Origin: an uncultured Alphaproteobacteria bacterium
Lineage (GTDB): Bacteria > Pseudomonadota > Alphaproteobacteria > RF32 > CAG-239
Reading direction: 5' to 3'
NCBI GenBank assembly: GCA_949297415.1
Contig: CASFSV010000016.1
Coordinates: 171 to 64,170 of the forward strand
DNA length: 64,000 nt
Below, piece after piece: positions 1 to 64,000 of this stretch. Made by a program: the position numbers and the translations under genes. Within the stretch, counting starts at the first letter, position 1, and every line of letters starts with the position of its first letter. Below the pieces are notes generated by a model. It had not been told where the DNA came from and ran no database searches. It saw only the letters and a program-made list of their open reading frames with translations.

Positions 1-1341
1 ACAGTCGGTGACTTCAAAGACGGAGTTATGAATATATGCGCACCGACCGCTTTTATGAAAAACTGGGTTGTTACTCATTATTCTGATAGAATCAATAAGA
101 TTTGGGAGCAGCAGAATCCAGATATTAAAAAGATTAATTTCATTGTTCAAACTGGTTTTAGTGATAGACGTAGTGTTGACACTTCTCTTTTGAAAAAAAT
201 TTCGTCTTCACCAACACCTCAAAATATTTATGGTTGTAACATTAATAGCAGTTCTTTCGGTTTGGTTGCCGGTGCTAGTTTAGCTAATGATACATCTAAC
301 AGCAACAGCAACATTACCAACGGCACACCGTTGAATCCGAACTATACATTTGAAAACTTTGTTGTCGGAAAAACAAATGAGTTTGCATATGCGGCCGCTC
401 GTAAAGTAGCAGAATCTAAAAATGTATCTTTTAATCCTTTGTTTTTATATTCCAGCGTTGGGCTCGGAAAGACTCACTTAATGCATTCCATTATTTGGCA
501 CATTAAGAAGAACGATCCAACACGCAATGTCATCTATTTAACAGCAGAACAATTTGTTTATAAATTCGTTAAAGCTTTGCGTTACAAAGATACAGCTGCT
601 TTTAAAGAACAGTTTCGCTCTGTAGATGTATTGATGGTTGATGATTTCCAATTTATGGGTAACAAAGGCACTACGCAGGAAGAATTCTTCCATACGTTTA
701 GCTCGTTAGTTGAAGAAGGAAAACAAGTTATTATTTCTGCTGACAAATCCCCAACCGATTTGGATGGTATTGAAGAACGTTTGAAATCTCGTTTGGTAGG
801 TGGTTTAGTTGTAGATATTATGCCAACAAACTTTGATTTGAGAATGGGTATCCTTCAAAAGAAAGCAGAACTTATGGGAATCGAACTTCCGCAAAAAGTT
901 GCTGAATTTTTGGCTCAAAAAATTACCTCTAACGTTCGCGAACTTGAAGGCTCTTTGAAAAGAGTTGCCGCACACTCTCAACTTTTGTCAGGCAAAGAAA
1001 TTACTTTGGACATGACACAAGATGTTCTCAAAGATATGTTGCGTTCTATTGACAGAAAAACAACTATCGATGAGATTCAAAAGAAAGTTGCTGAACACTT
1101 TAATATTTCTGTTAAAGAGCTTCAGTCTTCTCGTAGAGCAAGAACCGTTGCTCGTCCAAGACAAATTGCAATGTATCTAGCAAAGCAATTAACTTCACGT
1201 TCTTTACCGGAAATCGGTCGTAAGTTTGACAGAGATCACACAACGGTTATGCATGCGGTTAGAAAGGTTGAAGAGTTGATTATTGAAGATCAATCTTTGG
1301 CTGAGAATATTGAAATTTTAAGAAGAACTCTTGAAAACTAA
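1..1341 (+). CDS. dnaA: Chromosomal replication initiator DnaA, probably 5'-truncated by the window edge (ORF-track start is 28)
   Basis: AAA+ Walker A GLGKTHLMHS, Walker B VLMVDDFQF, and C-terminal DnaA-box-binding HTH RQIAMYLAKQLTSRSLPEIGRKFDRDHTTVMHAVRKV. Frame 1 is open from base 1 (TVGDFKDGV precedes the first Met). dnaN-recF follow. Confidence 0.95.
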   Translation, partial: TVGDFKDGVMNICAPTAFMKNWVVTHYSDRINKIWEQQNPDIKKINFIVQTGFSDRRSVDTSLLKKISSSPTPQNIYGCNINSSSFGLVAGASLANDTSNSNSNITNGTPLNPNYTFENFVVGKTNEFAYAAARKVAESKNVSFNPLFLYSSVGLGKTHLMHSIIWHIKKNDPTRNVIYLTAEQFVYKFVKALRYKDTAAFKEQFRSVDVLMVDDFQFMGNKGTTQEEFFHTFSSLVEEGKQVIISADKSPTDLDGIEERLKSRLVGGLVVDIMPTNFDLRMGILQKKAELMGIELPQKVAEFLAQKITSNVRELEGSLKRVAAHSQLLSGKEITLDMTQDVLKDMLRSIDRKTTIDEIQKKVAEHFNISVKELQSSRRARTVARPRQIAMYLAKQLTSRSLPEIGRKFDRDHTTVMHAVRKVEELIIEDQSLAENIEILRRTLEN

Positions 1342-1448
1342 AGTTCAATAAAAAAACTTGTTGAAGACTTATTTTTTGACTTCTGATTTTACTGATTTGT
1401 GCTACAGTATGGAAAGATAAAGATAAGTCTTTTTTTAGGATAAAGATA

Positions 1449-2567
1449 ATGAAATTTACAATTGAACGCGCACATCTATTAAAGACTCTCAGCCATGTTC
1501 AGAGCATTGTTGAGAAAAGAAACACCATTCCGGTTTTATCTAATGTTAGAATCGAAGCAAAAGACTCTTGCATCAATTTTAAAGCTACGGATATGGATAT
1601 TGAAATAACCGAAATTGTTGAAGCAAAAGTTATTGAACCAGGTGCGACTACGGCTCCTGCTCATATGCTTTATGATATTGTAAGAAAACTTTCTGATGGT
1701 TCTGATGTCGAAATTGCTTATCCAGATGAAAAAAATGCTTTAAGCATTTCTTCGGGGCGTTCTAAGTTTTCTTTATCTACTATCGGTGTTGAAGATTTTC
1801 CGATTATTTCCGGAGATGATTTACCGGTTAATTTTGAAATCAGCCGTGATGAACTCAAAACTCTTATTGATCGCACTCAATTTTCTGCTTCGGTTGAAGA
1901 GGCTCGTTATTATTTAAATGGTCTTTATGTTCATGCTAAAAATGAAGGTGATACAAAAGTTTTAAGAGTTGTTGCTACTGATGGACATAGACTGGCTTGC
2001 GCCGAATCTCCTCTTCCTGACGGAGCTGAAAAACTTGAAGGCGTTATTATTCCGAGAAAATCTGTTTTGGAAATCAGAAAATTACTTGACGATGCTTCAA
2101 CAGAAACTGTTTCTATGGCTTTGTCTGAAAATAAAGTTCGTATCTCTTTTGAAGACATAACTCTTACATCTAAGCTGATTGATGGCACTTTCCCTGATTA
2201 TGAAAGAGTTATTCCGACTGATAATGATAAGATTCTGGAAGTAAATGTTAAGGAATTAGCTTCTGCAGTTGATCGTGTTTCTGTGGTTACAGAAAGAAGT
2301 CGTGGTATTCGCATGATCACAGATACAAATCATGTTACTATCGCAGCTTCTAATGCGGAACTTGGCAATGCTTCTGAAGAATTAGAAGCTAAATATGATA
2401 AAGATCCTATTGATACAGGTTACAACTTCCGTTATTTGCTGGATATTTTAGCACAAATTAAAGGAGATGAAGTTCGTTTTAGTTTGTCTGGGAATGCTGC
2501 GGCAATCGTTATTAACGATACTTCTGATAATAGCGCCATCTACGTTTTAATGCCTATGAGAATTTAA
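1449..2567 (+). CDS. dnaN: DNA polymerase III beta sliding clamp
   Basis: 372 aa directly after dnaA. The N-terminus MKFTIERAHLLKTLSHVQSIVEKRNTIPVLSNVRIEA and C-terminus YVLMPMRI are typical of DnaN, and the length fits three clamp domains. Confidence 0.93.
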   Translation: MKFTIERAHLLKTLSHVQSIVEKRNTIPVLSNVRIEAKDSCINFKATDMDIEITEIVEAKVIEPGATTAPAHMLYDIVRKLSDGSDVEIAYPDEKNALSISSGRSKFSLSTIGVEDFPIISGDDLPVNFEISRDELKTLIDRTQFSASVEEARYYLNGLYVHAKNEGDTKVLRVVATDGHRLACAESPLPDGAEKLEGVIIPRKSVLEIRKLLDDASTETVSMALSENKVRISFEDITLTSKLIDGTFPDYERVIPTDNDKILEVNVKELASAVDRVSVVTERSRGIRMITDTNHVTIAASNAELGNASEELEAKYDKDPIDTGYNFRYLLDILAQIKGDEVRFSLSGNAAAIVINDTSDNSAIYVLMPMRI

Positions 2568-3809
2568 GTGAGTGCTATTGTTTCTTGTAACTCAATGATA
2601 GATGATAATAAGGTTGGGTCTGCTGTAAGGCGCCTAACCTTAGTTAATTTTCGAAACTATAAATATTTGCGTCTTAACTTTAATTCGCCTTTTATTATTC
2701 TCGGAGGTGAAAACGGAAGTGGTAAAACGAATGTTTTAGAAGCAGTTTCTTTTTTATCTCAAGGACGTGGACTTCGTAACGCTAAACTTTCTGAAATAAA
2801 AACATTTGATTTTTTAGCTAATCAACAGCCTTCTCCAATTTTCATCAATAATAACGGTTGGGCCGTTTCTGCTCAAATTGAAAAATTTGGTGAAGAATTT
2901 AATATTGGTACAGCTGTTGAAAGCTTTGTGAAAGAATCTGAATATAATGAGATTAAAGAAGTCGAACGAAGAATCGTCCAAGTTAACAATCAAAAACTTT
3001 CTTCTCAAAATGAATTGGGAAATTACCTATCCATTATTTGGGTGACACCACAAATGGATAGGTTATTTCAAACAGGAGCCCAGCTACGCCGTAACTTTCT
3101 TGATAGAATCGTCTGTACTTTTGATATTGAACATGCCAGAAGAATCTCTTCATACGATAATCTTTACAGACAGTGGCTTCAAATTCTTAAAAGTGGAAAT
3201 ATCAATACATCATGGCTCAATGCTTTAGAAGAACAGATGTCCGGTATTGGTGTTGCCATTGCTGCTGCCAGAAGAGAGCAAGTGCAAAAGCTCAATACTT
3301 TTATTGAGCAGAATCCTGATGATATTTTTCCTGATGCGTTTCTCTCTCTTGATGGCACAATAGAGAAAATGCTTGAAGATAAGCCTGCTATTTATGTTGA
3401 AGATTTTTATAGAGAATCTCTTTTTAATCTGCGTCGTAATATTCTTTTTAATGATTCCTCAAATACTTTTAATAAAACGGATTTATGTGTACTTTATAAA
3501 AAGAAAAATGTTCCCGCCGCACTCTGTTCTACCGGCGAACAGAAGGCGTTACTTTTAAGCATTATTTTAGCTCATGCTAAATCTTTGCTATATACTCGCG
3601 GCGTTTCTCCGATTTTGTTACTTGATGAAGTTGCAGCTCATTTAGATAATGCTAAAAAAGAGGCTTTTTTAACTAAAATAAATAGCCTAAAACTGCAAGC
3701 ATGGCTCACAACGACTGATTTATCTGAATTTACGAATCTAAAAGATATGGCACAATTCTTTGAAGTTAAAAATAATACGGTCAGAGAAGTTACTCTGTCC
3801 TTTCAATAA
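2568..3809 (+). CDS. recF: DNA replication/repair protein RecF
   Basis: Walker A GENGSGKTNVLEA, SMC/ABC signature STGEQKALLLSIILA, Walker B ILLLDEVAAHLD, and dnaA-dnaN-recF synteny. The GTG start abuts the dnaN stop, so the true start may be a downstream ATG (MIDDNK). Confidence 0.9.
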   Translation: MSAIVSCNSMIDDNKVGSAVRRLTLVNFRNYKYLRLNFNSPFIILGGENGSGKTNVLEAVSFLSQGRGLRNAKLSEIKTFDFLANQQPSPIFINNNGWAVSAQIEKFGEEFNIGTAVESFVKESEYNEIKEVERRIVQVNNQKLSSQNELGNYLSIIWVTPQMDRLFQTGAQLRRNFLDRIVCTFDIEHARRISSYDNLYRQWLQILKSGNINTSWLNALEEQMSGIGVAIAAARREQVQKLNTFIEQNPDDIFPDAFLSLDGTIEKMLEDKPAIYVEDFYRESLFNLRRNILFNDSSNTFNKTDLCVLYKKKNVPAALCSTGEQKALLLSIILAHAKSLLYTRGVSPILLLDEVAAHLDNAKKEAFLTKINSLKLQAWLTTTDLSEFTNLKDMAQFFEVKNNTVREVTLSFQ

Positions 3810-3820
3810 TATAAATACCC

Positions 3821-4795
3821 TCAAAACTGTTCAAATTCATGTTTCAAATCTCTGTCAAACATTGCACGAATCGTTTGTTTTATATCTGCTTGTTCGTATA
3901 TTACACGATATAGAGCTTGGCATATCGGCATATTTATATTTTCTCTGTCTGCAATATTTTTTACAGCTTTTAAAGTGTAATAGCCTTCCGCTAATTTTGA
4001 AAAATGTTCTCCTTTAGCAAACATTTCGCCAAAGGTTCGATTATGGCTATGTTTAGAAAATAATGTCGCCTCATAATCTCCCAGATGAGATAAGCCGTAC
4101 GCCGTCATTGGATTTCCACCGTAATATTTAATAAAACGTCCGACTTCCACAGGAGCCCTAGCCATTAAAGCACCTTTTAATCCATACCATTCTAAACCAT
4201 CCAAAATACCGGCCGCTATGCCTATCACATTTTTTAATGCAGCACCAACTTGATTACCGATAAAATCTTCACCATAGTAAAAACGTATTAAATCACTCTG
4301 AAACATTTTTATAGCCCTATCTTTTACCGCTTCTTCATTGCTATCGATTACAGCACATGAGGGAACTCCTTTAACATAATCTTGTACATGGCCCGGTCCT
4401 CCCAGTGTTGCAATGTGGATTGGCTGTTTTATTTCATCTTCCATTACTGTACTCAGTAAAGTTGCTTTAGGCTCTTCCAGCCCTTTCATTGCCAACAGAA
4501 ATGTCTTTCCGGCTATATTATAGCTGTTTAGCTCCTTTGCCAACCCCCTTAAATTTTGGCTTCCAATAGAAATAATTATAAAATCATTATCTAAGACATC
4601 TGCAATTTTTTCATACAAATACATATTATCACTTAGAGTCAAATATGCGTTTTTGCGCGTTTCTTGCATCTTTTTATATTCAGGAGAATTTGGGTGACTA
4701 TAAATTTTAACTCTATCCATTTTACAATAGGTTGCAGCGTACCATGCTAAAAATGTTCCCCACCTACCGCCGCCAATAACAGAAATTTCCGACAT
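3821..4795 (-). CDS. gpsA: NAD(P)H-dependent glycerol-3-phosphate dehydrogenase-like protein (divergent GpsA family)
   Basis: N-terminal Rossmann motif ISVIGGGRWGTFLA. GpsA-like core GGPGHVQDYVKGVPSCAVIDS, GAALKNVIGIAAGILDGL, GLSHLGDYEATLFSKHSHNRTFGE, and C-terminal MPICQALYRVIY. Convergent with recF with an 11-nt gap. Confidence 0.7.
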   Translation of the reverse strand: MSEISVIGGGRWGTFLAWYAATYCKMDRVKIYSHPNSPEYKKMQETRKNAYLTLSDNMYLYEKIADVLDNDFIIISIGSQNLRGLAKELNSYNIAGKTFLLAMKGLEEPKATLLSTVMEDEIKQPIHIATLGGPGHVQDYVKGVPSCAVIDSNEEAVKDRAIKMFQSDLIRFYYGEDFIGNQVGAALKNVIGIAAGILDGLEWYGLKGALMARAPVEVGRFIKYYGGNPMTAYGLSHLGDYEATLFSKHSHNRTFGEMFAKGEHFSKLAEGYYTLKAVKNIADRENINMPICQALYRVIYEQADIKQTIRAMFDRDLKHEFEQF

Positions 4796-4896
4796 AGCTG
4801 TACCTCCTCTGTTTTATATATAGCTAATTTATGCTAAATTATACACTTTAGCAATTAACTTTCTAAAGAATCAACAGATTGGATAGAGCTCTAATT

Positions 4897-5274
4897 TTAC
4901 GACTTTTTCTTTATTCTCTGGCGACCGATTATCGCATTTATATAATCAAATTTAGCAAAGGATTTGTACGCATAATCTAAGCTTTTGTTATCATAACCAT
5001 AAAATACTTTATTGGCTAGGCCTTTTATGGCATCATCAATCTTTTTAAAAGCTTCGTTATAATCTTTACTGAAATTATTTTTCGTTTTCTTTTGAACTAA
5101 ATCATGGTAGGCAGCGATAACTTTTGCCGTTTCATCCGCCGAATTAGCATACCCTTTTTTCTCAAATTCGTGCATAATTTGAGCTGTTGTTTGGTAAAAA
5201 CACTTGTTTGTCAAAATACTTTTCTGTGTTTCATTTTTGCTATCTATTATCATGGCGAAAACGTAAACCTCCAT
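4897..5274 (-). CDS. Hypothetical Lys-rich protein, no recognisable motif
   Basis: ORF only (125 aa). The first codons may be spurious because there is an alternative Met at MIIDSK. No signal peptide or TM segment seen. Confidence 0.4.
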   Translation of the reverse strand: MEVYVFAMIIDSKNETQKSILTNKCFYQTTAQIMHEFEKKGYANSADETAKVIAAYHDLVQKKTKNNFSKDYNEAFKKIDDAIKGLANKVFYGYDNKSLDYAYKSFAKFDYINAIIGRQRIKKKS

Positions 5275-5373
5275 AGTATATAAGTTTTATACCATATTGA
5301 TTTTATTTTTCAAGTAATTTTGTTTTTCCATCTTCTTCTATTTTTAGTGTATCATCTATTTGTTAAAAAAAGA

Positions 5374-5401
5374 TTGACTTCTTTTTCTTTTATATTATAA
5401 A
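5374..5401 (+). promoter_or_regulatory. Candidate sigma70-type promoter for rpmH-rnpA-yidD-yidC-engB
   Basis: TTGACT (5374-5379), 16-nt spacer, TATAAA (5396-5401), about 70 nt upstream of the rpmH ATG. Confidence 0.5.
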
Positions 5402-5472
5402 CGCTGTTGTAAAAAACCGAGAAGTAACTTTGTTTACTTTTAAATAATTAATAATTAACCGGAGATTTTAAT

Positions 5473-5607
5473 ATGAAACGTACATATCAACCAAGTAAAT
5501 TGGTAAGAGCTCGTCGCCATGGTTTTCGTACTCGTATGGCTACAGCTGGTGGTCGGAAAGTTTTAGCTGCTCGTCGTGCTAGAGGTCGTAAAAAACTTTC
5601 AGCCTAG
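5473..5607 (+). CDS. rpmH: 50S ribosomal protein L34 (too short for the ORF track)
   Basis: Manual translation gives [44 protein letters not shown], the canonical L34 sequence. GGAG lies upstream (5461-5464) and rnpA follows. Confidence 0.95.
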
Positions 5608-5618
5608 TCTTTTCGCAG

Positions 5619-5990
5619 ATGACTAAAATAATTGTTTTCAAAAAGAGAAAAGATTTTTTAAGAGTCGCTCAGGCATTTTATGTTGCTACTCACAACATGG
5701 TGCTTCAGGCGGCTCCTAGTTTATCTGAAACAGATAATCTATTTGTCGGTTATACTGCTACTAAAAAAATTGGTAATGCTGTTTGTAGAAATCGAAGTAA
5801 GCGTCGTTTAAGAGCTATTGTTCGCGAAGTCTTAAAAACGTATGCTTTACCTCATGTTGATTATGTCTTTATTGCACGTAATTCTACTGCCACTTGCTTG
5901 TACGCAGAATTAAAAAAAGATACTATTTATGCTATTAAGCGTATAAATAAAAATTTTATACAGAATTCTGATAATACTATAACTGATTAG
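5619..5990 (+). CDS. rnpA: Ribonuclease P protein component
   Basis: Lies immediately after rpmH. Basic RNR-type motif KKIGNAVCRNRSKRRLRAIVRE, 123 aa. Confidence 0.85.
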   Translation: MTKIIVFKKRKDFLRVAQAFYVATHNMVLQAAPSLSETDNLFVGYTATKKIGNAVCRNRSKRRLRAIVREVLKTYALPHVDYVFIARNSTATCLYAELKKDTIYAIKRINKNFIQNSDNTITD

Positions 5991-6010
5991 ATAGAATAGG
6001 TTGATTTACA

Positions 6011-6283
6011 GTGTTTAAAATCTTTGCTTTTTGTCGCAATTTGCTGCTGAAAATAGCTTTAATATTCCTTAAATTTTATAAAAATGCTATTTCTCCTTTT
6101 TTACCGCATGCTTGTCGCTTTACACCTACTTGCTCTGAATATATGATGCAGGCTATTCAAATACATGGCTTGTTCAAAGGAATTCTCTTAGGTGTCAAAC
6201 GCCTCCTAAAATGCAATCCTTGGGGTGGAAACGGCTATGATCCGGTACCTCCTAAATCTGAAGTTAACAAAGATAAGGGTTAA
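6011..6283 (+). CDS. yidD: Membrane protein insertion efficiency factor YidD
   Basis: Conserved YidD core ISPFLPHACRFTPTCSEYMMQAIQIHG...KRLLKCNPWGGNGYDPVP. Sits between rnpA and yidC. GTG start. Confidence 0.85.
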   Translation: MFKIFAFCRNLLLKIALIFLKFYKNAISPFLPHACRFTPTCSEYMMQAIQIHGLFKGILLGVKRLLKCNPWGGNGYDPVPPKSEVNKDKG

Positions 6284-6368
6284 CTATGCACTTAGACTTT
6301 ACAAAACATCTTTTTTATATTAGAAAGACTAGAAATTATTTAATTAAAAATCAGGAGAGACATTACAA

Positions 6369-8045
6369 ATGAAAGATGATTTAAGATCTCTATCTTTGGC
6401 AATTTTGTTGTCGTTTATTGCTATATTTACTGTTAATTACTTTTTTGGAATTGATAAAAAGAGTGCTGTTCAAAAACAGGTTGCCGAAATTGAACAAGTT
6501 GCTGAAAAACTAAATCAAACTACCAGCAAAAATCCTGAAAATACAGTAATTAAAACGACCCAAGAAATTCTTGCTGAAGATAAACGCATCAACTTTAAAA
6601 ATGCAGCTGTTGCCGGTAGTATTCGTTTAAAAGGTGCTCGTTTCGATGATTTATATTTGACTAAGTATAATGTTACTCTTGATGATAATAGCTCCAAAGT
6701 TGAACTTCTCAAACCGGCGAATACCGATAATCAGTATTTTGCAGATTTGGGATGGTTATCTTTGGATAAGTCTATCAAACTTCCTACTGCTGATACTGTT
6801 TGGAATACAACCGATGAAGAATTGGTTCCCGGTAAAACAATTACTTTAACTTGGAATAATGGGAACGGGCTTGAATTTGTTCGGAAAATTTCTATTGACC
6901 AAAACTATTTGTTCACTATTGATGATACTATTTTCAATAATTCAAACCAAGAAGTTGATTTGTTTCCATATGCTCTTATCAGCCGTAATATAAAAAACTT
7001 TGCGCAAACTCGTTCCGTTGTTCATGAAGGTATGAATGGCGTTATTGATAATACTTTACAAGAATTTAAATATACTGATTTTGATGTAAATGATAGTGAG
7101 AAATTTGAAACTCGTGGCGGTTGGCTTGGCTTTTCAGATCGCTATTGGTTCTCAGCACTTGTTCTTGATGATAAAGATAATGTTTCTGTTACCTTCAAAA
7201 ATAATGGCGATTATAATTATCAGGTAGATTATCTTGGTTCAAGATTGATAATTCCTGCTCATAAATCTCAATCTTATTCTTATCGCTTTTTCTCGGGTGC
7301 TAAAGAGGTTAAATTACTTGATTCTTATACTAAAGATAACAATATTCCAAAATTCGATTTGGCTGTTGATTTTGGATGGTATTATTTCTTAACTAAGCCT
7401 TTTTTCTTTATTCTTGATTTTCTTTATGGTTTTCTGGGTAATATGGGCTGGGCTATCTTGTTATTTGCAGCTCTTTTACGCTTGTGCATGTTCCCTATTG
7501 CTAATAAATCATACACAAGTATGGCTAAAATGAAAGCTCTACAACCCAAAATCAACGATATTCGTGCCAAATATGGTGATAATCAAATGCTTATTCAACA
7601 AGCAACTATGGAGCTTTATAAACGTGAAAAAATTAATCCAGCTGCAGGATGTTTGCCTTTATTCATTCAAATCCCTGTATTCTTTTCTCTTTATAAAGTT
7701 TTGAACATCTCTATTGAGATTAGACACGCTCCTTTTATTGGATGGATTAAAGATTTATCGGCTCCCGATCCTTTGACTTTATCGCAAATTCTCCATATCT
7801 ATGTGCCTGGATTTATTGATATTGGTTTATGGCCGATTTTTATGGGCTTTACCATGTGGATGCAACAGAAACTTAATCCTGCTCCAGTTAATAAAGATCA
7901 AGCTAGAATGTTTGCTTTAATGCCGGTGTTCTTTACATTTATGCTCGGACATTTTGCTTCCGGATTGGTGATTTATTGGACTCTCAGCAATATTCTTTCT
8001 ATCATACAACAGAAAGTGATTATGCATAAAAACGGAGTTGACTAA
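6369..8045 (+). CDS. yidC: Membrane protein insertase YidC
   Basis: N-terminal TM, large periplasmic domain, and conserved C-terminal core MAKMKALQPKINDIRAKYGDNQMLIQQATMELYKREKINPAAGCLPLFIQIPVFFSLY with five TM segments. Confidence 0.93.
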   Translation: MKDDLRSLSLAILLSFIAIFTVNYFFGIDKKSAVQKQVAEIEQVAEKLNQTTSKNPENTVIKTTQEILAEDKRINFKNAAVAGSIRLKGARFDDLYLTKYNVTLDDNSSKVELLKPANTDNQYFADLGWLSLDKSIKLPTADTVWNTTDEELVPGKTITLTWNNGNGLEFVRKISIDQNYLFTIDDTIFNNSNQEVDLFPYALISRNIKNFAQTRSVVHEGMNGVIDNTLQEFKYTDFDVNDSEKFETRGGWLGFSDRYWFSALVLDDKDNVSVTFKNNGDYNYQVDYLGSRLIIPAHKSQSYSYRFFSGAKEVKLLDSYTKDNNIPKFDLAVDFGWYYFLTKPFFFILDFLYGFLGNMGWAILLFAALLRLCMFPIANKSYTSMAKMKALQPKINDIRAKYGDNQMLIQQATMELYKREKINPAAGCLPLFIQIPVFFSLYKVLNISIEIRHAPFIGWIKDLSAPDPLTLSQILHIYVPGFIDIGLWPIFMGFTMWMQQKLNPAPVNKDQARMFALMPVFFTFMLGHFASGLVIYWTLSNILSIIQQKVIMHKNGVD

Positions 8046-8689
8046 TGAGCCAAACTGACACACAGCAATTAGAGGATTTTTCTCTCGCTCGCGATTTCTT
8101 TAATAAAAAATGTACATTTATGTTGAGTGTTGCGAATCTTAAGCAACTTCCTAATGGAGATCGTCCGGAAGTTGCTTTTGCTGGGCGTTCTAATGTAGGT
8201 AAGTCTAGCTTAATTAATGCTCTATTTGGGCAAAAAAAATTAGCCAAAACATCTTCTACTCCGGGAAGGACGCAGCAATTAAACTATTTTAATCTAGATG
8301 ATAAATTGTATCTGGTTGATTTGCCCGGATATGGTTTTGCAAAAGCACCTAAAGATATTGTACGTAATTGGCAGCAACTAATAAATTCATATTTAGTAGG
8401 CAGGCCGAATCTTAGACGTGTTTTTCTTCTCATTGATTCTAGGCATGGCATTAAAAAAATTGATTCTGAAATCATGGATATGTTGGATAAGGCTGCTGTT
8501 ACTTATCAAATTGTTTTAACTAAAATTGATAAAATCAGTGCTTCTGCTCTCGATAGAATCGTAAAAGAAACACAAATACAGCTTAAAGAACATACCGCTG
8601 CTCATGTTTCTGTTTTAAAAACAAGTTCTGAAAAAAATCTATTTTTGGATGAGCTGAAAAATGAAATTGCAGAATTAGCGAACTTCTAA
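8045..8689 (+). CDS. engB: Ribosome biogenesis GTPase EngB/YihA
   Basis: G1 GRSNVGKSSLINAL, G3 LVDLPGYG, G4 LTKIDK. The start overlaps the yidC stop by 1 nt. Confidence 0.9.
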   Translation: MSQTDTQQLEDFSLARDFFNKKCTFMLSVANLKQLPNGDRPEVAFAGRSNVGKSSLINALFGQKKLAKTSSTPGRTQQLNYFNLDDKLYLVDLPGYGFAKAPKDIVRNWQQLINSYLVGRPNLRRVFLLIDSRHGIKKIDSEIMDMLDKAAVTYQIVLTKIDKISASALDRIVKETQIQLKEHTAAHVSVLKTSSEKNLFLDELKNEIAELANF

Positions 8690-8692
8690 CTT

Positions 8693-9673
8693 TTAAGTTA
8701 TTTCTGTTATACCACGAATGTTTCCGTCTCTTACAATTTGCACAACGTGAAGTTTGCGGCGCATTTCTTCTATTGTTTTTTCAACATCAATATTAGGCTG
8801 CGTTCTCATAATACGTTTTACAAAAGCTTCGTATGCCGCCGTTGAACTTTCTGCGTGGATTGTAGCCAGACAGTTATCGTGTCCGGAGCCCATCAACTCC
8901 CAAATTGCTCCGGCATTACTCGTTGAAATTTCTCCGCCGATAATTGCGTCTGGCGTAAAACGCACAATCAAGTCAATCACCTTTGAGTAATCCATCGTAT
9001 TGGTTTGTTCTGTACGTGACAGTACAATGTGTACTCTGTTGGGCTGTGGCACATTTAATTCTCGTGTATCCTCCACTGTAATAACACGTTTATGTATGTC
9101 TAATAGCTTTAAGAGGTTATTTAATAGTGTTGTTTTACCAGTACCGGTACCGCCACTTACTAATATATGATCACCGCGTCGCAATGCCAATAATAACCGT
9201 TCATAAGCATCATCCGGATCCTTAATATTTTTCAATGGATTTATTTCTTTTAGTTTTTTTCCTTGCTCTAATCCGTAGTCTCCGAATCCGAATGCGACAT
9301 CATCTGTATGTAAACGAATCGTTATGGCTATTCCTCCTGTTGCAGCATCATCTAAATCATATTCAATATTTTTTCCAGCAACCCCCGTAAAACGGTGCCC
9401 TCCTGGAATTCTGGCATAAACAACCGGTGATCCATTTATTGGATCAAATTCTTGATCATTTAAATTTGCAATGATGTGAAGCAGGTTTGTCAAATATTCT
9501 CTAGTTAGTTTCGGATCTTTATAATTTACCCAAGGGAATGCTCTTTTTCCACGCAGACGTAACCATATATCTCCCGGATGATTTATGGCTACTTCTTCTA
9601 TATTTTCTTGTTCATACCAGTATGATAAAGGTCTTAATACCGAGCTTAGAACTTCATCCTCTAGTTTTCCCAT
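8693..9673 (-). CDS. virB11: T4SS ATPase VirB11
   Basis: Walker A VSGGTGTGKTTLLNNLL, VITVEDTRELN, PDAIIGGEIS, His box GHDNCLATIHAES, 326 aa, last gene of the virB operon. Its stop lies 3 nt from the engB stop (convergent). Confidence 0.9.
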   Translation of the reverse strand: MGKLEDEVLSSVLRPLSYWYEQENIEEVAINHPGDIWLRLRGKRAFPWVNYKDPKLTREYLTNLLHIIANLNDQEFDPINGSPVVYARIPGGHRFTGVAGKNIEYDLDDAATGGIAITIRLHTDDVAFGFGDYGLEQGKKLKEINPLKNIKDPDDAYERLLLALRRGDHILVSGGTGTGKTTLLNNLLKLLDIHKRVITVEDTRELNVPQPNRVHIVLSRTEQTNTMDYSKVIDLIVRFTPDAIIGGEISTSNAGAIWELMGSGHDNCLATIHAESSTAAYEAFVKRIMRTQPNIDVEKTIEEMRRKLHVVQIVRDGNIRGITEIT

Positions 9674-9753
9674 TTATATACTCCCTTTTATTTGCTTCTT
9701 TTATTCTAGCAAATATTCACTATTTCGTCAATACAACGTCTAAATTATCTGTT

Positions 9754-12700
9754 TTAGAATAATTCGATGTCTCCTGAAACTTCTTCTTCACTTTCCGGTA
9801 CTTCCGTTACTGTTCCATCAGCTGCCGGTGGTGGGATTGCTCCTATATTTTTACGTGATTGTTGTTGATTATTTTGGTTAGTATTATCGCTAATTAAAGG
9901 TGTTCCTCCATTATTATTGGAATTATTTGCATTATTATTTTGTGATTGATTTCCTAAAATAACTTTTTGACTACCTTTAGAGTTATTTCCTTCTACGGTT
10001 GATGTTGAGGTTCCTTCACGTCCATCATAGAATCTTTCATTTACTAAACCACCTTCGCCACCGCCTGGTATCGCTGTTGCAACTCCTTTCTGAATATCTT
10101 TTGTACTCCTTAACCATAAATCTTGCATCGGATAAATTATAACTCGTGTTCCTGCCGGGACATACGTCACTGGCTCTATTTGTGATTTACTATCTATTAT
10201 CTCTTGCAAAATTTGATCCATCTTTTCCATAAACTGTTGACGAGCATCTGAAGCAGCCTGTTGCTTAGATGTTTCTACTTCTCCGGTGCTATCTTCATCG
10301 GCGGCCATCATATATGTTATCGCTGACGTTACCATTGTACCTACAATCGGCAATGTATACTTCTTTACTAACTGTTCATCAACATAACCTAGAGCACCAC
10401 CGCCACGTCCTTGTGCATCTCCTGTTTGAGTTCTGCCCGGTGATAACAAAAATGCAATTCCATCTGGACGAATAATTCTCTCCCATGATATTTCTAGCTT
10501 TACACCACCGCTTGTATTATCAAATCTAGCTTCCGCATCTGTCGTTTGTAATCCACCTATTATTCTACTACCGGCCGGAATAATAACATTTCTTCCAGAA
10601 TCTCCATAGATATTTCTTTCGACAATTGCTGTTACCGGTGCCGAACCTAATGATATCAATGAACGTGCTAAGACTGCCGGAATTGGTTTGTCTCCGGTAA
10701 TCATATTATCCATATTGACTCTTAATGTCGATACAGAGCGATTTAACCCCCAATCATCTTGCCAGCCAGTATAGGATGCAGCATCGTACCCTGGTTCTAT
10801 TTTGGCTGCGACCATTGTTCTCCTTCTTTCATCTTGAAGCTGAGATAATATTGCTGCTCGTCTCGGATTGTAACGCCCTCCGGGGCCTATGCCGCCTCCG
10901 GGGCCAACATTCGTTATTTCATTTCCACTGCTGTATGGATTTATGGTCGCTCCTGTTGCAATTTGCTTCCACCAATTTGCATTTACGCCTTTACGATCTG
11001 TTGTTCTTTGTTGTTCAAAATTACCAACTTTATTTCCTTCATTATCAAATATTTCTCCTTTTTCATTCGTACTACCCACTACTGTACCTGATTCATCTAT
11101 TACTTTGTTGTTACTGTATACATCTCCTATGTAACGTCCTCCAGGTGTCACTGCTATTCCAACAACTTGATAGTCTTCTTTTGTTTCTTGAGCTGCCAAT
11201 TCTTCTGGACTCAAAATATCCTCTATATCTTCTTGTTGTGCGTCATTGTCTTCTATTTCCATATCGGTATTATTAATTTCTTGTTTTTCATCTTCTTGAG
11301 GTGCTATTTCATCAATTACTTTTGTATCAGGAATTTCTTTTATAATTTCTTCTTCTTTGGGTTCTGACGGACGCTGATAATACTGCAACTTTCCGGCTTG
11401 ACCAAGTAATTCCCCTGAAGATGAAATAACCTTACCTTCTTCATCAATTTTGCCTATCTCTATATTTTTTATATTAACAACGCTTCCATCCAGATTAAGA
11501 TGACCGATTATTTGATTATTATTATCCCTTATCTCGTAGTCTCTTGCTCCTCTTCCTATCAAATTCTGTTTTTTATCCAAAACAAAACCATTATATATTG
11601 AACCTTTTATTTCTCCCATTACACTGTATACACGACCATTTTTAGCAATATACCCTATGGTTTTACCTTCATTGTCATATACATATAGATCGTATAGCGC
11701 ATATCCATTACCGCCTTTTTTAATTTTGACTTCACCTGTGTATAGAACTGTTCCTAAATTTTCACCAGAATCTGAAACAACATTTCCATCAGGCTTAACC
11801 CTTCCTAAGTATATATTATTTGAATCAAACGCTACAGTGTATTGAAACGGTACGCCTATGTTTTTTCCATCTTTTGCTAAAATACTTCCGTCTAAGTCTA
11901 TTGTCGCTATTTGTATGCCGGAAGAATCTACAACATTTCCGTAGAAATTTGTGTAGCCTATAATCTTATTATCAAACCCCATAACAGACATATATGGAAT
12001 TATTTGTCCTATAATTTCTTTTTGGGAGTTTCTTACTTTTCCACTAATGTCAACACAACCTAAATTCTGATTATCGTAATTTAGAACAGTTCCGGAAGTA
12101 TTGCTAACTCCGATTATATCTCCCCCCTTGCCATTTATAGCTTGAGGATACATAATATACCCAATTACATCTTCAGTTTCATTTACAACTTGATTGTTTG
12201 CTAGTATCATTCCTAGATATGCATCTTTTGATGTGCGAGCTTCTCCTCCATCCGATACAATACCTATTACCTTACATTCAGGTGAAATTATTGCTCCCAT
12301 ATTTAGAGCTTTTCCATATAAAGCGCCCATATTATCTAAAACATATCCATTTGAGCTTATCTTTCCTATTACTTCTGAACCTTTGGTTACCTGTCCTGTC
12401 AGACTATTTACTCCCAGATAATCACCATTAATACTTACACTAATTGGAGCATTATTTGACTGACCATAATTTTGTGTGAAGTTATCGGATAATCCTACGA
12501 CATTATTATTTGGCAATATCTTTGCAAAAACTTTATTTTGAGAATTAACGACCAAATTACCAGAATTTGCAGTACCTTGCATTTCTCCTTCAAAATTTGT
12601 TATGAATTTACTTTCTATCATTTTTCCTAGTAATTTGTTATTTTTATCCAGATAAATTCCGTTTCCTGTAAATTTTGCTATTTCATTTAATGAGGGATTT

Positions 12701-14109
12701 TCTGTTTTTCCTGCATTTGAAGTAAAAGATAATGTTGTTCCATCTTCTGTATAGATACCTCCTTGTTTGATGCTTATACCACTTAATTCTCCTTTTTCAT
12801 CAAACACATACCCGTACGGTGATATTTTATAAATTTGCCCATTTGCACTTAAACTTGTCCCTATTCCGCTAATTCCCAGAAATTCATTGTTATTATTAAA
12901 ACATAAATTACTTCCTAATGTTTTTCCTATTATATTACCGTTATTATCTACTGCATCACTTTGCTGTATTGTTCCTAAATCTACTCCTTCTAGGGATACT
13001 ACTTTACCGCCGATAGCAGCATTTGCTCGTAAATTTCCTAAGTAATCAAATATAGGTCCTTCCGGATTTATTATACCAATTACCTTTCCTTTTTCATCAA
13101 TAACTTTGCCTGATGCTCCAATTGTTCCTATTACATTTCTTTTACTTAATATCTTTCCCTCTGCCGTAATTCTTCCTAAATATTTCCCATCAAGTGTATT
13201 TGCTGTAGCTGCCATACTAACAGTAAAACCTATGGTGTTTCCTTCTTTATTAATTACTCGGTTTCCGTTTACGGCATGAGCAACCACAGTCCCTTTATTA
13301 ACAACTTCTCCATTATAGCTGACAACACCGATATATTGACCATTATTATTGAAAGCATAACCATTATCAACAATATGCCCTATCGCTACCTTTTCTTTAT
13401 TATATACGTATCCATTTGCATGAATATTTCCTATAACTTTTTTCTTTAAATCCATTACCTTTCCATCTGGAGCGATACTTCCCAAATATTTTCCGGCAGA
13501 TGATATTACCATTTTTGATGTAATCAGTTTTCCTGCTAAACTAATTTTATTTTCTGTTCCTGTTGTATAAGAATATACATAACCACTTGCCGTAACATAT
13601 CCTGTATTTTCTCCTGAAAGATTATAGAACTTGCCATCACCAGATACTCGGCCTATTACTTGACCAACGTCATTATATACTAAATTTGGAGATATAGAAG
13701 CTCCTAATATATCGTAGTTGTCATTTACAATCAGCCCATTGGGCAGAGCTTTTCCTACTAAATTATCATTTACAGAAGTCACTGATCCATCATTGTTAAC
13801 TTTACCCAGTATGCTGTTATTATATGATATAGCAATTCCCTGAGGAACAACTCCTCCGATTAGATTGTTTTCATTATCATACGCAAAACCATCTGCTGTT
13901 ATGTATCCTATTAATTCGTTATCACTGTTTATTACTGAACCGTCCGGTATTACTTTTCCAATTAAATCACCGTTAAAATTAAGTGCGCTTATATCTGCTG
14001 CCATTGCTTTTACGCTCATGGCAACACATAAAAAAGCTAATTCTAATATCTTACTTAATTTTATTATGTTTTTATGCAAATCAATTCCTCCGGTTTTGCG
14101 TAACTTCAT
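9754..14109 (-). CDS. virB10: Giant VirB10-family protein: signal-peptide-like N-terminus, about 860 aa of short G-x-V-x-D-x-x-G-x-x-IG repeats, acidic linker, VirB10/TrbI barrel, N/Q-rich acidic tail
   Basis: Barrel motifs TLRVNMDNMITGDKPIPAVLARSLIS, NVIIPAGSRIIGGLQ, ISWERIIRPDGIAF, GALGYVDEQLVKKY, VPAGTRVIIYPMQDL (about 10110-10740). N-terminus ILELAFLCVAMSVKAMA/AD. Repeats such as GDLIGKVIPDGSVINSDNELIGYITADGFAYDNENNLIGG. Lies between the 2093-aa ORF and virB11. Confidence 0.85.
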   Translation of the reverse strand: MKLRKTGGIDLHKNIIKLSKILELAFLCVAMSVKAMAADISALNFNGDLIGKVIPDGSVINSDNELIGYITADGFAYDNENNLIGGVVPQGIAISYNNSILGKVNNDGSVTSVNDNLVGKALPNGLIVNDNYDILGASISPNLVYNDVGQVIGRVSGDGKFYNLSGENTGYVTASGYVYSYTTGTENKISLAGKLITSKMVISSAGKYLGSIAPDGKVMDLKKKVIGNIHANGYVYNKEKVAIGHIVDNGYAFNNNGQYIGVVSYNGEVVNKGTVVAHAVNGNRVINKEGNTIGFTVSMAATANTLDGKYLGRITAEGKILSKRNVIGTIGASGKVIDEKGKVIGIINPEGPIFDYLGNLRANAAIGGKVVSLEGVDLGTIQQSDAVDNNGNIIGKTLGSNLCFNNNNEFLGISGIGTSLSANGQIYKISPYGYVFDEKGELSGISIKQGGIYTEDGTTLSFTSNAGKTENPSLNEIAKFTGNGIYLDKNNKLLGKMIESKFITNFEGEMQGTANSGNLVVNSQNKVFAKILPNNNVVGLSDNFTQNYGQSNNAPISVSINGDYLGVNSLTGQVTKGSEVIGKISSNGYVLDNMGALYGKALNMGAIISPECKVIGIVSDGGEARTSKDAYLGMILANNQVVNETEDVIGYIMYPQAINGKGGDIIGVSNTSGTVLNYDNQNLGCVDISGKVRNSQKEIIGQIIPYMSVMGFDNKIIGYTNFYGNVVDSSGIQIATIDLDGSILAKDGKNIGVPFQYTVAFDSNNIYLGRVKPDGNVVSDSGENLGTVLYTGEVKIKKGGNGYALYDLYVYDNEGKTIGYIAKNGRVYSVMGEIKGSIYNGFVLDKKQNLIGRGARDYEIRDNNNQIIGHLNLDGSVVNIKNIEIGKIDEEGKVISSSGELLGQAGKLQYYQRPSEPKEEEIIKEIPDTKVIDEIAPQEDEKQEINNTDMEIEDNDAQQEDIEDILSPEELAAQETKEDYQVVGIAVTPGGRYIGDVYSNNKVIDESGTVVGSTNEKGEIFDNEGNKVGNFEQQRTTDRKGVNANWWKQIATGATINPYSSGNEITNVGPGGGIGPGGRYNPRRAAILSQLQDERRRTMVAAKIEPGYDAASYTGWQDDWGLNRSVSTLRVNMDNMITGDKPIPAVLARSLISLGSAPVTAIVERNIYGDSGRNVIIPAGSRIIGGLQTTDAEARFDNTSGGVKLEISWERIIRPDGIAFLLSPGRTQTGDAQGRGGGALGYVDEQLVKKYTLPIVGTMVTSAITYMMAADEDSTGEVETSKQQAASDARQQFMEKMDQILQEIIDSKSQIEPVTYVPAGTRVIIYPMQDLWLRSTKDIQKGVATAIPGGGEGGLVNERFYDGREGTSTSTVEGNNSKGSQKVILGNQSQNNNANNSNNNGGTPLISDNTNQNNQQQSRKNIGAIPPPAADGTVTEVPESEEEVSGDIELF
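10110..10740 (-). other. VirB10/TrbI C-terminal barrel domain within the 1451-aa ORF (approximate bounds)
   Basis: Checked by reverse-translating DNA: PGYDAASYTGWQDDWGLN at about 10741-10795 lies just before the domain, and YPMQDLWL at about 10110-10140 ends it. Confidence 0.7.
11397..13977 (-). repeat. Coding array of short Gly/Asp/Ile-rich repeats in the VirB10-family ORF
   Basis: Residues about 45-905 are almost entirely 10-13-aa units such as GxVxDxxGxxIG. They end just before QRPSEPKEEE, confirmed at about 11365-11385. Confidence 0.75.
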
Positions 14110-17100
14110 CTAATACATATCCGGAAACTTGATTTCGGATATTTATATATGAGCCATTACTTTTCAAATATCCGATTTTTCCATTTGTCAGACTATATAT
14201 TGTTCCGTCGGGTGATAGTCTTCCCAAAAACTTTCCGTCGTTACCCAGTATATTAGCACCTATTTTATAACTATGTCCCAATATTTTTCCATTGTTATCT
14301 ACAACTAAATTTGACGAGATAATTTTCCCAATCACTGTTTTGTCCTGATTTAATATCTTGCCTTCTGCATTTACAAATCCTACAACTTTATCGTCTTTAT
14401 TTATTACTATATCATCTTCTACGATTTCTCCTATTAAATATCCTTTGTTGTCGACTGCCTGTCCTGAATTTAATATATGACCAATCTTGATGTTTTCTGT
14501 GGAAATTACACTACCATCAGCTACAACTTGACCTATTATCTTGCCTGAATAATTTAGAACAATTCCTCTCTTAAGTACACTGTAATTTTTATTTGATGTG
14601 CCTCCCGGTAGAATTGTCGTTACTATATTATCCTCATCATCAATAATATCACCAAGCGCATTTAAATATCCTCTTATCTTACCTTGTATATCTATTATAA
14701 AATCTTCTTTAATTACTTCGCCTATTATTTGTTTATTTTCATCTAAGACGTGACCTTCTGAACCAACACTTCCACTAATGTTACCGTCTACATCTATTAC
14801 CTTGCCACTTTTGCTAACATATCCTAAATATGAACCATCATAGCCAATGCCAACACCTGTTTTTACCAAACCTCCTTTGTATTCTCCTTGTTTATCAAAC
14901 ATTCTTCCTTTGCCATCAATGTGCCCTAATTCCGTACCCAAAACATCAATAACTTTGCCGGCATTATTTACAAAACCAATATAATTTCCATTGAAGTCAA
15001 CAACAGTTCCTGTTTCTATTATTTTTCCAGCCTTTTGAGAATAGAAAGAATTACCTTCATATACAAATTTATCAACTGCTATGCCTTTCTGATTATACAC
15101 ATAGCCATCCGCAAATAGGTGTCCTATTGTTTTTCCATTTGCATCTACCACAATATTTTTCTCTGGTAGCAATATCCCTTTCACTTCCAGTTTAGGATTT
15201 ACAAGATATTTATTAAATAAAATCTTTGTATTTGGAATTATATCCTTACTGTCATATCTAAAGTTTGATAAATTATCTATAAAATCTCCTTTTATTCCAT
15301 AAGCTTGGCTCTTATCCATAACTTGTCCGATTATAAAACCGTCTTTGTTTAAAATTTCCCCTTCTAAATTTGCACATCCAATCGCTTGTGAACCATTTTT
15401 TACTGTTCCATCCTGATTAAGCAATCCCATCATTTCACCACTATAGTATAATGCATACCCAGGCTCATATACCTTACCTATTAGCTTTCCATCTTGATTT
15501 AATACACCTCCGTCAGGATTTACACAACCAACATATCCTCCGTCATTATTACGAACAAATCCATCATATTCTGCTTTTCCGATAATATTACATCTTTCAT
15601 CTCTAACAGAACCAACTTTGGCTATGTCCCCAACATAATTGCCTTCATTGTCGACGATTGTGCGGTCAAAGATCATTCGATACTCTGTTTCTTTTCCGTC
15701 TTTTTTTACTTTTGCATCTCTATCTACATACCCTAAATTTTGGCATCCCCACCCAACTGCCATTCCACCAATAACAGTTTTCCCAATTATTTTCTCTCCT
15801 TCAACAGATTTTATCAGCGAATTTGGTAAAATTTTACCTATAATTTCTTCTTTGTTATTAATAACTTCTCCTTTGTTATTAATAATTCCTAAGCTATATC
15901 CATTAGGGGATATGGCTATCATATCTTTTTTAACAACTGTTCCTATCCTTACTCCATGCGAACTGATAACATTGCCGTTTTCATCTATATAACCGATGAC
16001 TAGTCCTCTTGCATTATAAACCTTTCCATCTTCCCCTATATAACCAATTACATTACCTTCCTCATCTACCGCCAAATTGGAATAATCTCCTACCTGTCCG
16101 ATGATTTTACCATTTTCATCTACTGTAAAATCAATATTTCCGCCTACTCGACCGACTATATTCCCCTTATCGTCTTTTATGCTTCCATCTTCTTGAACCT
16201 TACCCAGTATGTTCCCATTTAAATCTCTAGCTATTCCATTTTCATCAATGTAGCCTATCACATTCCCTGCTTCATCTAGCACAGATTTGCGTGAAATAAC
16301 TTTTAAATTTCCATCCCCTTGTTCGGCTAATCTTCCTATAATTTCACCATCGCTACCATAAACATTCCCGTCTTCCGCAACAAAACCGATGACCTTACCG
16401 TTATTACCAATGACTCTCCCTTTGTCATCAACATAACCGATAACATTTCCATCTTTGTCTAATACGACCTTTGCTAAATCTCCAGCTTTTCCTATTATAT
16501 TACCATTTATATCATTTATACTGCCATCTTCTCCAAGATATCCTAGCAATTTACCCTCAAAATCTCGCACAGTACCATCTTCATCAACATAACCGATAAC
16601 ATTTCCATCTTTATCATAGGCTAATTGGCGATTTATATCTGCTTTCCCTAGTACTTCTCCTGACACACCTATAATATTACCATCTTCATCCATAAAGCCT
16701 ATAAGTTCGCCGTTTTTACCGTATACTTTACCATCTTCTCCTACATAACCTATAACATTACCGTCTTTATCCAAAGCCAAAGTTTTCGTATCTCCAACTT
16801 TGCCTATTTCTCGACCGTATGCATCTATTATTCGTCCATCTTCGGTAGCTTTGCCTATCAAATTACCTTCAAAATCGTATACATTTCCATCTTCATCAAC
16901 ATAACCGATGACATTACCATCTTTATCATAAGCTACTCTTCCATTTTTCCCTACACTACCTATTACCTCATTTGTATTCTTTAGTATATTACCATTTTCA
17001 TCTACATAACCTATAACATTACCTTTGAAATCTTTAACACTGCCATCTTTATCAACAAAACCGATAACTTTACCATCTTTATCATAGGCAAGATTTTTAG

Positions 17101-20100
17101 CAGCTCCTACTTTGCCTATTATGTTACCATTTTTATCAATAACATTACCATTTTCGTCTACGCGACCTATAATGTTTCCGTTTTCATCAATAACATTACC
17201 ATTTTCATCGACATAGCCAATAATGTTTCCATCTTTATCATAGGCTAATCTTACGCTCTTACATGCCGTACATATAACTTCTCCGACAGCTTTTACTTCA
17301 TTATCTTCCGTTACATATCCGATTAGTTTGTTATCTTGGTTGAAAGCTAAATTGTTTTCTTTCATGTACCCAATAACATTATTTCCCTTATCCTTTAATG
17401 TTTTTTTATCCGCATCCAATTTTCCTATTATATTCTCTTTGACACTTAAAACATCCCCTTTAATATCAACAACACCTATTATTTTATCTTCATTTCCTCT
17501 TACATAATTTTGAGCATCTATATAGCCAATAATACTTTTATCCGCTTTTTGTACCACATTTAAAAATTCACCACGGGTTCCTATCAATAAACCTTTACTA
17601 TCTACTATATCTCCATTTTTATTTGTCCCAATGATTTTATTGCTAAAGTTTTTTACAATATCATTTTTATCTATGTAGCCTATAACCGTACCTCTTTTAT
17701 TTTTTATAATTCTTTTTCTAATACAGGTTCGACCGATTACCGTATCTCCAGCTTTGATTACATTCCCTTGCTTATCAATAAACCCTACTAAATTTCCGTT
17801 TTCATCAACAACTCGCCCGTCCTCATTTATATATCCTATAATATTTCCATTTTTATCTGTAGCAACTTGTTTATAGTCTCCGGCTTTTCCTATTACACGC
17901 CCTTTTTTATCTAGGATACTGCCATCTTCGGCCATCCGCCCTATTAAATTGCCCTTGAAATCCTTCACTGTTCCATCTGGTGTTACATAACCTATAACTT
18001 TGCCATTTTTATCGTAAGCAAGTCTTTTGAAATTTCCGGCAACTCCTAATTTTTCTCCGCTTGATGCTATTATATTACCGTTCTTATCAACTATTCCGAT
18101 AATTTTGCCATCACAGTTAATCACGCGTTTTTTCTCATCTATATAGCCAATAAATATCCCTTGATTATTGAAAGCTAATTCTTTTATTCCTCCAACTTTA
18201 CCTATTATTTTGCCATCTTTGTCGATTACATTGCCTGACGCGTCTTTTTTACCAATAACACTTCCTCCGCAACCTTTAACTATACCGTCTGTATCAACAT
18301 ATCCTATAAATTTACCATTTTTATCATAGGCTATTTCTCTTGATGTTCCGGCTTTTCCTATTATTTTTCCATTCGTTCCGATTATCTGCCCTTTGTCATC
18401 TACATAACCTAGAAGTGTGCCATCTTTTCCTATTACTCGACCTTTATCATCGACAACACCGATGACATTTCCTTTTTTATCATAGGCTACAGTTGCATAA
18501 TTACCTGCTTTTCCAATTTTTTGACCGTTCTTACCTATAATGTCACCTTTTTTATTTACTTTTCCAATGATGTTCCCTTCAAAATCTATTACATTGCCAT
18601 CATCATCTATATAGCCTATAGGCTTTCCATCCTTACCTAGAGCTATTCTTTTTTTATTCCCCTCTACACCTGCTTGCTTGGTACTAATGATATTTCCGTT
18701 TTTATCAACATTGCCTATATGTTTGCCATTATGATCAAAAACACGCCCTTGCTCATCTACATATCCGATGACGTTGCCATCTTTATCTAATGCTAATTTT
18801 GCATAAGCTCCTGCTTTTCCAATGATTTTTCCATCTTTATTAACGATATTTCCATCTTTATCCAATTTTCCGATAACATTGCCTTTGAAATCTCTTACTG
18901 TTCCATCCTTATCTACATATCCTATGACATTGCCATCTTTATCATAAGCCAACCTGCGGCTAACACCGACTTTTCCGATTACATCTGCTTTTTTATTATC
19001 TTGATCAAATTTAACAACTTTTCCATTTGCATCTATATATCCGATAGCTTTTCCGTCTTTGTCGTACACAATTTTACGACTCTCTCCATTTGTTCCTATC
19101 TTTTCTTTGGCTATTTTATATACATTGCCATTTTCGTCTACGTACCCGACCACATTACCATCTTGATCTACTACGCTGTTATCTGGCATGACAACACCTA
19201 AGACATTACCATTTTCATCCACTACTATATTTCCTGATGATGTTACTTTTCCGATGATATTGCCATTTTCATCAACAACTTCACCATTTTCATTTAAACG
19301 TCCTATAATTTTTTTAGGATCGTTTATATCAACAACAGTTCCATCAGGTAAAACTCGACCTATTATCTTACCATTTTTGTCATATACAAATCCTGCTTCA
19401 ACGGCTTTTCCTATAATTTCGCCCTTACTATTGACTATTGTTCCATCTGGTAGTGCTTTACCAATTACTTCTCCTTGCAAATCAACCACTGTTCCATCTG
19501 TCTTAACATAGCCAATAATGTTTCCATCTTTATCATAGGCTAATTTCATATTTTGTGCTACACCTATTATATTACCGTCGGCATCAACAATAAGCCCATC
19601 CTCATTTACTCGACCGATAATATTTCCGTCTTTATCATGAACATTTCCTGCTTCATCAATATACCCTATAATTTCCCCATTGGGACCTATTGCTAGACGA
19701 TGTGCACCTATACCGCTTTCATCTCCTATTGTGCATCCACTTCCTGAACTGCAATTTTGCGGATTATCCTCTGGATATACAGCACTTCCTCTGATGCTTA
19801 CTTCTTCAGACTTTGCACTTGATTTATCTAGTCTTGTTTCATACCATATTATCTTAAAATTATTTTGAACATTACCAGGTAAATGTGGAACCCACGTTAT
19901 TAAAACATTACAAGTTTCATCTCCGCGTAGATCTCTGTTTTTACATTTATCTCTAAACTCGAATCCATCTTCCGTTTCTTCAACCAATTCAACTCTTTCA
20001 ATATGGATACTTTCACTTCCGTCTGTACCTATTGTCAAAACACTTTGATTTTGAGTATCTACTCCTAAAATAAATTTATTCATGTTTATTTGAGCAGGTG

Positions 20101-20362
20101 TAACTTTTATAGGCTTACTTTTAGTCTCGCCTGAAGTTGTTTCTGTATCTATAAATATTGGTCCTGTATCAGCATTGATTTCTGGTAAAATGTTCTGATT
20201 TTCTACAAAATCAGGGGTTTCCTCTTCAGGATTATAAACCTCTGTATCAGACGAAATAATTAACAAACCAAACAAAAAGAAGCAGAAAGCGATAATTCCT
20301 ATGGTAAAAATTATCTTTCGAGTTTTTCTTTCATATTCTTCAAACCGAGTGTTCTCGTTCAT
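14081..20362 (-). CDS. Giant (2093 aa) bitopic repeat protein of unknown function embedded between virB9 and virB10
   Basis: Short charged N-terminus plus one TM (KIIFTIGIIAFCFFLFGLLIISS), then a beta-sandwich-looking module (ILGVDTQNQSVLTIGTDGSESIHIERVELV...CNVLITWVPHLPGNVQNNFKIIWYE), then about 1850 aa of repeats (DKDGNVIGYVDEDGNVYDFEGNLIGKA). Its start overlaps the virB9 stop by 4 nt. Its stop overlaps the VirB10-family start by 29 nt. Confidence 0.8.
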   Translation of the reverse strand: MNENTRFEEYERKTRKIIFTIGIIAFCFFLFGLLIISSDTEVYNPEEETPDFVENQNILPEINADTGPIFIDTETTSGETKSKPIKVTPAQINMNKFILGVDTQNQSVLTIGTDGSESIHIERVELVEETEDGFEFRDKCKNRDLRGDETCNVLITWVPHLPGNVQNNFKIIWYETRLDKSSAKSEEVSIRGSAVYPEDNPQNCSSGSGCTIGDESGIGAHRLAIGPNGEIIGYIDEAGNVHDKDGNIIGRVNEDGLIVDADGNIIGVAQNMKLAYDKDGNIIGYVKTDGTVVDLQGEVIGKALPDGTIVNSKGEIIGKAVEAGFVYDKNGKIIGRVLPDGTVVDINDPKKIIGRLNENGEVVDENGNIIGKVTSSGNIVVDENGNVLGVVMPDNSVVDQDGNVVGYVDENGNVYKIAKEKIGTNGESRKIVYDKDGKAIGYIDANGKVVKFDQDNKKADVIGKVGVSRRLAYDKDGNVIGYVDKDGTVRDFKGNVIGKLDKDGNIVNKDGKIIGKAGAYAKLALDKDGNVIGYVDEQGRVFDHNGKHIGNVDKNGNIISTKQAGVEGNKKRIALGKDGKPIGYIDDDGNVIDFEGNIIGKVNKKGDIIGKNGQKIGKAGNYATVAYDKKGNVIGVVDDKGRVIGKDGTLLGYVDDKGQIIGTNGKIIGKAGTSREIAYDKNGKFIGYVDTDGIVKGCGGSVIGKKDASGNVIDKDGKIIGKVGGIKELAFNNQGIFIGYIDEKKRVINCDGKIIGIVDKNGNIIASSGEKLGVAGNFKRLAYDKNGKVIGYVTPDGTVKDFKGNLIGRMAEDGSILDKKGRVIGKAGDYKQVATDKNGNIIGYINEDGRVVDENGNLVGFIDKQGNVIKAGDTVIGRTCIRKRIIKNKRGTVIGYIDKNDIVKNFSNKIIGTNKNGDIVDSKGLLIGTRGEFLNVVQKADKSIIGYIDAQNYVRGNEDKIIGVVDIKGDVLSVKENIIGKLDADKKTLKDKGNNVIGYMKENNLAFNQDNKLIGYVTEDNEVKAVGEVICTACKSVRLAYDKDGNIIGYVDENGNVIDENGNIIGRVDENGNVIDKNGNIIGKVGAAKNLAYDKDGKVIGFVDKDGSVKDFKGNVIGYVDENGNILKNTNEVIGSVGKNGRVAYDKDGNVIGYVDEDGNVYDFEGNLIGKATEDGRIIDAYGREIGKVGDTKTLALDKDGNVIGYVGEDGKVYGKNGELIGFMDEDGNIIGVSGEVLGKADINRQLAYDKDGNVIGYVDEDGTVRDFEGKLLGYLGEDGSINDINGNIIGKAGDLAKVVLDKDGNVIGYVDDKGRVIGNNGKVIGFVAEDGNVYGSDGEIIGRLAEQGDGNLKVISRKSVLDEAGNVIGYIDENGIARDLNGNILGKVQEDGSIKDDKGNIVGRVGGNIDFTVDENGKIIGQVGDYSNLAVDEEGNVIGYIGEDGKVYNARGLVIGYIDENGNVISSHGVRIGTVVKKDMIAISPNGYSLGIINNKGEVINNKEEIIGKILPNSLIKSVEGEKIIGKTVIGGMAVGWGCQNLGYVDRDAKVKKDGKETEYRMIFDRTIVDNEGNYVGDIAKVGSVRDERCNIIGKAEYDGFVRNNDGGYVGCVNPDGGVLNQDGKLIGKVYEPGYALYYSGEMMGLLNQDGTVKNGSQAIGCANLEGEILNKDGFIIGQVMDKSQAYGIKGDFIDNLSNFRYDSKDIIPNTKILFNKYLVNPKLEVKGILLPEKNIVVDANGKTIGHLFADGYVYNQKGIAVDKFVYEGNSFYSQKAGKIIETGTVVDFNGNYIGFVNNAGKVIDVLGTELGHIDGKGRMFDKQGEYKGGLVKTGVGIGYDGSYLGYVSKSGKVIDVDGNISGSVGSEGHVLDENKQIIGEVIKEDFIIDIQGKIRGYLNALGDIIDDEDNIVTTILPGGTSNKNYSVLKRGIVLNYSGKIIGQVVADGSVISTENIKIGHILNSGQAVDNKGYLIGEIVEDDIVINKDDKVVGFVNAEGKILNQDKTVIGKIISSNLVVDNNGKILGHSYKIGANILGNDGKFLGRLSPDGTIYSLTNGKIGYLKSNGSYINIRNQVSGYVLDEVTQNRRN
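14105..19690 (-). repeat. Coding array of short G-x-(V/I)-x-D-x-x-G-x-(V/I)-IG repeats spanning most of the 2093-aa ORF
   Basis: By manual reading, repeats start near residue 225 (IGPNGEIIGYIDEAGNVHDKDGNIIGRV) and run to the C-terminus (GKIGYLKSNGSYINIRNQVSGYV). Confidence 0.8.
16315..18952 (-). repeat. Most regular part of the array: higher-order unit of about 52 aa / 156 bp anchored on LAYDKDGN(V/I)IGYVD
   Basis: The anchor motif recurs at residues about 471, 523, 574, 626, 678, 729, 781, 833, 1039, 1091, 1144, 1196, 1247 and 1300 (manual count). Similar DNA stretches of the form acataaccgat[a/g]acatt[t/a]ccatcttt occur near 16431, 16587 and 16899. Confidence 0.7.
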
Positions 20363-22314
20363 TGTACTCTGACCACACTACAAAATATACCATTACGTCC
20401 TAATTGACTGCAAATATTGTCACCTTCTTCTAGTGATTTTACAGGGCCGACACGAAGATGAAAAACTTCTTTTCCCTGACCGTCTGCTGGGGTATCTACT
20501 GAATAGAAAGGCTGATATTTACCTAATGTTGCTGAATAATTTTTCGAAATATCATTCCATAATTTCTCTAAATTATTTACATCTTTGTCTGTTCCTAGCT
20601 CTATGGAAATATTACTTTCATTATTATTTGTAAAAGCTTTTCCATCTCTGAATTCTTTAAGTAATGCTTCTGTTTCTGCTGAAACTAATGAATTTTGCTT
20701 TTCTAAATCATTGTCTTTAGGAGTAATCAACACCGGACTAGAGTTATTACTTGAATTACCAATTTGAGGAATACTTTTTGTTTTTTGTACATTCTGTTGA
20801 ACATCTTTTTGATATGTTACAGATGTATTTGATTTATCATTATATTGTGGTGTTACTAATTCTGCTCCATTAGCTTTTATATCATACTGTCCTGTCAGTT
20901 CTTCTTGCTTTTGTTCAGACTCTGGAGTTGCAACAAAAGTCTTTGCTTTTGGGATTGAATCTAACAGGGTTGTTTCTCCACCTGTGGATTGTACTTGGGA
21001 TGTACTTGGAATTGAAGCCTCTGACGTGGATTTAACTTGTGTTTTATTTATGGATGATTTCTTTCCACTAATCATATCTTCATAACTTAAACCATTATCT
21101 CCTGTTGTTGAAGAATTGTTTGTATTTTCAGTTGGATCAAAAAATGAACTTACTCCCCAAAATGCTTCTTTCTGATTATTGCTATTTTCTGTTTTCTTTC
21201 CATAAACATCATCGTAATTTTCAGTATTTTGTTCCTCGCTTTCTACTGTTTTCTGATAACGTTTGGCTTGTAAATCCCATTCATTCGTTTTAGCGTAAAC
21301 AGTATTCTCTAGACCATCTGAATCTGCTCGTCTTAATTTCAAGCATACAATTCTTTTACCGCTACGGAGAACCATATCGCCCATACCTTCCACTATTATC
21401 AAACGGTTATTGGGTCCAGCCGTTCTAAAACCAACAGGCGTTTCTGAACGTTCCACAATCAACGTAACAATAGGTCTTTGATTAGCTGTTAGTGCTTTAT
21501 CCCCTAAATCAATATATGTAAAGATATTATCTCTCCATACACGCTCAGGAGCTATCACAATATCATCTGGATTCGGGACATAAACTTCTATATCAAAACG
21601 AAATTGTGTCGGATCAACCGGTATTTTTTCAATCCAATCTTCTTTTTGCAAATCTCTTGTAAATGTCGAATCCGTACTGCTACCGTTTTGACCATAGCTA
21701 TTTGCATTTATATGACCACCACTATTATTACTGCCTACTACTGCTGAACCTGTTGCATTTTGGCGTCTTTTAACAACTTCTATATCAATTATCGCATTCG
21801 TTATTCTGTCTGTATTTACCGTTTCACTTTGAACATAGAAAACATATTTATTTCCAGAGCGCCCAAAAACAATCATATTGGTATCAACTCCGACAAATTG
21901 CGAAGAATCCGGATAGACCATCAAACTTGACGGTCCTTGTATTTCTGCGTTAAATGATTGTCCATCTCCTATATATACGTTTTCTATAACTTCCCAACTT
22001 GGAAAATTTATCAAAGTATACATACCTTCTCTAACTCTAACTGGTAGTACCAATTCAGGTGTCCAATAGTATTTGGTATATCCCGGCCGGGTTTGCCCCT
22101 CTCCCATGTGCTGCAAAGGATCTTTCCAGGCACTTTGCATCATGCCTAATGATCCAACACCTCCTAAATAATTCAAATTTGTCGCAGCATAATTTCCTTG
22201 GCTTTGATCTGCATTTTGATCTAAATTATCTTTTGTTACTTGTGCTTGTACGGCAGGAACCAATATACCTGCTGATATTAATATTACAGATAAAATGTTT
22301 ACTATCTTCATCAT
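20359..22314 (-). CDS. virB9: VirB9-family outer-membrane core protein with long S/T/N/Q-rich linker and C-terminal SPOR-like domain
   Basis: Signal peptide MMKIVNILSVILISAGILVPAVQA. VirB9/TrbG N-domain YYWTPELVLPVRVREGMYTLINFPSWEVIENVYIGDG...MIVFGRSGNKYVFYVQSE. C-domain FRFDIEVYVPNPD...IAPERVWRDNIFTYIDLG...PIVTLIVERSETPVGFR...LIIVEGMGDMVLRSGKRIVCL. The SPOR-like end is listed separately. Confidence 0.85.
   Translation of the reverse strand: MMKIVNILSVILISAGILVPAVQAQVTKDNLDQNADQSQGNYAATNLNYLGGVGSLGMMQSAWKDPLQHMGEGQTRPGYTKYYWTPELVLPVRVREGMYTLINFPSWEVIENVYIGDGQSFNAEIQGPSSLMVYPDSSQFVGVDTNMIVFGRSGNKYVFYVQSETVNTDRITNAIIDIEVVKRRQNATGSAVVGSNNSGGHINANSYGQNGSSTDSTFTRDLQKEDWIEKIPVDPTQFRFDIEVYVPNPDDIVIAPERVWRDNIFTYIDLGDKALTANQRPIVTLIVERSETPVGFRTAGPNNRLIIVEGMGDMVLRSGKRIVCLKLRRADSDGLENTVYAKTNEWDLQAKRYQKTVESEEQNTENYDDVYGKKTENSNNQKEAFWGVSSFFDPTENTNNSSTTGDNGLSYEDMISGKKSSINKTQVKSTSEASIPSTSQVQSTGGETTLLDSIPKAKTFVATPESEQKQEELTGQYDIKANGAELVTPQYNDKSNTSVTYQKDVQQNVQKTKSIPQIGNSSNNSSPVLITPKDNDLEKQNSLVSAETEALLKEFRDGKAFTNNNESNISIELGTDKDVNNLEKLWNDISKNYSATLGKYQPFYSVDTPADGQGKEVFHLRVGPVKSLEEGDNICSQLGRNGIFCSVVRVQ
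20362..20616 (-). other. SPOR-like (peptidoglycan-binding) domain at the C-terminus of VirB9 (approximate bounds)
   Basis: ISIELGTDKDVNNLEKLWNDISKNYSATLGKYQPFYSVDTPADGQGKEVFHLRVGPVKSLEEGDNICSQLGRNGIFCSVVRVQ follows the SPOR pattern (beta-alpha-beta-beta x2, hLRVGP..s.eEa..iC..L...g..C.vv). Confidence 0.6.
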
Positions 22315-22333
22315 ATAAATATCCTACACCTTA

Positions 22334-23092
22334 TTAATTTGTTTTCCGTTCAACCTGCTTATAATCAAGCACTGTAAAACCTAATGGATTTTTCAATCTT
22401 TCTCCAAAAGTTACTCTTTTAGATCTGTATTGTATTTTTACTGAAGCCAACCACACACTTAATCTTGGTGTTTCGTATTCTGGCATCATATCTTCAACTC
22501 TAAATTCAACTTGCCACCACATCTCTCCATTTTTACCACCAACTTCGGTTACTGATGATATCTTTATATTTCTGGTTATATTGTGATTGCGAATCAAATC
22601 AATTGCTTTATCAGCAAACCCTTCCCGAAATTGGCTATATACACCTGGAGAAGACATTTCTTGTATCGTGCTACCAGCCCCCCAACGTTGTTCCATTTCA
22701 TCAACATCATTAACAAACGTATTTCTCAGAAGAACATACTCTCTTACAAAAATTTCCGTCAAATACTTATATTCATATATATTTTTGACTGGATGAACAG
22801 TGTAAATTTGATCTTTTTTTTCTGCAAAACTAAACAAATATGGTTCAATTCGATACAAAGGCATAATGGTAAAAACTACATATGTCAGTATTAAGTTGCA
22901 ACACAGGCTAACAGCAAAAATTATAGCAAATGCTCGAGCTGTCCACAAATATCTTTTTTCTGTTGCATTTTCAACAACAACATCTGCACCACTTTTTTTC
23001 TGTGGATGGACGTTTCTTGGACGAACTTTTTCTGTTCCTTGTCCTTCCAGCAACAGTTTTTTTGTATTTTCTGAGGATACCTGTTCAACCAT
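22334..23092 (-). CDS. virB8: VirB8-family bitopic inner-membrane protein (copy adjacent to virB9)
   Basis: Cytoplasmic N-terminus, one TM (AFAIIFAVSLCCNLILTYVVFTI), then MPLYRIEPYLFSF and an NTF2-like periplasmic domain with FVREYVLLRNTF...WWQVEFRVED...WLASVKIQY...NPLGFTVLDY. 252 aa. Confidence 0.8.
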   Translation of the reverse strand: MVEQVSSENTKKLLLEGQGTEKVRPRNVHPQKKSGADVVVENATEKRYLWTARAFAIIFAVSLCCNLILTYVVFTIMPLYRIEPYLFSFAEKKDQIYTVHPVKNIYEYKYLTEIFVREYVLLRNTFVNDVDEMEQRWGAGSTIQEMSSPGVYSQFREGFADKAIDLIRNHNITRNIKISSVTEVGGKNGEMWWQVEFRVEDMMPEYETPRLSVWLASVKIQYRSKRVTFGERLKNPLGFTVLDYKQVERKTN

Positions 23093-23103
23093 ATTTTTTT
23101 ACC

Positions 23104-23292
23104 CTAACTGATAGCCTTAAACCAATCTGGTAAAGTTTTAGGTAACTCTACTTCAATGCAAGCACATGGCGACAATTTCAATTCGTAAACATCTTTACCT
23201 ATTCCTACGGGTTCCGGCTCATAATATGTACCTACCAAATTGCATGCGGCTAATATTAAAACTGCAGAACCGATAATTATTGCTTTATACAT
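23104..23292 (-). CDS. virB7: Small lipoprotein in the VirB7 position
   Basis: 62 aa with lipobox LILAAC at residues 12-17. Lies between the two virB8 copies and upstream of virB9. The call rests on size, lipobox and position only. Confidence 0.55.
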   Translation of the reverse strand: MYKAIIIGSAVLILAACNLVGTYYEPEPVGIGKDVYELKLSPCACIEVELPKTLPDWFKAIS

Positions 23293-23434
23293 GATTAACC
23301 CTCTAAATAATTTCCATCTATTTATAATTAAAACTTTTATTTTTAAAAGTCTAACGAGAAAATAAATTGCCTCGACTTATCAACAGGCTAAATCGTTTTG
23401 TTGGAATTTTAACATATCAATACTTAAAAATTTT

Positions 23435-24193
23435 TTAAATCTCTATTTCACTTTGAAAATAACTATACACGACAAAACCTAAAGGATTTAGTAAACGTCG
23501 ATATGCGGTTCTTCTGTTTGGATCTACATACCCACGAATATTTGCAGTCCAAAATCTTTCTTCTATTATTGGTTCTACACTGGCTCGACGACTTAATCTA
23601 TTCTTCTTAAACGTAAAATCATATGTTTTAAACTCTATTTTCCATGTATTACTATTCTCACCGCCTGTGCGTTCTACTGAAAGTATCTCTACAGAACGAC
23701 TACTCTCCTTTTTTAACATTTCTTCTTTTAATTTGGGAAAAACTTTTTCAAATTCTTTATATACTGGATATGATGATAAGTATGAAACAAGTCCGCCCCA
23801 TAACCAACGATTATTCATTTCTTTTTCGTCTTTTATGTAAGTATTTCGTAACTCGACATATTGTTTCATAAAATTTATCATCATCTTTTCACGAGACTCC
23901 ATCCAGCGATCTACACGCTCTCTTTTAACTATAGAGTGAGAATCTGATAATTCTACAAATAATTGTGGATCTATTATAATTTCTGGGGCTAATTTTAATA
24001 TAGATAATGTTGCACAAACACCGTATAACAGCGATGCTGTTGCAAGCATCGCCATTAAACGGCTTATCCATTTATAATAAATCAATTTCGCTCTTTTTAC
24101 TTCTATAACATCCTCTGTTATAAATGCCGGCGCTTCTTTGGGTTTTCCCTTGTCTGCTATTTGCAATATTTTTTGATTTATTAAATTTACCAT
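23435..24193 (-). CDS. virB8: VirB8-family paralog
   Basis: Same length (252 aa) and architecture as 22334-23092: TM RLMAMLATASLLYGVCATLSIL, LAPEIIIDPQLFVEL, MKQYVELRNTY, TWKIEFKTYD, NPLGFVVYSY. Confidence 0.75.
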   Translation of the reverse strand: MVNLINQKILQIADKGKPKEAPAFITEDVIEVKRAKLIYYKWISRLMAMLATASLLYGVCATLSILKLAPEIIIDPQLFVELSDSHSIVKRERVDRWMESREKMMINFMKQYVELRNTYIKDEKEMNNRWLWGGLVSYLSSYPVYKEFEKVFPKLKEEMLKKESSRSVEILSVERTGGENSNTWKIEFKTYDFTFKKNRLSRRASVEPIIEERFWTANIRGYVDPNRRTAYRRLLNPLGFVVYSYFQSEIEI

Positions 24194-24213
24194 TCTTTAT
24201 TCTTTTGCCTCAT

Positions 24214-27200
24214 TTAGTATATCGGTGAATACGAAACTGCTTGGCTTTGATTATCCATTGATGTCAACCCTTCTTCAGTTGCCTCTAACGATGCTTCACG
24301 ATTTGCTAAAGCCTCTTCTTTAGCAGCTTTTACATCATCTGGAGTAGAATCCGGTTGAATAAATGTTACCTCATTCTGATCTTCTTCAAAGGAATCTAAG
24401 TAGTTTTGAATATTTTGGATGCGTTCCGTTACTTTTTCGCTACCTTCCATACTCTTAACTTCATTAAACCCTTCGTACTCGCCTTCTTCGTCTGTATATC
24501 CATTTAAGGCTTTTTTAATCGCCTCATCTTTTAAGTCATTGAGCTTGCAGAATATTGTTTCATAATACGAACCCGAATTAGATTGTCCGCAATTTATTGC
24601 ATCTTCGAAATATGCGTCATCCGCTGAATCCTTTGCTAATCCTCCATTGTCCATAATATATTGAGCACAAACACTATCTGCTTCTTCGCCACTTTCTCCA
24701 TTCACTGTTTCTCCATAATTGTGAAGCTGTTTGCATAAGGTCTGTAGAGCGTCATTAACATCTTTTTCATTCTTTTCTAATGAAGTCAGTGCTGTATGTT
24801 CAGCATTTACAGCCTCTAAGAATGAACCGATAAGATTCCGTTTGAACACAGCTGTATCTGCACGTTGGCGTTCAATATTATTTTCCTGATTATCTTCATT
24901 GAGTAAATATTCATAGATGTTCTTGAGTAGCGGTCGGTACTCTAAATTACCATTTAAAAACTGCCCAAGTTCGCTATATTTGGTGTACATCGGCTCTGAT
25001 GCACTACCTAAACTGCCTTGAAGAGCTTTCGACTTACTATCATCTTTAGCATCGTGATCCGCTAATAGGTGACGTACACCATTTTTATAAGCTTGAACTT
25101 CTTGACATTGTTCTGTCTTAGCTACACCCACAGGAATACTTGAACGTTGTTTGAACTGAATATCTCCTGCATTATCGCCTCCAGCAACATCAATATATTT
25201 ACCGCCTAATTGACATGGATATACACCACCTCTTCCGATAATAGCTCTGTAATGCCATTCTTCTGCACCATCAATTCCCTCGTTGTTTAGATATTTCTTT
25301 AATTTATCTAAACCATATGCTCGTTCAACAAACGTATGTTGATATTTCTCCGTTCCCGGTCTTAAATTTGGCGTTGCAAGCAAATATCTCCATACTTCAG
25401 GCAGATATTCAACTGCATCCGAAGTTCCTTTGTATTTCAAATCAACCAGAGCTGATATTGATGGTTTTCCTTCTTGTTGCGGAACATCATCATAATCTAA
25501 TGCACTAAAGTAAAATACTTCTCTTACCGGTGCCAAGTTTAACAGTGGTTTCCTTGGCGCACGATAGTCACGTCCGTCATTTTCATCAAAGGTGAATTTT
25601 TCATTGTCACGGCCAAACTGTACAAATGTGTTTCTTCCTGTATAATAACCTCTCGCAGGCAGTGATGCAAAGTAGTCATCATCTGTCGCAACATTATCAG
25701 GTATACCAAAGACTTCTTGCAAATCAATTTCCGCAGCTTCAAGTATGCTTGGATTTTCTGCTTGCTTCAAATCTTCCAATAGCTGATAGTGTCTGGCCGT
25801 TATGGTCTGTTCACCTTCTGCCACACCATCTGCAGCATAGTTACCGTGTTCATAAATGGCCGGATTTGCTTCGCTGCCTTCTGCACCTGTTACGCGGAAT
25901 TCTTCCATAACTTCCGTCACTTCTTCAACGGCTGCATCTATTTCATCCTTGATGATTTTATCGGCTTTGTTGATATATGCGTTATCGCCTATTGCCAACT
26001 CTGCTGTAGCTTCTTCTACGGCTTTTTCTTTTATTTTTACAGCTAGTGTTTCTGGCGTATATACGTCATCAGGTACGCCATAAGCTGCTAATGCTCCGGC
26101 TTCTACAACAAATTTTCTGACTACACCTTCGTCTCTTAATTTGTCGGCTGCTTTGCTTACCCATGTGCTATTCGAGAACCATCTTTTGTTAATAGTATCT
26201 TTAACAAGACCGGGCAGTTCATTTGCTACAGCTTCCTCGCTGTTTGAATCTCCATCGCCAAACATTACTCGAGTCATGGTCCAGCTGAGGTTATCGTATT
26301 TGTATTCGTTGCTATAGCCATCTCTGCATACTACTCCCTGAGGTCCATATCCTTTGCACCATTCACGGTCGCTAACCATTCTGTCCGGCTCGCTGCCGTC
26401 TTCTTTGGTTTCCAATTTTTCTTCAAATACTTTATTCGCTTCTTCTATTGCAGCTTGGCCTGCTTCTGACTTTTCAATATACTTTGCGGCAAATTTGGTT
26501 GCTGTTTCTTCAAGCTTTTGATTCAAGGTATCGATTTGCGTTTGCAGTACTTCCATTTTTGCTTTAGCATCATCTATCTTGGTGTTATATTCGGTAATTG
26601 TTTTATGCAAATTACCTACTTTTTGAAATTCTCCTTCGTTTTCATCTTCTTCCTCATCTGAGCTTTCAGCATCTGAAGTTGATTTATTTTCATATACTTT
26701 GTACCCTGCTTCAAGAAGGTATCCATATTGACCAAGAATTTCATCACTTGTATATTTCTGACTATAGCATATTGCATACGGATCATCACCTTCTTCACTA
26801 TTTTCTATTACAGGTGCATCTTCACAGATATATGCAAATTCAACTTTTAACGCTGGTATTTGACCTATTTTTTGCGCTAAAGTAGCTTTCTTAGTTTCAT
26901 CTTCAAATTTATCTATGTCTTCGCCTGCACCAATTGTTAGGGACTCTATTTCCTTTTGTAAACTCTTTGGTTTTGGATCTCTTTCATCCAAACGAGCTTG
27001 TAATTCCTCAACTCGTTTTTCCAATTCGTCTACTTGTGTAATAATTGCAGCTACACGTTTTAACGAGCGTTGGCGTTCTTCCACAGCGGCATTTTTATCA
27101 TCCGTGTAACTACTTAGTTTTTGCCCATATAGACTTCTTTGAGTTATTGTATTTTCAAGTTGTTGCTTCAGAGATTTTACATCTGCTTCGTACTGTTGTA

Positions 27201-29688
27201 TAAATGCTTTTAATTCTGCTTCAACTTGTTTACGCAAATCCAAAATTTCTTTGAAGTGGTCTGATGCGACAACTCTTCCGGCTGCGTGGGTATTTTCATA
27301 TAAATGGGCGTTTTGTTTATCTAGGTCTGTCTGACATGTTGCTTCGTATCCACCACTATTTTTCCAACTTGCAGTTACACCCGGAATGTATCTTTGAACA
27401 AGGAATTTGGTTGATAAATCCCATTCACCCGGACATTCCCCACTGTTATCCTCTATTTCTTCGTAAGAGCCTGCAGCCTTTGTAAAATCGCAGCCACCAG
27501 ATGGACTTTTAATCGTTTGGCTGTAACTTATCGGAACAGATACCTTCGTGCATCCTTCTTGTCTTGAGCCGGTAATTTGTCCGGAATTATTATCGCCTGT
27601 TACTGTACATGTCAATGGCACGGTATAATGGTAAAGAGCACCTTCCGCATCATATGCTGTACAGCTTTCTATTTTTGTTCCTGTACAAGTGCGTACATCA
27701 CCTGAAGTTTCAGGGCATGTTCCCGTGTAGCCCCGACACTCTTTATCGAAAGCTAGTTTTGTCGCATCCGTTGTTAACTCGCAAACAGATACCGCAGGCA
27801 AAACCTCTTTAATAGGACCAATGTTTCCATTTTTATCTGCTAAAACTTTTGCAACACGTTGTGACAGCATACCCTGATCCGCTGTTTTGATTATCATGCG
27901 AATATTGCGGTATTTATTGCGCAAATATTCTGTTTGCATATTCTTTTGGTCATTCCATGGCTCAAATTTTAATCTGCCATTTTCGGTCAACTTCATTATT
28001 TTATCATAACCGATACGCCAGTTCTTTTCGGCCTTAATTCTGTTATCGGTTTCTATTTGTTCTGCTTGATTACCATTTTTCAAATAATCTGTGTCATTGT
28101 ATACACGTTCATTTTTTACTGTTGCATAGTCTTTTTCTAATTTTGGTTCATAAGATACCTTCGGATCTCCTTCTGGATCCATGTCTGAGGTTACTGTATC
28201 TAATACGCAGGCAAACATTGTTGTACTTGTTACTTTTTTTCCGGTACTATCCGTATATGTGCATGGTTCTCCATATGTATATCCATCTGGGCACCTTTCA
28301 TAAAATCCACTACACTCCTCGGAATCTGTACCAATTAACTTGTCTGTTGTGTCTTCTTGATACTCTAAAATAACCTCTTTTGACAAACCACCACGAGCTT
28401 CGTGATCATTGACAACAGATGGTTTGCTTTCGCCATACCATATAGAATCTCCCTGACCGTTGCTGTATCTATTCAAGAAACTTAATACGCTGGCTTCACT
28501 CTTTTCCAGAACTTTCATCATTCTTTCATGGATTTCTTTGGCTTTCAGATATTTTCTGTATTGAGTTTTATATTCTGCTAATTGCGATTTTAAATTGTGC
28601 AGATTCATCGCCTGATTGATTTGCTCATCTATCGGCTGTATTTTTCCTAAAATTTTCGTATCATCTGTGTTTTTTATTTCTGTTTTATCTTCATTTTTAT
28701 CCGGACAGTTCTTTCCTCCGTTCTCACATTCTTGACTACGAATATAATCGCCCCCTAGCATCGTACCTGTTGCTAAAGTATAACCCCTGCTTTCATTATA
28801 AGCGAATCTATAACCTGTATCAATGTAGTCTTCTGCAGATGATTGATTTTCAGGCTCTATTGGATCTACACCGTTAATTTGTGCTGCTGATATAAATTGA
28901 GCTTCCGTTCCCGTTAAATCTTCAACTATACGCATTAGTCTATCATATACGGTAGTAACTATATAAGCATTCATTACTTCTCCGTATTGTCCTGGGTTGG
29001 TACTATCTTCAGGATCGCCTTCACTATCTAAATTTTCTTTTTGGGGATCAACGTAGGCCATTTGTAAGCCGAAAAATACGCAATGCTCCGCCATCTCGTC
29101 TTCTGTATACATGCCTTTTTGGCAATGATCTAGGCGTTCTATGGTTTTCTCTACTAACGCAAGATAATTTTCTGTTACGCGGCCAGTTAGATATGTTTCC
29201 ATAGCAATGTCTTGCATATATTCATCAGCTTTGCGTTTATAAGCTTGTTTTACAGCGGGATAATTGTCTGGATAGCTACTCTTTGGAGGATATATGAAAA
29301 ATAGAGTGTGAAATGCGTTAAAGTTCTCTTCTTCATCTAATCCGCCTTTTGTAATCTTTAATAAATCACTATTTTTTAATTCGCCTTTTCCTGGTGCTTT
29401 ATTTTTACCTTTTTCTGTATATTTATTAAATTTTGTTTTTAAAAAGGCTTGTCCCTTTTTTAAAATTTCCAATTTTTGACTATTTAACTCTGACTTTATA
29501 GTCTGAGCCTGACGATATGCGGCTTGTATATTCGACACAATCTTATTGGCATTGCCAGGAACATCTATTTCTATATCCCACGGCATCGGTGGTAAAAACA
29601 AAAATGCTTTAGCTTCCTGTATCCCTGCTCCTAAGATGAATACACTTAGAACCAGACTTTGTAGCACTCTTAATTGTTTTCTAACCAT
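24214..29688 (-). CDS. Giant (1824 aa) secreted protein with VirB5/TrbJ-like N-terminus, Cys-rich modules and long acidic coiled-coil regions
   Basis: Signal peptide ...LGAGIQEAKA, then FLFLPPMPWDIEIDVPGNANKIVSNIQAAYRQAQTIKSELNSQ, the same N-terminal pattern as the four upstream paralogs. SD GGGAGA lies 6 nt before the ATG. No TM segments. Confidence 0.6.
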   Translation of the reverse strand: MVRKQLRVLQSLVLSVFILGAGIQEAKAFLFLPPMPWDIEIDVPGNANKIVSNIQAAYRQAQTIKSELNSQKLEILKKGQAFLKTKFNKYTEKGKNKAPGKGELKNSDLLKITKGGLDEEENFNAFHTLFFIYPPKSSYPDNYPAVKQAYKRKADEYMQDIAMETYLTGRVTENYLALVEKTIERLDHCQKGMYTEDEMAEHCVFFGLQMAYVDPQKENLDSEGDPEDSTNPGQYGEVMNAYIVTTVYDRLMRIVEDLTGTEAQFISAAQINGVDPIEPENQSSAEDYIDTGYRFAYNESRGYTLATGTMLGGDYIRSQECENGGKNCPDKNEDKTEIKNTDDTKILGKIQPIDEQINQAMNLHNLKSQLAEYKTQYRKYLKAKEIHERMMKVLEKSEASVLSFLNRYSNGQGDSIWYGESKPSVVNDHEARGGLSKEVILEYQEDTTDKLIGTDSEECSGFYERCPDGYTYGEPCTYTDSTGKKVTSTTMFACVLDTVTSDMDPEGDPKVSYEPKLEKDYATVKNERVYNDTDYLKNGNQAEQIETDNRIKAEKNWRIGYDKIMKLTENGRLKFEPWNDQKNMQTEYLRNKYRNIRMIIKTADQGMLSQRVAKVLADKNGNIGPIKEVLPAVSVCELTTDATKLAFDKECRGYTGTCPETSGDVRTCTGTKIESCTAYDAEGALYHYTVPLTCTVTGDNNSGQITGSRQEGCTKVSVPISYSQTIKSPSGGCDFTKAAGSYEEIEDNSGECPGEWDLSTKFLVQRYIPGVTASWKNSGGYEATCQTDLDKQNAHLYENTHAAGRVVASDHFKEILDLRKQVEAELKAFIQQYEADVKSLKQQLENTITQRSLYGQKLSSYTDDKNAAVEERQRSLKRVAAIITQVDELEKRVEELQARLDERDPKPKSLQKEIESLTIGAGEDIDKFEDETKKATLAQKIGQIPALKVEFAYICEDAPVIENSEEGDDPYAICYSQKYTSDEILGQYGYLLEAGYKVYENKSTSDAESSDEEEDENEGEFQKVGNLHKTITEYNTKIDDAKAKMEVLQTQIDTLNQKLEETATKFAAKYIEKSEAGQAAIEEANKVFEEKLETKEDGSEPDRMVSDREWCKGYGPQGVVCRDGYSNEYKYDNLSWTMTRVMFGDGDSNSEEAVANELPGLVKDTINKRWFSNSTWVSKAADKLRDEGVVRKFVVEAGALAAYGVPDDVYTPETLAVKIKEKAVEEATAELAIGDNAYINKADKIIKDEIDAAVEEVTEVMEEFRVTGAEGSEANPAIYEHGNYAADGVAEGEQTITARHYQLLEDLKQAENPSILEAAEIDLQEVFGIPDNVATDDDYFASLPARGYYTGRNTFVQFGRDNEKFTFDENDGRDYRAPRKPLLNLAPVREVFYFSALDYDDVPQQEGKPSISALVDLKYKGTSDAVEYLPEVWRYLLATPNLRPGTEKYQHTFVERAYGLDKLKKYLNNEGIDGAEEWHYRAIIGRGGVYPCQLGGKYIDVAGGDNAGDIQFKQRSSIPVGVAKTEQCQEVQAYKNGVRHLLADHDAKDDSKSKALQGSLGSASEPMYTKYSELGQFLNGNLEYRPLLKNIYEYLLNEDNQENNIERQRADTAVFKRNLIGSFLEAVNAEHTALTSLEKNEKDVNDALQTLCKQLHNYGETVNGESGEEADSVCAQYIMDNGGLAKDSADDAYFEDAINCGQSNSGSYYETIFCKLNDLKDEAIKKALNGYTDEEGEYEGFNEVKSMEGSEKVTERIQNIQNYLDSFEEDQNEVTFIQPDSTPDDVKAAKEEALANREASLEATEEGLTSMDNQSQAVSYSPIY

Positions 29689-31046
29689 TGGTAGTCTCCC
29701 GCATTTACTTCATAAGAATCTTCAACATCTGTTACTGCACTATTTGCAGTATTGGCCTCTTCTATTGCTTTATCAACATCTTCTTTTGTCAGTATGTATT
29801 TTTCTAAATTATACTCTAAATATGCTCCGTTTGGCACCTTGATTGCCTCTACGCTTAATAATTTCTTGGCTGCCATATATTGTAATCTTGCACTTTGTAA
29901 TTTTGCGTACATCAATAATGCTTTCATACTTTCTATTCTTGTTGCTGAGTATGACGATATTGCTTCCAATTCTCCCGTTGATGCCGGCGTATTTTGGAAC
30001 ATTTCATCTATAATCTCACTTCTCACAGGTATCTCTCGTCTTAGTGTAGCCGAAACCTGTAATAAATGTGCAGCACTGTTCACTAATAAGAAGCGACGTT
30101 CTCTTGTTACGGCATCTATTTTGGTTTGGTGTTCAATACGTGCATCCGCGCCAGCTGACGATAAATCTTTAGGATTATAAAAATATCTGTCTATAAAATC
30201 TTTATAATCTTCCTCAGTCGGAGAGAAGTTGTCTACTATATCTTCGTCATCCCACTCGGTTTCATCTCCTCCTGATTTATTCATTATTTCTTCTGCTCCA
30301 CCGTCGCCATCTGCTTCTTCTATTTCATTATCCATCTCTTCTAGGCGCTTTTCATATAAGGCATATTCCGGATCCTCTGACGTACCTACTTTTGCTTTTT
30401 CTTCTTCAAGTGCTCCTTTCTGAGCTTCTAAATCACTTAGCAATTCTTCTAATTCTTTGCAGACTGTTTCTAGTTCTTTATATTCCATTTCTGCTTTCAT
30501 GTAGTCATCAAGAGCCTTTGGTTCTTCTGCCAGATTTCCTTTTACACTCTCATAGTAACTCTTCTTTTGTTCTACCTCTACTGATTTTTGTGTCTTCTCA
30601 CTTAATTTTTGGGTGTATACCGTTTCTGTTTCTTGTATACTTTCCTCCATTATTGCTATTTTTTCATCATAGTAGGCATTTTTAGTTTCAGTTTGCGCCT
30701 CTTTTTCTGCTTCTATTTTATCTCTATTTTTCTTCTTTGTACCATCAACTATTTTTTTCATCTTTACTTTAAGTAAATTCTTACCATAGCTTGTTGCATA
30801 TTCTTCCGCAATACCAAATAGCTCTTCTTTATTAAAACCTTGTGAACTCATTTGTTTTACTTGTGAGACTTGTTGAGTAATCTTGGTTGTAGCATCCGTG
30901 ATTTTCCCTACCCATTCACTTATCTTGGCTGCCAATGTCGGAAAGTCCAAAATCAATGCTTGGGCATTTTGTGGTGCGCTCGCGGTTAATATTGTAACTA
31001 TGCAGATGATTGCTATTTTCTTCTTCATTTCTCTTCTCCTATTCAT
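29670..31046 (-). CDS. Secreted acidic coiled-coil protein, VirB5/TrbJ-like N-terminus (probable start 31028)
   Basis: Signal peptide MKKKIAIICIVTILTASAPQNAQA, then LILDFPTLAAKISEWVGKITDATTKITQQVSQVKQM. AGGAGA precedes the second Met (31028). E/K-rich coiled coil and acidic stretch. Confidence 0.55.
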   Translation of the reverse strand: MNRRREMKKKIAIICIVTILTASAPQNAQALILDFPTLAAKISEWVGKITDATTKITQQVSQVKQMSSQGFNKEELFGIAEEYATSYGKNLLKVKMKKIVDGTKKKNRDKIEAEKEAQTETKNAYYDEKIAIMEESIQETETVYTQKLSEKTQKSVEVEQKKSYYESVKGNLAEEPKALDDYMKAEMEYKELETVCKELEELLSDLEAQKGALEEEKAKVGTSEDPEYALYEKRLEEMDNEIEEADGDGGAEEIMNKSGGDETEWDDEDIVDNFSPTEEDYKDFIDRYFYNPKDLSSAGADARIEHQTKIDAVTRERRFLLVNSAAHLLQVSATLRREIPVRSEIIDEMFQNTPASTGELEAISSYSATRIESMKALLMYAKLQSARLQYMAAKKLLSVEAIKVPNGAYLEYNLEKYILTKEDVDKAIEEANTANSAVTDVEDSYEVNAGDYQWLENN

Positions 31047-31737
31047 CTGCTTTACGTGTTTGTAGAGTTAATTCAGCCGTTGCTCCAGCACTCGTCATGT
31101 AAGCCTTCATCTCTAATATTCTATTTAGTCTTTGTTCTGTTGCTATGGCGACGATGTTTTGAGCATTCAAAATCTCATCCATGTTTTCATTCTTAAATTC
31201 TGCTTGATATAATGAACCATCTTCTACCAAAATACTCTGGCGTGCAGATACTCCTTTAGCAAATAATAATGCTGTATCATCTGCTACTATTGCATTTATA
31301 TATCGGCGGTTTTCTGTGGTCTTATCTATATCTTCTCCTTGTCCCCTTTGGTAGATATATGTATTTTCAACAGTTTGAGCTAGACTTCCATCGCTTTTCT
31401 TTTTCAAATCCCCCTCTTTTAATTCCTCTGCTCCCGGCATAACCTTTATTTCAGTTAGACTAGTTACATAATTCTCAGAATCTTTGGCAAATGCCTCTAT
31501 TGCTTTTGCATCACACTTTTTGGGATTTTTATAGCAGTTACTTGCAAGATCAAACCCTTGTCTGGCTCTTTTTTCTATATCTCTCATTTTCTTTTGAAGC
31601 TCTTGAGCTTTGTTTTCTATGTCTTTATATAATTCAAGTATTGATTCTACTTTTGCCATAATATCAAATATTGCATAGGCCTCTCTTGTGTATGCAATTA
31701 ATGAGAAAAACAGAAGTATACATAGTTTCTTTCTCAT
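31039..31737 (-). CDS. virB5: VirB5/TrbJ-sized (232 aa) secreted helical protein
   Basis: Signal peptide MRKKLCILLFFSLIAYTREAYA, then IFDIMAKVESILELYKDIENKAQELQKKMRDIEKRARQGF. Its size and position after virB4 match VirB5/TrbJ. The start overlaps the upstream stop (TAATG). Confidence 0.55.
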   Translation of the reverse strand: MRKKLCILLFFSLIAYTREAYAIFDIMAKVESILELYKDIENKAQELQKKMRDIEKRARQGFDLASNCYKNPKKCDAKAIEAFAKDSENYVTSLTEIKVMPGAEELKEGDLKKKSDGSLAQTVENTYIYQRGQGEDIDKTTENRRYINAIVADDTALLFAKGVSARQSILVEDGSLYQAEFKNENMDEILNAQNIVAIATEQRLNRILEMKAYMTSAGATAELTLQTRKADE

Positions 31738-33932
31738 TAGCTCTCTCCCTCAGCTTTTTGCCCGAAGTAATTATAGTTAAATGTTTCCAAATCTTTTAAT
31801 ATCTCAGTCTGCTGATTTTGGGCATCCGCATCTACAATACTGAGTATTTGTTGTGTTGTATAATAATTGATTTGAGCACCTATGGAATAATCATCTTTTG
31901 TTGTCGTACTTTCTTTTAATCCATCTTGAAGACTTACTATGTTTTTATCTTCACTTGGATTTGGTAATTTCTCTGGATCAATATAATCTAAGCTTGATTT
32001 GTAGTTATTTATGACTGCTAATGTTAAATTATTAAATGCCGAATCATTGTATGCTTTTCTTTGTCTTTCCTTTCCTGCCTTTTTTTCCATTTCTTTATCA
32101 TCTCCTGTTCCTATACTGGCTTCTAAGGCATATTTATATAGGCAATCTGCTATATTTTTTTCTTTTTCTGTAATTGCTTCTATGTCCGTTTTTTTCTTTT
32201 CTGATACAGAAATATCTTTAGCTCTTAAACCACATTTATATAATATCACGTTAGAAAAAATGGCTTTATCAATTACTGCCTTACTTTCATCTCCATCTCT
32301 GTCATCTGATTGCATCGTTCCCCAATTTCTGTTTGTTGCTTCAACAAAATCTGAATCCCTTCCATCTAAATATAATGTTACTCCTTTTTCAAAATCTTGT
32401 ATCATACTTTTGGCTCTTTTTAACGCATCTATTCTCCGTATCTCACTCCATAACTTTGGGGACTCTATATCTGTCATCCCCATTAGTTGATATCCGGCTC
32501 GTGTATTATCTACATCTTTCAGTGTTTTTCTTAAAACATATAATGTTCCTTTGTTGCTATCATTATCCGGCTCTAAATTTCCCCATGTTGCTGAAAATTG
32601 TTTTGCTTTACTCACACTTACAATATTTGCGATGCTATAGTCTTCTCTTAAATGTTTATATATTCCATCTTTTTGGTAATCTTTATATAAGGCTTCCTCA
32701 TATATTTTAGGATATAAATCTACCTCTGCTTTTGCTTTTACAACACATTCTCTTAATGTGCTTGGATCTTTTTCAATTTCTGCAACATCTAAGCCATTAC
32801 ACACTAATTCTGCAGGTAATAAAAAACTTTTATCTGCATCGGTAGCATATACTCCTTTTAAAAGCTGTCTTTCTTGATTTGAACTATAGTTAAATACATA
32901 TAACTTTTTTATTGTTGTTACGTTACTTGCCTCCTCACTTCCATCTGAATACCCTTTTGAATTACTTATACTATTCATGATATCTTCGCTAAAGGCATCT
33001 ATTTTATCTGCAATCTTTTGCGCATCCGCAGCAATGCCGTTTATTGTATTTGTATCTATTCCTACATCTAATCCGGCTATAGTTTCTTTAAATGTTTCTC
33101 CTGCTTGGGTTAATCCTGCTCGATCTATATTACCTGCATAATAGTCACTAATGGCTTGACTATACTCATCAAATGCTGCAGCTATTTGCTCATTATATAA
33201 AGAATCAAACTCTTCTTTTACAGAGTTAATTATACTTGTTACATTTGTTTTTAACTCTTCAATATCATTTTTTATATCGTTAGCTTCTTCATTTAATCTC
33301 GTCTTATCCTCATCGCTTAAATCGCCATTTTCATTTAAACTATCCATGAGCATATCAATTGCAGTTTGTGCATTATCCATAGACTCTTCTATTGCAGCTT
33401 CGGCTTCATTTAAAGCCTTATCTACTTCTTCTTTATTTGCATTTGTTTCATTTTCTGCTTCATCTAATGTATTCTGTACCTCTTCCTCATTTGCTCCAGA
33501 ATCTACTTGGCTTTCGATAGTTTCTGTTGTATTTTCAGCATTCTCTTTTTCTTTATTTAATTCTTCGTTTAGTGTTTCATCGACATTTGTTGCTATATCG
33601 TCAAGATTTTCTGTTGTTTCTGTAATGTTATTGGTTATTTTGGTCACATTATCTTTGATATTGGCTATTGTTCCTTTTAAATCTGCTGCATATTTTCTAA
33701 TTGACGAAACTTGATCCCCTATCGTCTTTATTGTATTATTTATATTATCTAATTGACTTTTAGCATTGGATATTTGGTTTAACCCCGTTGTAATACTATT
33801 TACAAAAGAAACTATTTCCGTTAAATCTATTACTGGCCATATAAAAGCTTTTGCCGGGCGCACATTTAATGTTAGACAAAGACAGCCTATCATTGCCACT
33901 TTTATAAAATTGGATACTATCCTTTTTATCAT
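31737..33932 (-). CDS. Secreted 731-aa protein with VirB5/TrbJ-like N-terminus, N/E/D/T-rich coiled coil and C-terminal globular region
   Basis: Signal peptide ...LTLNVRPAKA, then FIWPVIDLTEIVSFVNSITTGLNQISNAKSQLDNINNTIKTIGDQV. SD AGGGAGGG upstream. Confidence 0.55.
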   Translation of the reverse strand: MIKRIVSNFIKVAMIGCLCLTLNVRPAKAFIWPVIDLTEIVSFVNSITTGLNQISNAKSQLDNINNTIKTIGDQVSSIRKYAADLKGTIANIKDNVTKITNNITETTENLDDIATNVDETLNEELNKEKENAENTTETIESQVDSGANEEEVQNTLDEAENETNANKEEVDKALNEAEAAIEESMDNAQTAIDMLMDSLNENGDLSDEDKTRLNEEANDIKNDIEELKTNVTSIINSVKEEFDSLYNEQIAAAFDEYSQAISDYYAGNIDRAGLTQAGETFKETIAGLDVGIDTNTINGIAADAQKIADKIDAFSEDIMNSISNSKGYSDGSEEASNVTTIKKLYVFNYSSNQERQLLKGVYATDADKSFLLPAELVCNGLDVAEIEKDPSTLRECVVKAKAEVDLYPKIYEEALYKDYQKDGIYKHLREDYSIANIVSVSKAKQFSATWGNLEPDNDSNKGTLYVLRKTLKDVDNTRAGYQLMGMTDIESPKLWSEIRRIDALKRAKSMIQDFEKGVTLYLDGRDSDFVEATNRNWGTMQSDDRDGDESKAVIDKAIFSNVILYKCGLRAKDISVSEKKKTDIEAITEKEKNIADCLYKYALEASIGTGDDKEMEKKAGKERQRKAYNDSAFNNLTLAVINNYKSSLDYIDPEKLPNPSEDKNIVSLQDGLKESTTTKDDYSIGAQINYYTTQQILSIVDADAQNQQTEILKDLETFNYNYFGQKAEGES

Positions 33933-33993
33933 ATCGCGCCCTCCCTAATAATCTTCATTATGTACTAATTATCTTAAACTTATTGATAATATA

Positions 33994-35187
33994 TTAATTC
34001 TTTATCTTTTTTTTCACGTTTATTTCCGCTACTATTGCTTTTAGATCATTTTTGATGTCCTCTGTTGCCTTACGTTGTTGCTCTAGTGTTTTTTTATCTA
34101 TACTTGTATCTATCTCCGCAAATGCAACCTTTAATTCTTCTCCCTTTTTGAGAACTTCATCTTTACTTGTATCTCCTCTAAAGTAGCTTTCTATTGTCTT
34201 TTTGTAATTACTTATTCCATCTATTAGTTTGTTTTGGCATTCTATATTATAGCTCTCTTTTGCATTCTCTATAAGTGCTATTGTTTTATCTGACATGTTT
34301 TGACACTTTATTCTCAAAGATGCTACTTTTTGAACTAAATCTTCCTTATCTTTATCTTCTAGTTGCTCGGTTGTTTTAATCGATTTTTCTAACCTATCTA
34401 ATATTTTGTTTGTACTTTGAGAAGATTTGTTCAAAGTGCTTATCGCTGTATCTAAAACATCATTCATTTGAGCTATGACTTGTTTGCTATCCTCTTCAAA
34501 CGCCTCTATATTTCCCAGAATTTCTTCTTGTTGTATGAGCATTGCTTCATTCTCAGCGATTTCTTCTTCCTCCTCCTCCTCTTCTACCGGTTCAGTAGCA
34601 GTCTCTTGCTTTTCGGCTTCCTCTTGTTCCTTTTTCTTTTTTTCCTCTTCTCTTTTTGCCTTCTCAGCCTCATTCTTTGCATTTACTTTTTGCATACCTT
34701 CATCGGCTTTTTTGGCTGTCTCTTGTGCATCATCTATTCCTGAACTACCTTTATCTATATAGTCTTCGCCTTGATTTATAATATTTTGTGTATCATTTAT
34801 TATATCATTAAGCTCTCCGCCTAATGCATCATTCGTTGCATCAAGCCCTTTATTTACATCTTCCGGAATTTCCATATCTGTTCCTAAATTTTCATTAAGA
34901 CCGTCTACGGCACTGTTTGCAACATCTTGTATATTTGATACTGTATTTCTTAAATCTTGGCCAAATTGTGCAATATTATCTATACTCTGCCCCATAGCCT
35001 GAAAAGCATTTTTCATTTCTGTCATTTGTGCCTTTGTTTCTGATAAAGCACTCATAGAAGTACTTACATTTGAGATAATTTCAGGTACTTCTCCAAAATC
35101 CATTACTGGCCAAAATGCTTTTGCAGGTTGATTGGTGACTATGGCACCGCTTAAAACTATAATACTTAAAATCTTAGCTTTTACCAT
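33994..35187 (-). CDS. Secreted coiled-coil protein with VirB5/TrbJ-like N-terminus (ORF-track start 35217; 35187 preferred)
   Basis: MVKAKILSIIVLSGAIVTNQPAKA, then FWPVMDFGEVPEIISNVSTSMSALSETKAQMTEMKNAFQAMGQ. A strong SD GAGGGGGA precedes the Met at 35187. Contains poly-Glu EPVEEEEEEEEIAE. Confidence 0.6.
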   Translation of the reverse strand: MVKAKILSIIVLSGAIVTNQPAKAFWPVMDFGEVPEIISNVSTSMSALSETKAQMTEMKNAFQAMGQSIDNIAQFGQDLRNTVSNIQDVANSAVDGLNENLGTDMEIPEDVNKGLDATNDALGGELNDIINDTQNIINQGEDYIDKGSSGIDDAQETAKKADEGMQKVNAKNEAEKAKREEEKKKKEQEEAEKQETATEPVEEEEEEEEIAENEAMLIQQEEILGNIEAFEEDSKQVIAQMNDVLDTAISTLNKSSQSTNKILDRLEKSIKTTEQLEDKDKEDLVQKVASLRIKCQNMSDKTIALIENAKESYNIECQNKLIDGISNYKKTIESYFRGDTSKDEVLKKGEELKVAFAEIDTSIDKKTLEQQRKATEDIKNDLKAIVAEINVKKKIKN

Positions 35188-35265
35188 AATTCCCCCTCTT
35201 AAATAAATAATATTCAACGTTGTAAATTGTACTACATTTTTTTGTTTTTGTCAACAAATTTATAG

Positions 35266-37713
35266 TTAAACCCCATTGAGATATTTTGTTACGAATCCAT
35301 CTTCTCCAAATTCTTTTACAAGGCTTTCAACAAGCAATACATTTTTAATACCAGAATTGTATAATTTCAGATATGGTCCTAATCCACTCAAGTTTACATC
35401 AAGAATTACAGACTCTCCTTCCCCGTTCTCTCCGGCATCCGGACGTTTTAATAATATAGCATACGGGCAATCTCTGTAGGATTTACCACTAATGAAATCA
35501 TATTCGCTGTCCGTTAAATTCCATTTTGCATATGATTCTGGTGTTGCTTGGGTGTTGCGGAAGAATATCATTGTCTTACATTGACCTCTTACCGCATCGC
35601 CAACACCTAATGAATCTACAATGTTTGGCTGTTGAAACGCACAAAGATAGGCCTGGCGTTTTTTACGACCTTCTTGCAACCCTTTGATGAAGTTATCCCT
35701 AAACATTTCATGTTTTAACATCGGCGCCGTTTCATCAATCATAATCAGTGCAGGACTACCTGTTTCTGTACTCTCTGATTGTATTCTGTGCATAATGTAG
35801 CTAATTGATGCTGCGGCAAGTACATCATCGTCAAAAATCTCTGTAAAGTCAAATGCCACAAATCTATTTGAACTCAAATCCAAACTATCGTGCTCTGCAT
35901 TAAAGATATTTCCGTATTGGTCAGGGTTTACCCATCTATATAATTCACGGCGCATTGTTCCCGTTGGTGAAAAGCAACTTTTGTACAAATTCTTCAAAAC
36001 TCTCTCTTCTGGACGCAGATAATCAAATGCCGTCGTTACTGCTCGAGCTGCTTCTCTTTCCGATAACGCATCTTTTGCCATAGTAATCGCTTTTAACCAG
36101 TTACGTAAAAACGCTCTATTGCTCATCGTATCTCGTGAATCGAACGGATTTAATGATACATTTTTTCTATCACCGCTAAAGCCAACATATGCACCCTGAA
36201 CCATGTGAGTAAATATTTCTGCACCGCGGTGTCTATCAAAAAAGTATACTTTCAAATCACCGTGCCGCATAGCTTGACCGGCTAAAAACGTCAGCAATGT
36301 TGTTTTACCTTGTCCGGTCGGTCCTACAATACAACAGTGCGCAACCGCTGATTCCGCCGCTGATATATGAAATTGGAATCTATATGGAGAGCCACTCATT
36401 GTCCTAAATACCGTAATAGCACCTTCACCCCAGTCACTTCGTGGCAAACCTGTCGATAGTTGCTCAAATGAAACAGCTAATGAAACTATCCTTGATAAAT
36501 AGAAATACGTTCTTCCACAAGTATCATATCCCGGAAATTGATTGAAAAATGTCGCTTGTGCTATCCAATTTTCTCGTACCGGCGTTACACTGAACAAACG
36601 ACATATTCTTTGAACTTCACTTTCACCAAATTCTATTTCTTTAATCGAATCTCCTTTTAATATAAAACTCATGGAATATTCTACTAAAGACTGGTGATCC
36701 GCATCGCTTTCTTCGATTGCGGCCAAAGCTTCGCTATATTGCGCCACTACATCTGACGAAAAACTGGTTACTTCTGCCATTTTTTGTTGTTGCACCAAAA
36801 TCATTCGTGCTTTAGGCTTAAATAAGGGATGAATATGATGAAGAACCGTTAATTCGCAATCTATTGCCAATAATGATGATATCATTCCTTCATCCATATA
36901 ATCCCCTGAATTGCGTATTCCCATTGTCAGGGCAAATTTTTCTTTCCCTCCCGAAAAGAATTTTATTATACCTTCTTCTCCCGTAAAATGAATACCGTCA
37001 GAGCTCAGCATTTCTTTTAATTGGAACCCTTGCGCCCCTCTAACTTTGGGCAATGGTTTACTTATTGGATTTAAAATTCTTACAAACGGATATACCGGAC
37101 TCATTTCTGCTGAGCTCTCATCATCCTCGTACAAAACTTTTATTCCGTAATCATTCAAATTAGCCATTACCGATTGTGACGCAAAGTTCAAATCTTTTAC
37201 CGCATCTTTTCTATCTTCTATTGATAAAATAATGTAGTGGTCATTTTTATAAACACGACTTAAATTTTCTCGCCATGTGTCATCTACTATTTTAAGCCAT
37301 TTATTTCCAAAATCCGCTTTATTTTTCTCCATCGGAACGCGGTCACGTATTGTTATCACTCGGCATGTTACTTGCAAATCCGCCATATTATCGAGCCAAG
37401 ATTTTCTGGCTTCAAACATTGATAATACCGTTTCATCTCGCGCCGATGTTAAATCAACACCCTCAACTTTAAATACGCGTACATATGTGCCATTACTGCA
37501 TCTTAGCGTTGAACCATCCGATAATAAACTATCAAACGGCAAAAAATCCGCAACCCTTGATTCACTCGGTTGTGGCAATACCCATGTCCCTATCTTTGAA
37601 ACTAATGAAATTGCTATGGCTGCTGCGGATATAATACCTAAGGTTGCAACAATCGCGTCTGCGCTTTGCAAACCAGCCATAAATAACGTATAAAAATCAA
37701 AATCAAGGTTCAA
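35266..37713 (-). CDS. virB4: T4SS ATPase VirB4
   Basis: 815 aa. Walker A IVGPTGQGKTTLLTFLAGQ, Walker B ALIMIDETAPML, AFQQPNIV. Overlaps the virB3 stop by 11 nt. Confidence 0.93.
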   Translation of the reverse strand: MNLDFDFYTLFMAGLQSADAIVATLGIISAAAIAISLVSKIGTWVLPQPSESRVADFLPFDSLLSDGSTLRCSNGTYVRVFKVEGVDLTSARDETVLSMFEARKSWLDNMADLQVTCRVITIRDRVPMEKNKADFGNKWLKIVDDTWRENLSRVYKNDHYIILSIEDRKDAVKDLNFASQSVMANLNDYGIKVLYEDDESSAEMSPVYPFVRILNPISKPLPKVRGAQGFQLKEMLSSDGIHFTGEEGIIKFFSGGKEKFALTMGIRNSGDYMDEGMISSLLAIDCELTVLHHIHPLFKPKARMILVQQQKMAEVTSFSSDVVAQYSEALAAIEESDADHQSLVEYSMSFILKGDSIKEIEFGESEVQRICRLFSVTPVRENWIAQATFFNQFPGYDTCGRTYFYLSRIVSLAVSFEQLSTGLPRSDWGEGAITVFRTMSGSPYRFQFHISAAESAVAHCCIVGPTGQGKTTLLTFLAGQAMRHGDLKVYFFDRHRGAEIFTHMVQGAYVGFSGDRKNVSLNPFDSRDTMSNRAFLRNWLKAITMAKDALSEREAARAVTTAFDYLRPEERVLKNLYKSCFSPTGTMRRELYRWVNPDQYGNIFNAEHDSLDLSSNRFVAFDFTEIFDDDVLAAASISYIMHRIQSESTETGSPALIMIDETAPMLKHEMFRDNFIKGLQEGRKKRQAYLCAFQQPNIVDSLGVGDAVRGQCKTMIFFRNTQATPESYAKWNLTDSEYDFISGKSYRDCPYAILLKRPDAGENGEGESVILDVNLSGLGPYLKLYNSGIKNVLLVESLVKEFGEDGFVTKYLNGV

Positions 37714-37993
37714 ATTTATGCCCTTTCACTTTATATAAATTTTGCGGCACCATATTTGTTTGCCCAAAGGCCTGTATCATTCCTGATAAGTGAGGATCTT
37801 TTGCTCCAAGCGCAACAACGATTAAATGCCCCAACACAATACTTATAATAAACACAAGCGGGTTTACGTCGCCCATTCCGATAGCCATAAACATGAAAGG
37901 TATTTGCAAACCTGCATTCAGCGCGGTCGGCAAAACTGGTCCCCAAAATAATTTGGGCGGATTTGCTACTGCTTTTAGTATTATATCTTTCAT
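37703..37993 (-). CDS. virB3: VirB3-family small inner-membrane protein
   Basis: 96 aa. LFWGPVLPTALNAGLQIPFMFMAIGM plus a second TM NPLVFIISIVLGHLIVVAL. Lies immediately upstream of virB4. Confidence 0.8.
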   Translation of the reverse strand: MKDIILKAVANPPKLFWGPVLPTALNAGLQIPFMFMAIGMGDVNPLVFIISIVLGHLIVVALGAKDPHLSGMIQAFGQTNMVPQNLYKVKGHKFEP

Positions 37994-38071
37994 GGCTTCA
38001 TTCCTTTTTCGTCATGTTTCCATGATAAGCCTGAAAATCTTAAAAATTATTAAATTATACTATTTTTATTT

Positions 38072-38428
38072 CTAACTTCCGAGGCTACTATGCGATACCG
38101 TATTCATATATGTATCGCTAAATTCTGTTTTTAAATTTGCATGACTTCCTGTAAAATAATCAATTATCGCACCTGTCGCTGAAAGCATAAACAAACTGAT
38201 AAAAATATATCCTAAATGCTTAAAATTAATCTTTCCGCTTATAGCTAAAAAGGTAAACATTACAATACCAAAGCAAGATATTGCATAAGCAAAAACTCGT
38301 AGCTGAGATGCGAATGATACTGTTTTTTTCTTTAATGCGTCAAAGACATTCTCTGCCATCGCATCATTGCTTACCAGCAAAACTAGTGCCACACATATTA
38401 TAAAGAGAAATATATTTCTTTTTGTCAT
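38072..38428 (-). CDS. virB2: VirB2-like pilin paralog 3
   Basis: 118 aa. Signal peptide ...LLVSNDAMA and two hydrophobic helices (AYAISCFGIVMFTFLAISG; LGYIFISLFMLSATGAIIDYF). SD AGGAGAA. Lies upstream of virB3. Confidence 0.65.
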   Translation of the reverse strand: MTKRNIFLFIICVALVLLVSNDAMAENVFDALKKKTVSFASQLRVFAYAISCFGIVMFTFLAISGKINFKHLGYIFISLFMLSATGAIIDYFTGSHANLKTEFSDTYMNTVSHSSLGS

Positions 38429-38439
38429 CTCATTTTCTC

Positions 38440-38760
38440 CTATGTTCCTAAGGCTATGTCACTTGCTATATCCGATGCACCATTTGGGGCAAACATAGCT
38501 ATAAATCCCGCGCACAAGCTTATTACCACTAACCCTAATATAATTGCTGTTAGCCACTTCCAGTTTATGTTTCCGAAAAAACCGCCAATACATACCGCAA
38601 TTATACCAACAGCAGATGCCGGATAAATAATTTCTCGTAATCCTGAAAATATCTCATTTCCTGACGTTATTAAAGAGTCAAATGCTCCAGCTTGTGCAAC
38701 TGAAGGTATTAGTAAGCTCAGCATTACCAATGCGTAGAAAATTTTATTATCTCTTTGCAT
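38440..38760 (-). CDS. virB2: VirB2-like pilin paralog 2
   Basis: 106 aa. Signal peptide ...LLIPSVAQA and two hydrophobic helices (ASAVGIIAVCIGGFFG; LTAIILGLVVISLCAGFIAMF). SD GGGGAGA. Confidence 0.65.
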   Translation of the reverse strand: MQRDNKIFYALVMLSLLIPSVAQAGAFDSLITSGNEIFSGLREIIYPASAVGIIAVCIGGFFGNINWKWLTAIILGLVVISLCAGFIAMFAPNGASDIASDIALGT

Positions 38761-38786
38761 CTCAAAATCTCCCCTATACTGTTTGT

Positions 38787-38795
38787 ATTATATCA
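38787..38795 (-). promoter_or_regulatory. Candidate extended -10 promoter element (TGATATAAT on the minus strand) in front of virB2 paralog 2
   Basis: The reverse complement of 38781-38800 reads atttgTGaTATAATacaaac. It lies 27 nt upstream of the ATG at 38760 and downstream of the terminator at 38975-38993. The -35 is weak (tagcta). Confidence 0.4.
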
Positions 38796-38871
38796 CAAAT
38801 CTATACAAATAGCTAGTAAAAAATTTGCTTCTTACATTATTCCATCATTCTGTTTTTACTTATTTTATTTA

Positions 38872-38893
38872 CTTGTAACAAAAACTTCACACT
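38872..38893. promoter_or_regulatory. Conserved 22-mer cttgtaacaaaaacttcacact, copy 1 (upstream of virB2 paralog 2)
   Basis: Identical to 39487-39508, with similar T-rich flanks on both sides. Lies about 110 nt upstream of the start codon. Confidence 0.45.
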
Positions 38894-38967
38894 GTGTCCG
38901 TTTTTCTATTACATCTTTCTATATATTAAAGCTTCCATTTTATTTTTATTAAATCAGATCTTAGCAA

Positions 38968-39000
38968 CAAAAAAGGAGCGCATCACGCGCTCCTTTTTCT
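38968..39000 (-). terminator. Rho-independent terminator after virB2 paralog 1 (bidirectional shape)
   Basis: GC-rich stem GGAGCGC (38975-38981) / GCGCTCC (38987-38993), a 5-nt loop, and A/T runs on both sides (aaaaaGGAGCGCatcacGCGCTCCttttt). It stands out in AT-rich sequence, 22 nt after the stop at 39015. Confidence 0.75.
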
Positions 39001-39014
39001 TTATTTTTTGGTTA

Positions 39015-39368
39015 TTATAGACCGTTACCAGATTCACTAAATGTATCACCTGTTTGGCCTGAAGTAATATTACCACCTGTAGCGTAGTTAACAATCGCAC
39101 CAGCTGCTGCCAAAATTGCCAAACCAACAGCCAAGCCTGCAAACCAAGTCCATTTTACTTTTCCAAAAATAGCTTGGAACGCAATACCAATTAAACCAAA
39201 TGCACCAACTACGAAAATAATGGTCTTAATATGAACAAAAAGCTGTAATGCTTTTTTCATACCTGTTTCCATAACGCTTTCATTTGCTGCATATGATGCA
39301 TTTGCAAGTAATATTGTAAACACAAGAGCTAAAGAGCAGAGTGTAAACACTTTCTTTAAGTTTTTCAT
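39015..39368 (-). CDS. virB2: VirB2-like pilin paralog 1, apparently monocistronic (ORF-track start 39395; 39368 preferred)
   Basis: MKNLKKVFTLCSLALVFTILLANASYA signal peptide and two hydrophobic helices (IFVVGAFGLIGIAFQAIFG; FAGLAVGLAILAAAGAIVNY). SD AGGAGAA lies 5 nt before the ATG at 39368. TATAAT (39387-39392, minus) lies just upstream, and a terminator lies downstream. Confidence 0.7.
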   Translation of the reverse strand: MKNLKKVFTLCSLALVFTILLANASYAANESVMETGMKKALQLFVHIKTIIFVVGAFGLIGIAFQAIFGKVKWTWFAGLAVGLAILAAAGAIVNYATGGNITSGQTGDTFSESGNGL

Positions 39369-39486
39369 ATCAGTTCTCCTAAATTCATTATACATTGTTT
39401 ATATTACAGTAAATTTAAAAAAATTTCAAGCCTTTTGACTCGTCTCACTTTCATCTTAACATATTGTATTTGTTTGTTTTTTTATT

Positions 39487-39508
39487 CTTGTAACAAAAAC
39501 TTCACACT
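39487..39508. promoter_or_regulatory. Conserved 22-mer cttgtaacaaaaacttcacact, copy 2 (in the divergent virB2 / pilus-operon intergenic region)
   Basis: Exact 22/22 match to 38872-38893. Lies about 120 nt upstream of virB2 paralog 1 and about 155 nt upstream of the + strand ORF starting at 39662. Confidence 0.45.
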
Positions 39509-39661
39509 AAACCTTTTCCTTATTTTCTATTTCTCACGCTTATTCATGTGATTTTGTTGTTATTAGTTTGTAAATATACTTGCTTATGTTTTTATTTAAT
39601 GTTTAAAATATGGTTAATGTTTTAAGGCTGGGTATTTTATATTTAGGAAGCATCTTAGTTT

Positions 39662-41059
39662 ATGTGGGAATTTAGAAATTTTGTTTTAGGTTTTAGCATA
39701 TCTCTGGTTAGCGTATCACTAACCAGTCATTTGTTGGCTTCTTCTTCTCACACAACGAAACCATACGTTCGCCATGCGGATATATCTATTGAACTTTATA
39801 AAAATAATGATCCAATTGCTCGGAAAATTATTTTTTCAAATATTCAGAAAAATTCTTTATCCATATCTCAAGCTCAAGATAAAAGTGATGAATCTTCTTT
39901 AACAATCAACACCCAAGAAACAACATTAGCAGATTTATCGCTTTCTCAAGATAATATTCAGAATTCAGATATTATCTATTCCCCTCAAGACATTAATGGC
40001 ACTGAAGATGATGAAATTTTGAATATTAACATTGACAGCATCATTCCTATAGATATTGAAAGCCCCCACAATACCTCATATAATGCCGAAGTCACTTACG
40101 GAGATGACAACGACAACAAAATAGCTTTACTCCCTACCGACATATCTTCCGATACTTTAGATTCATCATTTAATTCCCCTTGGGTTGTTGCTCAAGGCAG
40201 CAAGCATATAAAAAACAAAAAATTACTTGAAAAGTACGCATCTGATACATCCGACAAACTTGTTTCAGATAATTTTACACAACTAAACAACAACGACGAT
40301 GCCTTATCTTATAAAGTCGCAGAGAGGATTAAGCAGAGCATTATTTTTCCTATCCCAGACGAAATATTGAATGATGAAAATTTAACACCAACTTTTATCT
40401 CTCCGCAGAAAAAAGCATCAGACAAAAAAAATCTCTCTGCAGATAAAAAGGAAACACTTTCTATCTCCCCCACTAAAGAGGAGCAGCCTTTAAAAATCAT
40501 TTCCAAGACAACTCCTTCGGTTCAGCCTACTACACAAGAACAAAAAACATCAACATCCAAAGGTATTCTGGACAATATATCGTCATGGTTTTCAACATCT
40601 CATGAAGAAAAGCAAAAACGCCCCAAGCCAACAAAGAACAAAGCCACCCCCCTGTACAGCAGTCAGAACAACAATGATACACCCAAGGATGCATCATCGT
40701 TATCTTCAAATGATGCCTTAGTTAGCTTTTACGAAACGATTCAAGAAACTCAAAAAGAGCAAGCTTCAAACAAAATTATTCCATCTGAGCTTAAGCTTTC
40801 TTTTCAACCTGATAGAGCCGAGATATCAGGGCAGACGCTTCGTTGGTTAAAAGCCTTTTCTGAAAAGACAAAAGAAAAGAATCAGTATCTTCAAATCAGA
40901 TTAGATGCAACTGCGCCTATTGAGCTACAAAGAAAACGCCTAAATCTTCTCTACACCATCTTTATGAATAACGGTGTTGATTTCAAAAAAGTTGATACTG
41001 TGTTTTCATTAACAGAGCCAAATACTTTTATAATAAGAACAATAAAAATACAGGAGTAA
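39662..41059 (+). CDS. Secreted S/T/N/D-rich protein of unknown function, first gene of the pilus operon
   Basis: N-terminal hydrophobic segment FVLGFSISLVSVSLTSHLLASSS. A long low-complexity region, then a C-terminal folded-looking about 110 aa (LKLSFQPDRAEISGQTLRWLKAFSEKTKEKNQYLQIRLDATAPIELQRKRLNLLYTIFMNNGVDFKKVDTVF). Confidence 0.5.
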   Translation: MWEFRNFVLGFSISLVSVSLTSHLLASSSHTTKPYVRHADISIELYKNNDPIARKIIFSNIQKNSLSISQAQDKSDESSLTINTQETTLADLSLSQDNIQNSDIIYSPQDINGTEDDEILNINIDSIIPIDIESPHNTSYNAEVTYGDDNDNKIALLPTDISSDTLDSSFNSPWVVAQGSKHIKNKKLLEKYASDTSDKLVSDNFTQLNNNDDALSYKVAERIKQSIIFPIPDEILNDENLTPTFISPQKKASDKKNLSADKKETLSISPTKEEQPLKIISKTTPSVQPTTQEQKTSTSKGILDNISSWFSTSHEEKQKRPKPTKNKATPLYSSQNNNDTPKDASSLSSNDALVSFYETIQETQKEQASNKIIPSELKLSFQPDRAEISGQTLRWLKAFSEKTKEKNQYLQIRLDATAPIELQRKRLNLLYTIFMNNGVDFKKVDTVFSLTEPNTFIIRTIKIQE

Positions 41060-41161
41060 CGTTTTTCAACAGAATTAATCAACAAAACGTTTTATAAATA
41101 AAGTGTTACGCTTGATTAATTAAATTTTAATATTTATTGTAATGCTAGGTTGGATTTAACA

Positions 41162-42259
41162 ATGAGTCAGAACATGAAAAAAAGTTTTTTATTACCGTTT
41201 TGTTTATTATGTGCTTGCGGATTTTCTGCTTGTAGCAGTTTTTCTGGTAAAGACCAAACTGATACTTTTATTCCCGAAAATGATGCACCCATTATTGATG
41301 CGACAGTAAATCCTAATAGTCGTTGCGGAGTAAATGGAATTAGCTGTAACGATACAGCGCTAGTTAATTATACTAAAACCGAAGCTGATTATAGAGCTTA
41401 CGGCGAAAGGACAAAGAGAGATCAGCTTTATACACAATCTGCTGCAGGTAATAATCTTACAGCGACAATTCAGCCTGACATTGAAAGCGACATTGTAACA
41501 CAAACTGTAACCGTTAGTGATACAGTCAGAAAGAATAGTGCGCCTAAATATATTGTTGATAATGGGGTATTTAGTGAAACAGGAAAATTAGAATTGGAAA
41601 CTTCTCCGGAATCCTATGAGAATCCTGTTACTTATAATCTGGAAGAACAGGCTCCTAAAGAGACTAAAAAGATAGTGAATACAACTGAAAAACCTTCTCA
41701 AATTAAACCGCAAAATAAAATTGGGCATGCTGATAATGTAAAATTACCTGAAATTAAAGAAATTAAACAGATAAAGAAGAGTGTTGTAGAAGATGGTTCA
41801 TCTTATGAGATTGTTTGCGAAGAGAATTGTGATGATATTATAGACGATGATGTTATTACCTCTGAGTTTACAGAAGAATCTTTTGATATAGCAGATTATG
41901 TTGATGATGAGAATATTGAATTTACAGAAGTTGGAAATTCAAATCCAATGATTACAGATATTGCTATTAATGAAATACAAGTCGGTGACGATACTATACT
42001 GACTTGGGAAGCTGAGGAAGGTGAGAATTTACGTGAGTTGTTAACAAAATGGAGTGCCATGTCTGGTTGGAAACTTTTGTGGAATACCAATAGAAATTAT
42101 ATCTTAAATGCAGGTGTTATGTTTAAAGGGAAATTTGCAGATGTCAGCTCTGCTTTAATTAGAGCTTTTGCAAGAGCTAGACCTGCGCCTATTGCCACTT
42201 ATTATAAAGGGAATCGTGTTATAGTCGTTGAAACAATGGAGAATGAGAATGCATACTAA
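41162..42259 (+). CDS. PilL-like lipoprotein with TcpQ/PilL-type C-terminal domain (ORF-track TTG start 41150)
   Basis: Lipobox region FLLPFCLLCACGFSACSS. C-terminal ILTWEAEEGENLRELLTKWSAMSGWKLLWNTNRNYILNAGVMFKGKFADVSSALIRAF...YYKGNRVIVVE resembles the PilL/TcpQ domain family (from memory). Lies directly upstream of the secretin. Confidence 0.55.
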   Translation: MSQNMKKSFLLPFCLLCACGFSACSSFSGKDQTDTFIPENDAPIIDATVNPNSRCGVNGISCNDTALVNYTKTEADYRAYGERTKRDQLYTQSAAGNNLTATIQPDIESDIVTQTVTVSDTVRKNSAPKYIVDNGVFSETGKLELETSPESYENPVTYNLEEQAPKETKKIVNTTEKPSQIKPQNKIGHADNVKLPEIKEIKQIKKSVVEDGSSYEIVCEENCDDIIDDDVITSEFTEESFDIADYVDDENIEFTEVGNSNPMITDIAINEIQVGDDTILTWEAEEGENLRELLTKWSAMSGWKLLWNTNRNYILNAGVMFKGKFADVSSALIRAFARARPAPIATYYKGNRVIVVETMENENAY

Positions 42260-43853
42260 TAAAAATTATTTACTTGGATTTGCGGCATTTTTGCTTTTAG
42301 GTGTTGCCTCTTGTTCGTTGCCTACCGATTATGATGCTGCTTTAGAAAGAGATGTTGACGCTACGATTAAACATAAAGAAGATGCTAAGGCGCCTCAAAA
42401 CGTTGCTGATACGGATGTTATCAGAATTAAAGATGATATTTGGCTTGGTGATACGAGCGAAATAGAATATGAAGGTGATAAGCCTCTTCCTCATTATCTG
42501 GAAACATCTGACGGTGTTACTTTGGTAAGTAATAGGCCGATTACACTTTATGAAATTGGTAATATGGTTAGTCAAATAACATCCATAAAAGTTCGTTTTG
42601 CACCACAATTAGAAGCTCCAGCTAAAGCTGCTGCTGATAAAAATGCACCAACAATTTCTAAAGTTGGCTCTAAATGGTCAGATACATCTCGTATGCTTGT
42701 TTCTTATAAAGGATCTTTGAGCGGTTTGTTAGATGAAGTATGCTCCCATTTTGGTGTGTGGTGGAAGTATGAAAATGGGGAAATCTATATTTATAAGTAT
42801 ACAACTAAAACCTTTACTTTGTATACGTTACCCACTAAGCCAACCATGACATCTAGCGTTAGCAGTTCTTCCGGAGGCGGAACCATTACAAGTGGTGTAT
42901 CTAGTATTGATTTGTGGGCAAATATTGTTACGGCTGTGAAATCAATGCTTGGAACCGGTTCAAGTTTGGTTACGGATCCAATGAATGGTACTTTAACTAT
43001 TACAGCAACACCTACGGAAATTAAAAAAGTTGCTAAATTTGTTAATGAACAAAATATAAGATTATCACGTCAAGTGGCTATTAGCGTTAAGGTTCTTCAG
43101 GTTGAAGTTGATGAATCTCGGGGCTTTGGTTTTGATTTGAATGCAGCATTTAAAGATAGAACAGCTTCTGGAGGAAATATAACATTAGGGGATAACAACT
43201 TTGGCCCAACTGGACTTATAGATGGAAATAGCGGTATGTCCATGAAGATTTTAAGTGGAGATGTTACTGTTAATGCTGCTATTCAAGCTTTATCTACACA
43301 AGGTGTTACAACTTTGGTTACAAGCGGTACAGTTACCACTATGAATAATAAGCCAGCTCCTATTCAAGTTGTTAAGACACAGAACTATATTTCTGAATAC
43401 ACTAAGACAAATAATGGTACTGTTGGGGGTGAAGCTAGTTACGATGTTACGGTCGAAACAGAAGAAATTGAAACTGGTTTTACATTGGATGTTTTGCCAA
43501 GAATTATGGATCACGGTCGTTTGATGATGTTGTTCAGCCTGAATTTGTCTGACTTGCTTGATTTGGAAAATGTAAACTTAGATAGTTCAGAAGAATCTGG
43601 TTATATCCAAAATCCAATTATTGAAGAAAGGGGCTTCTCTCAAGAAGTTGCTCTAAAGTCTGGTGAAACTTTGGTTCTTTCAGGTTATGAACGTGTTGAA
43701 ACGTCTAGCGATAAAGCAGGTTTGGGGGCTGTTAATAACAATATTCTTGGTGGTCATCAAAGAGTAGAAAAGACGCGTAGTATTGTTGTTATTTTGTTAA
43801 CACCTGTTGTGTTAGAATCACCTTTGATGCCAGAATCTCGTATGAAATTTTAG
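42249..43853 (+). CDS. Type IVb pilus secretin, lipoprotein (R64 PilN / BfpB-like) (ORF-track TTG start 42228)
   Basis: Lipobox LLGVASCS. Secretin C-domain LSTQGVTTLVTSGTVTTMNNKPAPIQVVKTQNYISEY...GFTLDVLPRIMDHGRLMMLFSLNLSDL...VALKSGETLVLSGYERVETSSDKAGLG. GGAGA lies 6 nt before the ATG at 42249. Confidence 0.85.
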   Translation: MHTNKNYLLGFAAFLLLGVASCSLPTDYDAALERDVDATIKHKEDAKAPQNVADTDVIRIKDDIWLGDTSEIEYEGDKPLPHYLETSDGVTLVSNRPITLYEIGNMVSQITSIKVRFAPQLEAPAKAAADKNAPTISKVGSKWSDTSRMLVSYKGSLSGLLDEVCSHFGVWWKYENGEIYIYKYTTKTFTLYTLPTKPTMTSSVSSSSGGGTITSGVSSIDLWANIVTAVKSMLGTGSSLVTDPMNGTLTITATPTEIKKVAKFVNEQNIRLSRQVAISVKVLQVEVDESRGFGFDLNAAFKDRTASGGNITLGDNNFGPTGLIDGNSGMSMKILSGDVTVNAAIQALSTQGVTTLVTSGTVTTMNNKPAPIQVVKTQNYISEYTKTNNGTVGGEASYDVTVETEEIETGFTLDVLPRIMDHGRLMMLFSLNLSDLLDLENVNLDSSEESGYIQNPIIEERGFSQEVALKSGETLVLSGYERVETSSDKAGLGAVNNNILGGHQRVEKTRSIVVILLTPVVLESPLMPESRMKF

Positions 43854-43856
43854 GAG

Positions 43857-45140
43857 TTGCCAGTGTCTGAAGATGATGACAAAGATTTAGAGCCTTTAGA
43901 TGACTCTTCTCGTGAGAACAGTAAAGAATGGGCTTCCAGTTTTACTGTTGATGGAGTGCAATACGCAGCGAGTATCTTTTGGGAAAGTTTGCAAAATATT
44001 GATGCCCCATTTTTAGATGCGAAAGAGGCTGCCGAAAATGTTCTTGTTGGAGCCGATTTGTTTTGTGTAAAACACGGTAAATCGCCTCAGCTTGGGCTCG
44101 CTGTATCATCTCAAGGCTTCAAAAAAGGAATGAATGTTGCAGCTGTTACAGCTGTGACTGCAATGAGTGATGCATCTTCTCTTTTAGCCGTATTCAAAGT
44201 TGATTCCGGATATTGGTATTTATGTGTCAGAAATGATGTTATTCTATCTGATGGAGATGTGCTCTTTGTTAAAGAGGAAGATGCAAGAGAGCAATTTATG
44301 TCTATGCTTTCTGTTCCTGATTGGTCTAAAAAAATTGCTCCTAAGGAATGGGGAATTGATGATACTGAGCAAAAAGATATTTCGGAAATATTTGCTCAAG
44401 GTTTGGATGTTCAATTAGAGAAAATTAATGCACTTCGTGGTGCTGAGTTAGCTATCGTTGTCGTTTTATCCATTGCAGCCGGTGCTTGGCTGGTTATGTT
44501 TATTGCCAATACCTTTTTTGCAACAAAAACTCAAGAAAATAAAGTGGTTACACGCCGAGCAAAGAAGAAAGTTGTTAAAGAAGTTGAAAAAATTGTACCA
44601 GCACCGTGGGAATCGATGGTGGAAACAAATTGGTTGTTAGATAATTGTAGGACAACTATGCAATCTCTAGTGGCAATCACTACTCCTGGTTGGAAAAATG
44701 GTGGTGTTACCTGTTCTGCATCTGGTGTTGTTACATCTTGGAAAAGAGAATTTGGACGTCTGTCTTGGTTAGAAATGGCTTTGTCTTATTCGGGAATGTC
44801 TTTCACTAATAAATCTATTGATGATAAGGGAACTTCTGTTACTATATCAATACCATTTCAATCTGTAAAGAAAGTTAATTCAATTCCGACTAAGACGATG
44901 TCTGAATTGCGTAATATGATTAATGATTTATTTCAGACGCTTAATATGTCCATTTCTTTATCAAACGGGAAAGTTAAAGCGGGCAGTAAAACTTATGAAG
45001 CCTTAAATTTTAAAATCAATTCAAAATATGATCCTGATATTTGGAAACCTATGTTAACAAAATTTTCAGGACTTAAGATTAATAATATACGTTATAATGG
45101 TGGCGTATGGAATTATGAGGGGACAATTTATGTTCAGTAG
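43857..45140 (+). CDS. PilO-like bitopic pilus assembly protein (call mainly positional; alternative GTG start 43863)
   Basis: 427 aa with a central TM LAIVVVLSIAAGAWLVMFIANTFF. Lies between the secretin and the PilP-like gene, as in R64-type pil operons. Confidence 0.45.
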   Translation: MPVSEDDDKDLEPLDDSSRENSKEWASSFTVDGVQYAASIFWESLQNIDAPFLDAKEAAENVLVGADLFCVKHGKSPQLGLAVSSQGFKKGMNVAAVTAVTAMSDASSLLAVFKVDSGYWYLCVRNDVILSDGDVLFVKEEDAREQFMSMLSVPDWSKKIAPKEWGIDDTEQKDISEIFAQGLDVQLEKINALRGAELAIVVVLSIAAGAWLVMFIANTFFATKTQENKVVTRRAKKKVVKEVEKIVPAPWESMVETNWLLDNCRTTMQSLVAITTPGWKNGGVTCSASGVVTSWKREFGRLSWLEMALSYSGMSFTNKSIDDKGTSVTISIPFQSVKKVNSIPTKTMSELRNMINDLFQTLNMSISLSNGKVKAGSKTYEALNFKINSKYDPDIWKPMLTKFSGLKINNIRYNGGVWNYEGTIYVQ

Positions 45141-46635
45141 AAACAAATTTTATGGATTACTTATATCGGCATTTGTTATCAATATTGCTAATGCTCAGGC
45201 TGTTAGTGTCGCAGATGCTTCTGCTAATGTAGCTAATTTATCTTTAAATGTTGCTTCGCAATCAGCTGATGCTGTAGCAGCAAAAGAAACTAAAGCTTTG
45301 GTTTCCCCCTCGCAAGCTAAAGTTGCTCCGGTAGAAACCGCTGCTTCTGCGCCAAATCAAGCTTCTGCTAATTTACAAGCACAGCCGGTAGCTCCTGTCG
45401 TAAGCACGGTTCAAAACACTAATATTTCATCTCAGCCCCCTTTAGTTTCACCACAAGCTCAACCAGTGGTACAAAATTCTAGTCAGGTATCTCAGGCTCC
45501 TCAGGAAGATTTTGACTTTGATTTGAAGATGAAGTCATTAAATGCTCCATCTCAACCTCAGAATAATCAACCTAGTAACATCAATAACGCTTCATCATCG
45601 GCCATTAATGATGTAGATTTACCTAAAGATATTCAATATAAGGCAAATCCAGTTGAAGCTCTTGGTAATAGTATCTTGTCTCAAATGGATAGCGATTTAT
45701 TTTCTCAGATGTCTGAGATTGAAAAAAGTACAACGTTGTTAACTCTTGAATTGCGTAGAGAAAAGATACGTAATGAAATTGAGGCTCAAAAGGCAATCCG
45801 ACAGAAAAATATTGATGAACAGGCTAGATTAAAAGAAGAACAGAAATTACAAGATTTAGAAAGAAAAAAGAAAATTGAAGCTCAGGTTTTGCAAGAGAAG
45901 CAGGCTCTTCTTGATAAAGAGAAACTTTTTGAGGTTCTTAAACAGCGGAAACTTCTTAACGCTTATATGAATCAAATGCTTGTTAATCAGCAGGAATGGT
46001 TAAAAGAAAAAGAAAATTTGTACGCTCAAATCTCAGCTCTTGAAGGTGAAAAAAAAGAACTTATTGAGCTATTTAAAGAGCGTATAAATAAAGTTTTAGA
46101 AGCATCTGCTAAAAATATACAAGTTGCAGAAGCTGCTCGTGCTAATTTTGAGCGAATTGTAAAGAATTTGAAAGCTAGAAATGAACAACTTCGCAAAAGA
46201 GTTGAAGCAGATGCTCAAATTATTAAAAATGCAAAAAATAATTTGTATTTAAAATCACAATCTATTGAAGAATTAAAAGATAAAAATGCTTCATCTGCGG
46301 CAGCTTTGGCGGCAAATGCTACTGCGTCGGCTCAAATTGATGATACAGAAGATGTTGAGGAGGAAACAGTACAAGAGAAGTTAAGTGCTCAATACGCCAT
46401 TCTCGGTATTACAGGAAGAGCCGGTAATATGTCTGTTGACGTTATTGATATTAATGGACAGCCTTTATCATTAAAAATTGGCTCTCCTTTGCCTACAGGA
46501 CATATTCTTAGCGAAATTGGATCTGATTATGCTAAATTTAGTAGAGATGGTAGTGATGATTATCTTTATATTGGTAGATCTATAGATGGCTATGTGCCTA
46601 CTCTTGGTCTAAGTGATGACAAAAAGAAAAAATAA
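45130..46635 (+). CDS. PilP-like protein expanded with Q/P/S-rich and coiled-coil regions (ORF-track start 45097)
   Basis: Signal peptide MFSRNKFYGLLISAFVINIANAQA. Long coiled coil (EKIRNEIEAQKAIRQKNIDEQARLKEEQKLQDLERKKKIEAQ...). C-terminal about 90 aa YAILGITGRAGNMSVDVIDINGQPLSLKIGSPLPTGHILSEIGSDYAKFSRDG resembles the PilP/GspC-HR beta domain. SD GAGGGGA. Confidence 0.45.
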   Translation: MFSRNKFYGLLISAFVINIANAQAVSVADASANVANLSLNVASQSADAVAAKETKALVSPSQAKVAPVETAASAPNQASANLQAQPVAPVVSTVQNTNISSQPPLVSPQAQPVVQNSSQVSQAPQEDFDFDLKMKSLNAPSQPQNNQPSNINNASSSAINDVDLPKDIQYKANPVEALGNSILSQMDSDLFSQMSEIEKSTTLLTLELRREKIRNEIEAQKAIRQKNIDEQARLKEEQKLQDLERKKKIEAQVLQEKQALLDKEKLFEVLKQRKLLNAYMNQMLVNQQEWLKEKENLYAQISALEGEKKELIELFKERINKVLEASAKNIQVAEAARANFERIVKNLKARNEQLRKRVEADAQIIKNAKNNLYLKSQSIEELKDKNASSAAALAANATASAQIDDTEDVEEETVQEKLSAQYAILGITGRAGNMSVDVIDINGQPLSLKIGSPLPTGHILSEIGSDYAKFSRDGSDDYLYIGRSIDGYVPTLGLSDDKKKK

Positions 46636-46672
46636 TCGTATTATTTTTAATAGTTGTTTACGGGTGTAAAGT

Positions 46673-48337
46673 ATGCCAGAAGAGTTAAAAAAGGAAAATA
46701 CAGTTAACGGAAAAACTAATCCGGAATCTAATTTTGAGGAAGAGGATTCTGGAGCGGAGCAGGCTAAAAAAGTTAATTTGTTTGATCAGCTTTTTGCCAA
46801 TGGGAATAAGTTGTTGACTGTAAATGGATCTGATTTCGCTATTTCAAACGAAACAAGACGTTTGTTGGCCTTGTTCTCTGATGGTACTTATCTTGTTTCT
46901 AAAGATAATAGATTTGATGGTGCTGTTTATAACTTTGAAGCAAATGTTAAAAGAAGAAAAATTCCTATCAAAGCACCTCGTTATGTCACTCTTAATGAAA
47001 TATCTGCTATTTATGCTTATGCTGAACGTGGTGCTGGTACTGTTGATGTATCTGCTGAAGAAGCTGAAGATATGCAGATGCAAATCGACTTTATTAACAT
47101 TATTCAAAGAGCTTCTCAGAAAAAAGTGTCTGACGTTCATATTATCGTAGGTTCATCTTCTACAGTACTTTTCCGTGAAAACGGTATTATGGTTAAGCAA
47201 AATGAGTACGGAGGTGAATGGGGTGAAGCTTTTGTTCGTTCTGTATTTGCTTCTGCAGATATTTCTGACTCAAACTATTCACAAAATGAATTCCAAGGTG
47301 CGCAAAAATTAGGTTCAACGCCTTTGCGTGGCTCTAAGGGTAAATTGATGCTTCCTCACAATGTATTAGCTATTCGTCTTCAATTTAACCCTATTGCGTT
47401 TGGTTCTCAGTATTTGGTTATGCGTCTTTTGTATGCTGACGATAATCCTGAAGGTAGCTCCGATTTACGTTCTCTTGGTCTTGGTAAGTATGAAGAAGAT
47501 CTTTTTTATAAAATGAGAAGTATGGCAGTGGGCTTAAATGTTGTTGCTGGTCCGACCGGTTCTGGAAAGTCTACAACATTACAACGCAATATGATTAAAC
47601 TCTTACAAGAAAAAAATTATCAGATTAACTTGTTGACTGTGGAAGATCCTCCTGAGTATCCTATTCCAGGTGCTCGTCAAATGCCGGTTACTAACGCTAA
47701 TACAGAAGAAGAAAAAAATGAGCAATTTACAAAAGCTCTATCTGCAGCTCTTCGTTCCGACCCAGATGTTATTCTTGTTGGTGAAACGCGTTCTTTGTCA
47801 ACAGCGGAATTAACGTTTAAAGGTGCTTTGTCTGGTCACGGCGTATGGACTACTCTACACGCTAACTCTGCTCCAGCTATCGTTACTCGTTTGCGCGATA
47901 TGGGTATTCAACCTTATTTGCTTAATGACCCTGAATTAGTTAAAGGATTGGTTTCTCAACGTCTGTTTAGAAAGTTGTGCCCTAATTGTCGACAATCTAT
48001 TAAAACTAAAGAGGGTTCTCCTGAATTTGAACGTTTACGCAATGCGTTAGGGGACTATGGTATCGAAAATGTTTATGTGAGCGGTCCCGGTTGTAAAGCG
48101 TGTGGCTATAAAGGATTTAAAGGCAGAATGGCTGTTGATGAGATTATTTTACCTGACTCACGTTTCTTGAGACTTATGATTGATAATGAAACAGCCAAAG
48201 CTATTGACTACTGGGTGAGTGAATTAAATGGTCGTCCATTAAAAGATGCTGCTATTGAGCGTATGATTAAAGGACAAATTGATATGGACGAAGTTGAGCG
48301 TTGGTGTGGGTTAATCGACCAACGTCCTGTATACTAG
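46673..48337 (+). CDS. GspE/PilB-family pilus assembly ATPase (R64 PilQ-like)
   Basis: Walker A VVAGPTGSGKSTTLQ, Asp box LLTVEDPPEYPIPGARQ, Walker B LRSDPDVILVGETR, His box SGHGVWTTLHANSA, tetracysteine CPNC...CKAC. Confidence 0.9.
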   Translation: MPEELKKENTVNGKTNPESNFEEEDSGAEQAKKVNLFDQLFANGNKLLTVNGSDFAISNETRRLLALFSDGTYLVSKDNRFDGAVYNFEANVKRRKIPIKAPRYVTLNEISAIYAYAERGAGTVDVSAEEAEDMQMQIDFINIIQRASQKKVSDVHIIVGSSSTVLFRENGIMVKQNEYGGEWGEAFVRSVFASADISDSNYSQNEFQGAQKLGSTPLRGSKGKLMLPHNVLAIRLQFNPIAFGSQYLVMRLLYADDNPEGSSDLRSLGLGKYEEDLFYKMRSMAVGLNVVAGPTGSGKSTTLQRNMIKLLQEKNYQINLLTVEDPPEYPIPGARQMPVTNANTEEEKNEQFTKALSAALRSDPDVILVGETRSLSTAELTFKGALSGHGVWTTLHANSAPAIVTRLRDMGIQPYLLNDPELVKGLVSQRLFRKLCPNCRQSIKTKEGSPEFERLRNALGDYGIENVYVSGPGCKACGYKGFKGRMAVDEIILPDSRFLRLMIDNETAKAIDYWVSELNGRPLKDAAIERMIKGQIDMDEVERWCGLIDQRPVY

Positions 48338-48347
48338 GAGAATTAAT

Positions 48348-49469
48348 ATGGCCAAAAAGGAAGAAACAAATACAGGTGCCTTTAATAAAGCAATGAAATC
48401 TTTGGGCTCGTTGGAGGTTTCTTTTGCACAATTCCGAATTGGTATGGCTGGTAAAGCTCGTCTTAAAGTATACAAAAAGTTGGCTTCTTTACTTAGAAAT
48501 AGATTTTCTTTAATGAATGCTTTAGACATTATGTATGACAGTATTACTGATAATGGTAAACATCCTAGTGAGCCGATGGCTATCGCTATTGCTTCTTGGG
48601 GTAAAGCACTTCAAAATGGTTATGCTTTTTCTGATGCCTTAAAAGGTTGGGCTCCTAGTCGTGAAAGATTGATGCTTTCCGTTGGTGATATGTCTGACTT
48701 GGAAAGTGCTCTCATGAACTTAATTCGCGTGGCTGAAGGTACTGAAAAAATGTTAAAGCCTATTATCGGGGCGATTTCTTATCCTTCTTTCTTGCTCTTA
48801 ATGTCTGTTTTGGTTATTTATGCTATTGGTGCATATATGGTGCCGCCGATGATGGATGCTGCTCCAAATGCGCGTTGGTCCGGTACAGCTAAAGATTTGG
48901 TTGCTGTTTCATTGTGGATTCAGAAGAACTGGTTGCTTGCATTTGCCTTTTTTCCTGCTATCTTTCTTCTTATTTATGCCACCATTGGTATTTGGACCGG
49001 CCCAACTAGAAAAGCTATAGATGATTGTCCTCCATGGTCTTTATATAAAATGTTTATGGGTATTACTTGGCTACTTTCTTTATCCGCATTGATTAAAGGT
49101 GGTGTGCCTATTTCTGTAGCTTTGACCTCTTTGAGAAAAGACTCCAACCGTTATCTTCAAGAGCGTATTGATAGAGCTATGGATTATATTAAAAATGGTG
49201 ATAACTTAGGACAGGCTCTTTCTAAAACGAAATTGAATTTTCCTGATAAAGATATTGTTGCAGATTTACGTATTTATGCTGAACTTGATAACTTTGAAGA
49301 AGCTCTTGACCGTTTGGCAAATGACTGGCTTGATGAATCTGCTGAAGCTGTTGAGCAGAAAGCATCAATTTTGAATATGGTCGCCATGTTTGCTATTTCC
49401 GGTATTATTGCTTGGGCGGTATTCGGCGTATTTGAAATGCAAGATCAAATTACCAGTGCAATGGGTTAG
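48348..49469 (+). CDS. GspF/PilC-family inner-membrane platform protein (R64 PilR-like)
   Basis: 373 aa. Two cytoplasmic helical repeats, each followed by TM segments (ISYPSFLLLMSVLVIYAIGAYMV; LLAFAFFPAIFLLIYATIGIW; MVAMFAISGIIAWAVFGVF). Lies immediately after the ATPase. SD AGGAGA. Confidence 0.8.
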   Translation: MAKKEETNTGAFNKAMKSLGSLEVSFAQFRIGMAGKARLKVYKKLASLLRNRFSLMNALDIMYDSITDNGKHPSEPMAIAIASWGKALQNGYAFSDALKGWAPSRERLMLSVGDMSDLESALMNLIRVAEGTEKMLKPIIGAISYPSFLLLMSVLVIYAIGAYMVPPMMDAAPNARWSGTAKDLVAVSLWIQKNWLLAFAFFPAIFLLIYATIGIWTGPTRKAIDDCPPWSLYKMFMGITWLLSLSALIKGGVPISVALTSLRKDSNRYLQERIDRAMDYIKNGDNLGQALSKTKLNFPDKDIVADLRIYAELDNFEEALDRLANDWLDESAEAVEQKASILNMVAMFAISGIIAWAVFGVFEMQDQITSAMG

Positions 49470-49473
49470 TAGC

Positions 49474-50136
49474 ATGCTTGATAAAATTAAGCTTATTTAT
49501 CTTAAACTTCTGAATTATGTTATACGTTATTGGAATGAAATTTGTCGTGATTATATTCCGAAATTGCAGGTGTACATTAAAAAGAGTATAGATTTCTTAC
49601 TTACTAATAGAACCTCCATTATTAAAGTAGCTATTCCCTGTTTGGTAATTGCTTTCTTCTTTTACTCTTGTTCATCCTCTCGGCGCGTGATTACTCGTAA
49701 TATAGCTGAGATTTTTGAAATTGCAGAAAATGTCAGAGCTTATTACAACAGTAAGCCTGATTATTGGAGATTATCAACGGAAGTTTTAATTGATAATAAT
49801 GTTATTCCTACTCAATACCTTCAGGATAAAAATATTGTTTTAGAAGATGATATTCATATTCTTTTGGGTGAAGGATATTTGGCTGCTCCGGTGTCTCCAA
49901 GAATGCTTACTTTTGATATAGTTATCCCTAACTTAAATAAGGCCAAATGCATGGCCTATGCCGAAGCAGAGCTATCTGAACAACAACTCTTGGTTCTTGA
50001 TAAATTGACTATTTATAATGATGCAGGAAACGCTGTTTATACATGGGGGGGAGAAAATGCTCTTCCAGTTGTAAGATACTCAAGCAAAAACTTTTGTATT
50101 AATGGTGTTAATACACTTATTTGGTCTTTGAAATAG
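49474..50136 (+). CDS. Bitopic protein in the pilin (PilS) position with a pilin-like ectodomain but no prepilin cleavage motif (ORF-track start 49390 overlaps pilR-like)
   Basis: MLDKIK... has about 50 aa of basic cytoplasmic-looking N-terminus and a TM IIKVAIPCLVIAFFFYSC. Then NIAEIFEIAENVRAYYNSKPDYWRLSTEVLIDNNVIPTQY, reminiscent of the pilin alpha1C/alpha-beta loop. No G/(F,M,W)TLxE motif. Confidence 0.5.
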   Translation: MLDKIKLIYLKLLNYVIRYWNEICRDYIPKLQVYIKKSIDFLLTNRTSIIKVAIPCLVIAFFFYSCSSSRRVITRNIAEIFEIAENVRAYYNSKPDYWRLSTEVLIDNNVIPTQYLQDKNIVLEDDIHILLGEGYLAAPVSPRMLTFDIVIPNLNKAKCMAYAEAELSEQQLLVLDKLTIYNDAGNAVYTWGGENALPVVRYSSKNFCINGVNTLIWSLK

Positions 50137-50149
50137 TTTGTTTTATTTT

Positions 50150-51097
50150 CTAGAATATCGGCAAAGATTGAGCCATTCTTGCGGCTTGCATTTCAATAGA
50201 TGTAGCTAAATTTAACTTACCACTACGAATAATTGAGCGAACAGAACAGCCTTTATTCAAATCAGGATTAGCAAATAATGTTTCTATTCGTGGTTTTCTA
50301 TGTGTTTCTGTCCCAACCAAATCTTGTTTAATAACGGAAAGTATTCCTCTTGATAATATATCAAAAGCAGAACTTTCACTCATACTAAAGCTTGCATATT
50401 TTACTAACGAACTTAAAGCATCCGTAATTGAGCTTGCATGGATAGTTGTTAGTACTAAATGTCCTGATATTGATGCTCGAAGGCATTCACATGCTGCATC
50501 TGGTGTTCTTATCTCTCCAATTAAAATGTAACGAGGTTTTGAACGCAGTGCTGATTTAAGCGGTTCTCGCCAATTATCATTCTGCACTTCTGTTTGCTTA
50601 CAAAAACCTATTGATCCATTAAATGATTGATATTCCCCCTCTAGTGGCATTTCTGCAGGATCTTCAATCGTATAGGCAAATCCTCCTTCTAAATTCAGAT
50701 ATTCAGCCAACAGACTTGATATAGATGTTGTTTTACCTGATCCGGTAGCTCCTCCCCATATTATCAAACCACTTTGTGCGGATAGAGATAACATATACTG
50801 AACGAATCTGTGATCAAAGCCTAAATTATGAATACTCGGAATGGTAAGAGGCATTCTTCTTAAGCAATACAATTCGCCATTTACGCTTAAGACATTTTCA
50901 ACTCGGAAAAATGTTCCTTTATAGTTCATTGAATAGGAACTTGTCTGGTGCATAATTAAGAAAAGTTGTTCGCAAAATTCCTCTTTATCACTGGGCTCTA
51001 CTCTTTTCAAACTATTGGCATATTTTTCATCTGATATATAAAAGTCTTTATTTGAATTTATATATAAATCAGAAAAACTGTATTGTAAAAGTTCCAT
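50150..51097 (-). CDS. PilT/DotB-like hexameric secretion ATPase (short GspE-superfamily member)
   Basis: Walker A IWGGATGSGKTTSISSLL, YTIEDPAEMPL, Walker B LRSKPRYILIGEIRTPDAA, His box SGHLVLTTIHASS. 315 aa. SD GGAGAAG. Starts 16 nt after the atpF stop on the same strand. Confidence 0.8.
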   Translation of the reverse strand: MELLQYSFSDLYINSNKDFYISDEKYANSLKRVEPSDKEEFCEQLFLIMHQTSSYSMNYKGTFFRVENVLSVNGELYCLRRMPLTIPSIHNLGFDHRFVQYMLSLSAQSGLIIWGGATGSGKTTSISSLLAEYLNLEGGFAYTIEDPAEMPLEGEYQSFNGSIGFCKQTEVQNDNWREPLKSALRSKPRYILIGEIRTPDAACECLRASISGHLVLTTIHASSITDALSSLVKYASFSMSESSAFDILSRGILSVIKQDLVGTETHRKPRIETLFANPDLNKGCSVRSIIRSGKLNLATSIEMQAARMAQSLPIF

Positions 51098-51113
51098 TTA
51101 CTTCTCCGAATTG

Positions 51114-51671
51114 TTATTTGTTAATAGATAGCCCTGATTTAATCTGGTTAATTGACTTCTCTATTAAATGATTGTAATCGGATTTAGTTAATTTTGAGCT
51201 AATTACCGAGGTTAATATCTCTTCAGTTCTGTTACTGATTAAATTATTTATCTCTTGACCTACTTGTTCAAATTCTCGTTCTATTCTGTTATCTACTTCG
51301 TTAGATTTACGTTGTAAATATAAATTTAACTCTCTTATTTTTTTTTCCTTGGTTTCTTCTATTACATTTTCTTGCTCTTTAATAATATCTGCAACTTCTT
51401 TATCTGTATTTAAAAACTTCCGTTCATAATCTGCATATAATTTTTGTGCTTCTAATTTTAAACTTTCTGCTTCTTGTAACTCTCTTTTTATGCGGATGAT
51501 TCGTTTTGTAATGAGATTTTTTCCTGCTTTTAAAAGTGGTTTTAGCAATGCGCTCATTACTAAAACAAAAGCAATAGCAACCCAAAATTCCCCACTCTGA
51601 TAAAATGCTTCTGTCGGTATTTCTTGTATTGTTTGTTGTTCTGATATTTCTTGATTTGCATTAAAAGACAT
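51114..51671 (-). CDS. atpF: F0F1 ATP synthase subunit b
   Basis: 185 aa. Single N-terminal TM (FWVAIAFVLVMSALLKPLL) followed by a long charged helix. Last gene of the F0 operon after b'. Confidence 0.8.
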   Translation of the reverse strand: MSFNANQEISEQQTIQEIPTEAFYQSGEFWVAIAFVLVMSALLKPLLKAGKNLITKRIIRIKRELQEAESLKLEAQKLYADYERKFLNTDKEVADIIKEQENVIEETKEKKIRELNLYLQRKSNEVDNRIEREFEQVGQEINNLISNRTEEILTSVISSKLTKSDYNHLIEKSINQIKSGLSINK

Positions 51672-51674
51672 TTT

Positions 51675-52154
51675 TTACTCTTTCTGTTTAGAAACCTCTT
51701 TAATATCGGCCTCTGTTATCGTTTTGAGATCTAATTGTTTAATAATTGCTGTTGCAGCAATTTCTGACAATTCCTCAATTCTAGACATTGTCTCGACCTT
51801 GTCTTTAACTAACTTTTCTTCATGCTCTGCTATTTTTGATTTTAATTGCTGATTGATTTCTGCTTCTCGATCTTCAATCATCTTTCTGAGATCTTCCTCG
51901 TTCGCTTTGATTTGCTCCGAAGCTTTTAATTTTGCCGCAGCTAAAGTTTCTTCATAACGCTCCAATGTCGCTAAGGCTTTCTTATTTATCTCCTCAGCTT
52001 TCATTATAAAGTCGTCATATTTACGCTTTCTTGCCTCTATTGTTTCCGATATCTTGGGTATAATGATATGATCCATAATCATCCAAAATATAACGAATGT
52101 CGTTATCACCCAAAAAATTTGTGTCAGATAGGTCGATATCTCTAACTGCGGCAT
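51675..52154 (-). CDS. atpF2: F0F1 ATP synthase subunit b'
   Basis: 159 aa. MPQLEISTYLTQIFWVITTFVIFWMIM N-terminus typical of b' (the PQL/PQ..F motif) and a charged helix. Lies between subunit c and b, as in alphaproteobacterial F0 operons. Confidence 0.8.
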   Translation of the reverse strand: MPQLEISTYLTQIFWVITTFVIFWMIMDHIIIPKISETIEARKRKYDDFIMKAEEINKKALATLERYEETLAAAKLKASEQIKANEEDLRKMIEDREAEINQQLKSKIAEHEEKLVKDKVETMSRIEELSEIAATAIIKQLDLKTITEADIKEVSKQKE

Positions 52155-52165
52155 TTTCTTTACCT

Positions 52166-52402
52166 TTATTTATTCAACATAATTAATGCTACAACCAAGC
52201 AGTACAATGCTATAGCTTCAATAGCTGCAAAACCTGCCCAACCGTAAGTATCTACATCTTTTTTAACTTGAGGATTACGACCTACTGTTTCAATCATTGT
52301 AATCCATAATTTGGCTACGCCCCAAGCTGTGGCAGCCATTGGTAACGTACATAAAGCTGCTCCGAAGTACATTGCAGCATCTGATGCGATTAAATTTTCC
52401 AT
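52166..52402 (-). CDS. atpE: F0F1 ATP synthase subunit c
   Basis: 78 aa helical hairpin with loop RNPQ and the carboxylate in FAAIEAIALYCLVVALI. Confidence 0.9.
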   Translation of the reverse strand: MENLIASDAAMYFGAALCTLPMAATAWGVAKLWITMIETVGRNPQVKKDVDTYGWAGFAAIEAIALYCLVVALIMLNK

Positions 52403-52425
52403 GTTTCTTCCTTTCCTAAATTTAA

Positions 52426-53148
52426 TTAATGATAATGTAGAGCGTCACTCAAATAGATACAAGATAAAATTGTATATATGTAAGCTTGCAATACAGCGAT
52501 AAAAAGCTCAAATGCAATGATGCAACTATCAAAGAACAAAGGAACAACGCCCAATAGACCTAGACTAGCAACAAAGCCGGCTATTATTTTTAGCATAATA
52601 TGACCTACTGTCATATTTGCAACCAATCTCACTGTTAAGCTAAATGGTTTGGACAGAAGTGATATTGTTTCTATTGGAATTATTAGCGGGGCAATAGGCC
52701 AAGGTATTCCTCTGGGCATAAAAGTTCTTAGATATCCCCATTTTTTCTTCTTTATCCCTACTGCAATATTAAACAATAAAGCAAATATTGATAATGCACC
52801 TACAGCTGCCAAGTGCGATGTGAACGTAAAGCTATATGGAAATAATCCAAGAACATTTCCTGATGCAATAAAGAGAGATAGTGTGAATATAAACGAAAAA
52901 TATTTTAAACCTTCTTTTCCGACATTATCTAATACAATTTTGTATATAAATTCATAGATACTCTCGGGTATATTTTGCGCCATTCCTGGAATTAATGTTC
53001 TTTTGCGTAAACAAAGTGCAAAAATAGAAATAACTAATGTTGCAGCTAAAACCATGCATAACGATGAATTTGTGAAACCAATATCATATCCGCCAATTTC
53101 TATGGGGATTATTTTTTTGATTTCAAACTGTTCCATTGGACCGGACAC
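52426..53148 (-). CDS. atpB: F0F1 ATP synthase subunit a
   Basis: 240 aa polytopic. Conserved LSLTVRLVANMTVGHIML (essential Arg) and LQAYIYTILSCIYL. Confidence 0.92.
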   Translation of the reverse strand: MSGPMEQFEIKKIIPIEIGGYDIGFTNSSLCMVLAATLVISIFALCLRKRTLIPGMAQNIPESIYEFIYKIVLDNVGKEGLKYFSFIFTLSLFIASGNVLGLFPYSFTFTSHLAAVGALSIFALLFNIAVGIKKKKWGYLRTFMPRGIPWPIAPLIIPIETISLLSKPFSLTVRLVANMTVGHIMLKIIAGFVASLGLLGVVPLFFDSCIIAFELFIAVLQAYIYTILSCIYLSDALHYH

Positions 53149-53161
53149 GTTTTTTTCTCCC

Positions 53162-53461
53162 TTATCTTTTTTCTGTACTTATACTTTTTATATAACGATA
53201 TGCGTTCAGCATGCCAGCACATCCCCCGAATATTGTAAATATTAGCAACATTATATACTTAAAGTCAAATATTTCATCCAAAGTATAACCGATTGCTGCT
53301 CCAACTATTGTTCCCGACGCAAGCTCTACGCTTAACCGCACTCCTACCGTTAAATGGGAAAAATCCGAATGTTTATCAGCGGCATCTTCTGATTGTTGAC
53401 TTGATAATTTCGCTTTGGCTATCTTTTCATCCAGAGCTTTTATATCTTCTGGAACTTTCAT
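53162..53461 (-). CDS. atpI: AtpI-like small membrane protein preceding the F0 genes
   Basis: 99 aa with two TM (VELASGTIVGAAIGYTL; IMLLIFTIFGGCAGMLNAY). Lies directly upstream of atpB. Confidence 0.65.
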   Translation of the reverse strand: MKVPEDIKALDEKIAKAKLSSQQSEDAADKHSDFSHLTVGVRLSVELASGTIVGAAIGYTLDEIFDFKYIMLLIFTIFGGCAGMLNAYRYIKSISTEKR

Positions 53462-54174
53462 TTCATCTCTCCAGACAACCGCTTATTCAAATAATTATTT
53501 AAATCGTCATAGTTTCGTGAACCTCGAATTATTTCTTTTCCATCCTTTCCTTCTATTATAAATGTAGGGGTTCCTTCAATCTCAAAAGTCTTTAAAGCGC
53601 TATCAAATGTTAGTAGTATATCACTCGTTAATTTTTTATCATCATCACATTTTTTTATTGCTTCCTCGGACATTCCATATTCCTTAGCGTATTTATTCAG
53701 TACTTCTTTCTTTCCTGAATAGAACCAATCTTTCTTTTTATATAAAGTTGTTATAAATTCTTCATATTTTTCCGGAGGTAAACAGTAGGATAACTTAGCT
53801 GCTCGCATTGATACGGCATCTATCGGAAAATGTATAAAGACATATTTTAGTTTTCCTTTTTCTATAAAATCTCTTCTAATTTTCGGTAATACATAATTAT
53901 GAAAATCTCCGCAATGTGAACAAGCCATTGATGAAAACGCATACATTGTTAAAGGCGCATTTTCTTTTCCTTCTACTCGCATTTGAGAAGAACTTAATTG
54001 AATGTCTCCGCTTACTTTTTCAGAAAATTCCGCCTTTGCGTGTGCTGGATTGGATAATACGGGGATGCCATCCTTAAAAACGAATCCCTTAGCATTCAAA
54101 TAACCATATGCACACATAATGTAAACAACAATCAGCGCTAAAGCTCGACTTATTCGTTTAATGATTTTCAACAT
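53458..54174 (-). CDS. DsbA-family thiol:disulfide oxidoreductase (periplasmic)
   Basis: N-terminal membrane/signal segment ALALIVVYIMCAYGYLNA. Thioredoxin-fold CxxC motif SSMACSHCGDFH. C-terminal EGTPTFII. Confidence 0.8.
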   Translation of the reverse strand: MLKIIKRISRALALIVVYIMCAYGYLNAKGFVFKDGIPVLSNPAHAKAEFSEKVSGDIQLSSSQMRVEGKENAPLTMYAFSSMACSHCGDFHNYVLPKIRRDFIEKGKLKYVFIHFPIDAVSMRAAKLSYCLPPEKYEEFITTLYKKKDWFYSGKKEVLNKYAKEYGMSEEAIKKCDDDKKLTSDILLTFDSALKTFEIEGTPTFIIEGKDGKEIIRGSRNYDDLNNYLNKRLSGEMK

Positions 54175-54179
54175 TTCAT

Positions 54180-54707
54180 TTATCCTCTATTTGATATAAT
54201 AACACTTTCACCTAATTTTGTTAAAATTTCCTTTAATTTCTCGTCTTTTATATCTGCTACAACATCTTCCATATATTTTTTTTCATCATCACTCAGTTTT
54301 ATTTCTTCTTTTTCCACTTTTACCGGTTTAATTTGTGGTCTTAATTTAATATTCTGGCTAATATTGATTTTGTGTACGGCTTTATATCCAAAATATACAT
54401 TTATTTTTTCTAACAAATATTCTTCTTTATGTTGCAATTCTAAAGCAAAACCACCTACCGGAACTTCCATATATAGAGTTCTGATATTTTCCCTATGGTC
54501 ATATTTTACTTTTATCGGATATGCGTATGCAGCTATTTCTTGCCCTACAATATCTTTCCAATTCAATAAAATATCGGCCTCTACGAAATCTTCTGCCGTC
54601 ATAACATCTTTTATAAGTGGAATAAAAACACTACCCAAACTCTCTAATTCTTTGCAGTGAGGTTCTTCTGATATATGTATTTGAATTTTTTTCATCTTTT
54701 CATTCAT
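54180..54707 (-). CDS. DUF721/DciA-family protein
   Basis: LNWKDIVGQEIAAYAYPIKVKYDHRENIRTLYMEVPVGGFALELQHKEEYLLEKINVYFGYKAVHKINI matches the DUF721 pattern (W..ivG..ia....P..l......L.v.v.....a.eL......ll.kin..fG). Family call from memory. Confidence 0.55.
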   Translation of the reverse strand: MNEKMKKIQIHISEEPHCKELESLGSVFIPLIKDVMTAEDFVEADILLNWKDIVGQEIAAYAYPIKVKYDHRENIRTLYMEVPVGGFALELQHKEEYLLEKINVYFGYKAVHKINISQNIKLRPQIKPVKVEKEEIKLSDDEKKYMEDVVADIKDEKLKEILTKLGESVIISNRG

Positions 54708-55608
54708 CTTCTTTGTATTGACGTGTCAGTGGGTGACGTTTTTTCACTTCATCTTTTAATTTTTCTGTTGTAATGTGCGTATATATTTCCGTCGTTACAA
54801 TATTTTCATGTCCCAGCATTTTTTGTATCGATCTCAAATCAGCACTATTATTCACTAACCTTGTCGCAAATGAATGTCTTAAAATATGTGGATGTACTTT
54901 TTCTGGTGAAATACCTGCTTTTGCAGCTAATTTCTTTAAATTCTTAAAAAATCCATCTCTTGTAATGTGTCCAGATAAAGATTTCTGTGAAGGAAACATC
55001 CAATTGCTTTTTCTCATTCCTATAAATTTATTCCGAACTTCTATATATTCTAAAATATCTGTTATCACTTCTTTAGTTACCGGAACAATGCGTTCTTTAC
55101 TTCCTTTTCCACATATTAGTATTTGGTGCATATCATAATTAATTGCATTTTCAGGTAGTGAAACTAGCTCCGATACTCTTAATCCTGAAGAATACATCAA
55201 TTTTACCATTACATGCATACGCATAAATGAAAAACTTTTTTTTGATTTTGCTACAGCACAAATTTTCTTAATTTCTTTTGATGTCAAAAAATATGGCAAA
55301 CTTTTACCTATTTTGGGGGTTCTTAACTTATTTGCAGGACTTTCTTTTATTAAATTTTCACTCTGTAAAAATTTAAAGAATTCTCTTATGCACGATATTT
55401 TTCGTGATAACGTCTTGGGTGTGTTTCCCGTTTCTGTTAACTCTTTCAAATACTTTTCTATGTCTTCCGTGGTAATATTTATGACATCAAGCTGGGAAAC
55501 AGATGTTAAAAATTGTTTTATATCGTTTTTATATGCTCTTAATGTGTTAAGCGCCGCTCCCTCTTCCACTGCCTTTGCATCTAAAAATTCATTTATATAA
55601 TTTCTCAT
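54700..55608 (-). CDS. xerD: Tyrosine recombinase XerD (XerC/XerD family)
   Basis: N-terminal SAM-like domain FLDAKAVEEGAALNTLRAYKNDIKQF. Catalytic residues in GLRVSELVSL, HPHILRHSFATRLV, LGHENIVTTEIYTHI. XerD preferred because of the divergent aroK neighbour, which is common in alphaproteobacteria. Confidence 0.75.
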   Translation of the reverse strand: MRNYINEFLDAKAVEEGAALNTLRAYKNDIKQFLTSVSQLDVINITTEDIEKYLKELTETGNTPKTLSRKISCIREFFKFLQSENLIKESPANKLRTPKIGKSLPYFLTSKEIKKICAVAKSKKSFSFMRMHVMVKLMYSSGLRVSELVSLPENAINYDMHQILICGKGSKERIVPVTKEVITDILEYIEVRNKFIGMRKSNWMFPSQKSLSGHITRDGFFKNLKKLAAKAGISPEKVHPHILRHSFATRLVNNSADLRSIQKMLGHENIVTTEIYTHITTEKLKDEVKKRHPLTRQYKEDE

Positions 55609-55745
55609 TTGCTAAGCTTTAATTCTACACTTGTTTCTACACGTTGTTGCTCGGGAGTTATGTCTTTACATGCTGTATATACTATTCCCAAAATGATAAT
55701 ACCTAAAATCAAATATAAAATATATTTATTGCTCTTGTTTTTCAT
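55605..55745 (-). CDS. Small (46 aa) membrane/lipoprotein-like ORF translationally coupled to xerD (too short for the ORF track)
   Basis: Manual translation gives MKNKSNKYILYLILGIIILGIVYTACKDITPEQQRVETSVELKLSK. A strong SD AAGGGAGAG precedes the ATG. The stop overlaps the xerD start (ATGA). Confidence 0.45.
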   Translation of the reverse strand: MKNKSNKYILYLILGIIILGIVYTACKDITPEQQRVETSVELKLSK

Positions 55746-55864
55746 GTTTCTCTCCCTTAATGACTATATGCTTTTCAAATTTCATTAAATAGATATTGAT
55801 TATTATTATTATCAATATATCCTTGATTGTAAAGTATGAATAATAATTTTTTGTGAAGATACAT

Positions 55865-56422
55865 ATGACAACTGTTAATAAAATTATATTACTCGTCGGA
55901 CTGATTGGTAGTGGGAAAACGAGTGTCGGAAAAAGACTCGCTAAAAAATTGGGACTTCCTTTTATTGATGGGGATCAAGAAATTGAAAAAGCAGCGGGAC
56001 TTTCTGTTATTGATGTTTTTAAGTGTTTTGGCGTTGAGGAATATAGAGCTGGTGAAGAACGTATAATGAAAAGGCTCTTGTCCGGGGCTCCTTGTGTCTT
56101 AGCATCCGGAGGCGGTGCTTTTGTTGCTGATCAAACTCGTTCCTTAGCTAAAAAAAACGCCCTGACTATTTGGCTTAAAGCTGATATTGATGTTTTATAC
56201 AACCGAACAGCCGGACGGAAAAGAAGACCTTTTTTACAATGTAGCGACTCTAAAATTAAGAGTAAATTACAAACTTATATTGATGAGGAATATCCTTATT
56301 ATTCCGAAGCTGATATTATGGTTGAAACCAGAAATGAAGCTGTAGAATGCACAGTTGGACGCGTTATGAAAGCTATTGAAACTTATTTAAACGATAAAAC
56401 TAGAGAAAAGGATGCTTTATGA
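55865..56422 (+). CDS. aroK: Shikimate kinase (ORF-track GTG start 55853)
   Basis: Walker [39 protein letters not shown], about 185 aa. Confidence 0.85.
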
Positions 56423-57138
56423 GAACATTAAATCGTCTTCCAGATGAACTTAGATCTGTTGAAATTATCCCTAATTTTAATCCTTATGCCGAAGGATCTT
56501 GTCTTATTAAATGCGGTAATACTCATGTTATATGTACCGCTACTGTTGATGAAAAAGTTCCTATGTGGCTTAAAAATGAAGAGAAAGGCTGGATTACTGC
56601 TGAATATGCTCTTTTACCAAGAGCGACTTCTACTCGTGTATCGCGTGAAACGCATGGTGTTGGGGGACGAACACATGAAATTCAACGTTTAATTGGACGT
56701 TCTTTGCGTTCCGTTGTTGATTTGTCTGTTTTAAAAGGTTTTTCTATTCTAATTGATTGCGATGTTATCCAAGCAGACGGGGGGACGAGAACTGCTTCCA
56801 TTACAGGAAGCTTTGTAGCTCTTTATATTGCTCTTTCTAAAATGGTTAAAGAAGAAAAAATTCCTTATAATCCTATTCGGGAATTTGTTGCGGCAATTTC
56901 CGCAGGTATTTATCAGGGGGAATTTTTATTGGACTTAGAATATATTGAAGACTCTTCTGCACAAGTTGATGCAAATTTTGTTTTAACTGAAAGCGGGAAA
57001 ATTGTTGAAATTCAAGGAACTGCAGAAGGAGAACCTTTTTCTCAAGAGGATTATGCTCACTTGATGGCTCTGGCTCAAAAAGGTATTACGTTATTAATTC
57101 AAAAACAAAAAGAGGCTCTGAAAAATGTTAAAATATAA
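56419..57138 (+). CDS. rph: Ribonuclease PH
   Basis: [52 protein letters not shown], 239 aa. Confidence 0.93.
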
Positions 57139-57727
57139 AGAAATTATTTTTGCCAGTCACAATCAGGGAAAAATTGCTGAAATTCGTGAACTTTTAGCTC
57201 CTTACGGCATTAAAGTTTTATCTGCACGAGACTTAGATTTACCTGATGTTGAAGAAACTGGAAAAACGTTTGAAGAAAATGCTTATATTAAAGCTCTAGC
57301 TGCAGCTAAAGCTCAAAATATTCCTTGCTTTGCTGATGATTCCGGATTGTGTGTTGACGCTATTGGTGGTAGACCCGGTGTGTATACTGCTCGTTACGCC
57401 CCGAATCGTGATTTTAATCTCGGCATGGATAAATTATTAAAAGAATTGGATGAAACGAATTCCAAAAATAGAGCAGCCCATTTTGCTTGCGTTATTGTTT
57501 TTGCTCAACCTGACGGTTCTTATAAATCTTTTGAAGGTAGAGTTGATGGAAACATTGCTTTATCTAAGACCGGATCTGCCGGATTTGGGTATGATCCTAT
57601 TTTTATTCCAACTGGATTTTCACGTTCCTTTGCAGAATTCTCTAGTGAAGAAAAAAACAAGATTTCACATCGTGGACGTGCTTTACAGAAATTTGTTGCT
57701 TATTTAATCGGAGAAAATAAAAATTAA
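57125..57727 (+). CDS. rdgB: Non-canonical purine NTP pyrophosphatase RdgB/HAM1
   Basis: [62 protein letters not shown]. Follows rph. Confidence 0.9.
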
Positions 57728-60636
57728 TGTCTGCAACGTCTTCTCACCTTTTTAATATTCCGCTTAGCTGCTCCTTTTGGGATACGTTGGCAAAACTCTT
57801 TATTGATAAATATTCAGGCGATTATTTACAGCTTGCTAATGTTCTTTTTTTGCTTCCAAATCGGAGAGCTTGTGTTGATCTCGCAAATGCCTTTGTGCGA
57901 ATCCAGGGCAGAACACCTGCTATTTTACCTCAAATGCTTCCCATTGCTGATATGGATGATGATGAAGTGTTTTTTAGCGGATTTAATCTTGATGAGATGT
58001 TTGAAGCTGAAAATCAAACCATTAGTCGTGATGAAAGGCTCTTTTTATTCACACGTTTAATTATGTCAAAGCCGTCCGATTTTGGTTTGAAACAAATTTC
58101 TTTAGCTCAAGCGCTTAATCTGGCTATTGATTTAGCTAAATTAATTGATACTGCTATCAATCAAGGTTTATCTTTTGACAAGTTGCAAGATTTAGTGCCT
58201 GAAAAATATGCAACACACTGGCAAGAAACTCTTAAATTACTTAAAATTATTACAGAATTCTGGCCAATGATTTTAAAAGAAAGAGATGCTGTTGATGCTT
58301 GTACTCTAAAAAACTCGCTGTTATTTAAACAAGCTCAAATTTGGGAAAAGAATCCTATATCTCAAAATATTGTAGTTGCCGGTGTTACGGCTAGTTTTCC
58401 AGCGATTATCGCTCTTTTAAAGAGTATTATAAACTTACCTAATGGTGAAATTTATTTTTCTGGAATTGATCGCTTTGCAAATCAAGCCTATTGGGACGCT
58501 GTAGATGAAACGCATCCACTTTTTGAAACCAAATCTCTTTTAGAATTATTAGAAATATCTCCGCAAGATGTTATTGATGTTTTATCGCCAAGTTTGCCTG
58601 AGCGAGAACAACTTATCTCAGAAATTATGCGCCCCGCACCTGTTTCTGATGAATGGCGAAGAATTTACGGCTCTTTTGATTTAGATAAAGCTATCAGTGG
58701 GATTTCTGTTATTAATTGCCGCTCTCAACGAGATGAAGCGTTAGCTATTGCTCTAAAAATGCGCGAAGTTCTAAACACGCCGGAAAAGACTGCCGCACTC
58801 ATTACATATGATAGAAATTTGGCTCGTCGTGTTGCTTCTGAATTGGAGCGTTTTGAGATAAAAATTGATGACTCTGCCGGACTGCCGCTTTCCTTAACCT
58901 CTATTGGTATATTTTTCCGCTTATTAGCAGAGGCTGCCGGTAATATGGAATCGGATATTGCTTTTATTACTTTATTAAAGCATCCGTTTATGTTGGTCGG
59001 AATGAATGCTTCTGATTTCAGGAGTATGGTTTACACTTACGAAACAGCTTTGCGACAATCTCAAATACAAGGTCTTTCTGAAGAAAACTCTCGTTTTGTA
59101 AAAAGGATTAAAGATATACTGGCAGATTTTGCTTTATGTTTAGAAAATCCTTCAATTTCCTTTAAAGAAATTCTGGAAAAACATATCACATTGGCTGAGG
59201 CGTGTGCTACTTCGGATGCTCTTGCAGGAAGTTCCGTATTATGGAAAGGCGATGCCGGTAAAACTGCTGCAAAATTTTTCACTCAATTATTATCTTCCTC
59301 TGAAACATTAGGAAATATCAATGGGCAAGACTACTTGCCATTGTTGTGTGAATTAATGGGACTTGAAAGTGTTAGAGCCAGATATGGGACACACCCTCGT
59401 TTGAGTATTCTTGGTCCGATTGAAGCAAGATTGCATCATTTTGATACGGTTATTCTTGGCGAAGTCAATGAAGGTGTTTGGCCTAAGCCTGCACAGGCTG
59501 ATATGTGGATGTCTAGACCTATGAAAAAAGATTTTGGTTTTAGTTTGCCTGAAAAAGCTATTGGTATTCTCGGAGCTGACTTATGTGGCTTTTTAGCTGC
59601 ACCTCAGGTTGTCATTACACGCGCTGACAGAGTCGATGGGGTGCCAATGAAAAAATCTCGTTGGTTACTCAGATTTGAAACGGTTTTAAAAGCCATGCAA
59701 TCTGATATTTTAAAAATTACAGATACCGGATTTTCATCTTTAGCAAATCGACTTGATAAACCTAACGCATATACCCCTATAAAAGCACCGGCTCCATGCC
59801 CACCGCTTTTTTCCCGTCCACGACGTTTATCGGCTAGTGGTGTTGATTTGCTTATTCAGGATCCCTACTCTGTTTTTGCTAAATATATCTTAAAACTTTA
59901 TCCTCTTGATGATTTAGACCAGGAAAAAGATCAGAGAGATTATGGTACTCTTATTCATGCCATTATTGAAGATTTTAATAATATATATCCTGCTGAACTT
60001 CCTGAAAAACCTTTAGATGTTTTAGTTTCTTTGGGTAGAAAACACTTTGTTGACTTTGATATTTCACCGGATTTAGAGGCGTTTTGGTGGCCTAAATTTT
60101 TGAAAACAGCCGAATGGATTATTCAACAAGAACAAGATTATCGTTCTTCGGTTAAACTAGTTCATAATGAAATAAAAGGAGAAATTAGCTATAATCTTCC
60201 GAACGGTCCTTTTACTTTTACCGCAAAAGCTGACCGTATAGATGAACTAAAAGATGGTTGTTTGAATATTCTTGATTACAAAACAGGGAAAATCCCCTCA
60301 TCAAAAGAAGTGCAAAGTGGTCATGCCTTGCAACTCCCTTTAGAGGGGCTTATCGCTTCTAAAGGACATTTTGAAACAATTTCTAATATGAATGTTCAAA
60401 AATTAATTTATTGGCAATTAGGTAATTCAATATTGGAAATAACTCCTCAAAATGATGATATTCTACAACGAACAGAAGATTACCTCTTAAAATTAGTTGA
60501 AACTTTTGATTTTGAAACAACACCTTATCATTCTCGTCCTATTCCAAAGTTTATTCCGAAAAATAGCGACTATGAACATTTGGCGCGTATCAGAGAGTGG
60601 TCTGTTCAAGAAGACGGAGAAAGCAATGAAGACTAA
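57727..60636 (+). CDS. addB: Double-strand break repair protein AddB (alphaproteobacterial type, nuclease-only)
   Basis: 969 aa with no intact helicase Walker A. C-terminal PD-(D/E)xK/RecB-type nuclease motif KADRIDELKDGCLNILDYKTGK. Lies immediately upstream of addA, overlapping it. Confidence 0.8.
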   Translation: MSATSSHLFNIPLSCSFWDTLAKLFIDKYSGDYLQLANVLFLLPNRRACVDLANAFVRIQGRTPAILPQMLPIADMDDDEVFFSGFNLDEMFEAENQTISRDERLFLFTRLIMSKPSDFGLKQISLAQALNLAIDLAKLIDTAINQGLSFDKLQDLVPEKYATHWQETLKLLKIITEFWPMILKERDAVDACTLKNSLLFKQAQIWEKNPISQNIVVAGVTASFPAIIALLKSIINLPNGEIYFSGIDRFANQAYWDAVDETHPLFETKSLLELLEISPQDVIDVLSPSLPEREQLISEIMRPAPVSDEWRRIYGSFDLDKAISGISVINCRSQRDEALAIALKMREVLNTPEKTAALITYDRNLARRVASELERFEIKIDDSAGLPLSLTSIGIFFRLLAEAAGNMESDIAFITLLKHPFMLVGMNASDFRSMVYTYETALRQSQIQGLSEENSRFVKRIKDILADFALCLENPSISFKEILEKHITLAEACATSDALAGSSVLWKGDAGKTAAKFFTQLLSSSETLGNINGQDYLPLLCELMGLESVRARYGTHPRLSILGPIEARLHHFDTVILGEVNEGVWPKPAQADMWMSRPMKKDFGFSLPEKAIGILGADLCGFLAAPQVVITRADRVDGVPMKKSRWLLRFETVLKAMQSDILKITDTGFSSLANRLDKPNAYTPIKAPAPCPPLFSRPRRLSASGVDLLIQDPYSVFAKYILKLYPLDDLDQEKDQRDYGTLIHAIIEDFNNIYPAELPEKPLDVLVSLGRKHFVDFDISPDLEAFWWPKFLKTAEWIIQQEQDYRSSVKLVHNEIKGEISYNLPNGPFTFTAKADRIDELKDGCLNILDYKTGKIPSSKEVQSGHALQLPLEGLIASKGHFETISNMNVQKLIYWQLGNSILEITPQNDDILQRTEDYLLKLVETFDFETTPYHSRPIPKFIPKNSDYEHLARIREWSVQEDGESNED

Positions 60637-63600
60637 TATTGATATTGAAAAAGATAATTTATCACAATTAGCTACAAAACAGCAATCTTCGGCTTCGAAT
60701 CCTCTTAATTCTGTTTGGGTGGAAGCTTCTGCTGGCACCGGAAAAACAAAAGTTTTATCTGATAGAGTTTTACGCTTATTACTGGCAAAAGTTAATCCGG
60801 CGAAAATTCTCTGTTTAACTTATACAAAAGCTGCTGCCGTTGAAATGAACGAGCGTATTGCAAAAAGACTTAGTGCTTGGGCGGTTGAAAGTGATGAAGA
60901 GTTATCTCAAGAATTAGATAAACTGCTTAATAACGATTACTCTTCAACTAACAAAGAGCAACTTCTCACTTTTGCTAGAACTTTGTTTGCTATCTTATTG
61001 GATACCCCTGGTGGAATGAAAATTCAGACCATTCATAGTTTCTGTCAGGATATTCTTAAGCGCTTTCCTCTGGAGGCTGGCATCTCTCCGTATTTTGAAG
61101 TTATGGACGATAGGCGTTCTAAAGAGATTTTGCAAAATCTCAAAATTGAACTTTTAAAACAGGCTGATATTGATGCTTCCAGTCCTTTAGCACAGGCAAT
61201 TGCATATTTAACGCAGCATACGAGTGAATATAAATTCCCCGAAATTATGAATTTAATTACAGAGAATCGGAGCAAAATCGACAATCTGTTACTGAAATTT
61301 GATAATGACATAAATCGCATTATTCAATTATTGGAAAAGAAACTTGCCGTTAAAATTTTACTTGATGTTGAGGATATTCAACGAGATGTAATCTCTTCTA
61401 TAGATAAGGATAATTTAAAATTCGCTATTGATGCTTTTAATCAGGGGAGCAAAGAAGATTTGAAGCGTGCTCAAGTTTTTGTAGAAATCGCCGCAACCGA
61501 ATTTTCTTCTCCACTATATGACAAGTATAAAAAACTTTTTTTAACGGACAAAGGGCAAATTAGGGCATCTTTAGCAACTAAAGCTATCCTCACTAAATTT
61601 CCTGAAATTTTATCGTTTATGACTAAGGAGGCCGATAAAATTCTTATCGCAGAGCAGCGAATCGCTGCATTAAATGTCCTAAAATCTACAGCAGCCGTAC
61701 TCTATATCGCTCAATGTATTATTTCTCGATATCGTGAATATAAGGAGCTTTACGCTGCTCTTGATTATGAAGATTTGATTGTTATTACACGCCGTTTGCT
61801 AGAGGATAAATCTGTTGCAGATTGGGTATTGTTTAAACTTGATGGCGGAATCGATCATATTTTAATTGATGAGGCGCAAGATACTTCTCCTTCTCAGTGG
61901 GCGATTGTTCGTGCATTAACACAAGAATTTTTTGCAGGCTTAGGCTCTTATCAAGATGCTTTGCCTCGCACCGTGTTTGTTGTGGGAGACAGAAAGCAAT
62001 CTATTTACAGCTTTCAGGGTGCTGATCCTAACGAATTTGATAAAATGTATCATTATTTTGATGAGAGAATCCAAGATTTCAAAAAAGTACATCTTGATGT
62101 GTCGTTTCGTTCTACAAAAGCCATTATGGATTGTGTTAATTTGCTTTTTGAAGTTGATACAGCAAAAAAAGGAGTGGTTCCTGAGGGCGAACATATTAAT
62201 CACCAACCATTTCGTTTAGGCGATGGCGGAACAGTTGAAATTCTCCCGCTATTGCATCCGGAAGAAAATGCTTCAAAGGATAAATATAACTGGGTTATTC
62301 CGATTAATCGTGAGCAAAATTCTTCCGTTTCTAATATTCTTGCTAGACAAATTGCTCTAAATATAAAACAAATGGTCGAAAATAAAGAGATTTTACCTTC
62401 AAAGAATCGACCTATTCGATATGGGGATTTTATGTTTCTTGTTCAGCAGCGTAAAAGTTTTGTTGAAGAGTTTGTGCGAGCATGTAAAGATATTGGTGTT
62501 AATGTTGCTGGTGTTGATAAGCTTAAACTTTTAGAACAAATTGCCGTACAAGATTTAATTTCTCTTGGTAAATTTCTTTTGTTACCTACTGATGATTTAT
62601 CTCTTGCGGAAGTGCTAAAATCTCCTATTTTCGGCCTTAATGACGATGATCTATTTACCCTATGCTTTAAAAGAGATGGAACTTTATTCAAAAATCTATT
62701 GAAAAATTCTGATTACGCTTCTGTCGGTGAGCAGCTTAAATCTTTACTTAACTTGGTGGGATTTGTTCGTCCTTTTGAATTGTTTAATACTGTTCTGATA
62801 CAACTTAAAGGGCTTTCTAATTTTATTGCTCGTATGGGAAATGAAGTTGAGGATGTTTTAGATGAATTCTTAAATCTTGCCATAATTTTTGAGCAAACGC
62901 ATACACCTTCTCTTGAAGCTTTTATTTCTTGGATTTTACAAGATGAAGTTATTATTCAAAAAGAAATGGAACAAGGTGAAAGCGATACCGTTAAAATTAT
63001 GACTGTTCACGGCTCTAAAGGTTTACAAGCCCCTATTGTTATTTTAGCTGACACTACAAAAATTAAAAATAAATCCAGAAAAAGTGAATTTTTGTGGGAT
63101 AAAGATGAGTTATTTTATTTTCCTCTTTCTGCAAGCTCTTATGACAATAACTGCAATACAATAAAAAATGCAAATTTAGATGCCGATTTTGATGAATATC
63201 GCCGGTTGTTGTATGTTGCTCTTACCCGTGCCGAGGACAGACTTTATATTGCCGGTTTCACTAAAACAAAAGATGCGGATGAACAGTCTTGGTATAAACT
63301 TTTAGTCAATAATCTTACATCAAACATTACTCTTCCGGATGGCGATAAGCGTATTATTTATACGGTTCCTCAGGAAAATGTGGTTGAAGTAAAAAATAAA
63401 ACTACACCAGTGGTGTCTATTGATGTTGATTATTCAACTATTCTGTCTCCTGCGCCGATTGAGAATCCTTTAGCTAAGCCTTACACTCCATCTAAAGATA
63501 CTACAGATGAGGAAGAAATTGTTGCCTCTCCGTTGGAGGAGCAAGGTAATTTTTATAGACGTGGTACCGTTATTCATAAATTGCTGCAATACATTGGGGC

Positions 63601-64000
63601 TCTAAAAGAAGATCATCAAGAATTTGCTGCTTTTGAATTTCTGAAAAAACATCTACCTGATTTTTCCGAATCCGAGCATCGGCAAATTGTCACAGAGGTT
63701 ATGAATTTATGTACTCGCTTTCCAGAACTATTTTCTGCAAAATCTAAGGCAGAAGTTCCTATTATTGGTGAAGTTGACGGAAAGATTATTTCTGCTAAAG
63801 TTGACCGACTTCTTGTGCTATCTGATAAAGTTGTTATCGTAGACTATAAGACGAATCGTCCGGCGGCAAAAACTTTAGCGGATGTTCCAGAAGCTTATTT
63901 TACTCAGCTTCACGCTTATAAAGAATTAGTACAACGTATTTACCCTAATAAACTTATCGAAACCTACTTGTTGTGGACTAATACTTGTAATATGATGAAA
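60626..64000 (+). CDS. addA: Double-strand break repair helicase/nuclease AddA, 3'-truncated by the window edge (absent from the ORF track because no stop is reached)
   Basis: Manual translation from the ATG at 60626 gives MKTNIDIEKDN...VEASAGTGKTKVL (Walker A), ILIDEAQDTSPSQW, VVGDRKQSIYSFQGADP, VKIMTVHGSKGLQAPIVILAD, RRLLYVALTRAEDRLYIAG, and nuclease motif VVIVDYKTNRP near 63840. The frame stayed open wherever spot-checked. Confidence 0.85.
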   Translation, partial: MKTNIDIEKDNLSQLATKQQSSASNPLNSVWVEASAGTGKTKVLSDRVLRLLLAKVNPAKILCLTYTKAAAVEMNERIAKRLSAWAVESDEELSQELDKLLNNDYSSTNKEQLLTFARTLFAILLDTPGGMKIQTIHSFCQDILKRFPLEAGISPYFEVMDDRRSKEILQNLKIELLKQADIDASSPLAQAIAYLTQHTSEYKFPEIMNLITENRSKIDNLLLKFDNDINRIIQLLEKKLAVKILLDVEDIQRDVISSIDKDNLKFAIDAFNQGSKEDLKRAQVFVEIAATEFSSPLYDKYKKLFLTDKGQIRASLATKAILTKFPEILSFMTKEADKILIAEQRIAALNVLKSTAAVLYIAQCIISRYREYKELYAALDYEDLIVITRRLLEDKSVADWVLFKLDGGIDHILIDEAQDTSPSQWAIVRALTQEFFAGLGSYQDALPRTVFVVGDRKQSIYSFQGADPNEFDKMYHYFDERIQDFKKVHLDVSFRSTKAIMDCVNLLFEVDTAKKGVVPEGEHINHQPFRLGDGGTVEILPLLHPEENASKDKYNWVIPINREQNSSVSNILARQIALNIKQMVENKEILPSKNRPIRYGDFMFLVQQRKSFVEEFVRACKDIGVNVAGVDKLKLLEQIAVQDLISLGKFLLLPTDDLSLAEVLKSPIFGLNDDDLFTLCFKRDGTLFKNLLKNSDYASVGEQLKSLLNLVGFVRPFELFNTVLIQLKGLSNFIARMGNEVEDVLDEFLNLAIIFEQTHTPSLEAFISWILQDEVIIQKEMEQGESDTVKIMTVHGSKGLQAPIVILADTTKIKNKSRKSEFLWDKDELFYFPLSASSYDNNCNTIKNANLDADFDEYRRLLYVALTRAEDRLYIAGFTKTKDADEQSWYKLLVNNLTSNITLPDGDKRIIYTVPQENVVEVKNKTTPVVSIDVDYSTILSPAPIENPLAKPYTPSKDTTDEEEIVASPLEEQGNFYRRGTVIHKLLQYIGALKEDHQEFAAFEFLKKHLPDFSESEHRQIVTEVMNLCTRFPELFSAKSKAEVPIIGEVDGKIISAKVDRLLVLSDKVVIVDYKTNRPAAKTLADVPEAYFTQLHAYKELVQRIYPNKLIETYLLWTNTCNMMK

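What the first reader, a model, noticed from the sequence alone, without database searches (positions are those of the whole stretch)
8693..39395. Complete-looking virB operon that lacks VirB6, VirD4, VirB1 and any relaxase: an adhesion or effector machine rather than a conjugation system?
Seen in sequence: every ORF of 60 aa or more on the coding strand between 8693 and 39395 is accounted for. They are B2 x3, B3, B4, five B5-like, B8, B7-like, B8, B9, the giant ORF, B10 and B11, with spacing that is mostly overlapping or under 150 nt. None is a polytopic VirB6-type membrane protein, a VirD4 coupling ATPase, a lytic transglycosylase or a relaxase. None is found elsewhere in the window either. 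Established knowledge: VirB6 is required in studied VirB/D4 systems. The Bartonella Trw system lacks a coupling protein and acts in host-cell adhesion. Rickettsiales rvh systems show duplicated virB8, multiple virB2 in some lineages, and scattered loci. Inference: either the missing parts are encoded elsewhere, as in rvh, or this machine has been repurposed. Amplified surface components without a coupling protein point to adhesion or pilus display. The operon also sits in a chromosomal housekeeping context near dnaA.
Basis: partly seen in the sequence, partly recalled or inferred. Interest (0 to 1): 0.7.

Follow-up and report, generated by a model that had tools for sequence, protein, structure and literature searches.

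The report
Main operon of split secretion machine
This is the main operon of a large, chromosomally fixed type IV secretion machine of uncultured gut Alphaproteobacteria; its "missing" VirB6 channel protein sits in a second operon in related bacteria, so the machine is probably complete and used for cell contact, not for plasmid transfer.

Summary
On the minus strand, 39395 to 8693, lie virB2 x3, a virB3-like gene, virB4, five Sec-signal helical ORFs, virB8, a 62-aa lipoprotein, virB8, virB9, a 2093-aa repeat protein, a 1451-aa virB10 and virB11. No polytopic VirB6, VirD4, transglycosylase or relaxase occurs in the 64 kb.

The reading "a machine that lacks VirB6" is probably wrong for the system. 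In sister lineages (VirB4 about 70% identical, same gene order) a second operon lies convergent to virB11. It encodes four tandem polytopic proteins with marginal Pfam TrbL/VirB6 matches. An AlphaFold model of one paralogue matches R388 TrwI/VirB6 first in the PDB. One paralogue carries an M23 peptidase domain, which could stand in for VirB1.

In the window's genus a rearrangement put the yihA-to-dnaA block at that junction. I could not locate the VirB6 operon in that genus. VirB4, VirB3 and VirB11 are under purifying selection as strong as dnaN, so the machine is in use.

No coupling protein or relaxase appeared in any fetched related locus. The gene order virB8-virB7-virB8 and the tandem VirB6 copies recall the Rickettsiales rvh system. 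The variable pilins recall Bartonella Trw. "B5-like" remains unproven. No paper describing this system turned up.

The parts
39015..39395 (-). virB2 paralogue a (126 aa), probable major pilin
   Evidence: Pfam TrbC E 1.4e-10, 41.7 bits. Signal segment plus two hydrophobic helices. Followed by a strong hairpin.
38970..38998 (-). 12-bp-stem GC-rich hairpin just after the virB2a stop; possible attenuator
   Evidence: Terminator-like scan. Function is inferred.
38440..38760 (-). virB2 paralogue b (106 aa)
   Evidence: Pfam TrbC E 5.1e-8, 33.5 bits.
38072..38428 (-). virB2 paralogue c (118 aa)
   Evidence: Pfam TrbC E 3.3e-5, 24.5 bits, below the 27.9 cut-off. Same topology as the other two.
37703..37993 (-). 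virB3-like (96 aa)
   Evidence: Two adjacent hydrophobic helices and overlap with the virB4 start. 58-99% conserved in relatives. No Pfam or PDB match. The assignment is inferred.
35266..37713 (-). virB4 ATPase (815 aa)
   Evidence: pN/pS 0.02.
33994..35217 (-). X1: Sec-signal helical protein (407 aa) at the VirB5 position
   Evidence: Paralogous to X2 (BLASTP E 1e-22). pN/pS 0.28.
31737..33932 (-). X2: Sec-signal helical protein (731 aa)
31039..31737 (-). X3: Sec-signal helical protein (232 aa), the size of a VirB5
   Evidence: No VirB5 match by profile. AlphaFold model all-helical but pLDDT 51. Foldseek result uninformative.
29670..31046 (-). X4: Sec-signal helical protein (458 aa)
24214..29688 (-). 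X5: Sec-signal protein (1824 aa) at the position usually held by virB6; not polytopic
   Evidence: Orthologues of 1200-1600 aa in sister lineages.
23435..24193 (-). virB8 copy a (252 aa), the divergent copy
   Evidence: Pfam VirB8 E 2.5e-12. No significant PDB hit.
23104..23292 (-). VirB7-like lipoprotein (62 aa)
   Evidence: Lipobox LILAAC. 54-79% conserved in sister lineages. The assignment is inferred from size, lipobox and position.
22334..23092 (-). virB8 copy b (252 aa), the canonical copy
   Evidence: Pfam VirB8 E 1.9e-19. PDB Bartonella/Brucella VirB8 E 4e-6.
20359..22314 (-). virB9 (651 aa) with a C-terminal SPOR domain
   Evidence: Pfam CagX E 9.4e-15; SPOR 21.3 bits against a cut-off of 21.
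14081..20362 (-). Giant bitopic repeat protein (2093 aa)
   Evidence: One N-terminal transmembrane helix. Bflower_2 E 1.7e-139 in 24 stretches. Repeats of about 25 aa seen in the sequence.
9754..14109 (-). virB10 (1451 aa) with about 900 aa of the same repeats before the TrbI domain
   Evidence: Pfam TrbI E 8.8e-28 at residues 1137-1333; Bflower_2 E 7.6e-50.
8693..9673 (-). virB11 ATPase (326 aa), last gene; its stop lies 3 bp from the yihA stop
   Evidence: TIGR02788 E 5.2e-47. PDB Brucella VirB11 E 2e-23. pN/pS 0.003.
39662..50136 (+). Divergently transcribed type IVb pilus cluster: TcpQ-like, PilN secretin, PilO, ATPase, platform protein, bundlin-like pilin
   Evidence: Present in 45 of 45 related loci that extend far enough.

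Best explanation
The region is the main operon of a two-operon, vertically inherited, enlarged VirB-type (P-type) type IV secretion system. It belongs to a clade of uncultured gut and rumen Alphaproteobacteria.

As a system it is not VirB6-less. Sister lineages encode four tandem VirB6 paralogues, one fused to an M23 peptidoglycan hydrolase. These lie in a second operon with a conserved XRE-type regulator, usually convergent to virB11.

In the window's genus a rearrangement at the 3' end of virB11 brought the yihA-to-dnaA block there. The VirB6 operon is therefore expected elsewhere in the genome.

Proposed mechanism (inferred):
- VirB3, VirB4, VirB8, VirB11 and VirB6 form the inner-membrane complex and stalk base.
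- VirB7, VirB9 (anchored to peptidoglycan through SPOR) and a CagY-like VirB10 form an enlarged outer complex, together with the giant repeat protein.
- Three pilin paralogues build a pilus.
- The five Sec-exported helical proteins are either tip or adhesin subunits, or periplasmic substrates released in two steps.
- Together with the adjacent type IVb pilus, the machine mediates contact with another cell. It does not carry out conjugation.
For: Shown:
- The core genes are identified.
- The same operon with a divergent type IVb pilus occurs in 58 GTDB species, and in 45 of 45 loci that extend far enough.
- The flank virB11|yihA-yidC-rnpA...dnaA is fixed across the window's genus.
- Sister lineages have four polytopic ORFs of 435-1334 aa with 6-8 hydrophobic helices. 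39 of 45 loci show four and 3 show three.
- These ORFs hit Pfam TrbL at E 2e-5 to 8e-5 in six proteins, 23-25 bits against a cut-off of 25.9. Many database homologues carry a precomputed PF04610 hit.
- The AlphaFold model of one paralogue has pLDDT 76.7. Its top seven Foldseek PDB hits are all R388 TrwI/VirB6 chains, probability 1.0, best E 2e-4.
- Peptidase_M23 and VgrG3-like_C domains occur on one paralogue.
- The VirB6 operon is unlinked from virB11 in 3 of 45 GTDB and 6 of 23 metagenome loci, so splitting recurs.
- The motor is under strong constraint: pN/pS is 0.02 for VirB4, 0.01 for VirB3 and 0.003 for VirB11, against 0.027 for dnaN, at pS 0.4-0.65.
- Pilins (0.14-0.18), X1 (0.28), X2 and X4 (0.14-0.16) and VirB10 (0.12) evolve faster.
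- No T4CP-like ORF turned up in the fetched loci.
Against: - No VirB6 gene could be tied to a genome of the window's own genus. Record names, locus tags, sample names, GC content and tetranucleotide composition were all uninformative.
- The Pfam TrbL scores lie just under the curated cut-off.
- The VirB5 identity of X1-X5 is unproven.
- Nothing here shows a pilus, a target cell or a substrate.
- A VirD4 gene elsewhere in the genome cannot be excluded. If present, it would shift the function towards effector translocation.
Confidence: 0.6

Rival explanations
1. rvh-like effector translocator. The same machine, but with a VirD4 coupling protein encoded at a third locus. It would deliver cytoplasmic effectors into host, protist or bacterial cells.
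For: - The gene order virB8-virB7-virB8-virB9-virB10-virB11, virB3-virB4, tandem large VirB6 paralogues and scattered loci match the rvh layout described in PMC2653234.
- VirB11 is extremely constrained.
- VirB6 paralogues with long extra domains occur, as in Anaplasmataceae (abstracts seen).
Against: - rvh has virD4 directly after virB11. Here virB11 is the last gene in every lineage examined.
- No T4CP-like ORF lies near either operon in the fetched loci.
- Phylogenetic affinity to rvh was not tested. The best PDB matches are R388, Bartonella and Brucella proteins.
Confidence: 0.25
2. The window's genus has lost VirB6 as well as VirD4, and the machine works without a VirB6 platform as an adhesion or pilus-display organelle.
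For: - There is no polytopic ORF in the 64 kb or in the 10 kb beyond dnaA.
- No VirB6 operon could be assigned to the genus with the capped searches.
- There are three pilins and five fast-evolving secreted proteins.
- Trw is a precedent for T4CP-less adhesion (PMC12857230).
Against: - Every studied VirB-type machine uses a VirB6 homologue at the stalk base (R388, Dot/Icm; PMC12857230). Trw itself keeps TrwI (my own knowledge).
- Every sister lineage examined keeps VirB6 paralogues.
- VirB3, VirB4 and VirB11, the partners of VirB6, are under very strong purifying selection in the genus.
Confidence: 0.08
3. An ordinary split conjugative system or ICE remnant, with VirB6, VirD4 and a relaxase elsewhere.
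For: - Type IVb pili accompany conjugative T4SSs in R64 and PAPI-1 (my own knowledge).
- VirB6 is indeed encoded apart from the main operon in relatives.
Against: - The position next to the dnaA region is fixed across the genus, and the operon is conserved across at least 58 species.
- Only a XerC/D-type recombinase lies nearby, among housekeeping genes.
- No relaxase or T4CP was found in any locus.
- The motor genes are as constrained as dnaN.
Confidence: 0.04
4. A DNA uptake or release system of the ComB or GGI type.
For: ComB lacks VirD4 (PMC12857230). A type IV pilus cluster is adjacent.
Against: - VirB11, three pilins, five secreted proteins and giant repeat proteins are not features of ComB (my own knowledge).
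- No DNA-processing genes are linked to the operon.
Confidence: 0.04

Closest known systems
Rickettsiales vir homologue (rvh) T4SS
   Same: - Duplicated virB8 flanking virB7, followed by virB9, virB10 and virB11.
- virB3-virB4 as a unit.
- One canonical and one degenerate VirB8 copy.
- Several large tandem VirB6 paralogues, seen here in relatives.
- Components split over more than one locus.
- Chromosomal and vertically inherited in Alphaproteobacteria (PMC2653234).
   Different: - No virD4 after virB11, and no virB4 or virB9 duplicate in the window.
- VirB2 x3, VirB3 and VirB4 are in the same operon as VirB8-B11.
- Five secreted helical proteins sit where rvh has its VirB6 genes, and rvh lacks VirB5.
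- There is a giant repeat protein and a repeat-bearing VirB10.
- A type IVb pilus cluster is adjacent.
- The host is a gut-associated uncultured lineage, not an obligate intracellular Rickettsiales.
- Phylogenetic relatedness was not tested.
Bartonella Trw T4SS
   Same: - No coupling protein at the locus.
- Several sequence-variable pilin genes and several genes at the VirB5 position.
- Chromosomal.
- An adhesion role has been proposed for Trw (PMC12857230).
   Different: - Trw amplifies trwL and trwJ-trwI-trwH units, and keeps VirB6 inside the operon (my own knowledge).
- Trw is closely related to the R388 system. Here VirB4 scores only 164 bits against TrwK.
- The X proteins have no detectable VirB5 similarity.
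Helicobacter pylori Cag T4SS (CagY)
   Same: A VirB10 homologue enlarged by a long internal repeat array, plus extra large components, which suggests an expanded outer complex (CagY from my own knowledge).
   Different: - The repeats are of the Bflower/RHS-like type, not CagY repeats.
- No Cag-specific proteins were detected.
- Cag has a T4CP (Cag-beta), from my own knowledge.
Brucella VirB and Bordetella Ptl
   Same: VirB-type machines that work without VirD4. They export Sec-dependent periplasmic substrates in two steps (PMC12857230). X1-X5 carry Sec signals.
   Different: Those systems have a single VirB2, VirB6 inside the operon, and no giant repeat proteins or linked type IVb pilus (my own knowledge).

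Membership tests
VirB-type (P-type, MPF_T-like) T4SS | VirB4 ATPase | tested here: met
   Pfam PF03135 E 1.1e-10. TIGR00929 E 8e-113, though 378 bits is below its 643 cut-off. PDB TrwK E 3.5e-47.
VirB-type (P-type, MPF_T-like) T4SS | Core complex VirB7/VirB8/VirB9/VirB10 and VirB11 | tested here: met
   Pfam VirB8 x2, CagX, TrbI and T2SSE; TIGR02788 VirB11. VirB7 is assigned only from its lipobox, size and position.
VirB-type (P-type, MPF_T-like) T4SS | VirB2 pilin and VirB3 | tested here: met
   TrbC/VirB2 family is above threshold for two of three paralogues. VirB3 is inconclusive: topology and position fit, but there is no Pfam or PDB match.
VirB-type (P-type, MPF_T-like) T4SS | Polytopic VirB6/TrbL protein | tested here: not met
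   None in the window or in the 10 kb upstream of it. The feature is met in sister lineages, in a second operon. The rest of the window's genome could not be searched.
VirB-type (P-type, MPF_T-like) T4SS | VirB5 minor pilin or tip protein | tested here: inconclusive
   Five signal-peptide helical ORFs follow virB4. There is no Pfam, NCBIfam or PDB profile match. The AlphaFold model has pLDDT 51 and its Foldseek result is meaningless.
VirB-type (P-type, MPF_T-like) T4SS | VirB1 lytic transglycosylase | tested here: not met
   No SLT-type ORF in the window. Relatives carry Peptidase_M23 and VgrG3-like_C domains on a VirB6 paralogue.
Conjugative T4SS (VirB/D4 plus Dtr) | VirD4-type coupling protein | tested here: not met
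   None in the window. A Walker-A screen of the first ~195 fetched loci found none. A whole-genome search was not possible.
Conjugative T4SS (VirB/D4 plus Dtr) | Relaxase and oriT | tested here: not met
   No relaxase family among the window ORFs. The whole genome cannot be tested with these tools.
Rickettsiales rvh | Gene order virB8-virB7-virB8-virB9-virB10-virB11 | tested here: met
   Window order against islet C in PMC2653234. The window has an extra giant ORF between virB9 and virB10.
Rickettsiales rvh | Tandem, enlarged VirB6 paralogues | tested here: inconclusive
   Four paralogues in sister lineages. Not located in the window's genus.
Rickettsiales rvh | virD4 following virB11; duplicated virB4 and virB9 | tested here: not met
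   virB11 is the last gene and abuts yihA, or the o220 gene in relatives. The window has a single virB4 and a single virB9.
Rickettsiales rvh | Common ancestry shown by VirB4/VirB11 phylogeny | not tested
Bartonella Trw | Close sequence relation to R388 Trw, and tandem trwL and trwJ-I-H amplification | tested here: not met
   TrwK is the best PDB hit but only at 164 bits. Pilins are triplicated, but no VirB6 or VirB7 co-amplification occurs in the operon.

The most novel reading that the evidence does not exclude
The window's genus has really lost the VirB6 operon and has no coupling protein. A VirB3/4/8/9/10/11 machine would then build its stalk or pilus on five different Sec-exported helical proteins, which is one possible reading of five paralogues given the pentameric VirB5/VirB6 stalk. 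It would be the first VirB-type apparatus known to work without a VirB6 platform.
Probability: 0.07. Interest if true: 0.85.

Novelty: new variant of a known kind. Interest (0 to 1): 0.55.

Why it matters
This clade is widespread in human, rodent, chicken and ruminant gut metagenomes, has no cultured member among the records retrieved, and has no described biology. Its most conserved large gene block is this secretion machine together with a type IVb pilus.

The motor genes are as constrained as replication genes, while the exposed parts diversify quickly. That pattern suggests that contact with another cell (host, protist or bacterium) is central to how these organisms live.

The shared layout with the Rickettsiales rvh system, seen here in a gut-associated uncultured lineage outside the Rickettsiales, could show how that unusual system arose. 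It includes the virB8-virB7-virB8 order, multiple VirB6 copies and split loci.

Two further features are new for VirB-type machines as far as the searched papers show: VirB6 paralogues fused to peptidoglycan hydrolases, and VirB10 carrying beta-flower repeats.

For the finding as first stated, the lesson is a caution. Absence from one window is not absence from the system.

Tried and rejected
1. Testing the VirB5 identity of the five secreted ORFs.
- The profile of the X3 family found nothing relevant in the PDB or Pfam.
- The AlphaFold model had pLDDT 51 and Foldseek returned only generic helical bundles.
- The 'B5-like' label stays unproven.

2. Finding the VirB6 operon in the window's own genus.
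- The genome-contig scan with the VirB6 alignment returned only sister lineages.
- The scan with the linked HTH regulator returned the best 80 of 325 relatives, none from the genus.
- The metagenome scan was truncated.
- The protein search with a VirB6 paralogue and nine context look-ups gave no shared MAG accession, sample or contig.
- Locus tags and names were mostly absent.
- GC content, tetranucleotide frequency and amino-acid composition did not discriminate.
- Contig ends did not overlap.

3. Extending the window. Ten kb upstream of dnaA holds recG, mfd, fpg and rpsT. Sibling contigs end about 160 bp after the trx gene on the right.

4. The VirB3 profile found nothing in the PDB. The VirB6 profile found nothing by sequence; only the fold comparison worked.

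5. The literature searches for RF32 Alphaproteobacteria and T4SS found no description.

6. Rejected idea: X5 or the giant ORF is a hidden VirB6. Each has a single N-terminal hydrophobic segment.

Full report
**1. What is in the window**

The minus strand from 39395 to 8693 carries 18 consecutive genes with short gaps or overlaps.

- Pfam, NCBIfam and PDB sequence searches identify three VirB2/TrbC pilins. The third falls just below the Pfam cut-off.
- They also identify VirB4, two VirB8, VirB9 (CagX domain plus a C-terminal SPOR domain), VirB10 (TrbI domain at residues 1137-1333 of 1451) and VirB11.
- The 96-aa ORF overlapping the virB4 start has the two-helix topology of VirB3 but no family match.
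- The 62-aa ORF between the two virB8 genes has a lipobox, as a VirB7 would.
- Between virB4 and the first virB8 lie five ORFs of 407, 731, 232, 458 and 1824 aa. Each has an N-terminal signal-like segment and no other hydrophobic helix. X1 and X2 are clear paralogues (E 1e-22). The others are only weakly alike.
- The 2093-aa ORF between virB9 and virB10 has one N-terminal transmembrane helix. It is then built almost entirely of repeats of about 25 aa of the type YDKDGNVIGYVDEDG (Pfam Bflower_2 E 1.7e-139). The same repeats fill the first 900 residues of VirB10.

**2. What is absent from the window**

A six-frame hydropathy scan of all 64 kb finds no polytopic candidate apart from YidC, the pilus platform protein, ATP synthase subunit a, the pilins and antisense ORFs. 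No VirD4, relaxase or lytic transglycosylase family appears among the other ORFs.

**3. Context and source**

- On one side lie dnaA (cut by the window start), dnaN, recF, gpsA, rnpA, yidC and yihA. The yihA stop is 3 bp from the virB11 stop.
- On the other side a type IVb pilus cluster is transcribed divergently from virB2a: TcpQ-like, PilN-type secretin, PilO, an ATPase, a platform protein and a bundlin-like pilin. It is followed by a PilT-like ATPase and the atp F0 genes.
- The window comes from ENA assembly ERZ16268258, scaffold_362, 73.7 kb.
- Its VirB4 has hundreds of homologues, all from uncultured gut or rumen 'Alphaproteobacteria bacterium' MAGs, including 'CAG:495' and 'Candidatus Scatocola'.

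**4. Conservation**

- The whole arrangement recurs in 58 GTDB species.
- All 45 loci that extend far enough upstream carry the divergent pilus cluster.
- Within the window's genus (VirB4 82-99% identical) the virB11|yihA...dnaA junction is fixed.
- Against the nearest species, synonymous sites are nearly saturated (pS 0.4-0.65).
- VirB4, VirB3 and VirB11 have pN/pS of 0.02, 0.01 and 0.003. This is as low as or lower than dnaN at 0.027.
- The pilins (0.14-0.18), X1 (0.28), X2 and X4 (0.14-0.16) and VirB10 (0.12) evolve much faster.
- The machine is therefore in use, and its exposed parts diversify.

**5. The VirB6 question**

In sister lineages (VirB4 about 70% identical, same operon order, likewise no polytopic ORF inside the operon), the DNA beyond virB11 is different. 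A convergent second operon lies there.

- It encodes four tandem polytopic proteins of 435-1334 aa with 6-8 hydrophobic helices.
- These are followed by a highly conserved XRE-type regulator (78-100% identical among these lineages) and four genes of unknown function.
- Six of the polytopic proteins hit Pfam TrbL/VirB6 at E 2e-5 to 8e-5. The scores are 23-25 bits against a cut-off of 25.9.
- Many database homologues carry a precomputed PF04610 hit.
- An AlphaFold model of the roughly 445-aa paralogue has pLDDT 76.7. Its seven best PDB matches are all TrwI/VirB6 chains of the R388 stalk complex, probability 1.0, best E 2e-4.
- The largest paralogue carries a Peptidase_M23 domain, and in some lineages a VgrG3-like C-terminal domain. 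These are peptidoglycan hydrolases that could do the job of VirB1.
- Of 45 GTDB loci with full flanks, 39 show four and 3 show three such proteins.
- virB11 lies within 10 kb in 42 of those 45 loci, and in 17 of 23 metagenome loci. In the rest the VirB6 operon is unlinked.

The system as a whole therefore has VirB6, in several copies, and its separation from the main operon recurs.

**6. What I could not show**

I could not locate the VirB6 operon in a genome of the window's own genus.

- The collection scans are capped and return only the best 80 loci.
- The exhaustive profile search shows a large family: 1208 representatives at E up to 0.001, and about 40 full-length lineages of this paralogue. 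It carries no genome context.
- Attempts to link lineages through record names, locus tags, samples, coverage, GC content or tetranucleotide composition all failed.

The step 'VirB6 is elsewhere in this genome' is therefore an inference. It rests on three points: universal presence in relatives, recurrent splitting, and the very strong constraint on VirB3, VirB4 and VirB11. I put it at roughly 0.9.

**7. VirD4, relaxase and function**

No coupling-protein-like or relaxase ORF lies near either operon. A Walker-A screen of the first ~195 loci found none, and the gene calls of the later loci show none. virB11 is always the last gene.

Together with the fixed chromosomal position and vertical inheritance, this argues against conjugation. 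It does not prove adhesion only. The review PMC12857230 lists Ptl, Brucella VirB, ComB and Trw as T4CP-less systems. Two of these export periplasmic proteins, and Trw is thought to display variable pili.

The five Sec-exported proteins could be either of two things:
- VirB5-like tip or adhesin subunits. This is unproven.
- Two-step substrates.

**8. Comparison with known systems**

- **rvh.** The order virB8-virB7-virB8-virB9-virB10-virB11, one canonical and one degenerate VirB8, virB3-virB4 as a unit, tandem enlarged VirB6 paralogues and split loci match the layout described for Rickettsia (PMC2653234). The system differs in several ways: no virD4, no virB4 or virB9 duplicates, pilins in the operon, five secreted proteins, the giant repeat protein, and the linked type IVb pilus. 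Common ancestry was not tested.
- **CagY.** The repeat-bearing VirB10 recalls CagY.
- **Trw.** The variable pilins recall Trw.
- **Literature.** Searches of the paper library found no description of this system.

**9. Verdict**

- The headline interpretation, a VirB6-less machine, is most likely an effect of looking at one window.
- The weaker reading, that the parts are elsewhere as in rvh and the role is non-conjugative, is supported.
- What is there is an undescribed variant of a VirB-type secretion system, and probably a key organelle of a common gut lineage.

Noticed in passing
window 39662-51097: A complete-looking type IVb pilus cluster is transcribed divergently from virB2a: TcpQ-like, PilN secretin, PilO, ATPase, GspF-like platform protein and bundlin-like pilin, plus a PilT-like ATPase on the other strand. 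The pairing with the T4SS is conserved in 45 of 45 related loci. No prepilin peptidase was seen in the window.
   Followed up: partly
window 38970-38998: A perfect 12-bp-stem GC-rich hairpin lies directly after the stop of the first pilin gene. It may attenuate transcription so that virB2a is expressed above the rest of the operon.
   Followed up: no
window 20359-22314 (VirB9 residues 577-649): VirB9 carries a C-terminal SPOR (peptidoglycan-binding) domain. The score is just at the Pfam cut-off (21.3 against 21 bits).
   Followed up: no
window 9754-20362: The giant ORF and the N-terminal 900 aa of VirB10 consist of dozens of beta-flower/RHS-like repeats of about 25 aa. In one distant lineage (L328 3865-6495) a VirB6 paralogue also has faint RHS_repeat hits.
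   Followed up: partly
L030 6720-9524; L028 6674-9424: In sister lineages the third VirB2 paralogue is part of a protein of 916-934 aa with a long N-terminal extension.
   Followed up: no
L094 10993-16594 and orthologues in L100-L194: Several genes always accompany the VirB6 paralogues: an XRE-type regulator of 323 aa (78-100% identical across lineages), an acidic protein of about 680 aa, a 179-aa protein with the motif YYDRTISRIAARCVR, a 422-aa lipoprotein and a 220-aa bitopic protein. None has a Pfam match. They may be further parts of the machine.
   Followed up: partly
window 1-1341 and right end; L303, L304: The window starts inside dnaA; the database gene call is 486 aa. Sibling contigs from other samples all end about 160 bp after the trx gene just beyond the right end of the window, which suggests a repeat such as an rRNA operon there. 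VirB6-operon contigs of other lineages also start at a fixed point.
   Followed up: partly
window 8689-8693: virB11 and yihA converge with only 3 bp between their stop codons and no terminator-like structure. This junction is the rearrangement breakpoint relative to sister lineages.
   Followed up: partly

Follow-up and report, generated by a model that had tools for sequence, protein, structure and literature searches.

Two very long adjacent open reading frames between virB9 and virB11 probably encode the N- and C-terminal halves of a single VirB10 that is expanded by beta-hairpins and carried on two translationally coupled genes, and this reading best explains the data as a whole. VirB10 normally bridges the inner and outer membranes, and in its ordinary form is a single chain of ~350-450 aa whose linker is rich in Pro. 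Within the stretch of DNA analysed here (64,000 nt, the window), both ORFs are real, intact and conserved; their coordinates and the flanking CagX/VirB9 and VirB11 matches agree with the original prediction of two huge ORFs at this position. The features, with residue numbers of the respective protein, are:

20359-22314, minus strand: VirB9/CagX homologue, 651 aa, with a C-terminal SPOR-like domain (Pfam CagX E 9.4e-15, SPOR E 3.4e-4)
14081-20362, minus strand: VirB10-N (the giant, 2093 aa), putative inner-membrane-anchored half of a split giant VirB10
20246-20362, minus strand: giant aa 1-39, charged cytoplasmic tail (RKTRK ahead of the helix) and single predicted TM helix
20111-20245, minus strand: giant aa 40-84, acidic linker, poorly conserved and predicted disordered (pLDDT 30-38)
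19769-20110, minus strand: giant aa 85-198, predicted PapD-like/ASH/choice-of-anchor-D Ig beta-sandwich with two invariant Cys (C140, C151)
18953-19705, minus strand: giant aa 220-470, conserved core hairpins of 17-aa period
15923-18952, minus strand: giant aa 471-1480, 52-aa superrepeats expanded in a lineage-specific manner
14084-15922, minus strand: giant aa 1481-2093, conserved degenerate C-terminal hairpins, ending ...GYVLDEVTQNRRN
14086-14091, minus strand: Shine-Dalgarno GGAGGA in the last codons of the giant (CGG AGG AAT), serving the VirB10-C start
9754-14079, minus strand: VirB10-C, putative barrel-carrying, Sec-exported half, ~1441 aa from the probable TTG 14079
13999-14079, minus strand: signal peptide MHKNIIKLSKILELAFLCVAMSVKAMA, followed by ADIS, with an AxA cleavage motif (rule-based)
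11410-13998, minus strand: VirB10-C aa 38-900, ~50 irregular beta-hairpins of the giant's repeat family
11155-11409, minus strand: VirB10-C aa 901-985, acidic fast-evolving linker (pI 4.05, net charge -19)
10720-11154, minus strand: VirB10-C aa 986-1130, a few further hairpins and a Gly/Pro-rich stretch GPGGGIGPGGRYNPRR ahead of the barrel
10090-10719, minus strand: VirB10-C aa 1131-1340, TrbI/VirB10 beta-barrel domain (PF03743)
9757-10089, minus strand: VirB10-C aa 1341-1451, Asn/Gly/Ser-rich fast-evolving tail, ending ...IELF
8693-9673, minus strand: VirB11 ATPase, last gene of the operon (TIGR02788 E 5e-47, T2SSE)

The virB9 stop and the ATG of the giant share a 4-nt ATGA overlap. Genes in the window are ordered VirB8-VirB7-VirB8-VirB9-VirB10-VirB11, with VirB8 duplicated and several VirB2 paralogues; polytopic VirB6 and VirD4 were looked for within the 64 kb and neither was found. 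A search of related genomes recovered the virB9-giant-VirB10-virB11 order in 22/22 species-level gut Alphaproteobacteria genomes and at two more distant metagenome loci. In all 22 genomes the giant gene is intact, free of the frameshifts or stops that could have undone the original prediction, and encodes 1,990-2,340 aa; the giants at the two distant loci have 1,037 aa and 1,353 aa. Literature searches found no description of this split, repeat-filled VirB10 arrangement, just as it had not been recognised from described T4SSs at the outset.

The single TM helix expected after a short charged tail in the 2093-aa ORF appears both as a hydropathy peak (2.91 at aa 17-35) and as an AF2 helix (residues 4-37). 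Identity across the clade is 64-95% for aa 1-39, and tail and helix are also kept in fused, single-chain homologues; the linker that follows is 41-84% identical. The Cys-containing module of ~110 aa, likewise expected to be a beta-sandwich, was modelled as one by AF2 (aa 85-195, pLDDT 80-90). Foldseek searches with this module returned a PapD-like domain of HYDIN (2e6j, TMt 0.73) and MSP (1m1s, 0.66), and a profile built from it matches choice-of-anchor-D proteins; the model is that of one disulfide-bearing PapD-like/choice-of-anchor-D Ig domain. In the core hairpins, AF2 places 5-residue strands alternating with 3-residue strands (pLDDT 75-92). The Ig module and these hairpins (76-96% identity across the clade) are as conserved as the VirB10-C barrel (76-98%) and are therefore under purifying selection.

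After the Ig module, the giant continues as ~1,870 aa of Gly/Asp/Ile/Val-rich repeats, or ~110 hairpins, which match Bflower_2 (PF21785; E 1.7e-139, 22 stretches), Bflower (E 3e-85) and DUF3659 (E 1e-60), the last being the Pfam family suggested for them beforehand. The array itself had been foreseen, but not its unit: autocorrelation and AF2 give a period of 17 aa, corresponding to one beta-hairpin, and not 10-13 residues. Autocorrelation peaks at 52, 17 and 104 aa, and the 52-aa superrepeat (3 x 17 + 1, three hairpins each) spans aa ~470-1480, including two in-register runs of six superrepeats each (aa 573-884 and 1039-1350). This central block differs in length between species, is less conserved than the remainder and is missing from the 1,037-aa orthologue at locus L024. 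Its 156-nt DNA copies are only 60-72% identical, and Tandem Repeats Finder detected two short arrays only. The C-terminal hairpins align colinearly with aa 401-1037 of the L024 protein, and the giant C-terminus is conserved in 25 loci; a four-Cys cluster in this part (C1540, C1591, C1613, C1663) has the 51/22/50 spacing of the fused proteins. For the hairpin arrays, AF2 predicts a confident all-beta structure (pLDDT 82.6 for the superrepeat region, 73.6 for a model with TM helix and Ig sandwich) rather than disorder only.

The second ORF holds the parts that had been assigned to it, namely a signal-peptide-like start, ~860 aa of hairpins from the giant's repeat family, then an acidic linker and, beyond it, the TrbI barrel. 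Signal-peptide and topology assignments were made by rule, with no predictor, and indicate that VirB10-C has a conserved Sec signal peptide and lacks a membrane anchor. After this peptide, the mature start (A/S)D(I/M)SA(L/I)(N/D)F.G.L.GKVIPDG is invariant in all close loci and reads EEISAVDF at L024 and QEITAIDF at L025. The repeats match Bflower_2 (E 7.6e-50 in one scan; E 3.4e-53, 9 stretches, in another), with a 17-aa autocorrelation, and are 50-88% identical across the clade; the acidic linker (39-57% or not alignable) and aa 986-1130 (46-90%) follow. PF03743 covers aa 1137-1333 (E 8.8e-28, profile positions 2-188 of 188), and among solved structures the barrel matches ComB10 best (2bhv, E 8.8e-18), then TrwE, X. 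citri VirB10 and CagY. Scores against the NCBIfam equivalogs are below cut-off (VirB10, 85 vs 220 bits; ComB10, 115 vs 300 bits). Fused homologues end in ...ELF or ...MF. Together, the giant and VirB10-C comprise about 2,700 aa of beta-hairpins; among protein pairs this content ranges from ~2,570 to ~3,800 aa, and a repeat total that differs by >1,000 aa between lineages argues against a strut or ruler of fixed length.

At the junction of the two genes, the giant ends in a conserved NRRN-stop with the embedded GGAGGA in 25/25 loci, and a start codon lies 1-2 nt past the stop in nearly all of them (the exceptions being a 7-nt gap at L016 and a 1-nt TGATG overlap at L024). In the window, TTG 14079 is 1 nt after the stop. 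The longest ORF (9754-14109, minus strand, 1451 aa) opens at ATG 14109, but because the GGAGGA and the position of the start codon are conserved, translation of VirB10-C probably begins at TTG 14079, and the 29-nt overlap and 'MKLRKTGG' start given earlier are probably not real. The two halves are predicted to be translationally coupled.

Related lineages encode a single protein of 2,170-2,610 aa with tail, TM helix, Ig module, hairpins and TrbI barrel, and this unsplit VirB10 is the sole ORF between virB9 and virB11. As these single-chain relatives have the same parts at the same operon position, the window appears to hold two halves of a giant VirB10, and the placing of an anchor half and a barrel half on two adjacent ORFs is strongly supported by sequence. 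The N-terminal 200-350 aa of the giant are colinear with the N-terminus of the unsplit proteins, and so are the ends of the split pair generally, with Cys landmarks common to both; inside the repeat arrays, split and fused proteins gave no colinear alignment. In the barrel comparison, 80 split-type clusters form one clade apart from 65 fused-type barrels. We infer that the split arose once, by fission, with the polarity relative to fusion taken from parsimony only. The original prediction of a VirB10 split into two repeat-filled halves thus holds for the split but not for the order of events: repeat filling likely preceded the split, since the same repeats already fill the unsplit relatives. 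The N-half of the window, ~1,050 aa of 52-aa superrepeats longer than the 1,037-aa orthologue, likely gained these later.

With VirB10 encoded as two genes, the membrane bridge cannot be one covalent chain. One fission of an already repeat-filled VirB10 would have yielded two genes whose termination-reinitiation coupling could hold the halves near 1:1. Both hairpin arrays would be periplasmic, in place of the Pro-rich linker of ordinary VirB10, and might re-associate non-covalently, for example by beta-sheet packing between arrays. The assembled arrays would form a large ring- or cage-like scaffold in the periplasm, linking the outer-membrane core of VirB7, VirB9 and VirB10 with the complex in the inner membrane. 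Should VirB10 act as the channel gate here, the signal would have to pass through a non-covalent joint.

Alternatively, the giant could be a contact organelle instead of a periplasmic scaffold, that is, a surface-exposed fibre or adhesin whose array would pass through the T4SS or be presented by it and so touch host mucus or cells, or other bacteria. Its ~110 hairpins far exceed a periplasm crossing (extended, an estimated 40-100 nm at ~1 nm per hairpin), the superrepeat block is variable in length and less conserved, as exposed parts often are, and host-interacting repeat domains are reported for the repeat-inflated CagY (work cited in PMC9371333). We nevertheless consider this unlikely, as the giant N-terminus is a conserved inner-membrane anchor with no cleavable signal, and single-chain relatives hold the same repeats between TM helix and barrel with both ends fixed in the envelope. 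In addition, a Pfam domain search found no autotransporter, sortase or pilin-like features, and the DNA copies are old and diverged, with no sign of ongoing antigenic variation.

Far less probable is a Rhs/YD-type shell, in which the giant would be a T4SS-attached cocoon for a toxin or other cargo. The repeats do show weak similarity to RHS_repeat (E 1.3e-17), to YD_repeat_2x (E 3.9e-27) and, in a PDB sequence search, to the Rhs effector Tse15 (E 0.005), and in Foldseek the superrepeat model gives its best local matches to Rhs cores, TcC and teneurin. However, the RHS/YD HMM matches list 0 significant individual stretches, Foldseek TM-scores are <=0.16 with an rmsd of ~20 A, and the DPxG(L/W) Rhs C-terminal protease motif and a toxin domain are both absent. 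Beta-flower/DUF3659 E-values lie some 45 to 120 orders of magnitude below those for RHS/YD, and the family is tied to the TM helix and, in relatives, to the VirB10 barrel. The end-to-end architecture of the ORF pair, identical to that of the single-chain relatives, would also fit a frameshift or nonsense mutation in one giant virB10, through MAG assembly error or recent decay. Such an artefact or pseudogene is effectively refuted by conservation: the same stop, embedded GGAGGA and start codon recur at 25 loci that are independent of each other and come from various samples and species, the VirB10-C start is followed by a signal peptide that is itself conserved, the split-type clusters group as one clade, purifying selection acts on both halves, and an independent ENA assembly encodes an identical 2093-aa product.

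A two-gene, hairpin-filled VirB10 shares the TrbI barrel (PF03743) with canonical VirB10/TrbI proteins (A. tumefaciens VirB10, pKM101 TraF, R388 TrwE, X. citri VirB10 and H. pylori ComB10), as well as the gene position between virB9 and virB11 and the run from N-terminal tail and TM helix to C-terminal barrel. Unlike in these proteins, ~2,700 aa of beta-hairpins and an Ig domain stand where the linker would be, and there are two chains instead of one, the first anchored and the second, with the barrel, Sec-exported. H. pylori CagY is likewise a VirB10 homologue enlarged several-fold by internal repeats in an expanded T4SS, and the barrel has weak sequence similarity to it (E 6e-4). DNA repeats of CagY recombine, tuning its function. 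The CagY repeats are described as alpha-helical modules (Delahay 2008, cited in PMC9371333). CagY is thus one chain with alpha-helical repeats, whereas here the protein is split and its beta-hairpin repeats have diverged DNA copies (only 60-86% identical), so that the label 'CagY-style' fits only loosely: the inflation by repeats stands, the repeat type does not.

Legionella DotG/IcmE of the Dot/Icm system is also a VirB10-family protein far larger than in minimized systems, but it is a single chain; the repeats inside it are pentapeptide-like and thus of another type, and the search of the barrel against solved structures gave no DotG sequence match. DotG contributes to a periplasmic ring and to the outer-membrane part (PMC9371333). 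By gene order and content alone, the locus resembles the Rickettsiales rvh T4SS in its VirB8-to-VirB11 order, duplicated VirB8 and several VirB2 paralogues. Unlike rvh, the 64-kb window has no VirB6 paralogues, duplicated VirB4 or duplicated VirB9, the hosts are gut-associated MAGs and not known intracellular bacteria, and RvhB10 is of ordinary size. The R. typhi order is rvhB8-II | rvhB7-rvhB8-I-rvhB9-II-rvhB10-rvhB11 (PMC4676284). One fused-type relative has its B8-B11 block apart from the remaining genes, an rvh-like trait. The beta-flowers described by Durairaj et al. (2023, PMC10584680) are small domains of ~100 aa that comprise 8-12 strands and have no known function, and the hairpin-tip motif of the fold is [DNEQ]xxG (PMC10584680). 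The repeats resemble this beta-flower/DUF3659 group (PF21784, PF21785, PF12396) by sequence, with very strong HMM matches and the same tip motif; unlike the described domains, they form 50-110 tandem hairpins inside a T4SS core component.

A virB-type operon was found on the minus strand of the window, with its genes in the following order:

38072-39395, minus strand, three VirB2/TrbC pilin paralogues in tandem
37703-37993, minus strand, VirB3-like ORF of 96 aa, overlapping the start of VirB4
35266-37713, minus strand, VirB4, single copy within the window
24214-35217, minus strand, five secreted coiled-coil-rich proteins of 407, 731, 232, 458 and 1824 aa, without family match
22334-24193, minus strand, two VirB8 paralogues either side of a VirB7-like 62-aa protein
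23104-23292, minus strand, the VirB7-like lipoprotein (62 aa), with an LAAC lipobox
20359-22314, minus strand, VirB9/CagX of 651 aa with a SPOR-like C-terminus, single copy within the window
14081-20362, minus strand, the giant protein of 2093 aa
9754-14109, minus strand, longest ORF of VirB10-C, 1451 aa
8693-9673, minus strand, VirB11

The place between virB9 and virB11, which is the conserved position of the VirB10 locus in 25 loci, is taken by two very large ORFs, the giant (VirB10-N) and VirB10-C, both of which translate free of stops. All the features that the original prediction had ascribed to them were recovered, namely a charged tail, one transmembrane (TM) helix, a Cys-containing module and long repeats in the giant, and a signal-peptide-like start, an acidic linker and a TrbI barrel in the second ORF. 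VirB10-C matches PF03743 over profile positions 2-188 of 188 (E 8.8e-28, 97.9 bits, cut-off 35), and relatives of its barrel in the PDB are ComB10, TrwE, X. citri VirB10 and CagY. As it misses the NCBIfam equivalogs (T4SS_VirB10, 85.4 bits versus a cut-off of 220; T4SS_ComB10, 115 versus 300), VirB10-C is a divergent member of the VirB10 family rather than an equivalog. Where a TM anchor is expected, it has a signal peptide of the cleavable type, which is conserved; tail and TM helix are instead part of the upstream 2093-aa protein, in which no TrbI domain was found. Tail, TM anchor and barrel thus occur together in the pair taken jointly and in single-chain relatives, but not in VirB10-C alone. 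In place of the Pro-rich linker of ordinary VirB10, an Ig domain and arrays of hairpins are present here, with only a short GPGGGIGPGG ahead of the barrel.

In public annotation, proteins of this kind go by the names 'TrbI/VirB10 family' or 'DUF3659 domain-containing'. The relation between the two ORFs became apparent when the giant was used as a database query, which yielded about ninety proteins with both beta-flower and TrbI domains. Four single-chain relatives were examined full-length and about two dozen at their N-termini, and the confirmed single-chain proteins measure 2,170-2,610 aa. They combine the same tail and TM helix, the Ig module with two invariant Cys and a CxxC loop in one chain, followed by ∼1,700 aa of hairpins, a TrbI barrel and a C-terminus ending in ELF or MF. 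In their genomes, the single-chain genes are located directly between virB9 and virB11, without an intervening ORF. This shared architecture and operon place indicates, at the level of sequence and gene order, that the two ORFs of the window are a giant VirB10 in two pieces, that is, a predicted, naturally split VirB10 with an expansion of beta-hairpin repeats.

When one genome per species was scanned for the virB9-giant-virB10 arrangement, as the original prediction had proposed, it was found at 22 species-level loci; two more distant metagenome loci have it as well. All 22 belong to uncultured gut Alphaproteobacteria, sampled from humans, deer, buffalo and rumen, with Acetobacter sp. or Rickettsiales as the label of some records, and their barrels are 54-90% identical to that of the window. 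At every one of them, an intact giant (1,990-2,340 aa) precedes VirB10 (1,384-1,473 aa), and VirB11 comes next. An identical 2093-aa protein is also encoded by an independent ENA assembly (L001). Close full-length orthologues of the giant were taken from genome loci; the protein homologue search gave fragments or distant members only. In the two distant metagenome loci, whose giants measure 1,037 and 1,353 aa, the order is VirB8, small ORF, VirB8, VirB9, giant, VirB10, VirB11. As the shorter of these giants aligns colinearly with two parts of that of the window (residues 1-∼400 and ∼1457-2093), the central ∼1,050 aa of the latter represent a lineage-specific expansion of superrepeats. Sequence conservation differs along the proteins: it is as high in the Ig module and in the first 250 aa of hairpins as in the barrel, lower in the superrepeats and in the hairpins of VirB10-C, and the acidic linker and the tails evolve fast.

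The two halves appear to be tightly linked in translation. The giant ends in CAA AAC CGG AGG AAT TGA, so that the codons for R-R-N hold GGAGGA, and a TTG follows one nucleotide past the stop. This pattern (AAY CGG AGG AAN TRA) is invariant across 25 loci, among which the start codon is TTG in 23 (at +1 in 22, at +2 in one) and ATG in two. About nine of the 25 loci lack the upstream ATG with which the longest VirB10-C ORF of the window begins, and together with the conserved start pattern this suggests that the product likely starts at 14079. It would then begin with the signal peptide MHKNIIKLSKILELAFLCVAMSVKAMA/ADIS (rule-based call), leaving a nearly invariant mature N-terminus, ADISALNFNGDLIGKVIPDG. 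The conserved 'NRRN' C-terminus of the giant is, at least in part, a ribosome-binding site, and the arrangement has the form of classic termination-reinitiation coupling, which would keep VirB10-N and VirB10-C near a 1:1 ratio.

We next turn to the repeats themselves. The original prediction had pointed to DUF3659, and the giant indeed matches this family (PF12396; 202 bits, E 1e-60), with still stronger matches to PF21785 (456.6 bits, cut-off 38, E 1.7e-139, 22 stretches) and PF21784 (282.6 bits). All three exceed the gathering score, as does the PF21785 match of VirB10-C (167.9 bits). Beta-flowers were originally described as hairpin 'petals' that bear a semi-conserved [DNEQ]xxG tip motif and close into shallow, symmetric barrels of 8, 10 or 12 strands (PMC10584680). 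We counted ∼100 such tips in the giant and ∼45 in VirB10-C. Autocorrelation gave a base period of 17 residues, to which residues ∼470-1480 of the giant add a 52-residue superrepeat (3 × 17 + 1) with two in-register runs of six. An AlphaFold2 model of six superrepeats (aa 1039-1350) was all-beta (pLDDT 82.6, pTM 0.52), with two-strand units at regular 17-aa spacing, and in a model of residues 1-470 the hairpins were regular from residue 222 on (pLDDT 75-92). The possibility that the repeats are only disordered low-complexity sequence, which would have spoken against the original prediction, is therefore not borne out, as they are modelled confidently as all-beta. Foldseek detected only local likeness of the hairpin array to Rhs cores, TcC and teneurin; the superrepeat model had no global match (TM ≤0.16) and no Tubby-like match among the top 50.

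At the DNA level, 156-nt units are 60-72% and 51-nt units 62-86% identical, suggesting that the repeat copies are old. CagY-type repeat modules are encoded by near-identical DNA able to recombine; recombining repeats of this kind were rejected here in view of the 60-86% copy identity and of Tandem Repeats Finder, which reported two short arrays only. Some unsplit giant VirB10s contain a further unit, a ∼79-aa tandem module with paired Cys in ∼5 copies ahead of the barrel (residues ∼1720-2070 of P0168, one of the single-chain relatives; pattern …C.NAQYNG.V.DKNGNLLYTIKCGK.YDK.G.LIGTID…). The hairpin-derived units that were amplified differ between lineages.

The N-terminal model of the giant (residues 1-470), built with 18 aligned homologues, consists of a TM helix (4-37), a disordered acidic linker (41-80) and a beta-sandwich (85-195, pLDDT 80-90), followed by a disordered Cys loop. 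Foldseek placed the sandwich among PapD-like/ASH/MSP Ig domains, which have seven to eight strands (HYDIN 2e6j, TMt 0.73; 1m1s, 0.66; 6fvi, 0.60), and a profile of this Ig module retrieves proteins composed of NCBIfam 'choice-of-anchor D' domains (NF012200). The module itself has no Pfam match up to E 10 and no NCBIfam match up to E 1, and it is a divergent PapD-like/ASH/choice-of-anchor-D member at the superfamily level only.

How did the two forms arise? In an unrooted neighbour-joining tree of barrels, a single clade contains all 80 split-type proteins and none of the 65 single-chain ones, which fits one transition between the split and single-chain states. The direction is less clear-cut, as the outgroups (ComB10, X. 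citri VirB10 and CagY) have saturated distances, with bootstraps divided four ways, and group-to-group identities of the Ig module give a trichotomy. We prefer fission over fusion only because, to our knowledge, TM helix and barrel are joined in one chain in all characterised VirB10 proteins. To locate the fission point, the split halves were compared with fused proteins by BLAST of chunks and of end segments, by landmarks (motifs and Cys) and by scores of global alignments. Reliable correspondence was limited to the two ends and one four-Cys cluster, and the repeat interiors have inconsistent best matches. A simple cut would place the best match of the mature VirB10-C N-terminus in the middle of the fused proteins. 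Instead, VirB10-C residues 38-190 (window 13540-13998) are closest (∼40% identity) to residues ∼360-495 of the fused proteins, a segment that in almost every single-chain relative directly follows the Ig module and initial hairpins; this may reflect a local duplication or deletion when the split occurred. An origin by duplication of the whole gene with reciprocal loss, although conceivable, gained no support, as the short giant has no colinear similarity to its VirB10-C partner.

Several further observations concern the surrounding genes. VirB9/CagX (651 aa) far exceeds the matched CagX profile (∼200 aa); it ends in ∼75 residues with a match to SPOR, a peptidoglycan-binding domain (E 3.4e-4, 21.3 bits versus a cut-off of 21), and its C-terminal 250 aa vary widely among relatives (44-96% identity). 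The five secreted ORFs (24214-35217) occupy the expected place of virB5/virB6, each with a signal peptide and highly charged coiled-coil-like sequence, and most share an AF(I)WPV(I/M)D-type motif after the signal peptide, of a kind found in TrbJ/VirB5. No Pfam match up to E 10 supported a VirB5/TrbJ identity for these proteins between virB4 and virB8; it is a motif-based lead. Comparison of L001 (1-6149) with window 24214-31046 showed a 1390-aa protein in place of the 1824-aa ORF and 404 aa in place of 458 aa; the secreted proteins appear variable between close strains and the VirB10 halves constant. No polytopic VirB6-like ORF, VirD4 coupling protein or relaxase was found in the 64-kb window, and these are either encoded elsewhere in the genome, as in scattered rvh systems, or absent from the machine.

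A type IVb (Tcp/Bfp-like) pilus operon (41150-50136, plus strand) diverges from the T4SS operon and encodes TcpQ, a secretin, a PilO-type accessory protein, a T2SSE ATPase, a T2SSF platform and a bundlin-like pilin, with an additional T2SSE-family ATPase at 50150-51097 (minus strand). At the other side, dnaA-dnaN-recF (28-3809) lie ∼7 kb from the end of the T4SS operon, with gpsA, rnpA, yidC and an EngB-like GTPase in between (window 28-8689). The GTPase and yidC flank is also present in L001, the sole other assembly inspected, and most related loci have an ORF of similar size downstream of virB11. As the operon lies beside the replication-origin gene cluster, it is a fixed chromosomal feature and not a mobile island. 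The stretch between ∼4 kb and ∼41 kb has a strongly negative GC skew, with a value of −0.53 within the giant's repeats, and the skew is positive beyond ∼42 kb; the negative stretch parallels the minus-strand gene block and the G-rich repeat codons.

VirB10 is usually described as the sole T4SS subunit that spans both membranes and as the relay by which energy-dependent signals of the inner-membrane ATPases reach the gate in the outer membrane. The TM helix is preceded by positive residues and followed by an acidic stretch, and these, together with conserved Cys pairs and the Sec signal of VirB10-C, would place both hairpin arrays in the periplasm (a rule-based topology), where the Pro-rich linker otherwise runs; the main rival reading is that the arrays are partly surface-exposed. 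With ∼160 hairpins per pair, the arrays would far exceed the width of the periplasm, and total array length differs by >1,000 aa between lineages, both of which make a straight spacer of fixed length unlikely. Most plausible would be a laterally packed ring or cage around the channel. As the chain is broken, a mechanical or allosteric signal between the membranes would have to pass through a non-covalent contact between VirB10-N and VirB10-C. It is conceivable, if rather doubtful, that the system represents a new architectural class of T4SS, in which ∼160 hairpins per pair, multiplied by core symmetry, would build a megadalton periplasmic cage, sheath or extracellular fibre without counterpart in solved T4SSs, and in which the VirB10 link between the membranes would be non-covalent, with covalent continuity dispensable for assembly and gating.

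If the system works, a natural VirB10 of anchored half and Sec-exported barrel half shows that covalent continuity is not essential; that it does work is suggested by its conservation, which extends over at least 80 protein clusters and 22 species-level genomes. The split form can readily be compared with the single-chain sister lineages, and the locus provides the first functional context found for the beta-flower/DUF3659 repeat, a family named only recently. Its hosts, uncultured Alphaproteobacteria, are widespread in the guts of humans and ruminants, and in them a conserved chromosomal T4SS by the replication-origin genes likely matters for interaction with the host or with neighbouring microbes.

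The original prediction did not recognise the arrangement among described T4SSs, in agreement with the full-text literature searched, in which we found no account of RF32 type IV secretion, of a VirB10 with DUF3659 or of VirB10 gene fission; DUF3659 alone gave an unrelated mention only. Among other repeat proteins, those of the Rhs/YD type have significant YD/RHS repeats, form a closed shell and carry a toxin together with a C-terminal DPxGL protease motif. These hallmarks are missing here, and an Rhs/YD shell was rejected on the basis of no individually significant RHS/YD stretch, no DPxG[LW] motif and a Foldseek TM ≤0.16. CagY and DotG are examples of inflated VirB10 (PMC9371333), a list that gains an all-beta type. 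The CagY repeats are alpha-helical (PMC9371333), in contrast to the all-beta models here. The label 'CagY-style' thus holds for a VirB10 homologue much enlarged by internal repeats, as in CagY-type systems, but not for alpha-helical modules or near-identical DNA repeats. In addition, CagY and DotG are both single chains. Compared with rvh-type T4SSs, which have several VirB6 paralogues and duplicated VirB4 and VirB9, the window has a single VirB4, a single VirB9 and no polytopic VirB6-like ORF. However, the rvh-type order, in which duplicated VirB8 flanks VirB7 and is followed by VirB9, VirB10 and VirB11 (PMC4676284), is the order found here.

Follow-up and report, generated by a model that had tools for sequence, protein, structure and literature searches.

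Five predicted secreted proteins, two with a VirB5-like N-terminus, between virB4 and virB8 in a type IV secretion operon of uncultured gut Alphaproteobacteria

A block of five consecutive genes (A, B, C, D and E), found between virB4 and virB8 in a type IV secretion system (T4SS) operon of uncultured gut Alphaproteobacteria (with relatives that include 'Ca. Scatocola' and CAG:495), may well constitute the 'VirB5 slot' of a chromosomal, lineage-wide T4SS, in which four Sec-exported protein families replace a single VirB5. VirB5 is normally one small tip protein of about 220 aa in P-type T4SS pili. Among the essential extracellular parts of the T4SS, it is the one least understood; pilus nucleation depends on it, and it is believed to be the first component to touch the target cell. 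More than 100 species in one common, uncultured gut alphaproteobacterial lineage have the system described here, and no publication on this T4SS variant was found in the literature searched.

Organization of the locus

The five genes form an uninterrupted run on the minus strand (24214-35217) of the window, i.e. the whole 64-kb stretch of DNA that was analysed. The ORFs and the Pfam matches of the flanking genes confirm what the initial annotation had reported, namely five consecutive ORFs of the sizes given below between virB4 and the first virB8. The operon comprises, in this order, three virB2 genes, virB3, virB4, A to E, virB8, a lipoprotein gene, a second virB8, virB9, a gene for a 2093-aa protein, virB10 and virB11:

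38072..39395, minus strand: three VirB2/TrbC pilin genes in tandem (PF04956 in all three)
37703..37993, minus strand: probable virB3, 96 aa, without a Pfam match, 60-99% identity in relatives
35266..37713, minus strand: virB4, 815 aa, directly upstream of A (PF03135; TIGR00929 at 378 bits)
33994..35217, minus strand: gene A, ORF of 407 aa, predicted secreted member of the VirB5 family whose middle region is acidic, coiled-coil and poly-Glu
31737..33932, minus strand: gene B, 731 aa, with a predicted VirB5-family N-terminus
31039..31737, minus strand: gene C, 232 aa, predicted secreted, all-helical, with a CxxPxxC pair; a small family of its own
29670..31046, minus strand: gene D, 458 aa, predicted secreted, acidic and coiled-coil in its middle part, with a conserved helical region towards the C-terminus
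24214..29688, minus strand: gene E, 1824 aa, giant predicted secreted Cys-rich protein
23435..24193, minus strand: first virB8 paralog (PF04335)
23104..23292, minus strand: candidate VirB7, a 62-aa lipoprotein ORF with a LAAC lipobox read from the sequence
22334..23092, minus strand: second virB8 paralog (PF04335)
8693..22314, minus strand: remaining operon, encoding VirB9/CagX, the 2093-aa protein, VirB10/TrbI and VirB11

Genes A to E are tightly spaced and translationally coupled within one operon: B and C have one base in common, C and D overlap by 8 nt, D and E overlap by 19 nt, and a gap of 20 nt separates E from virB8. The start of A lies 49-79 nt past virB4, a placement that is the same across all related loci. 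The true start of A is most likely the ATG at 35187 (giving 397 aa) and not the TTG at 35217; the A orthologs begin with MVK, and a TTGACA-17-TACAAT site lies ahead of A (35254->35226).

In the remaining part of the operon, VirB9/CagX (651 aa) carries a SPOR domain, both the 2093-aa protein and VirB10/TrbI (1451 aa) contain beta-flower repeats, and VirB11 measures 326 aa. Neither the window nor the operon strand of 138 related loci (+/-10 kb) contains a virB6-like polytopic ORF, no VirD4 coupling protein is encoded within the window, and no entry-exclusion (eex) gene adjoins A or B. The window also holds no further virB5 besides A and B, which, like the position right after virB4, speaks for the VirB5 assignment of these two.

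Features common to the five proteins

All five proteins are predicted to be exported by Sec and to carry cleavable A-x-A leaders; the hydrophobic leaders end in A-K-A, A-K-A, A-Y-A, A-Q-A and A-K-A in A to E, respectively. The N-termini quoted in the initial annotation matched the translations exactly, and the pattern it had described (an A-x-A leader end followed by a hydrophobic/Pro/Asp motif and a helix) is kept in the orthologs. This N-terminal layout is beyond chance: it is retained in the orthologs of every family (more than 100 related loci), and in A, B, C and E few blocks are conserved as well as mature residues 1-40. The composition reported for the payloads was likewise correct: A contains a poly-Glu run, the residues Asp and Glu (D+E) make up 16-20% of all five proteins, and protein E contains 28 Cys, of which many are invariant. 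In Rickettsiales, virB4 is followed by five virB6 genes; that A to E are five VirB6 paralogs of this kind was rejected, since none of the five proteins has a TM-like segment beyond the leader.

The five genes had been described as tandem paralogs. This holds for A and B, the only pair found similar when the five proteins were compared by BLASTP (27% over 184 aa, 66 bits), but C, D and E belong to separate families that are connected by weak N-terminal profile links only. Judged from their sequences, A to E fall into four families that are old and distinct from one another (A/B, C, D and E); paralogy can be demonstrated for A and B only. When the five proteins were scanned directly against Pfam and NCBIfam, nothing but coiled-coil noise came up, without PF07996 or TrbJ at the N-termini, and a toxin or enzyme domain was found in none of them with these scans and profile searches.

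Similarity of A and B to VirB5

The mature N-terminal modules of A and B are located as follows:

34978..35115, minus strand: A module (FWPVMDFGEV...AMGQ), aligning with TrwJ residues 25-64 and VirB5 profile columns 7-49
33708..33845, minus strand: B module (FIWPVIDLTE...TIGDQ), aligning with VirB5 by hhalign

The A module, the best-conserved block of this protein, consists of a hydrophobic-Pro-x-x-Asp motif and then a helix of about 40 residues that ends at Gly; in B, residues F30, W32, P33 and G72 are invariant among 25 orthologs. With hhalign, A and B matched each other at 99.3%, and both matched a set of 12 plasmid VirB5 sequences in register (A at 95.7% and B at 84.6% probability; reversed decoys reached at most about 30 and internal-window decoys at most about 14). 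The pooled A/B N-terminal window scored 38 against VirB5 and internal decoy windows 8-14, whereas the N-terminal windows of C, D and E scored 10-14, no better than decoys. The expectation that all five N-termini would align with VirB5 profiles was thus borne out for A and B and not for C, D and E.

Another line of evidence came from a search of the A/B family profile against 177,635 PDB sequences, in which R388 TrwJ (7o3v_A) was the best unbiased match (E=1.7e-5). A profile built from the mature part only ranked TrwJ second among these sequences and aligned it exactly from its own mature N-terminus. PF07996 was matched (E<=1) by 40 of the 83 A/B-type members, and three A orthologs (L026, L015 and L057, at 27.5, 27.0 and 24.7 bits) were at or above its gathering cut-off of 24.7 bits, with alignments from profile position 1-3; the window's own five proteins gave no PF07996 match at E<=1. 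An HMM made from the 12 mature VirB5 sequences gave no better than marginal matches among the related loci (the strongest, to an A ortholog, at E=7e-4), the sensitivity of single-sequence searches being too low. By these comparisons, the N-termini of A and B are homologous to the N-terminal helix found in TrwJ and in further plasmid VirB5 proteins. The similarity to VirB5/TraC/TrwJ is limited to the first 45-125 residues or so.

Beyond the N-terminus of B, residues 90-325 make up a long helical bundle and residues 360-715 a conserved C-terminal domain of no recognised fold; PF26039 is annotated on some B orthologs. The AF2 model of B had a mean pLDDT of 73, with values below 50 over residues 14-89, which correspond to the VirB5-like helix. 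Foldseek returned neither a VirB5 chain nor another PDB fold match below E=0.05 for this model: the best hits were designed bundles (E=0.055), and ClyA-family toxins followed at E 1-4. The model of C (pLDDT 51) was too poor for its Foldseek matches to have meaning, and included no VirB5 match.

The families of C, D and E

The corresponding modules in the other three proteins are:

31552..31671, minus strand: C mature N-terminal module (IFDIMAKV...RQGF), an in-register hhalign match to the D N-terminus at 64-83%
30834..30956, minus strand: D mature N-terminal module (LILDFPTLAAKI...SQGF), at the centre of the weak network of N-terminal similarities
29464..29604, minus strand: E mature N-terminal module (FLFLPPMPWDIEIDVPGNANKIVSN...), strongly conserved across 51 orthologs

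For C, D and E, Pfam, PDB-sequence and profile comparisons all gave no similarity to VirB5, so that the proposed VirB5/TrbJ-like N-terminus, which hhalign, TrwJ and the PF07996 orthologs support for A and B, did not extend to these three. PF07996 matched none of 56 C members and was absent from the 25 families listed for D, and the profiles of C, D and E found only coiled-coil proteins among the PDB sequences. We searched 1.84 billion proteins with the C profile and obtained 77 representatives, all C-like, with no bridge from C to VirB5 among them. C is the only one of the five with the canonical VirB5 size. A TrbJ_Ti match in E (residues 808-903, E=0.011) was rejected, as it sits in an internal coiled coil, and the merging of all families by iterated HMM searches of the related loci was discounted, as it was driven by signal peptides and coiled-coil composition.

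It is possible, though we would not favour it, that derivation from VirB5 is confined to A and B and that C, D and E are unrelated, lineage-specific structural subunits of the periplasm or outer membrane with a generic N-terminal resemblance. The lack of detectable VirB5 similarity in these three proteins and the exclusively C-like result of the large search speak for such an origin. The machine is also expanded elsewhere (the enlarged VirB10, the giant repeat protein, the SPOR-containing VirB9 and the two VirB8 proteins), and species-specific components of the Cag or Dot/Icm type would be comparable. Against it stands a network of N-terminal matches, all in register: the N-terminal window was top-scoring in every pairing, with scores of 24 for C-D (80-83% probability), 21-22 for A/B-D (64-74%) and 20 for D-E (54-63%), compared with at most 15 for internal helical decoy windows. 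C and D share a second, colinear match, the N-terminal blocks are selectively conserved, and some clade-2 E orthologs begin with GIPTIDG, the VirB5 motif itself. E and A/B are linked weakly, in register, with scores of 11-22. The links centred on D could reflect a common constraint on the start of a mature secreted helix instead of descent, and there is no more than a weak indication that C, D and E share an ancestor with VirB5.

Synteny and rate of evolution

More than 100 species-level genomes show synteny for the A-E block, and every related locus examined has it between virB4 and virB8. Order and sizes of A-B-C-D(-E) are kept in 31 clade-1 loci. In clade 2, about 60 complete arrays have the arrangement VirB5-like protein (300-800 aa), protein of about 220 aa, protein of about 440 aa and protein of 1200-1850 aa. 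E is the final gene ahead of virB8 in all relatives and measures 1200-2030 aa. The initial annotation had suggested an amplification like that of the Bartonella Trw system, which we reject because of this synteny of distinct orthologous families: the block consists of four anciently conserved families plus one duplication (A/B), in fixed order.

Identity within the block was low. At a VirB4 identity of 82-89%, identity was 24-33% for A, 29-40% for B, 31-44% for C and 31-41% for D; for E, the scan for related loci with the VirB8 alignment yielded clade-2-type loci only and no close relatives. By these comparisons the A-E block evolves much faster than the core machine, with the N-terminal block conserved and the remainder of each protein diverging very fast. 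The fast-evolving, predicted exposed components are candidate determinants of contact with the host or with partner cells.

Possible role of the block

We consider it quite plausible that A to E together make a stalk or pilus-tip module of several proteins, with a VirB5-type N-terminal helix as its basis and with large exposed payloads. Cleavage by signal peptidase would expose the N-terminal helix as the assembly element, and A and B would be positioned at the top of the periplasmic stalk and later at the tip of the VirB2 pilus, by analogy with the VirB5 pentamer of R388. The VirB5 pentamer is mounted on VirB6 with its N-terminal part projecting outward, and is pushed out at the pilus tip (PMC9259494). 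The C-terminal payloads, namely the acidic coiled coils together with B's folded C-terminal domain and perhaps the giant, Cys-rich E, would face outward for contact with the target cell or host surface. Given the same N-terminal layout, the simplest reading is that C, D and E would be accessory subunits that co-assemble with A and B. Several observations count against this stalk or tip module: the window's own five proteins have no PF07996 or TrbJ match at the N-terminus, C, D and E lack similarity to VirB5, virB6, the platform for VirB5, is missing near the locus, virD4 is missing from the window, and the VirB5-like helix of B was modelled unconfidently, with no VirB5 structure among the Foldseek hits.

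A further step, and an unlikely one in our estimate, would be that A to E constitute a single hetero-oligomeric tip or priming complex, with distinct subunits, each having a VirB5-type N-terminal helix, in the positions of the five identical VirB5 copies of plasmid systems and E as a giant adhesin. If true, an abundant uncultured gut lineage would possess a T4SS counterpart of the minor-pilin/PilY1 complex.

We also regard it as improbable that the five proteins, or a subset of which E would be an example, serve as Sec-dependent T4SS cargo released in two steps, with the VirB5-like N-terminus as a docking signal that mimics the tip. Such a role would be in line with the Sec leaders on all five proteins, with their fast evolution and large, variable payloads and with the absence of VirD4 from the window, although VirD4 may be encoded elsewhere in the genome. 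There is a precedent in pertussis toxin, which is released in two steps by Ptl and was proposed to replace VirB5 (PMC12857230). Machine parts nevertheless fit better than cargo, because a stable four-family set in fixed order, translationally coupled within a structural operon, is maintained in more than 100 species; the five proteins moreover lack a toxin or enzyme domain. That A to E are surface or periplasmic proteins merely located inside the operon, without T4SS function, is very improbable in view of their invariant placement, the overlapping reading frames and the homology of A and B to VirB5.

Understood as a stalk or tip module, the extension of A and B to 400-730 aa and the addition of three more secreted families of like N-terminal layout would show how the tip can be rebuilt for large payloads. 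As natural fusions, A and B also lend themselves to finding out which segment of VirB5 acts as the assembly module.

Comparison with known systems

Like VirB5/TraC/TrwJ (PF07996), A is encoded directly after virB4 and has a Sec leader. The mature proteins start similarly, with a hydrophobic-Pro-Val-x-Asp segment and then a long helix (AQG|IPVFDGT in TrwJ, AKA|FWPVMDFGE in A and AKA|FIWPVIDLTE in B). In contrast to these proteins, A and B are extended 1.7- to 3.2-fold and contain acidic coiled coils, B has an extra conserved domain of about 350 residues, and the TraC fold (a three-helix bundle with a globular appendage, 1R8I) was not recovered in the models of B, unconfident over this helix, and of C, poor overall. 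A and B also differ in having no adjacent virB6 or eex and in being joined by the secreted families C, D and E.

The locus resembles the Bartonella Trw system in its multiple VirB2 genes (three here), in having more than one VirB5-like gene, in the absence of VirD4 from the locus and in its fast-evolving, presumably surface-exposed components. Bartonella Trw has multiple variable copies of the same genes, whereas the present locus has a fixed multi-component set with A and B as its sole paralogs.

A functional analogy may be drawn with the type IVa pilus, whose priming complex of four minor pilins and the large adhesin PilY1 is thought to prime the fibre and remain at its tip (PMC8833165). Both systems would combine several small subunits that have an N-terminal assembly helix in common with one very large protein, all encoded together. 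The analogy is limited to function, as machinery and fold are unrelated and A to E have no class III signal peptide.

The Helicobacter pylori Cag system is comparable in being an expanded machine with a CagX-type VirB9 and a giant repeat-bearing VirB10, and in having several secreted, mostly helical, non-canonical proteins (CagL, CagI and CagH) in the VirB5 role. CagH, CagI and CagL have a common C-terminal motif, whereas the element common to A to E is N-terminal. The family profile searches returned no Cag or Dot/Icm protein among the PDB sequences. Legionella IcmX, a long VirB5 analogue, illustrates that a VirB5-like protein can be far larger than 220 aa.

The A-E block within the T4SS operon

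Between virB4 and the first virB8, a T4SS operon encloses five consecutive ORFs, here called A to E:

33994-35217 (-), A, 407 aa
31737-33932 (-), B, 731 aa
31039-31737 (-), C, 232 aa
29670-31046 (-), D, 458 aa
24214-29688 (-), E, 1824 aa
35226-35254 (-), near-consensus sigma-70-like site (TTGACA-17-TACAAT) in the virB4-A gap

Three genes for VirB2/TrbC pilins, a probable VirB3 (96 aa) and VirB4 precede the block. After it come VirB8, a 62-aa lipoprotein ORF and a second VirB8, and then, in order, a SPOR-domain VirB9/CagX, a beta-flower repeat protein of 2093 aa, VirB10/TrbI (1451 aa) and VirB11. Each of the five proteins has a hydrophobic leader with an A-x-A end and otherwise lacks membrane-like segments; all are acidic (D+E content 16-20%), and E contains 28 cysteines. 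B and C abut, C/D and D/E overlap by 8 and 19 nt, E is separated from virB8 by 20 nt, and no terminator-like site was found on the minus strand inside the block. The ORFs, their leaders and their tight packing bear out the initial annotation, which described five secreted ORFs inside a T4SS operon: the arrangement is real and non-random. A probably starts at ATG 35187 rather than at TTG 35217, since its orthologs begin MVK... and the sigma-70-like site lies just upstream. That site suggests an internal promoter for the block, in a region where the total count of such sites was not above that in shuffled controls.

VirB5-type N-terminus of A and B

Iterated HMMs merged all families and were discounted as evidence. 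Leaders and coiled-coil composition drive this merging, so leaders were cut and hhalign was run on leader-less ortholog alignments, with two controls, the reversed sequences and helical windows taken from inside these proteins. The reference set comprised 12 annotated plasmid VirB5 genes, including R388-type TrwJ. The motif at the plasmid mature N-termini (AQG/IPVFDGT, AQ/IPVTDGA and GQG/IPVIDQT, cleavage at the slash) recurs in A (AKA/FWPVMDFGE), in B (AKA/FIWPVIDLTE) and in the product of the distant clade's first gene (AQ/IPVIDVSS). A matched VirB5 with a probability of 95.7% (score 50.6, columns 6-49 versus 7-50) and B with 84.6%, while reversed controls scored at most 22; with pooled alignments the N-terminal window scored 38 (96%) and decoys 8-14. 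Against all PDB sequences, an 83-member A/B-type N-terminal profile ranked TrwJ (7o3v_A; E=1.7e-5, zero bias) second, after a low-complexity designed bundle. The leader-less profile again placed TrwJ second among 177,635 sequences, at E=0.051 and with the alignment beginning exactly at the TrwJ mature N-terminus. When the members were scanned singly against Pfam, 40 of the 83 matched the VirB5 family PF07996, and three A orthologs were at or above its cut-off of 24.7 (27.5, 27.0 and 24.7 bits), aligning from position 1-3 up to 92-126. By the hhalign, PDB profile and Pfam results together, A and B are VirB5-family proteins at their N-terminus, as was initially proposed.

An AF2 model of B, built from a 25-sequence alignment (mean pLDDT 73), resolved two parts with confidence, a long helical bundle at residues 90-325 and a C-terminal domain that is mostly helical:

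31737-32855 (-), C-terminal domain of B, residues 360-715, pLDDT about 80-90, four invariant cysteines

This domain had no PDB fold match; some B orthologs carry the precomputed Pfam label PF26039. The model was unconfident (pLDDT below 50) exactly where the VirB5-like helix lies, at residues 14-89, and a Foldseek search of this model against PDB gave nothing below E=0.05, the matches being designed bundles and, at E 1-4, ClyA-family pore-forming toxin components. The model of C was poor (pLDDT 51) and its structural matches meaningless. With the helix of B and the model of C this uncertain, fold comparison, a check proposed initially, neither supports nor refutes the VirB5 reading.

Relationship of C, D and E to A and B

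The only clear BLASTP match within the block was A-B (27% over 184 aa, 66 bits; hhalign probability 99.3%), that of A with E being marginal. The N-termini were also compared pairwise.

hhalign comparison of N-terminal 50-column windows
C-D: score 24, probability 80-83%
A/B-D: score 21-22, probability 64-74%
D-E: score 20, probability 54-63%
C-E: score 15
A/B-C: score 15
A/B-E: score 11-12

Internal decoy windows scored at most 15. In every pairing the N-terminal window was the top window, in register from the mature N-terminus; C-D had a second weak match colinear with the first, and some clade-2 (more distant) E orthologs start with GIPTIDG..., the VirB5 motif itself. These in-register matches and E orthologs suggest, and do not establish, a common ancestry of all five N-termini with D as hub. 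Of the proposed five paralogs, only A and B are demonstrably so.

The proposed membership in VirB5 is not demonstrable for C, D and E: the Pfam scan gave no PF07996 signal in C (0/56 members) or, among the 25 families listed, in D, profiles of all three matched PDB sequences only as coiled-coil noise, and a whole-library profile search with C returned 77 representatives, all C-like. On a rival reading, VirB5 descent is confined to A and B and the other three are unrelated structural subunits specific to the lineage; this is to be taken seriously, if rather unlikely.

Conservation across related loci

A VirB4 search retrieved 58 loci from MAGs of uncultured gut Alphaproteobacteria (human, ruminant, chicken, rabbit), including 'Ca. 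Scatocola', CAG:495 and 'Acetobacter sp. 46_36', and a VirB8 alignment search 80 more. Some records with this alphaproteobacterial locus (L035/L105, L072, L040, L045) bear the title Lachnospiraceae, Lactobacillaceae or Acetobacter; misbinning or misnaming in public MAGs is the probable cause. The A-B-C-D order and sizes were kept in 31 closer loci (VirB4 82-99% identical). In clade 2, read from ~60 complete arrays (VirB4 about 70% identical), the virB4-virB8 interval holds a 300-800-aa protein, one of about 220 aa, one of about 420-480 aa, sometimes an additional pair (about 180 and about 450 aa) and, always last, a 1200-1850-aa protein. By this constancy of order and size across both clades, the block comprises four orthologous families of long standing, A/B, C, D and E, and is no recent tandem amplification; A and B are a duplication within the window's clade.

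The block evolves much faster than the core machine: at a VirB4 identity of 82-89%, A retains 24-33% identity, B 29-40%, C 31-44% and D 31-41%. The leading 40 residues of each mature protein nevertheless belong to its most conserved parts: their mean pairwise identity is 0.56 in E, 0.49 in B, 0.48 in C and 0.41 in A, where the middle of the protein has 0.09-0.31.

Neighbouring genes

Several features around the block were also observed:

38072-39395 (-), three tandem VirB2/TrbC pilin genes
38970-38998, perfect 12-bp-stem GC-rich hairpin with A/T runs at its flanks, just after the first VirB2 gene
23104-23292 (-), 62-aa ORF between both virB8 paralogs, with a LILAAC lipoprotein signal (LAAC lipobox)
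9754-22314 (-), three unusual core components: VirB9/CagX, 2093-aa protein, VirB10
41150-50136 (+), type IVb (Tcp/Bfp-like) pilus operon: TcpQ, secretin, PilO, T2SSE ATPase, T2SSF, bundlin-like pilin
50150-51097 (-), second T2SSE ATPase gene, after the pilus operon
52426-54174 (-), DsbA-like thioredoxin gene adjoining a 4-TM protein gene

The hairpin may be an attenuator or terminator setting pilin stoichiometry. In clade 2 (L027-L055, e.g. L034, L038, L041 and L055) the third VirB2-like gene lies within an 850-1780-aa ORF upstream of virB3, and appears to be a pilin domain fused to a very large extension. The 62-aa lipoprotein is a candidate VirB7. The SPOR (peptidoglycan-binding) domain is at the C-terminus of VirB9/CagX; the 2093-aa protein, encoded between virB9 and virB10, is built almost wholly from beta-flower repeats, with 22 stretches assigned to PF21785; VirB10 has such repeats as well. 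The pilus operon neighbours the T4SS operon and diverges from it on the other strand. The DsbA-like gene may be relevant to disulfides in Cys-rich secreted proteins such as E.

Possible role of the A-E proteins

VirB5 of the R388 machine is present as five subunits seated on a VirB6 pentamer, with their N-terminal parts projecting outward like those of pore-forming proteins; as the VirB2 pilus grows, the complex is pushed out at its tip (PMC9259494; PMC12857230). The present proteins have A-x-A Sec leaders, operon coupling, selective N-terminal conservation and, in A and B, a VirB5-type helix. On the likeliest reading, the cleaved N-terminal helix would be an incorporation element placing A and B, and possibly C, D and E, at the stalk or pilus tip. 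The payloads (large acidic coiled coils, B's C-terminal domain and Cys-rich E) would then be exposed and contact the target surface, and this would account for how fast they diverge. The tip model is weaker on two counts: the window encodes neither virB6 (a polytopic membrane protein) nor virD4, and a search of 10 kb around the operon in 138 related loci revealed no VirB6-like ORF; either the T4SS genes are distributed over several loci, or another component takes the place of VirB6.

The same leaders would also serve Sec-dependent cargo, and it is conceivable, if improbable, that some or all of the proteins are released as pertussis toxin is by Ptl, the N-terminus being a docking mimic. That they are passengers without relation to the machine is very improbable, being contradicted by the invariant synteny.

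Comparison with known systems

No publication on the T4SS of this lineage was found in the literature searched. VirB5/TraC/TrwJ (PF07996) is the closest family, by gene position, leader and the N-terminal helix common to A and B, but these two are 1.7-3.2 times longer and without a demonstrable TraC fold. The likeness to Bartonella Trw, seen initially as an amplified repertoire of the same type, is limited to multiple VirB2 genes and two VirB5-like genes and was wrongly drawn: a fixed four-family set with an order conserved across loci is different in kind. The expanded machine recalls Cag (CagX-type VirB9, and a giant repeat-bearing VirB10 that brings CagY to mind), and VirB5 analogues of great length are known, IcmX among them; no sequence link to Cag or IcmX was found. 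The minor-pilin/PilY1 priming complex of type IV pili offers a functional analogy, and the block would gain in interest if A-E form one heteromeric tip complex. A-E is best read as a VirB5 slot that has become a conserved module of several proteins carrying very large payloads.
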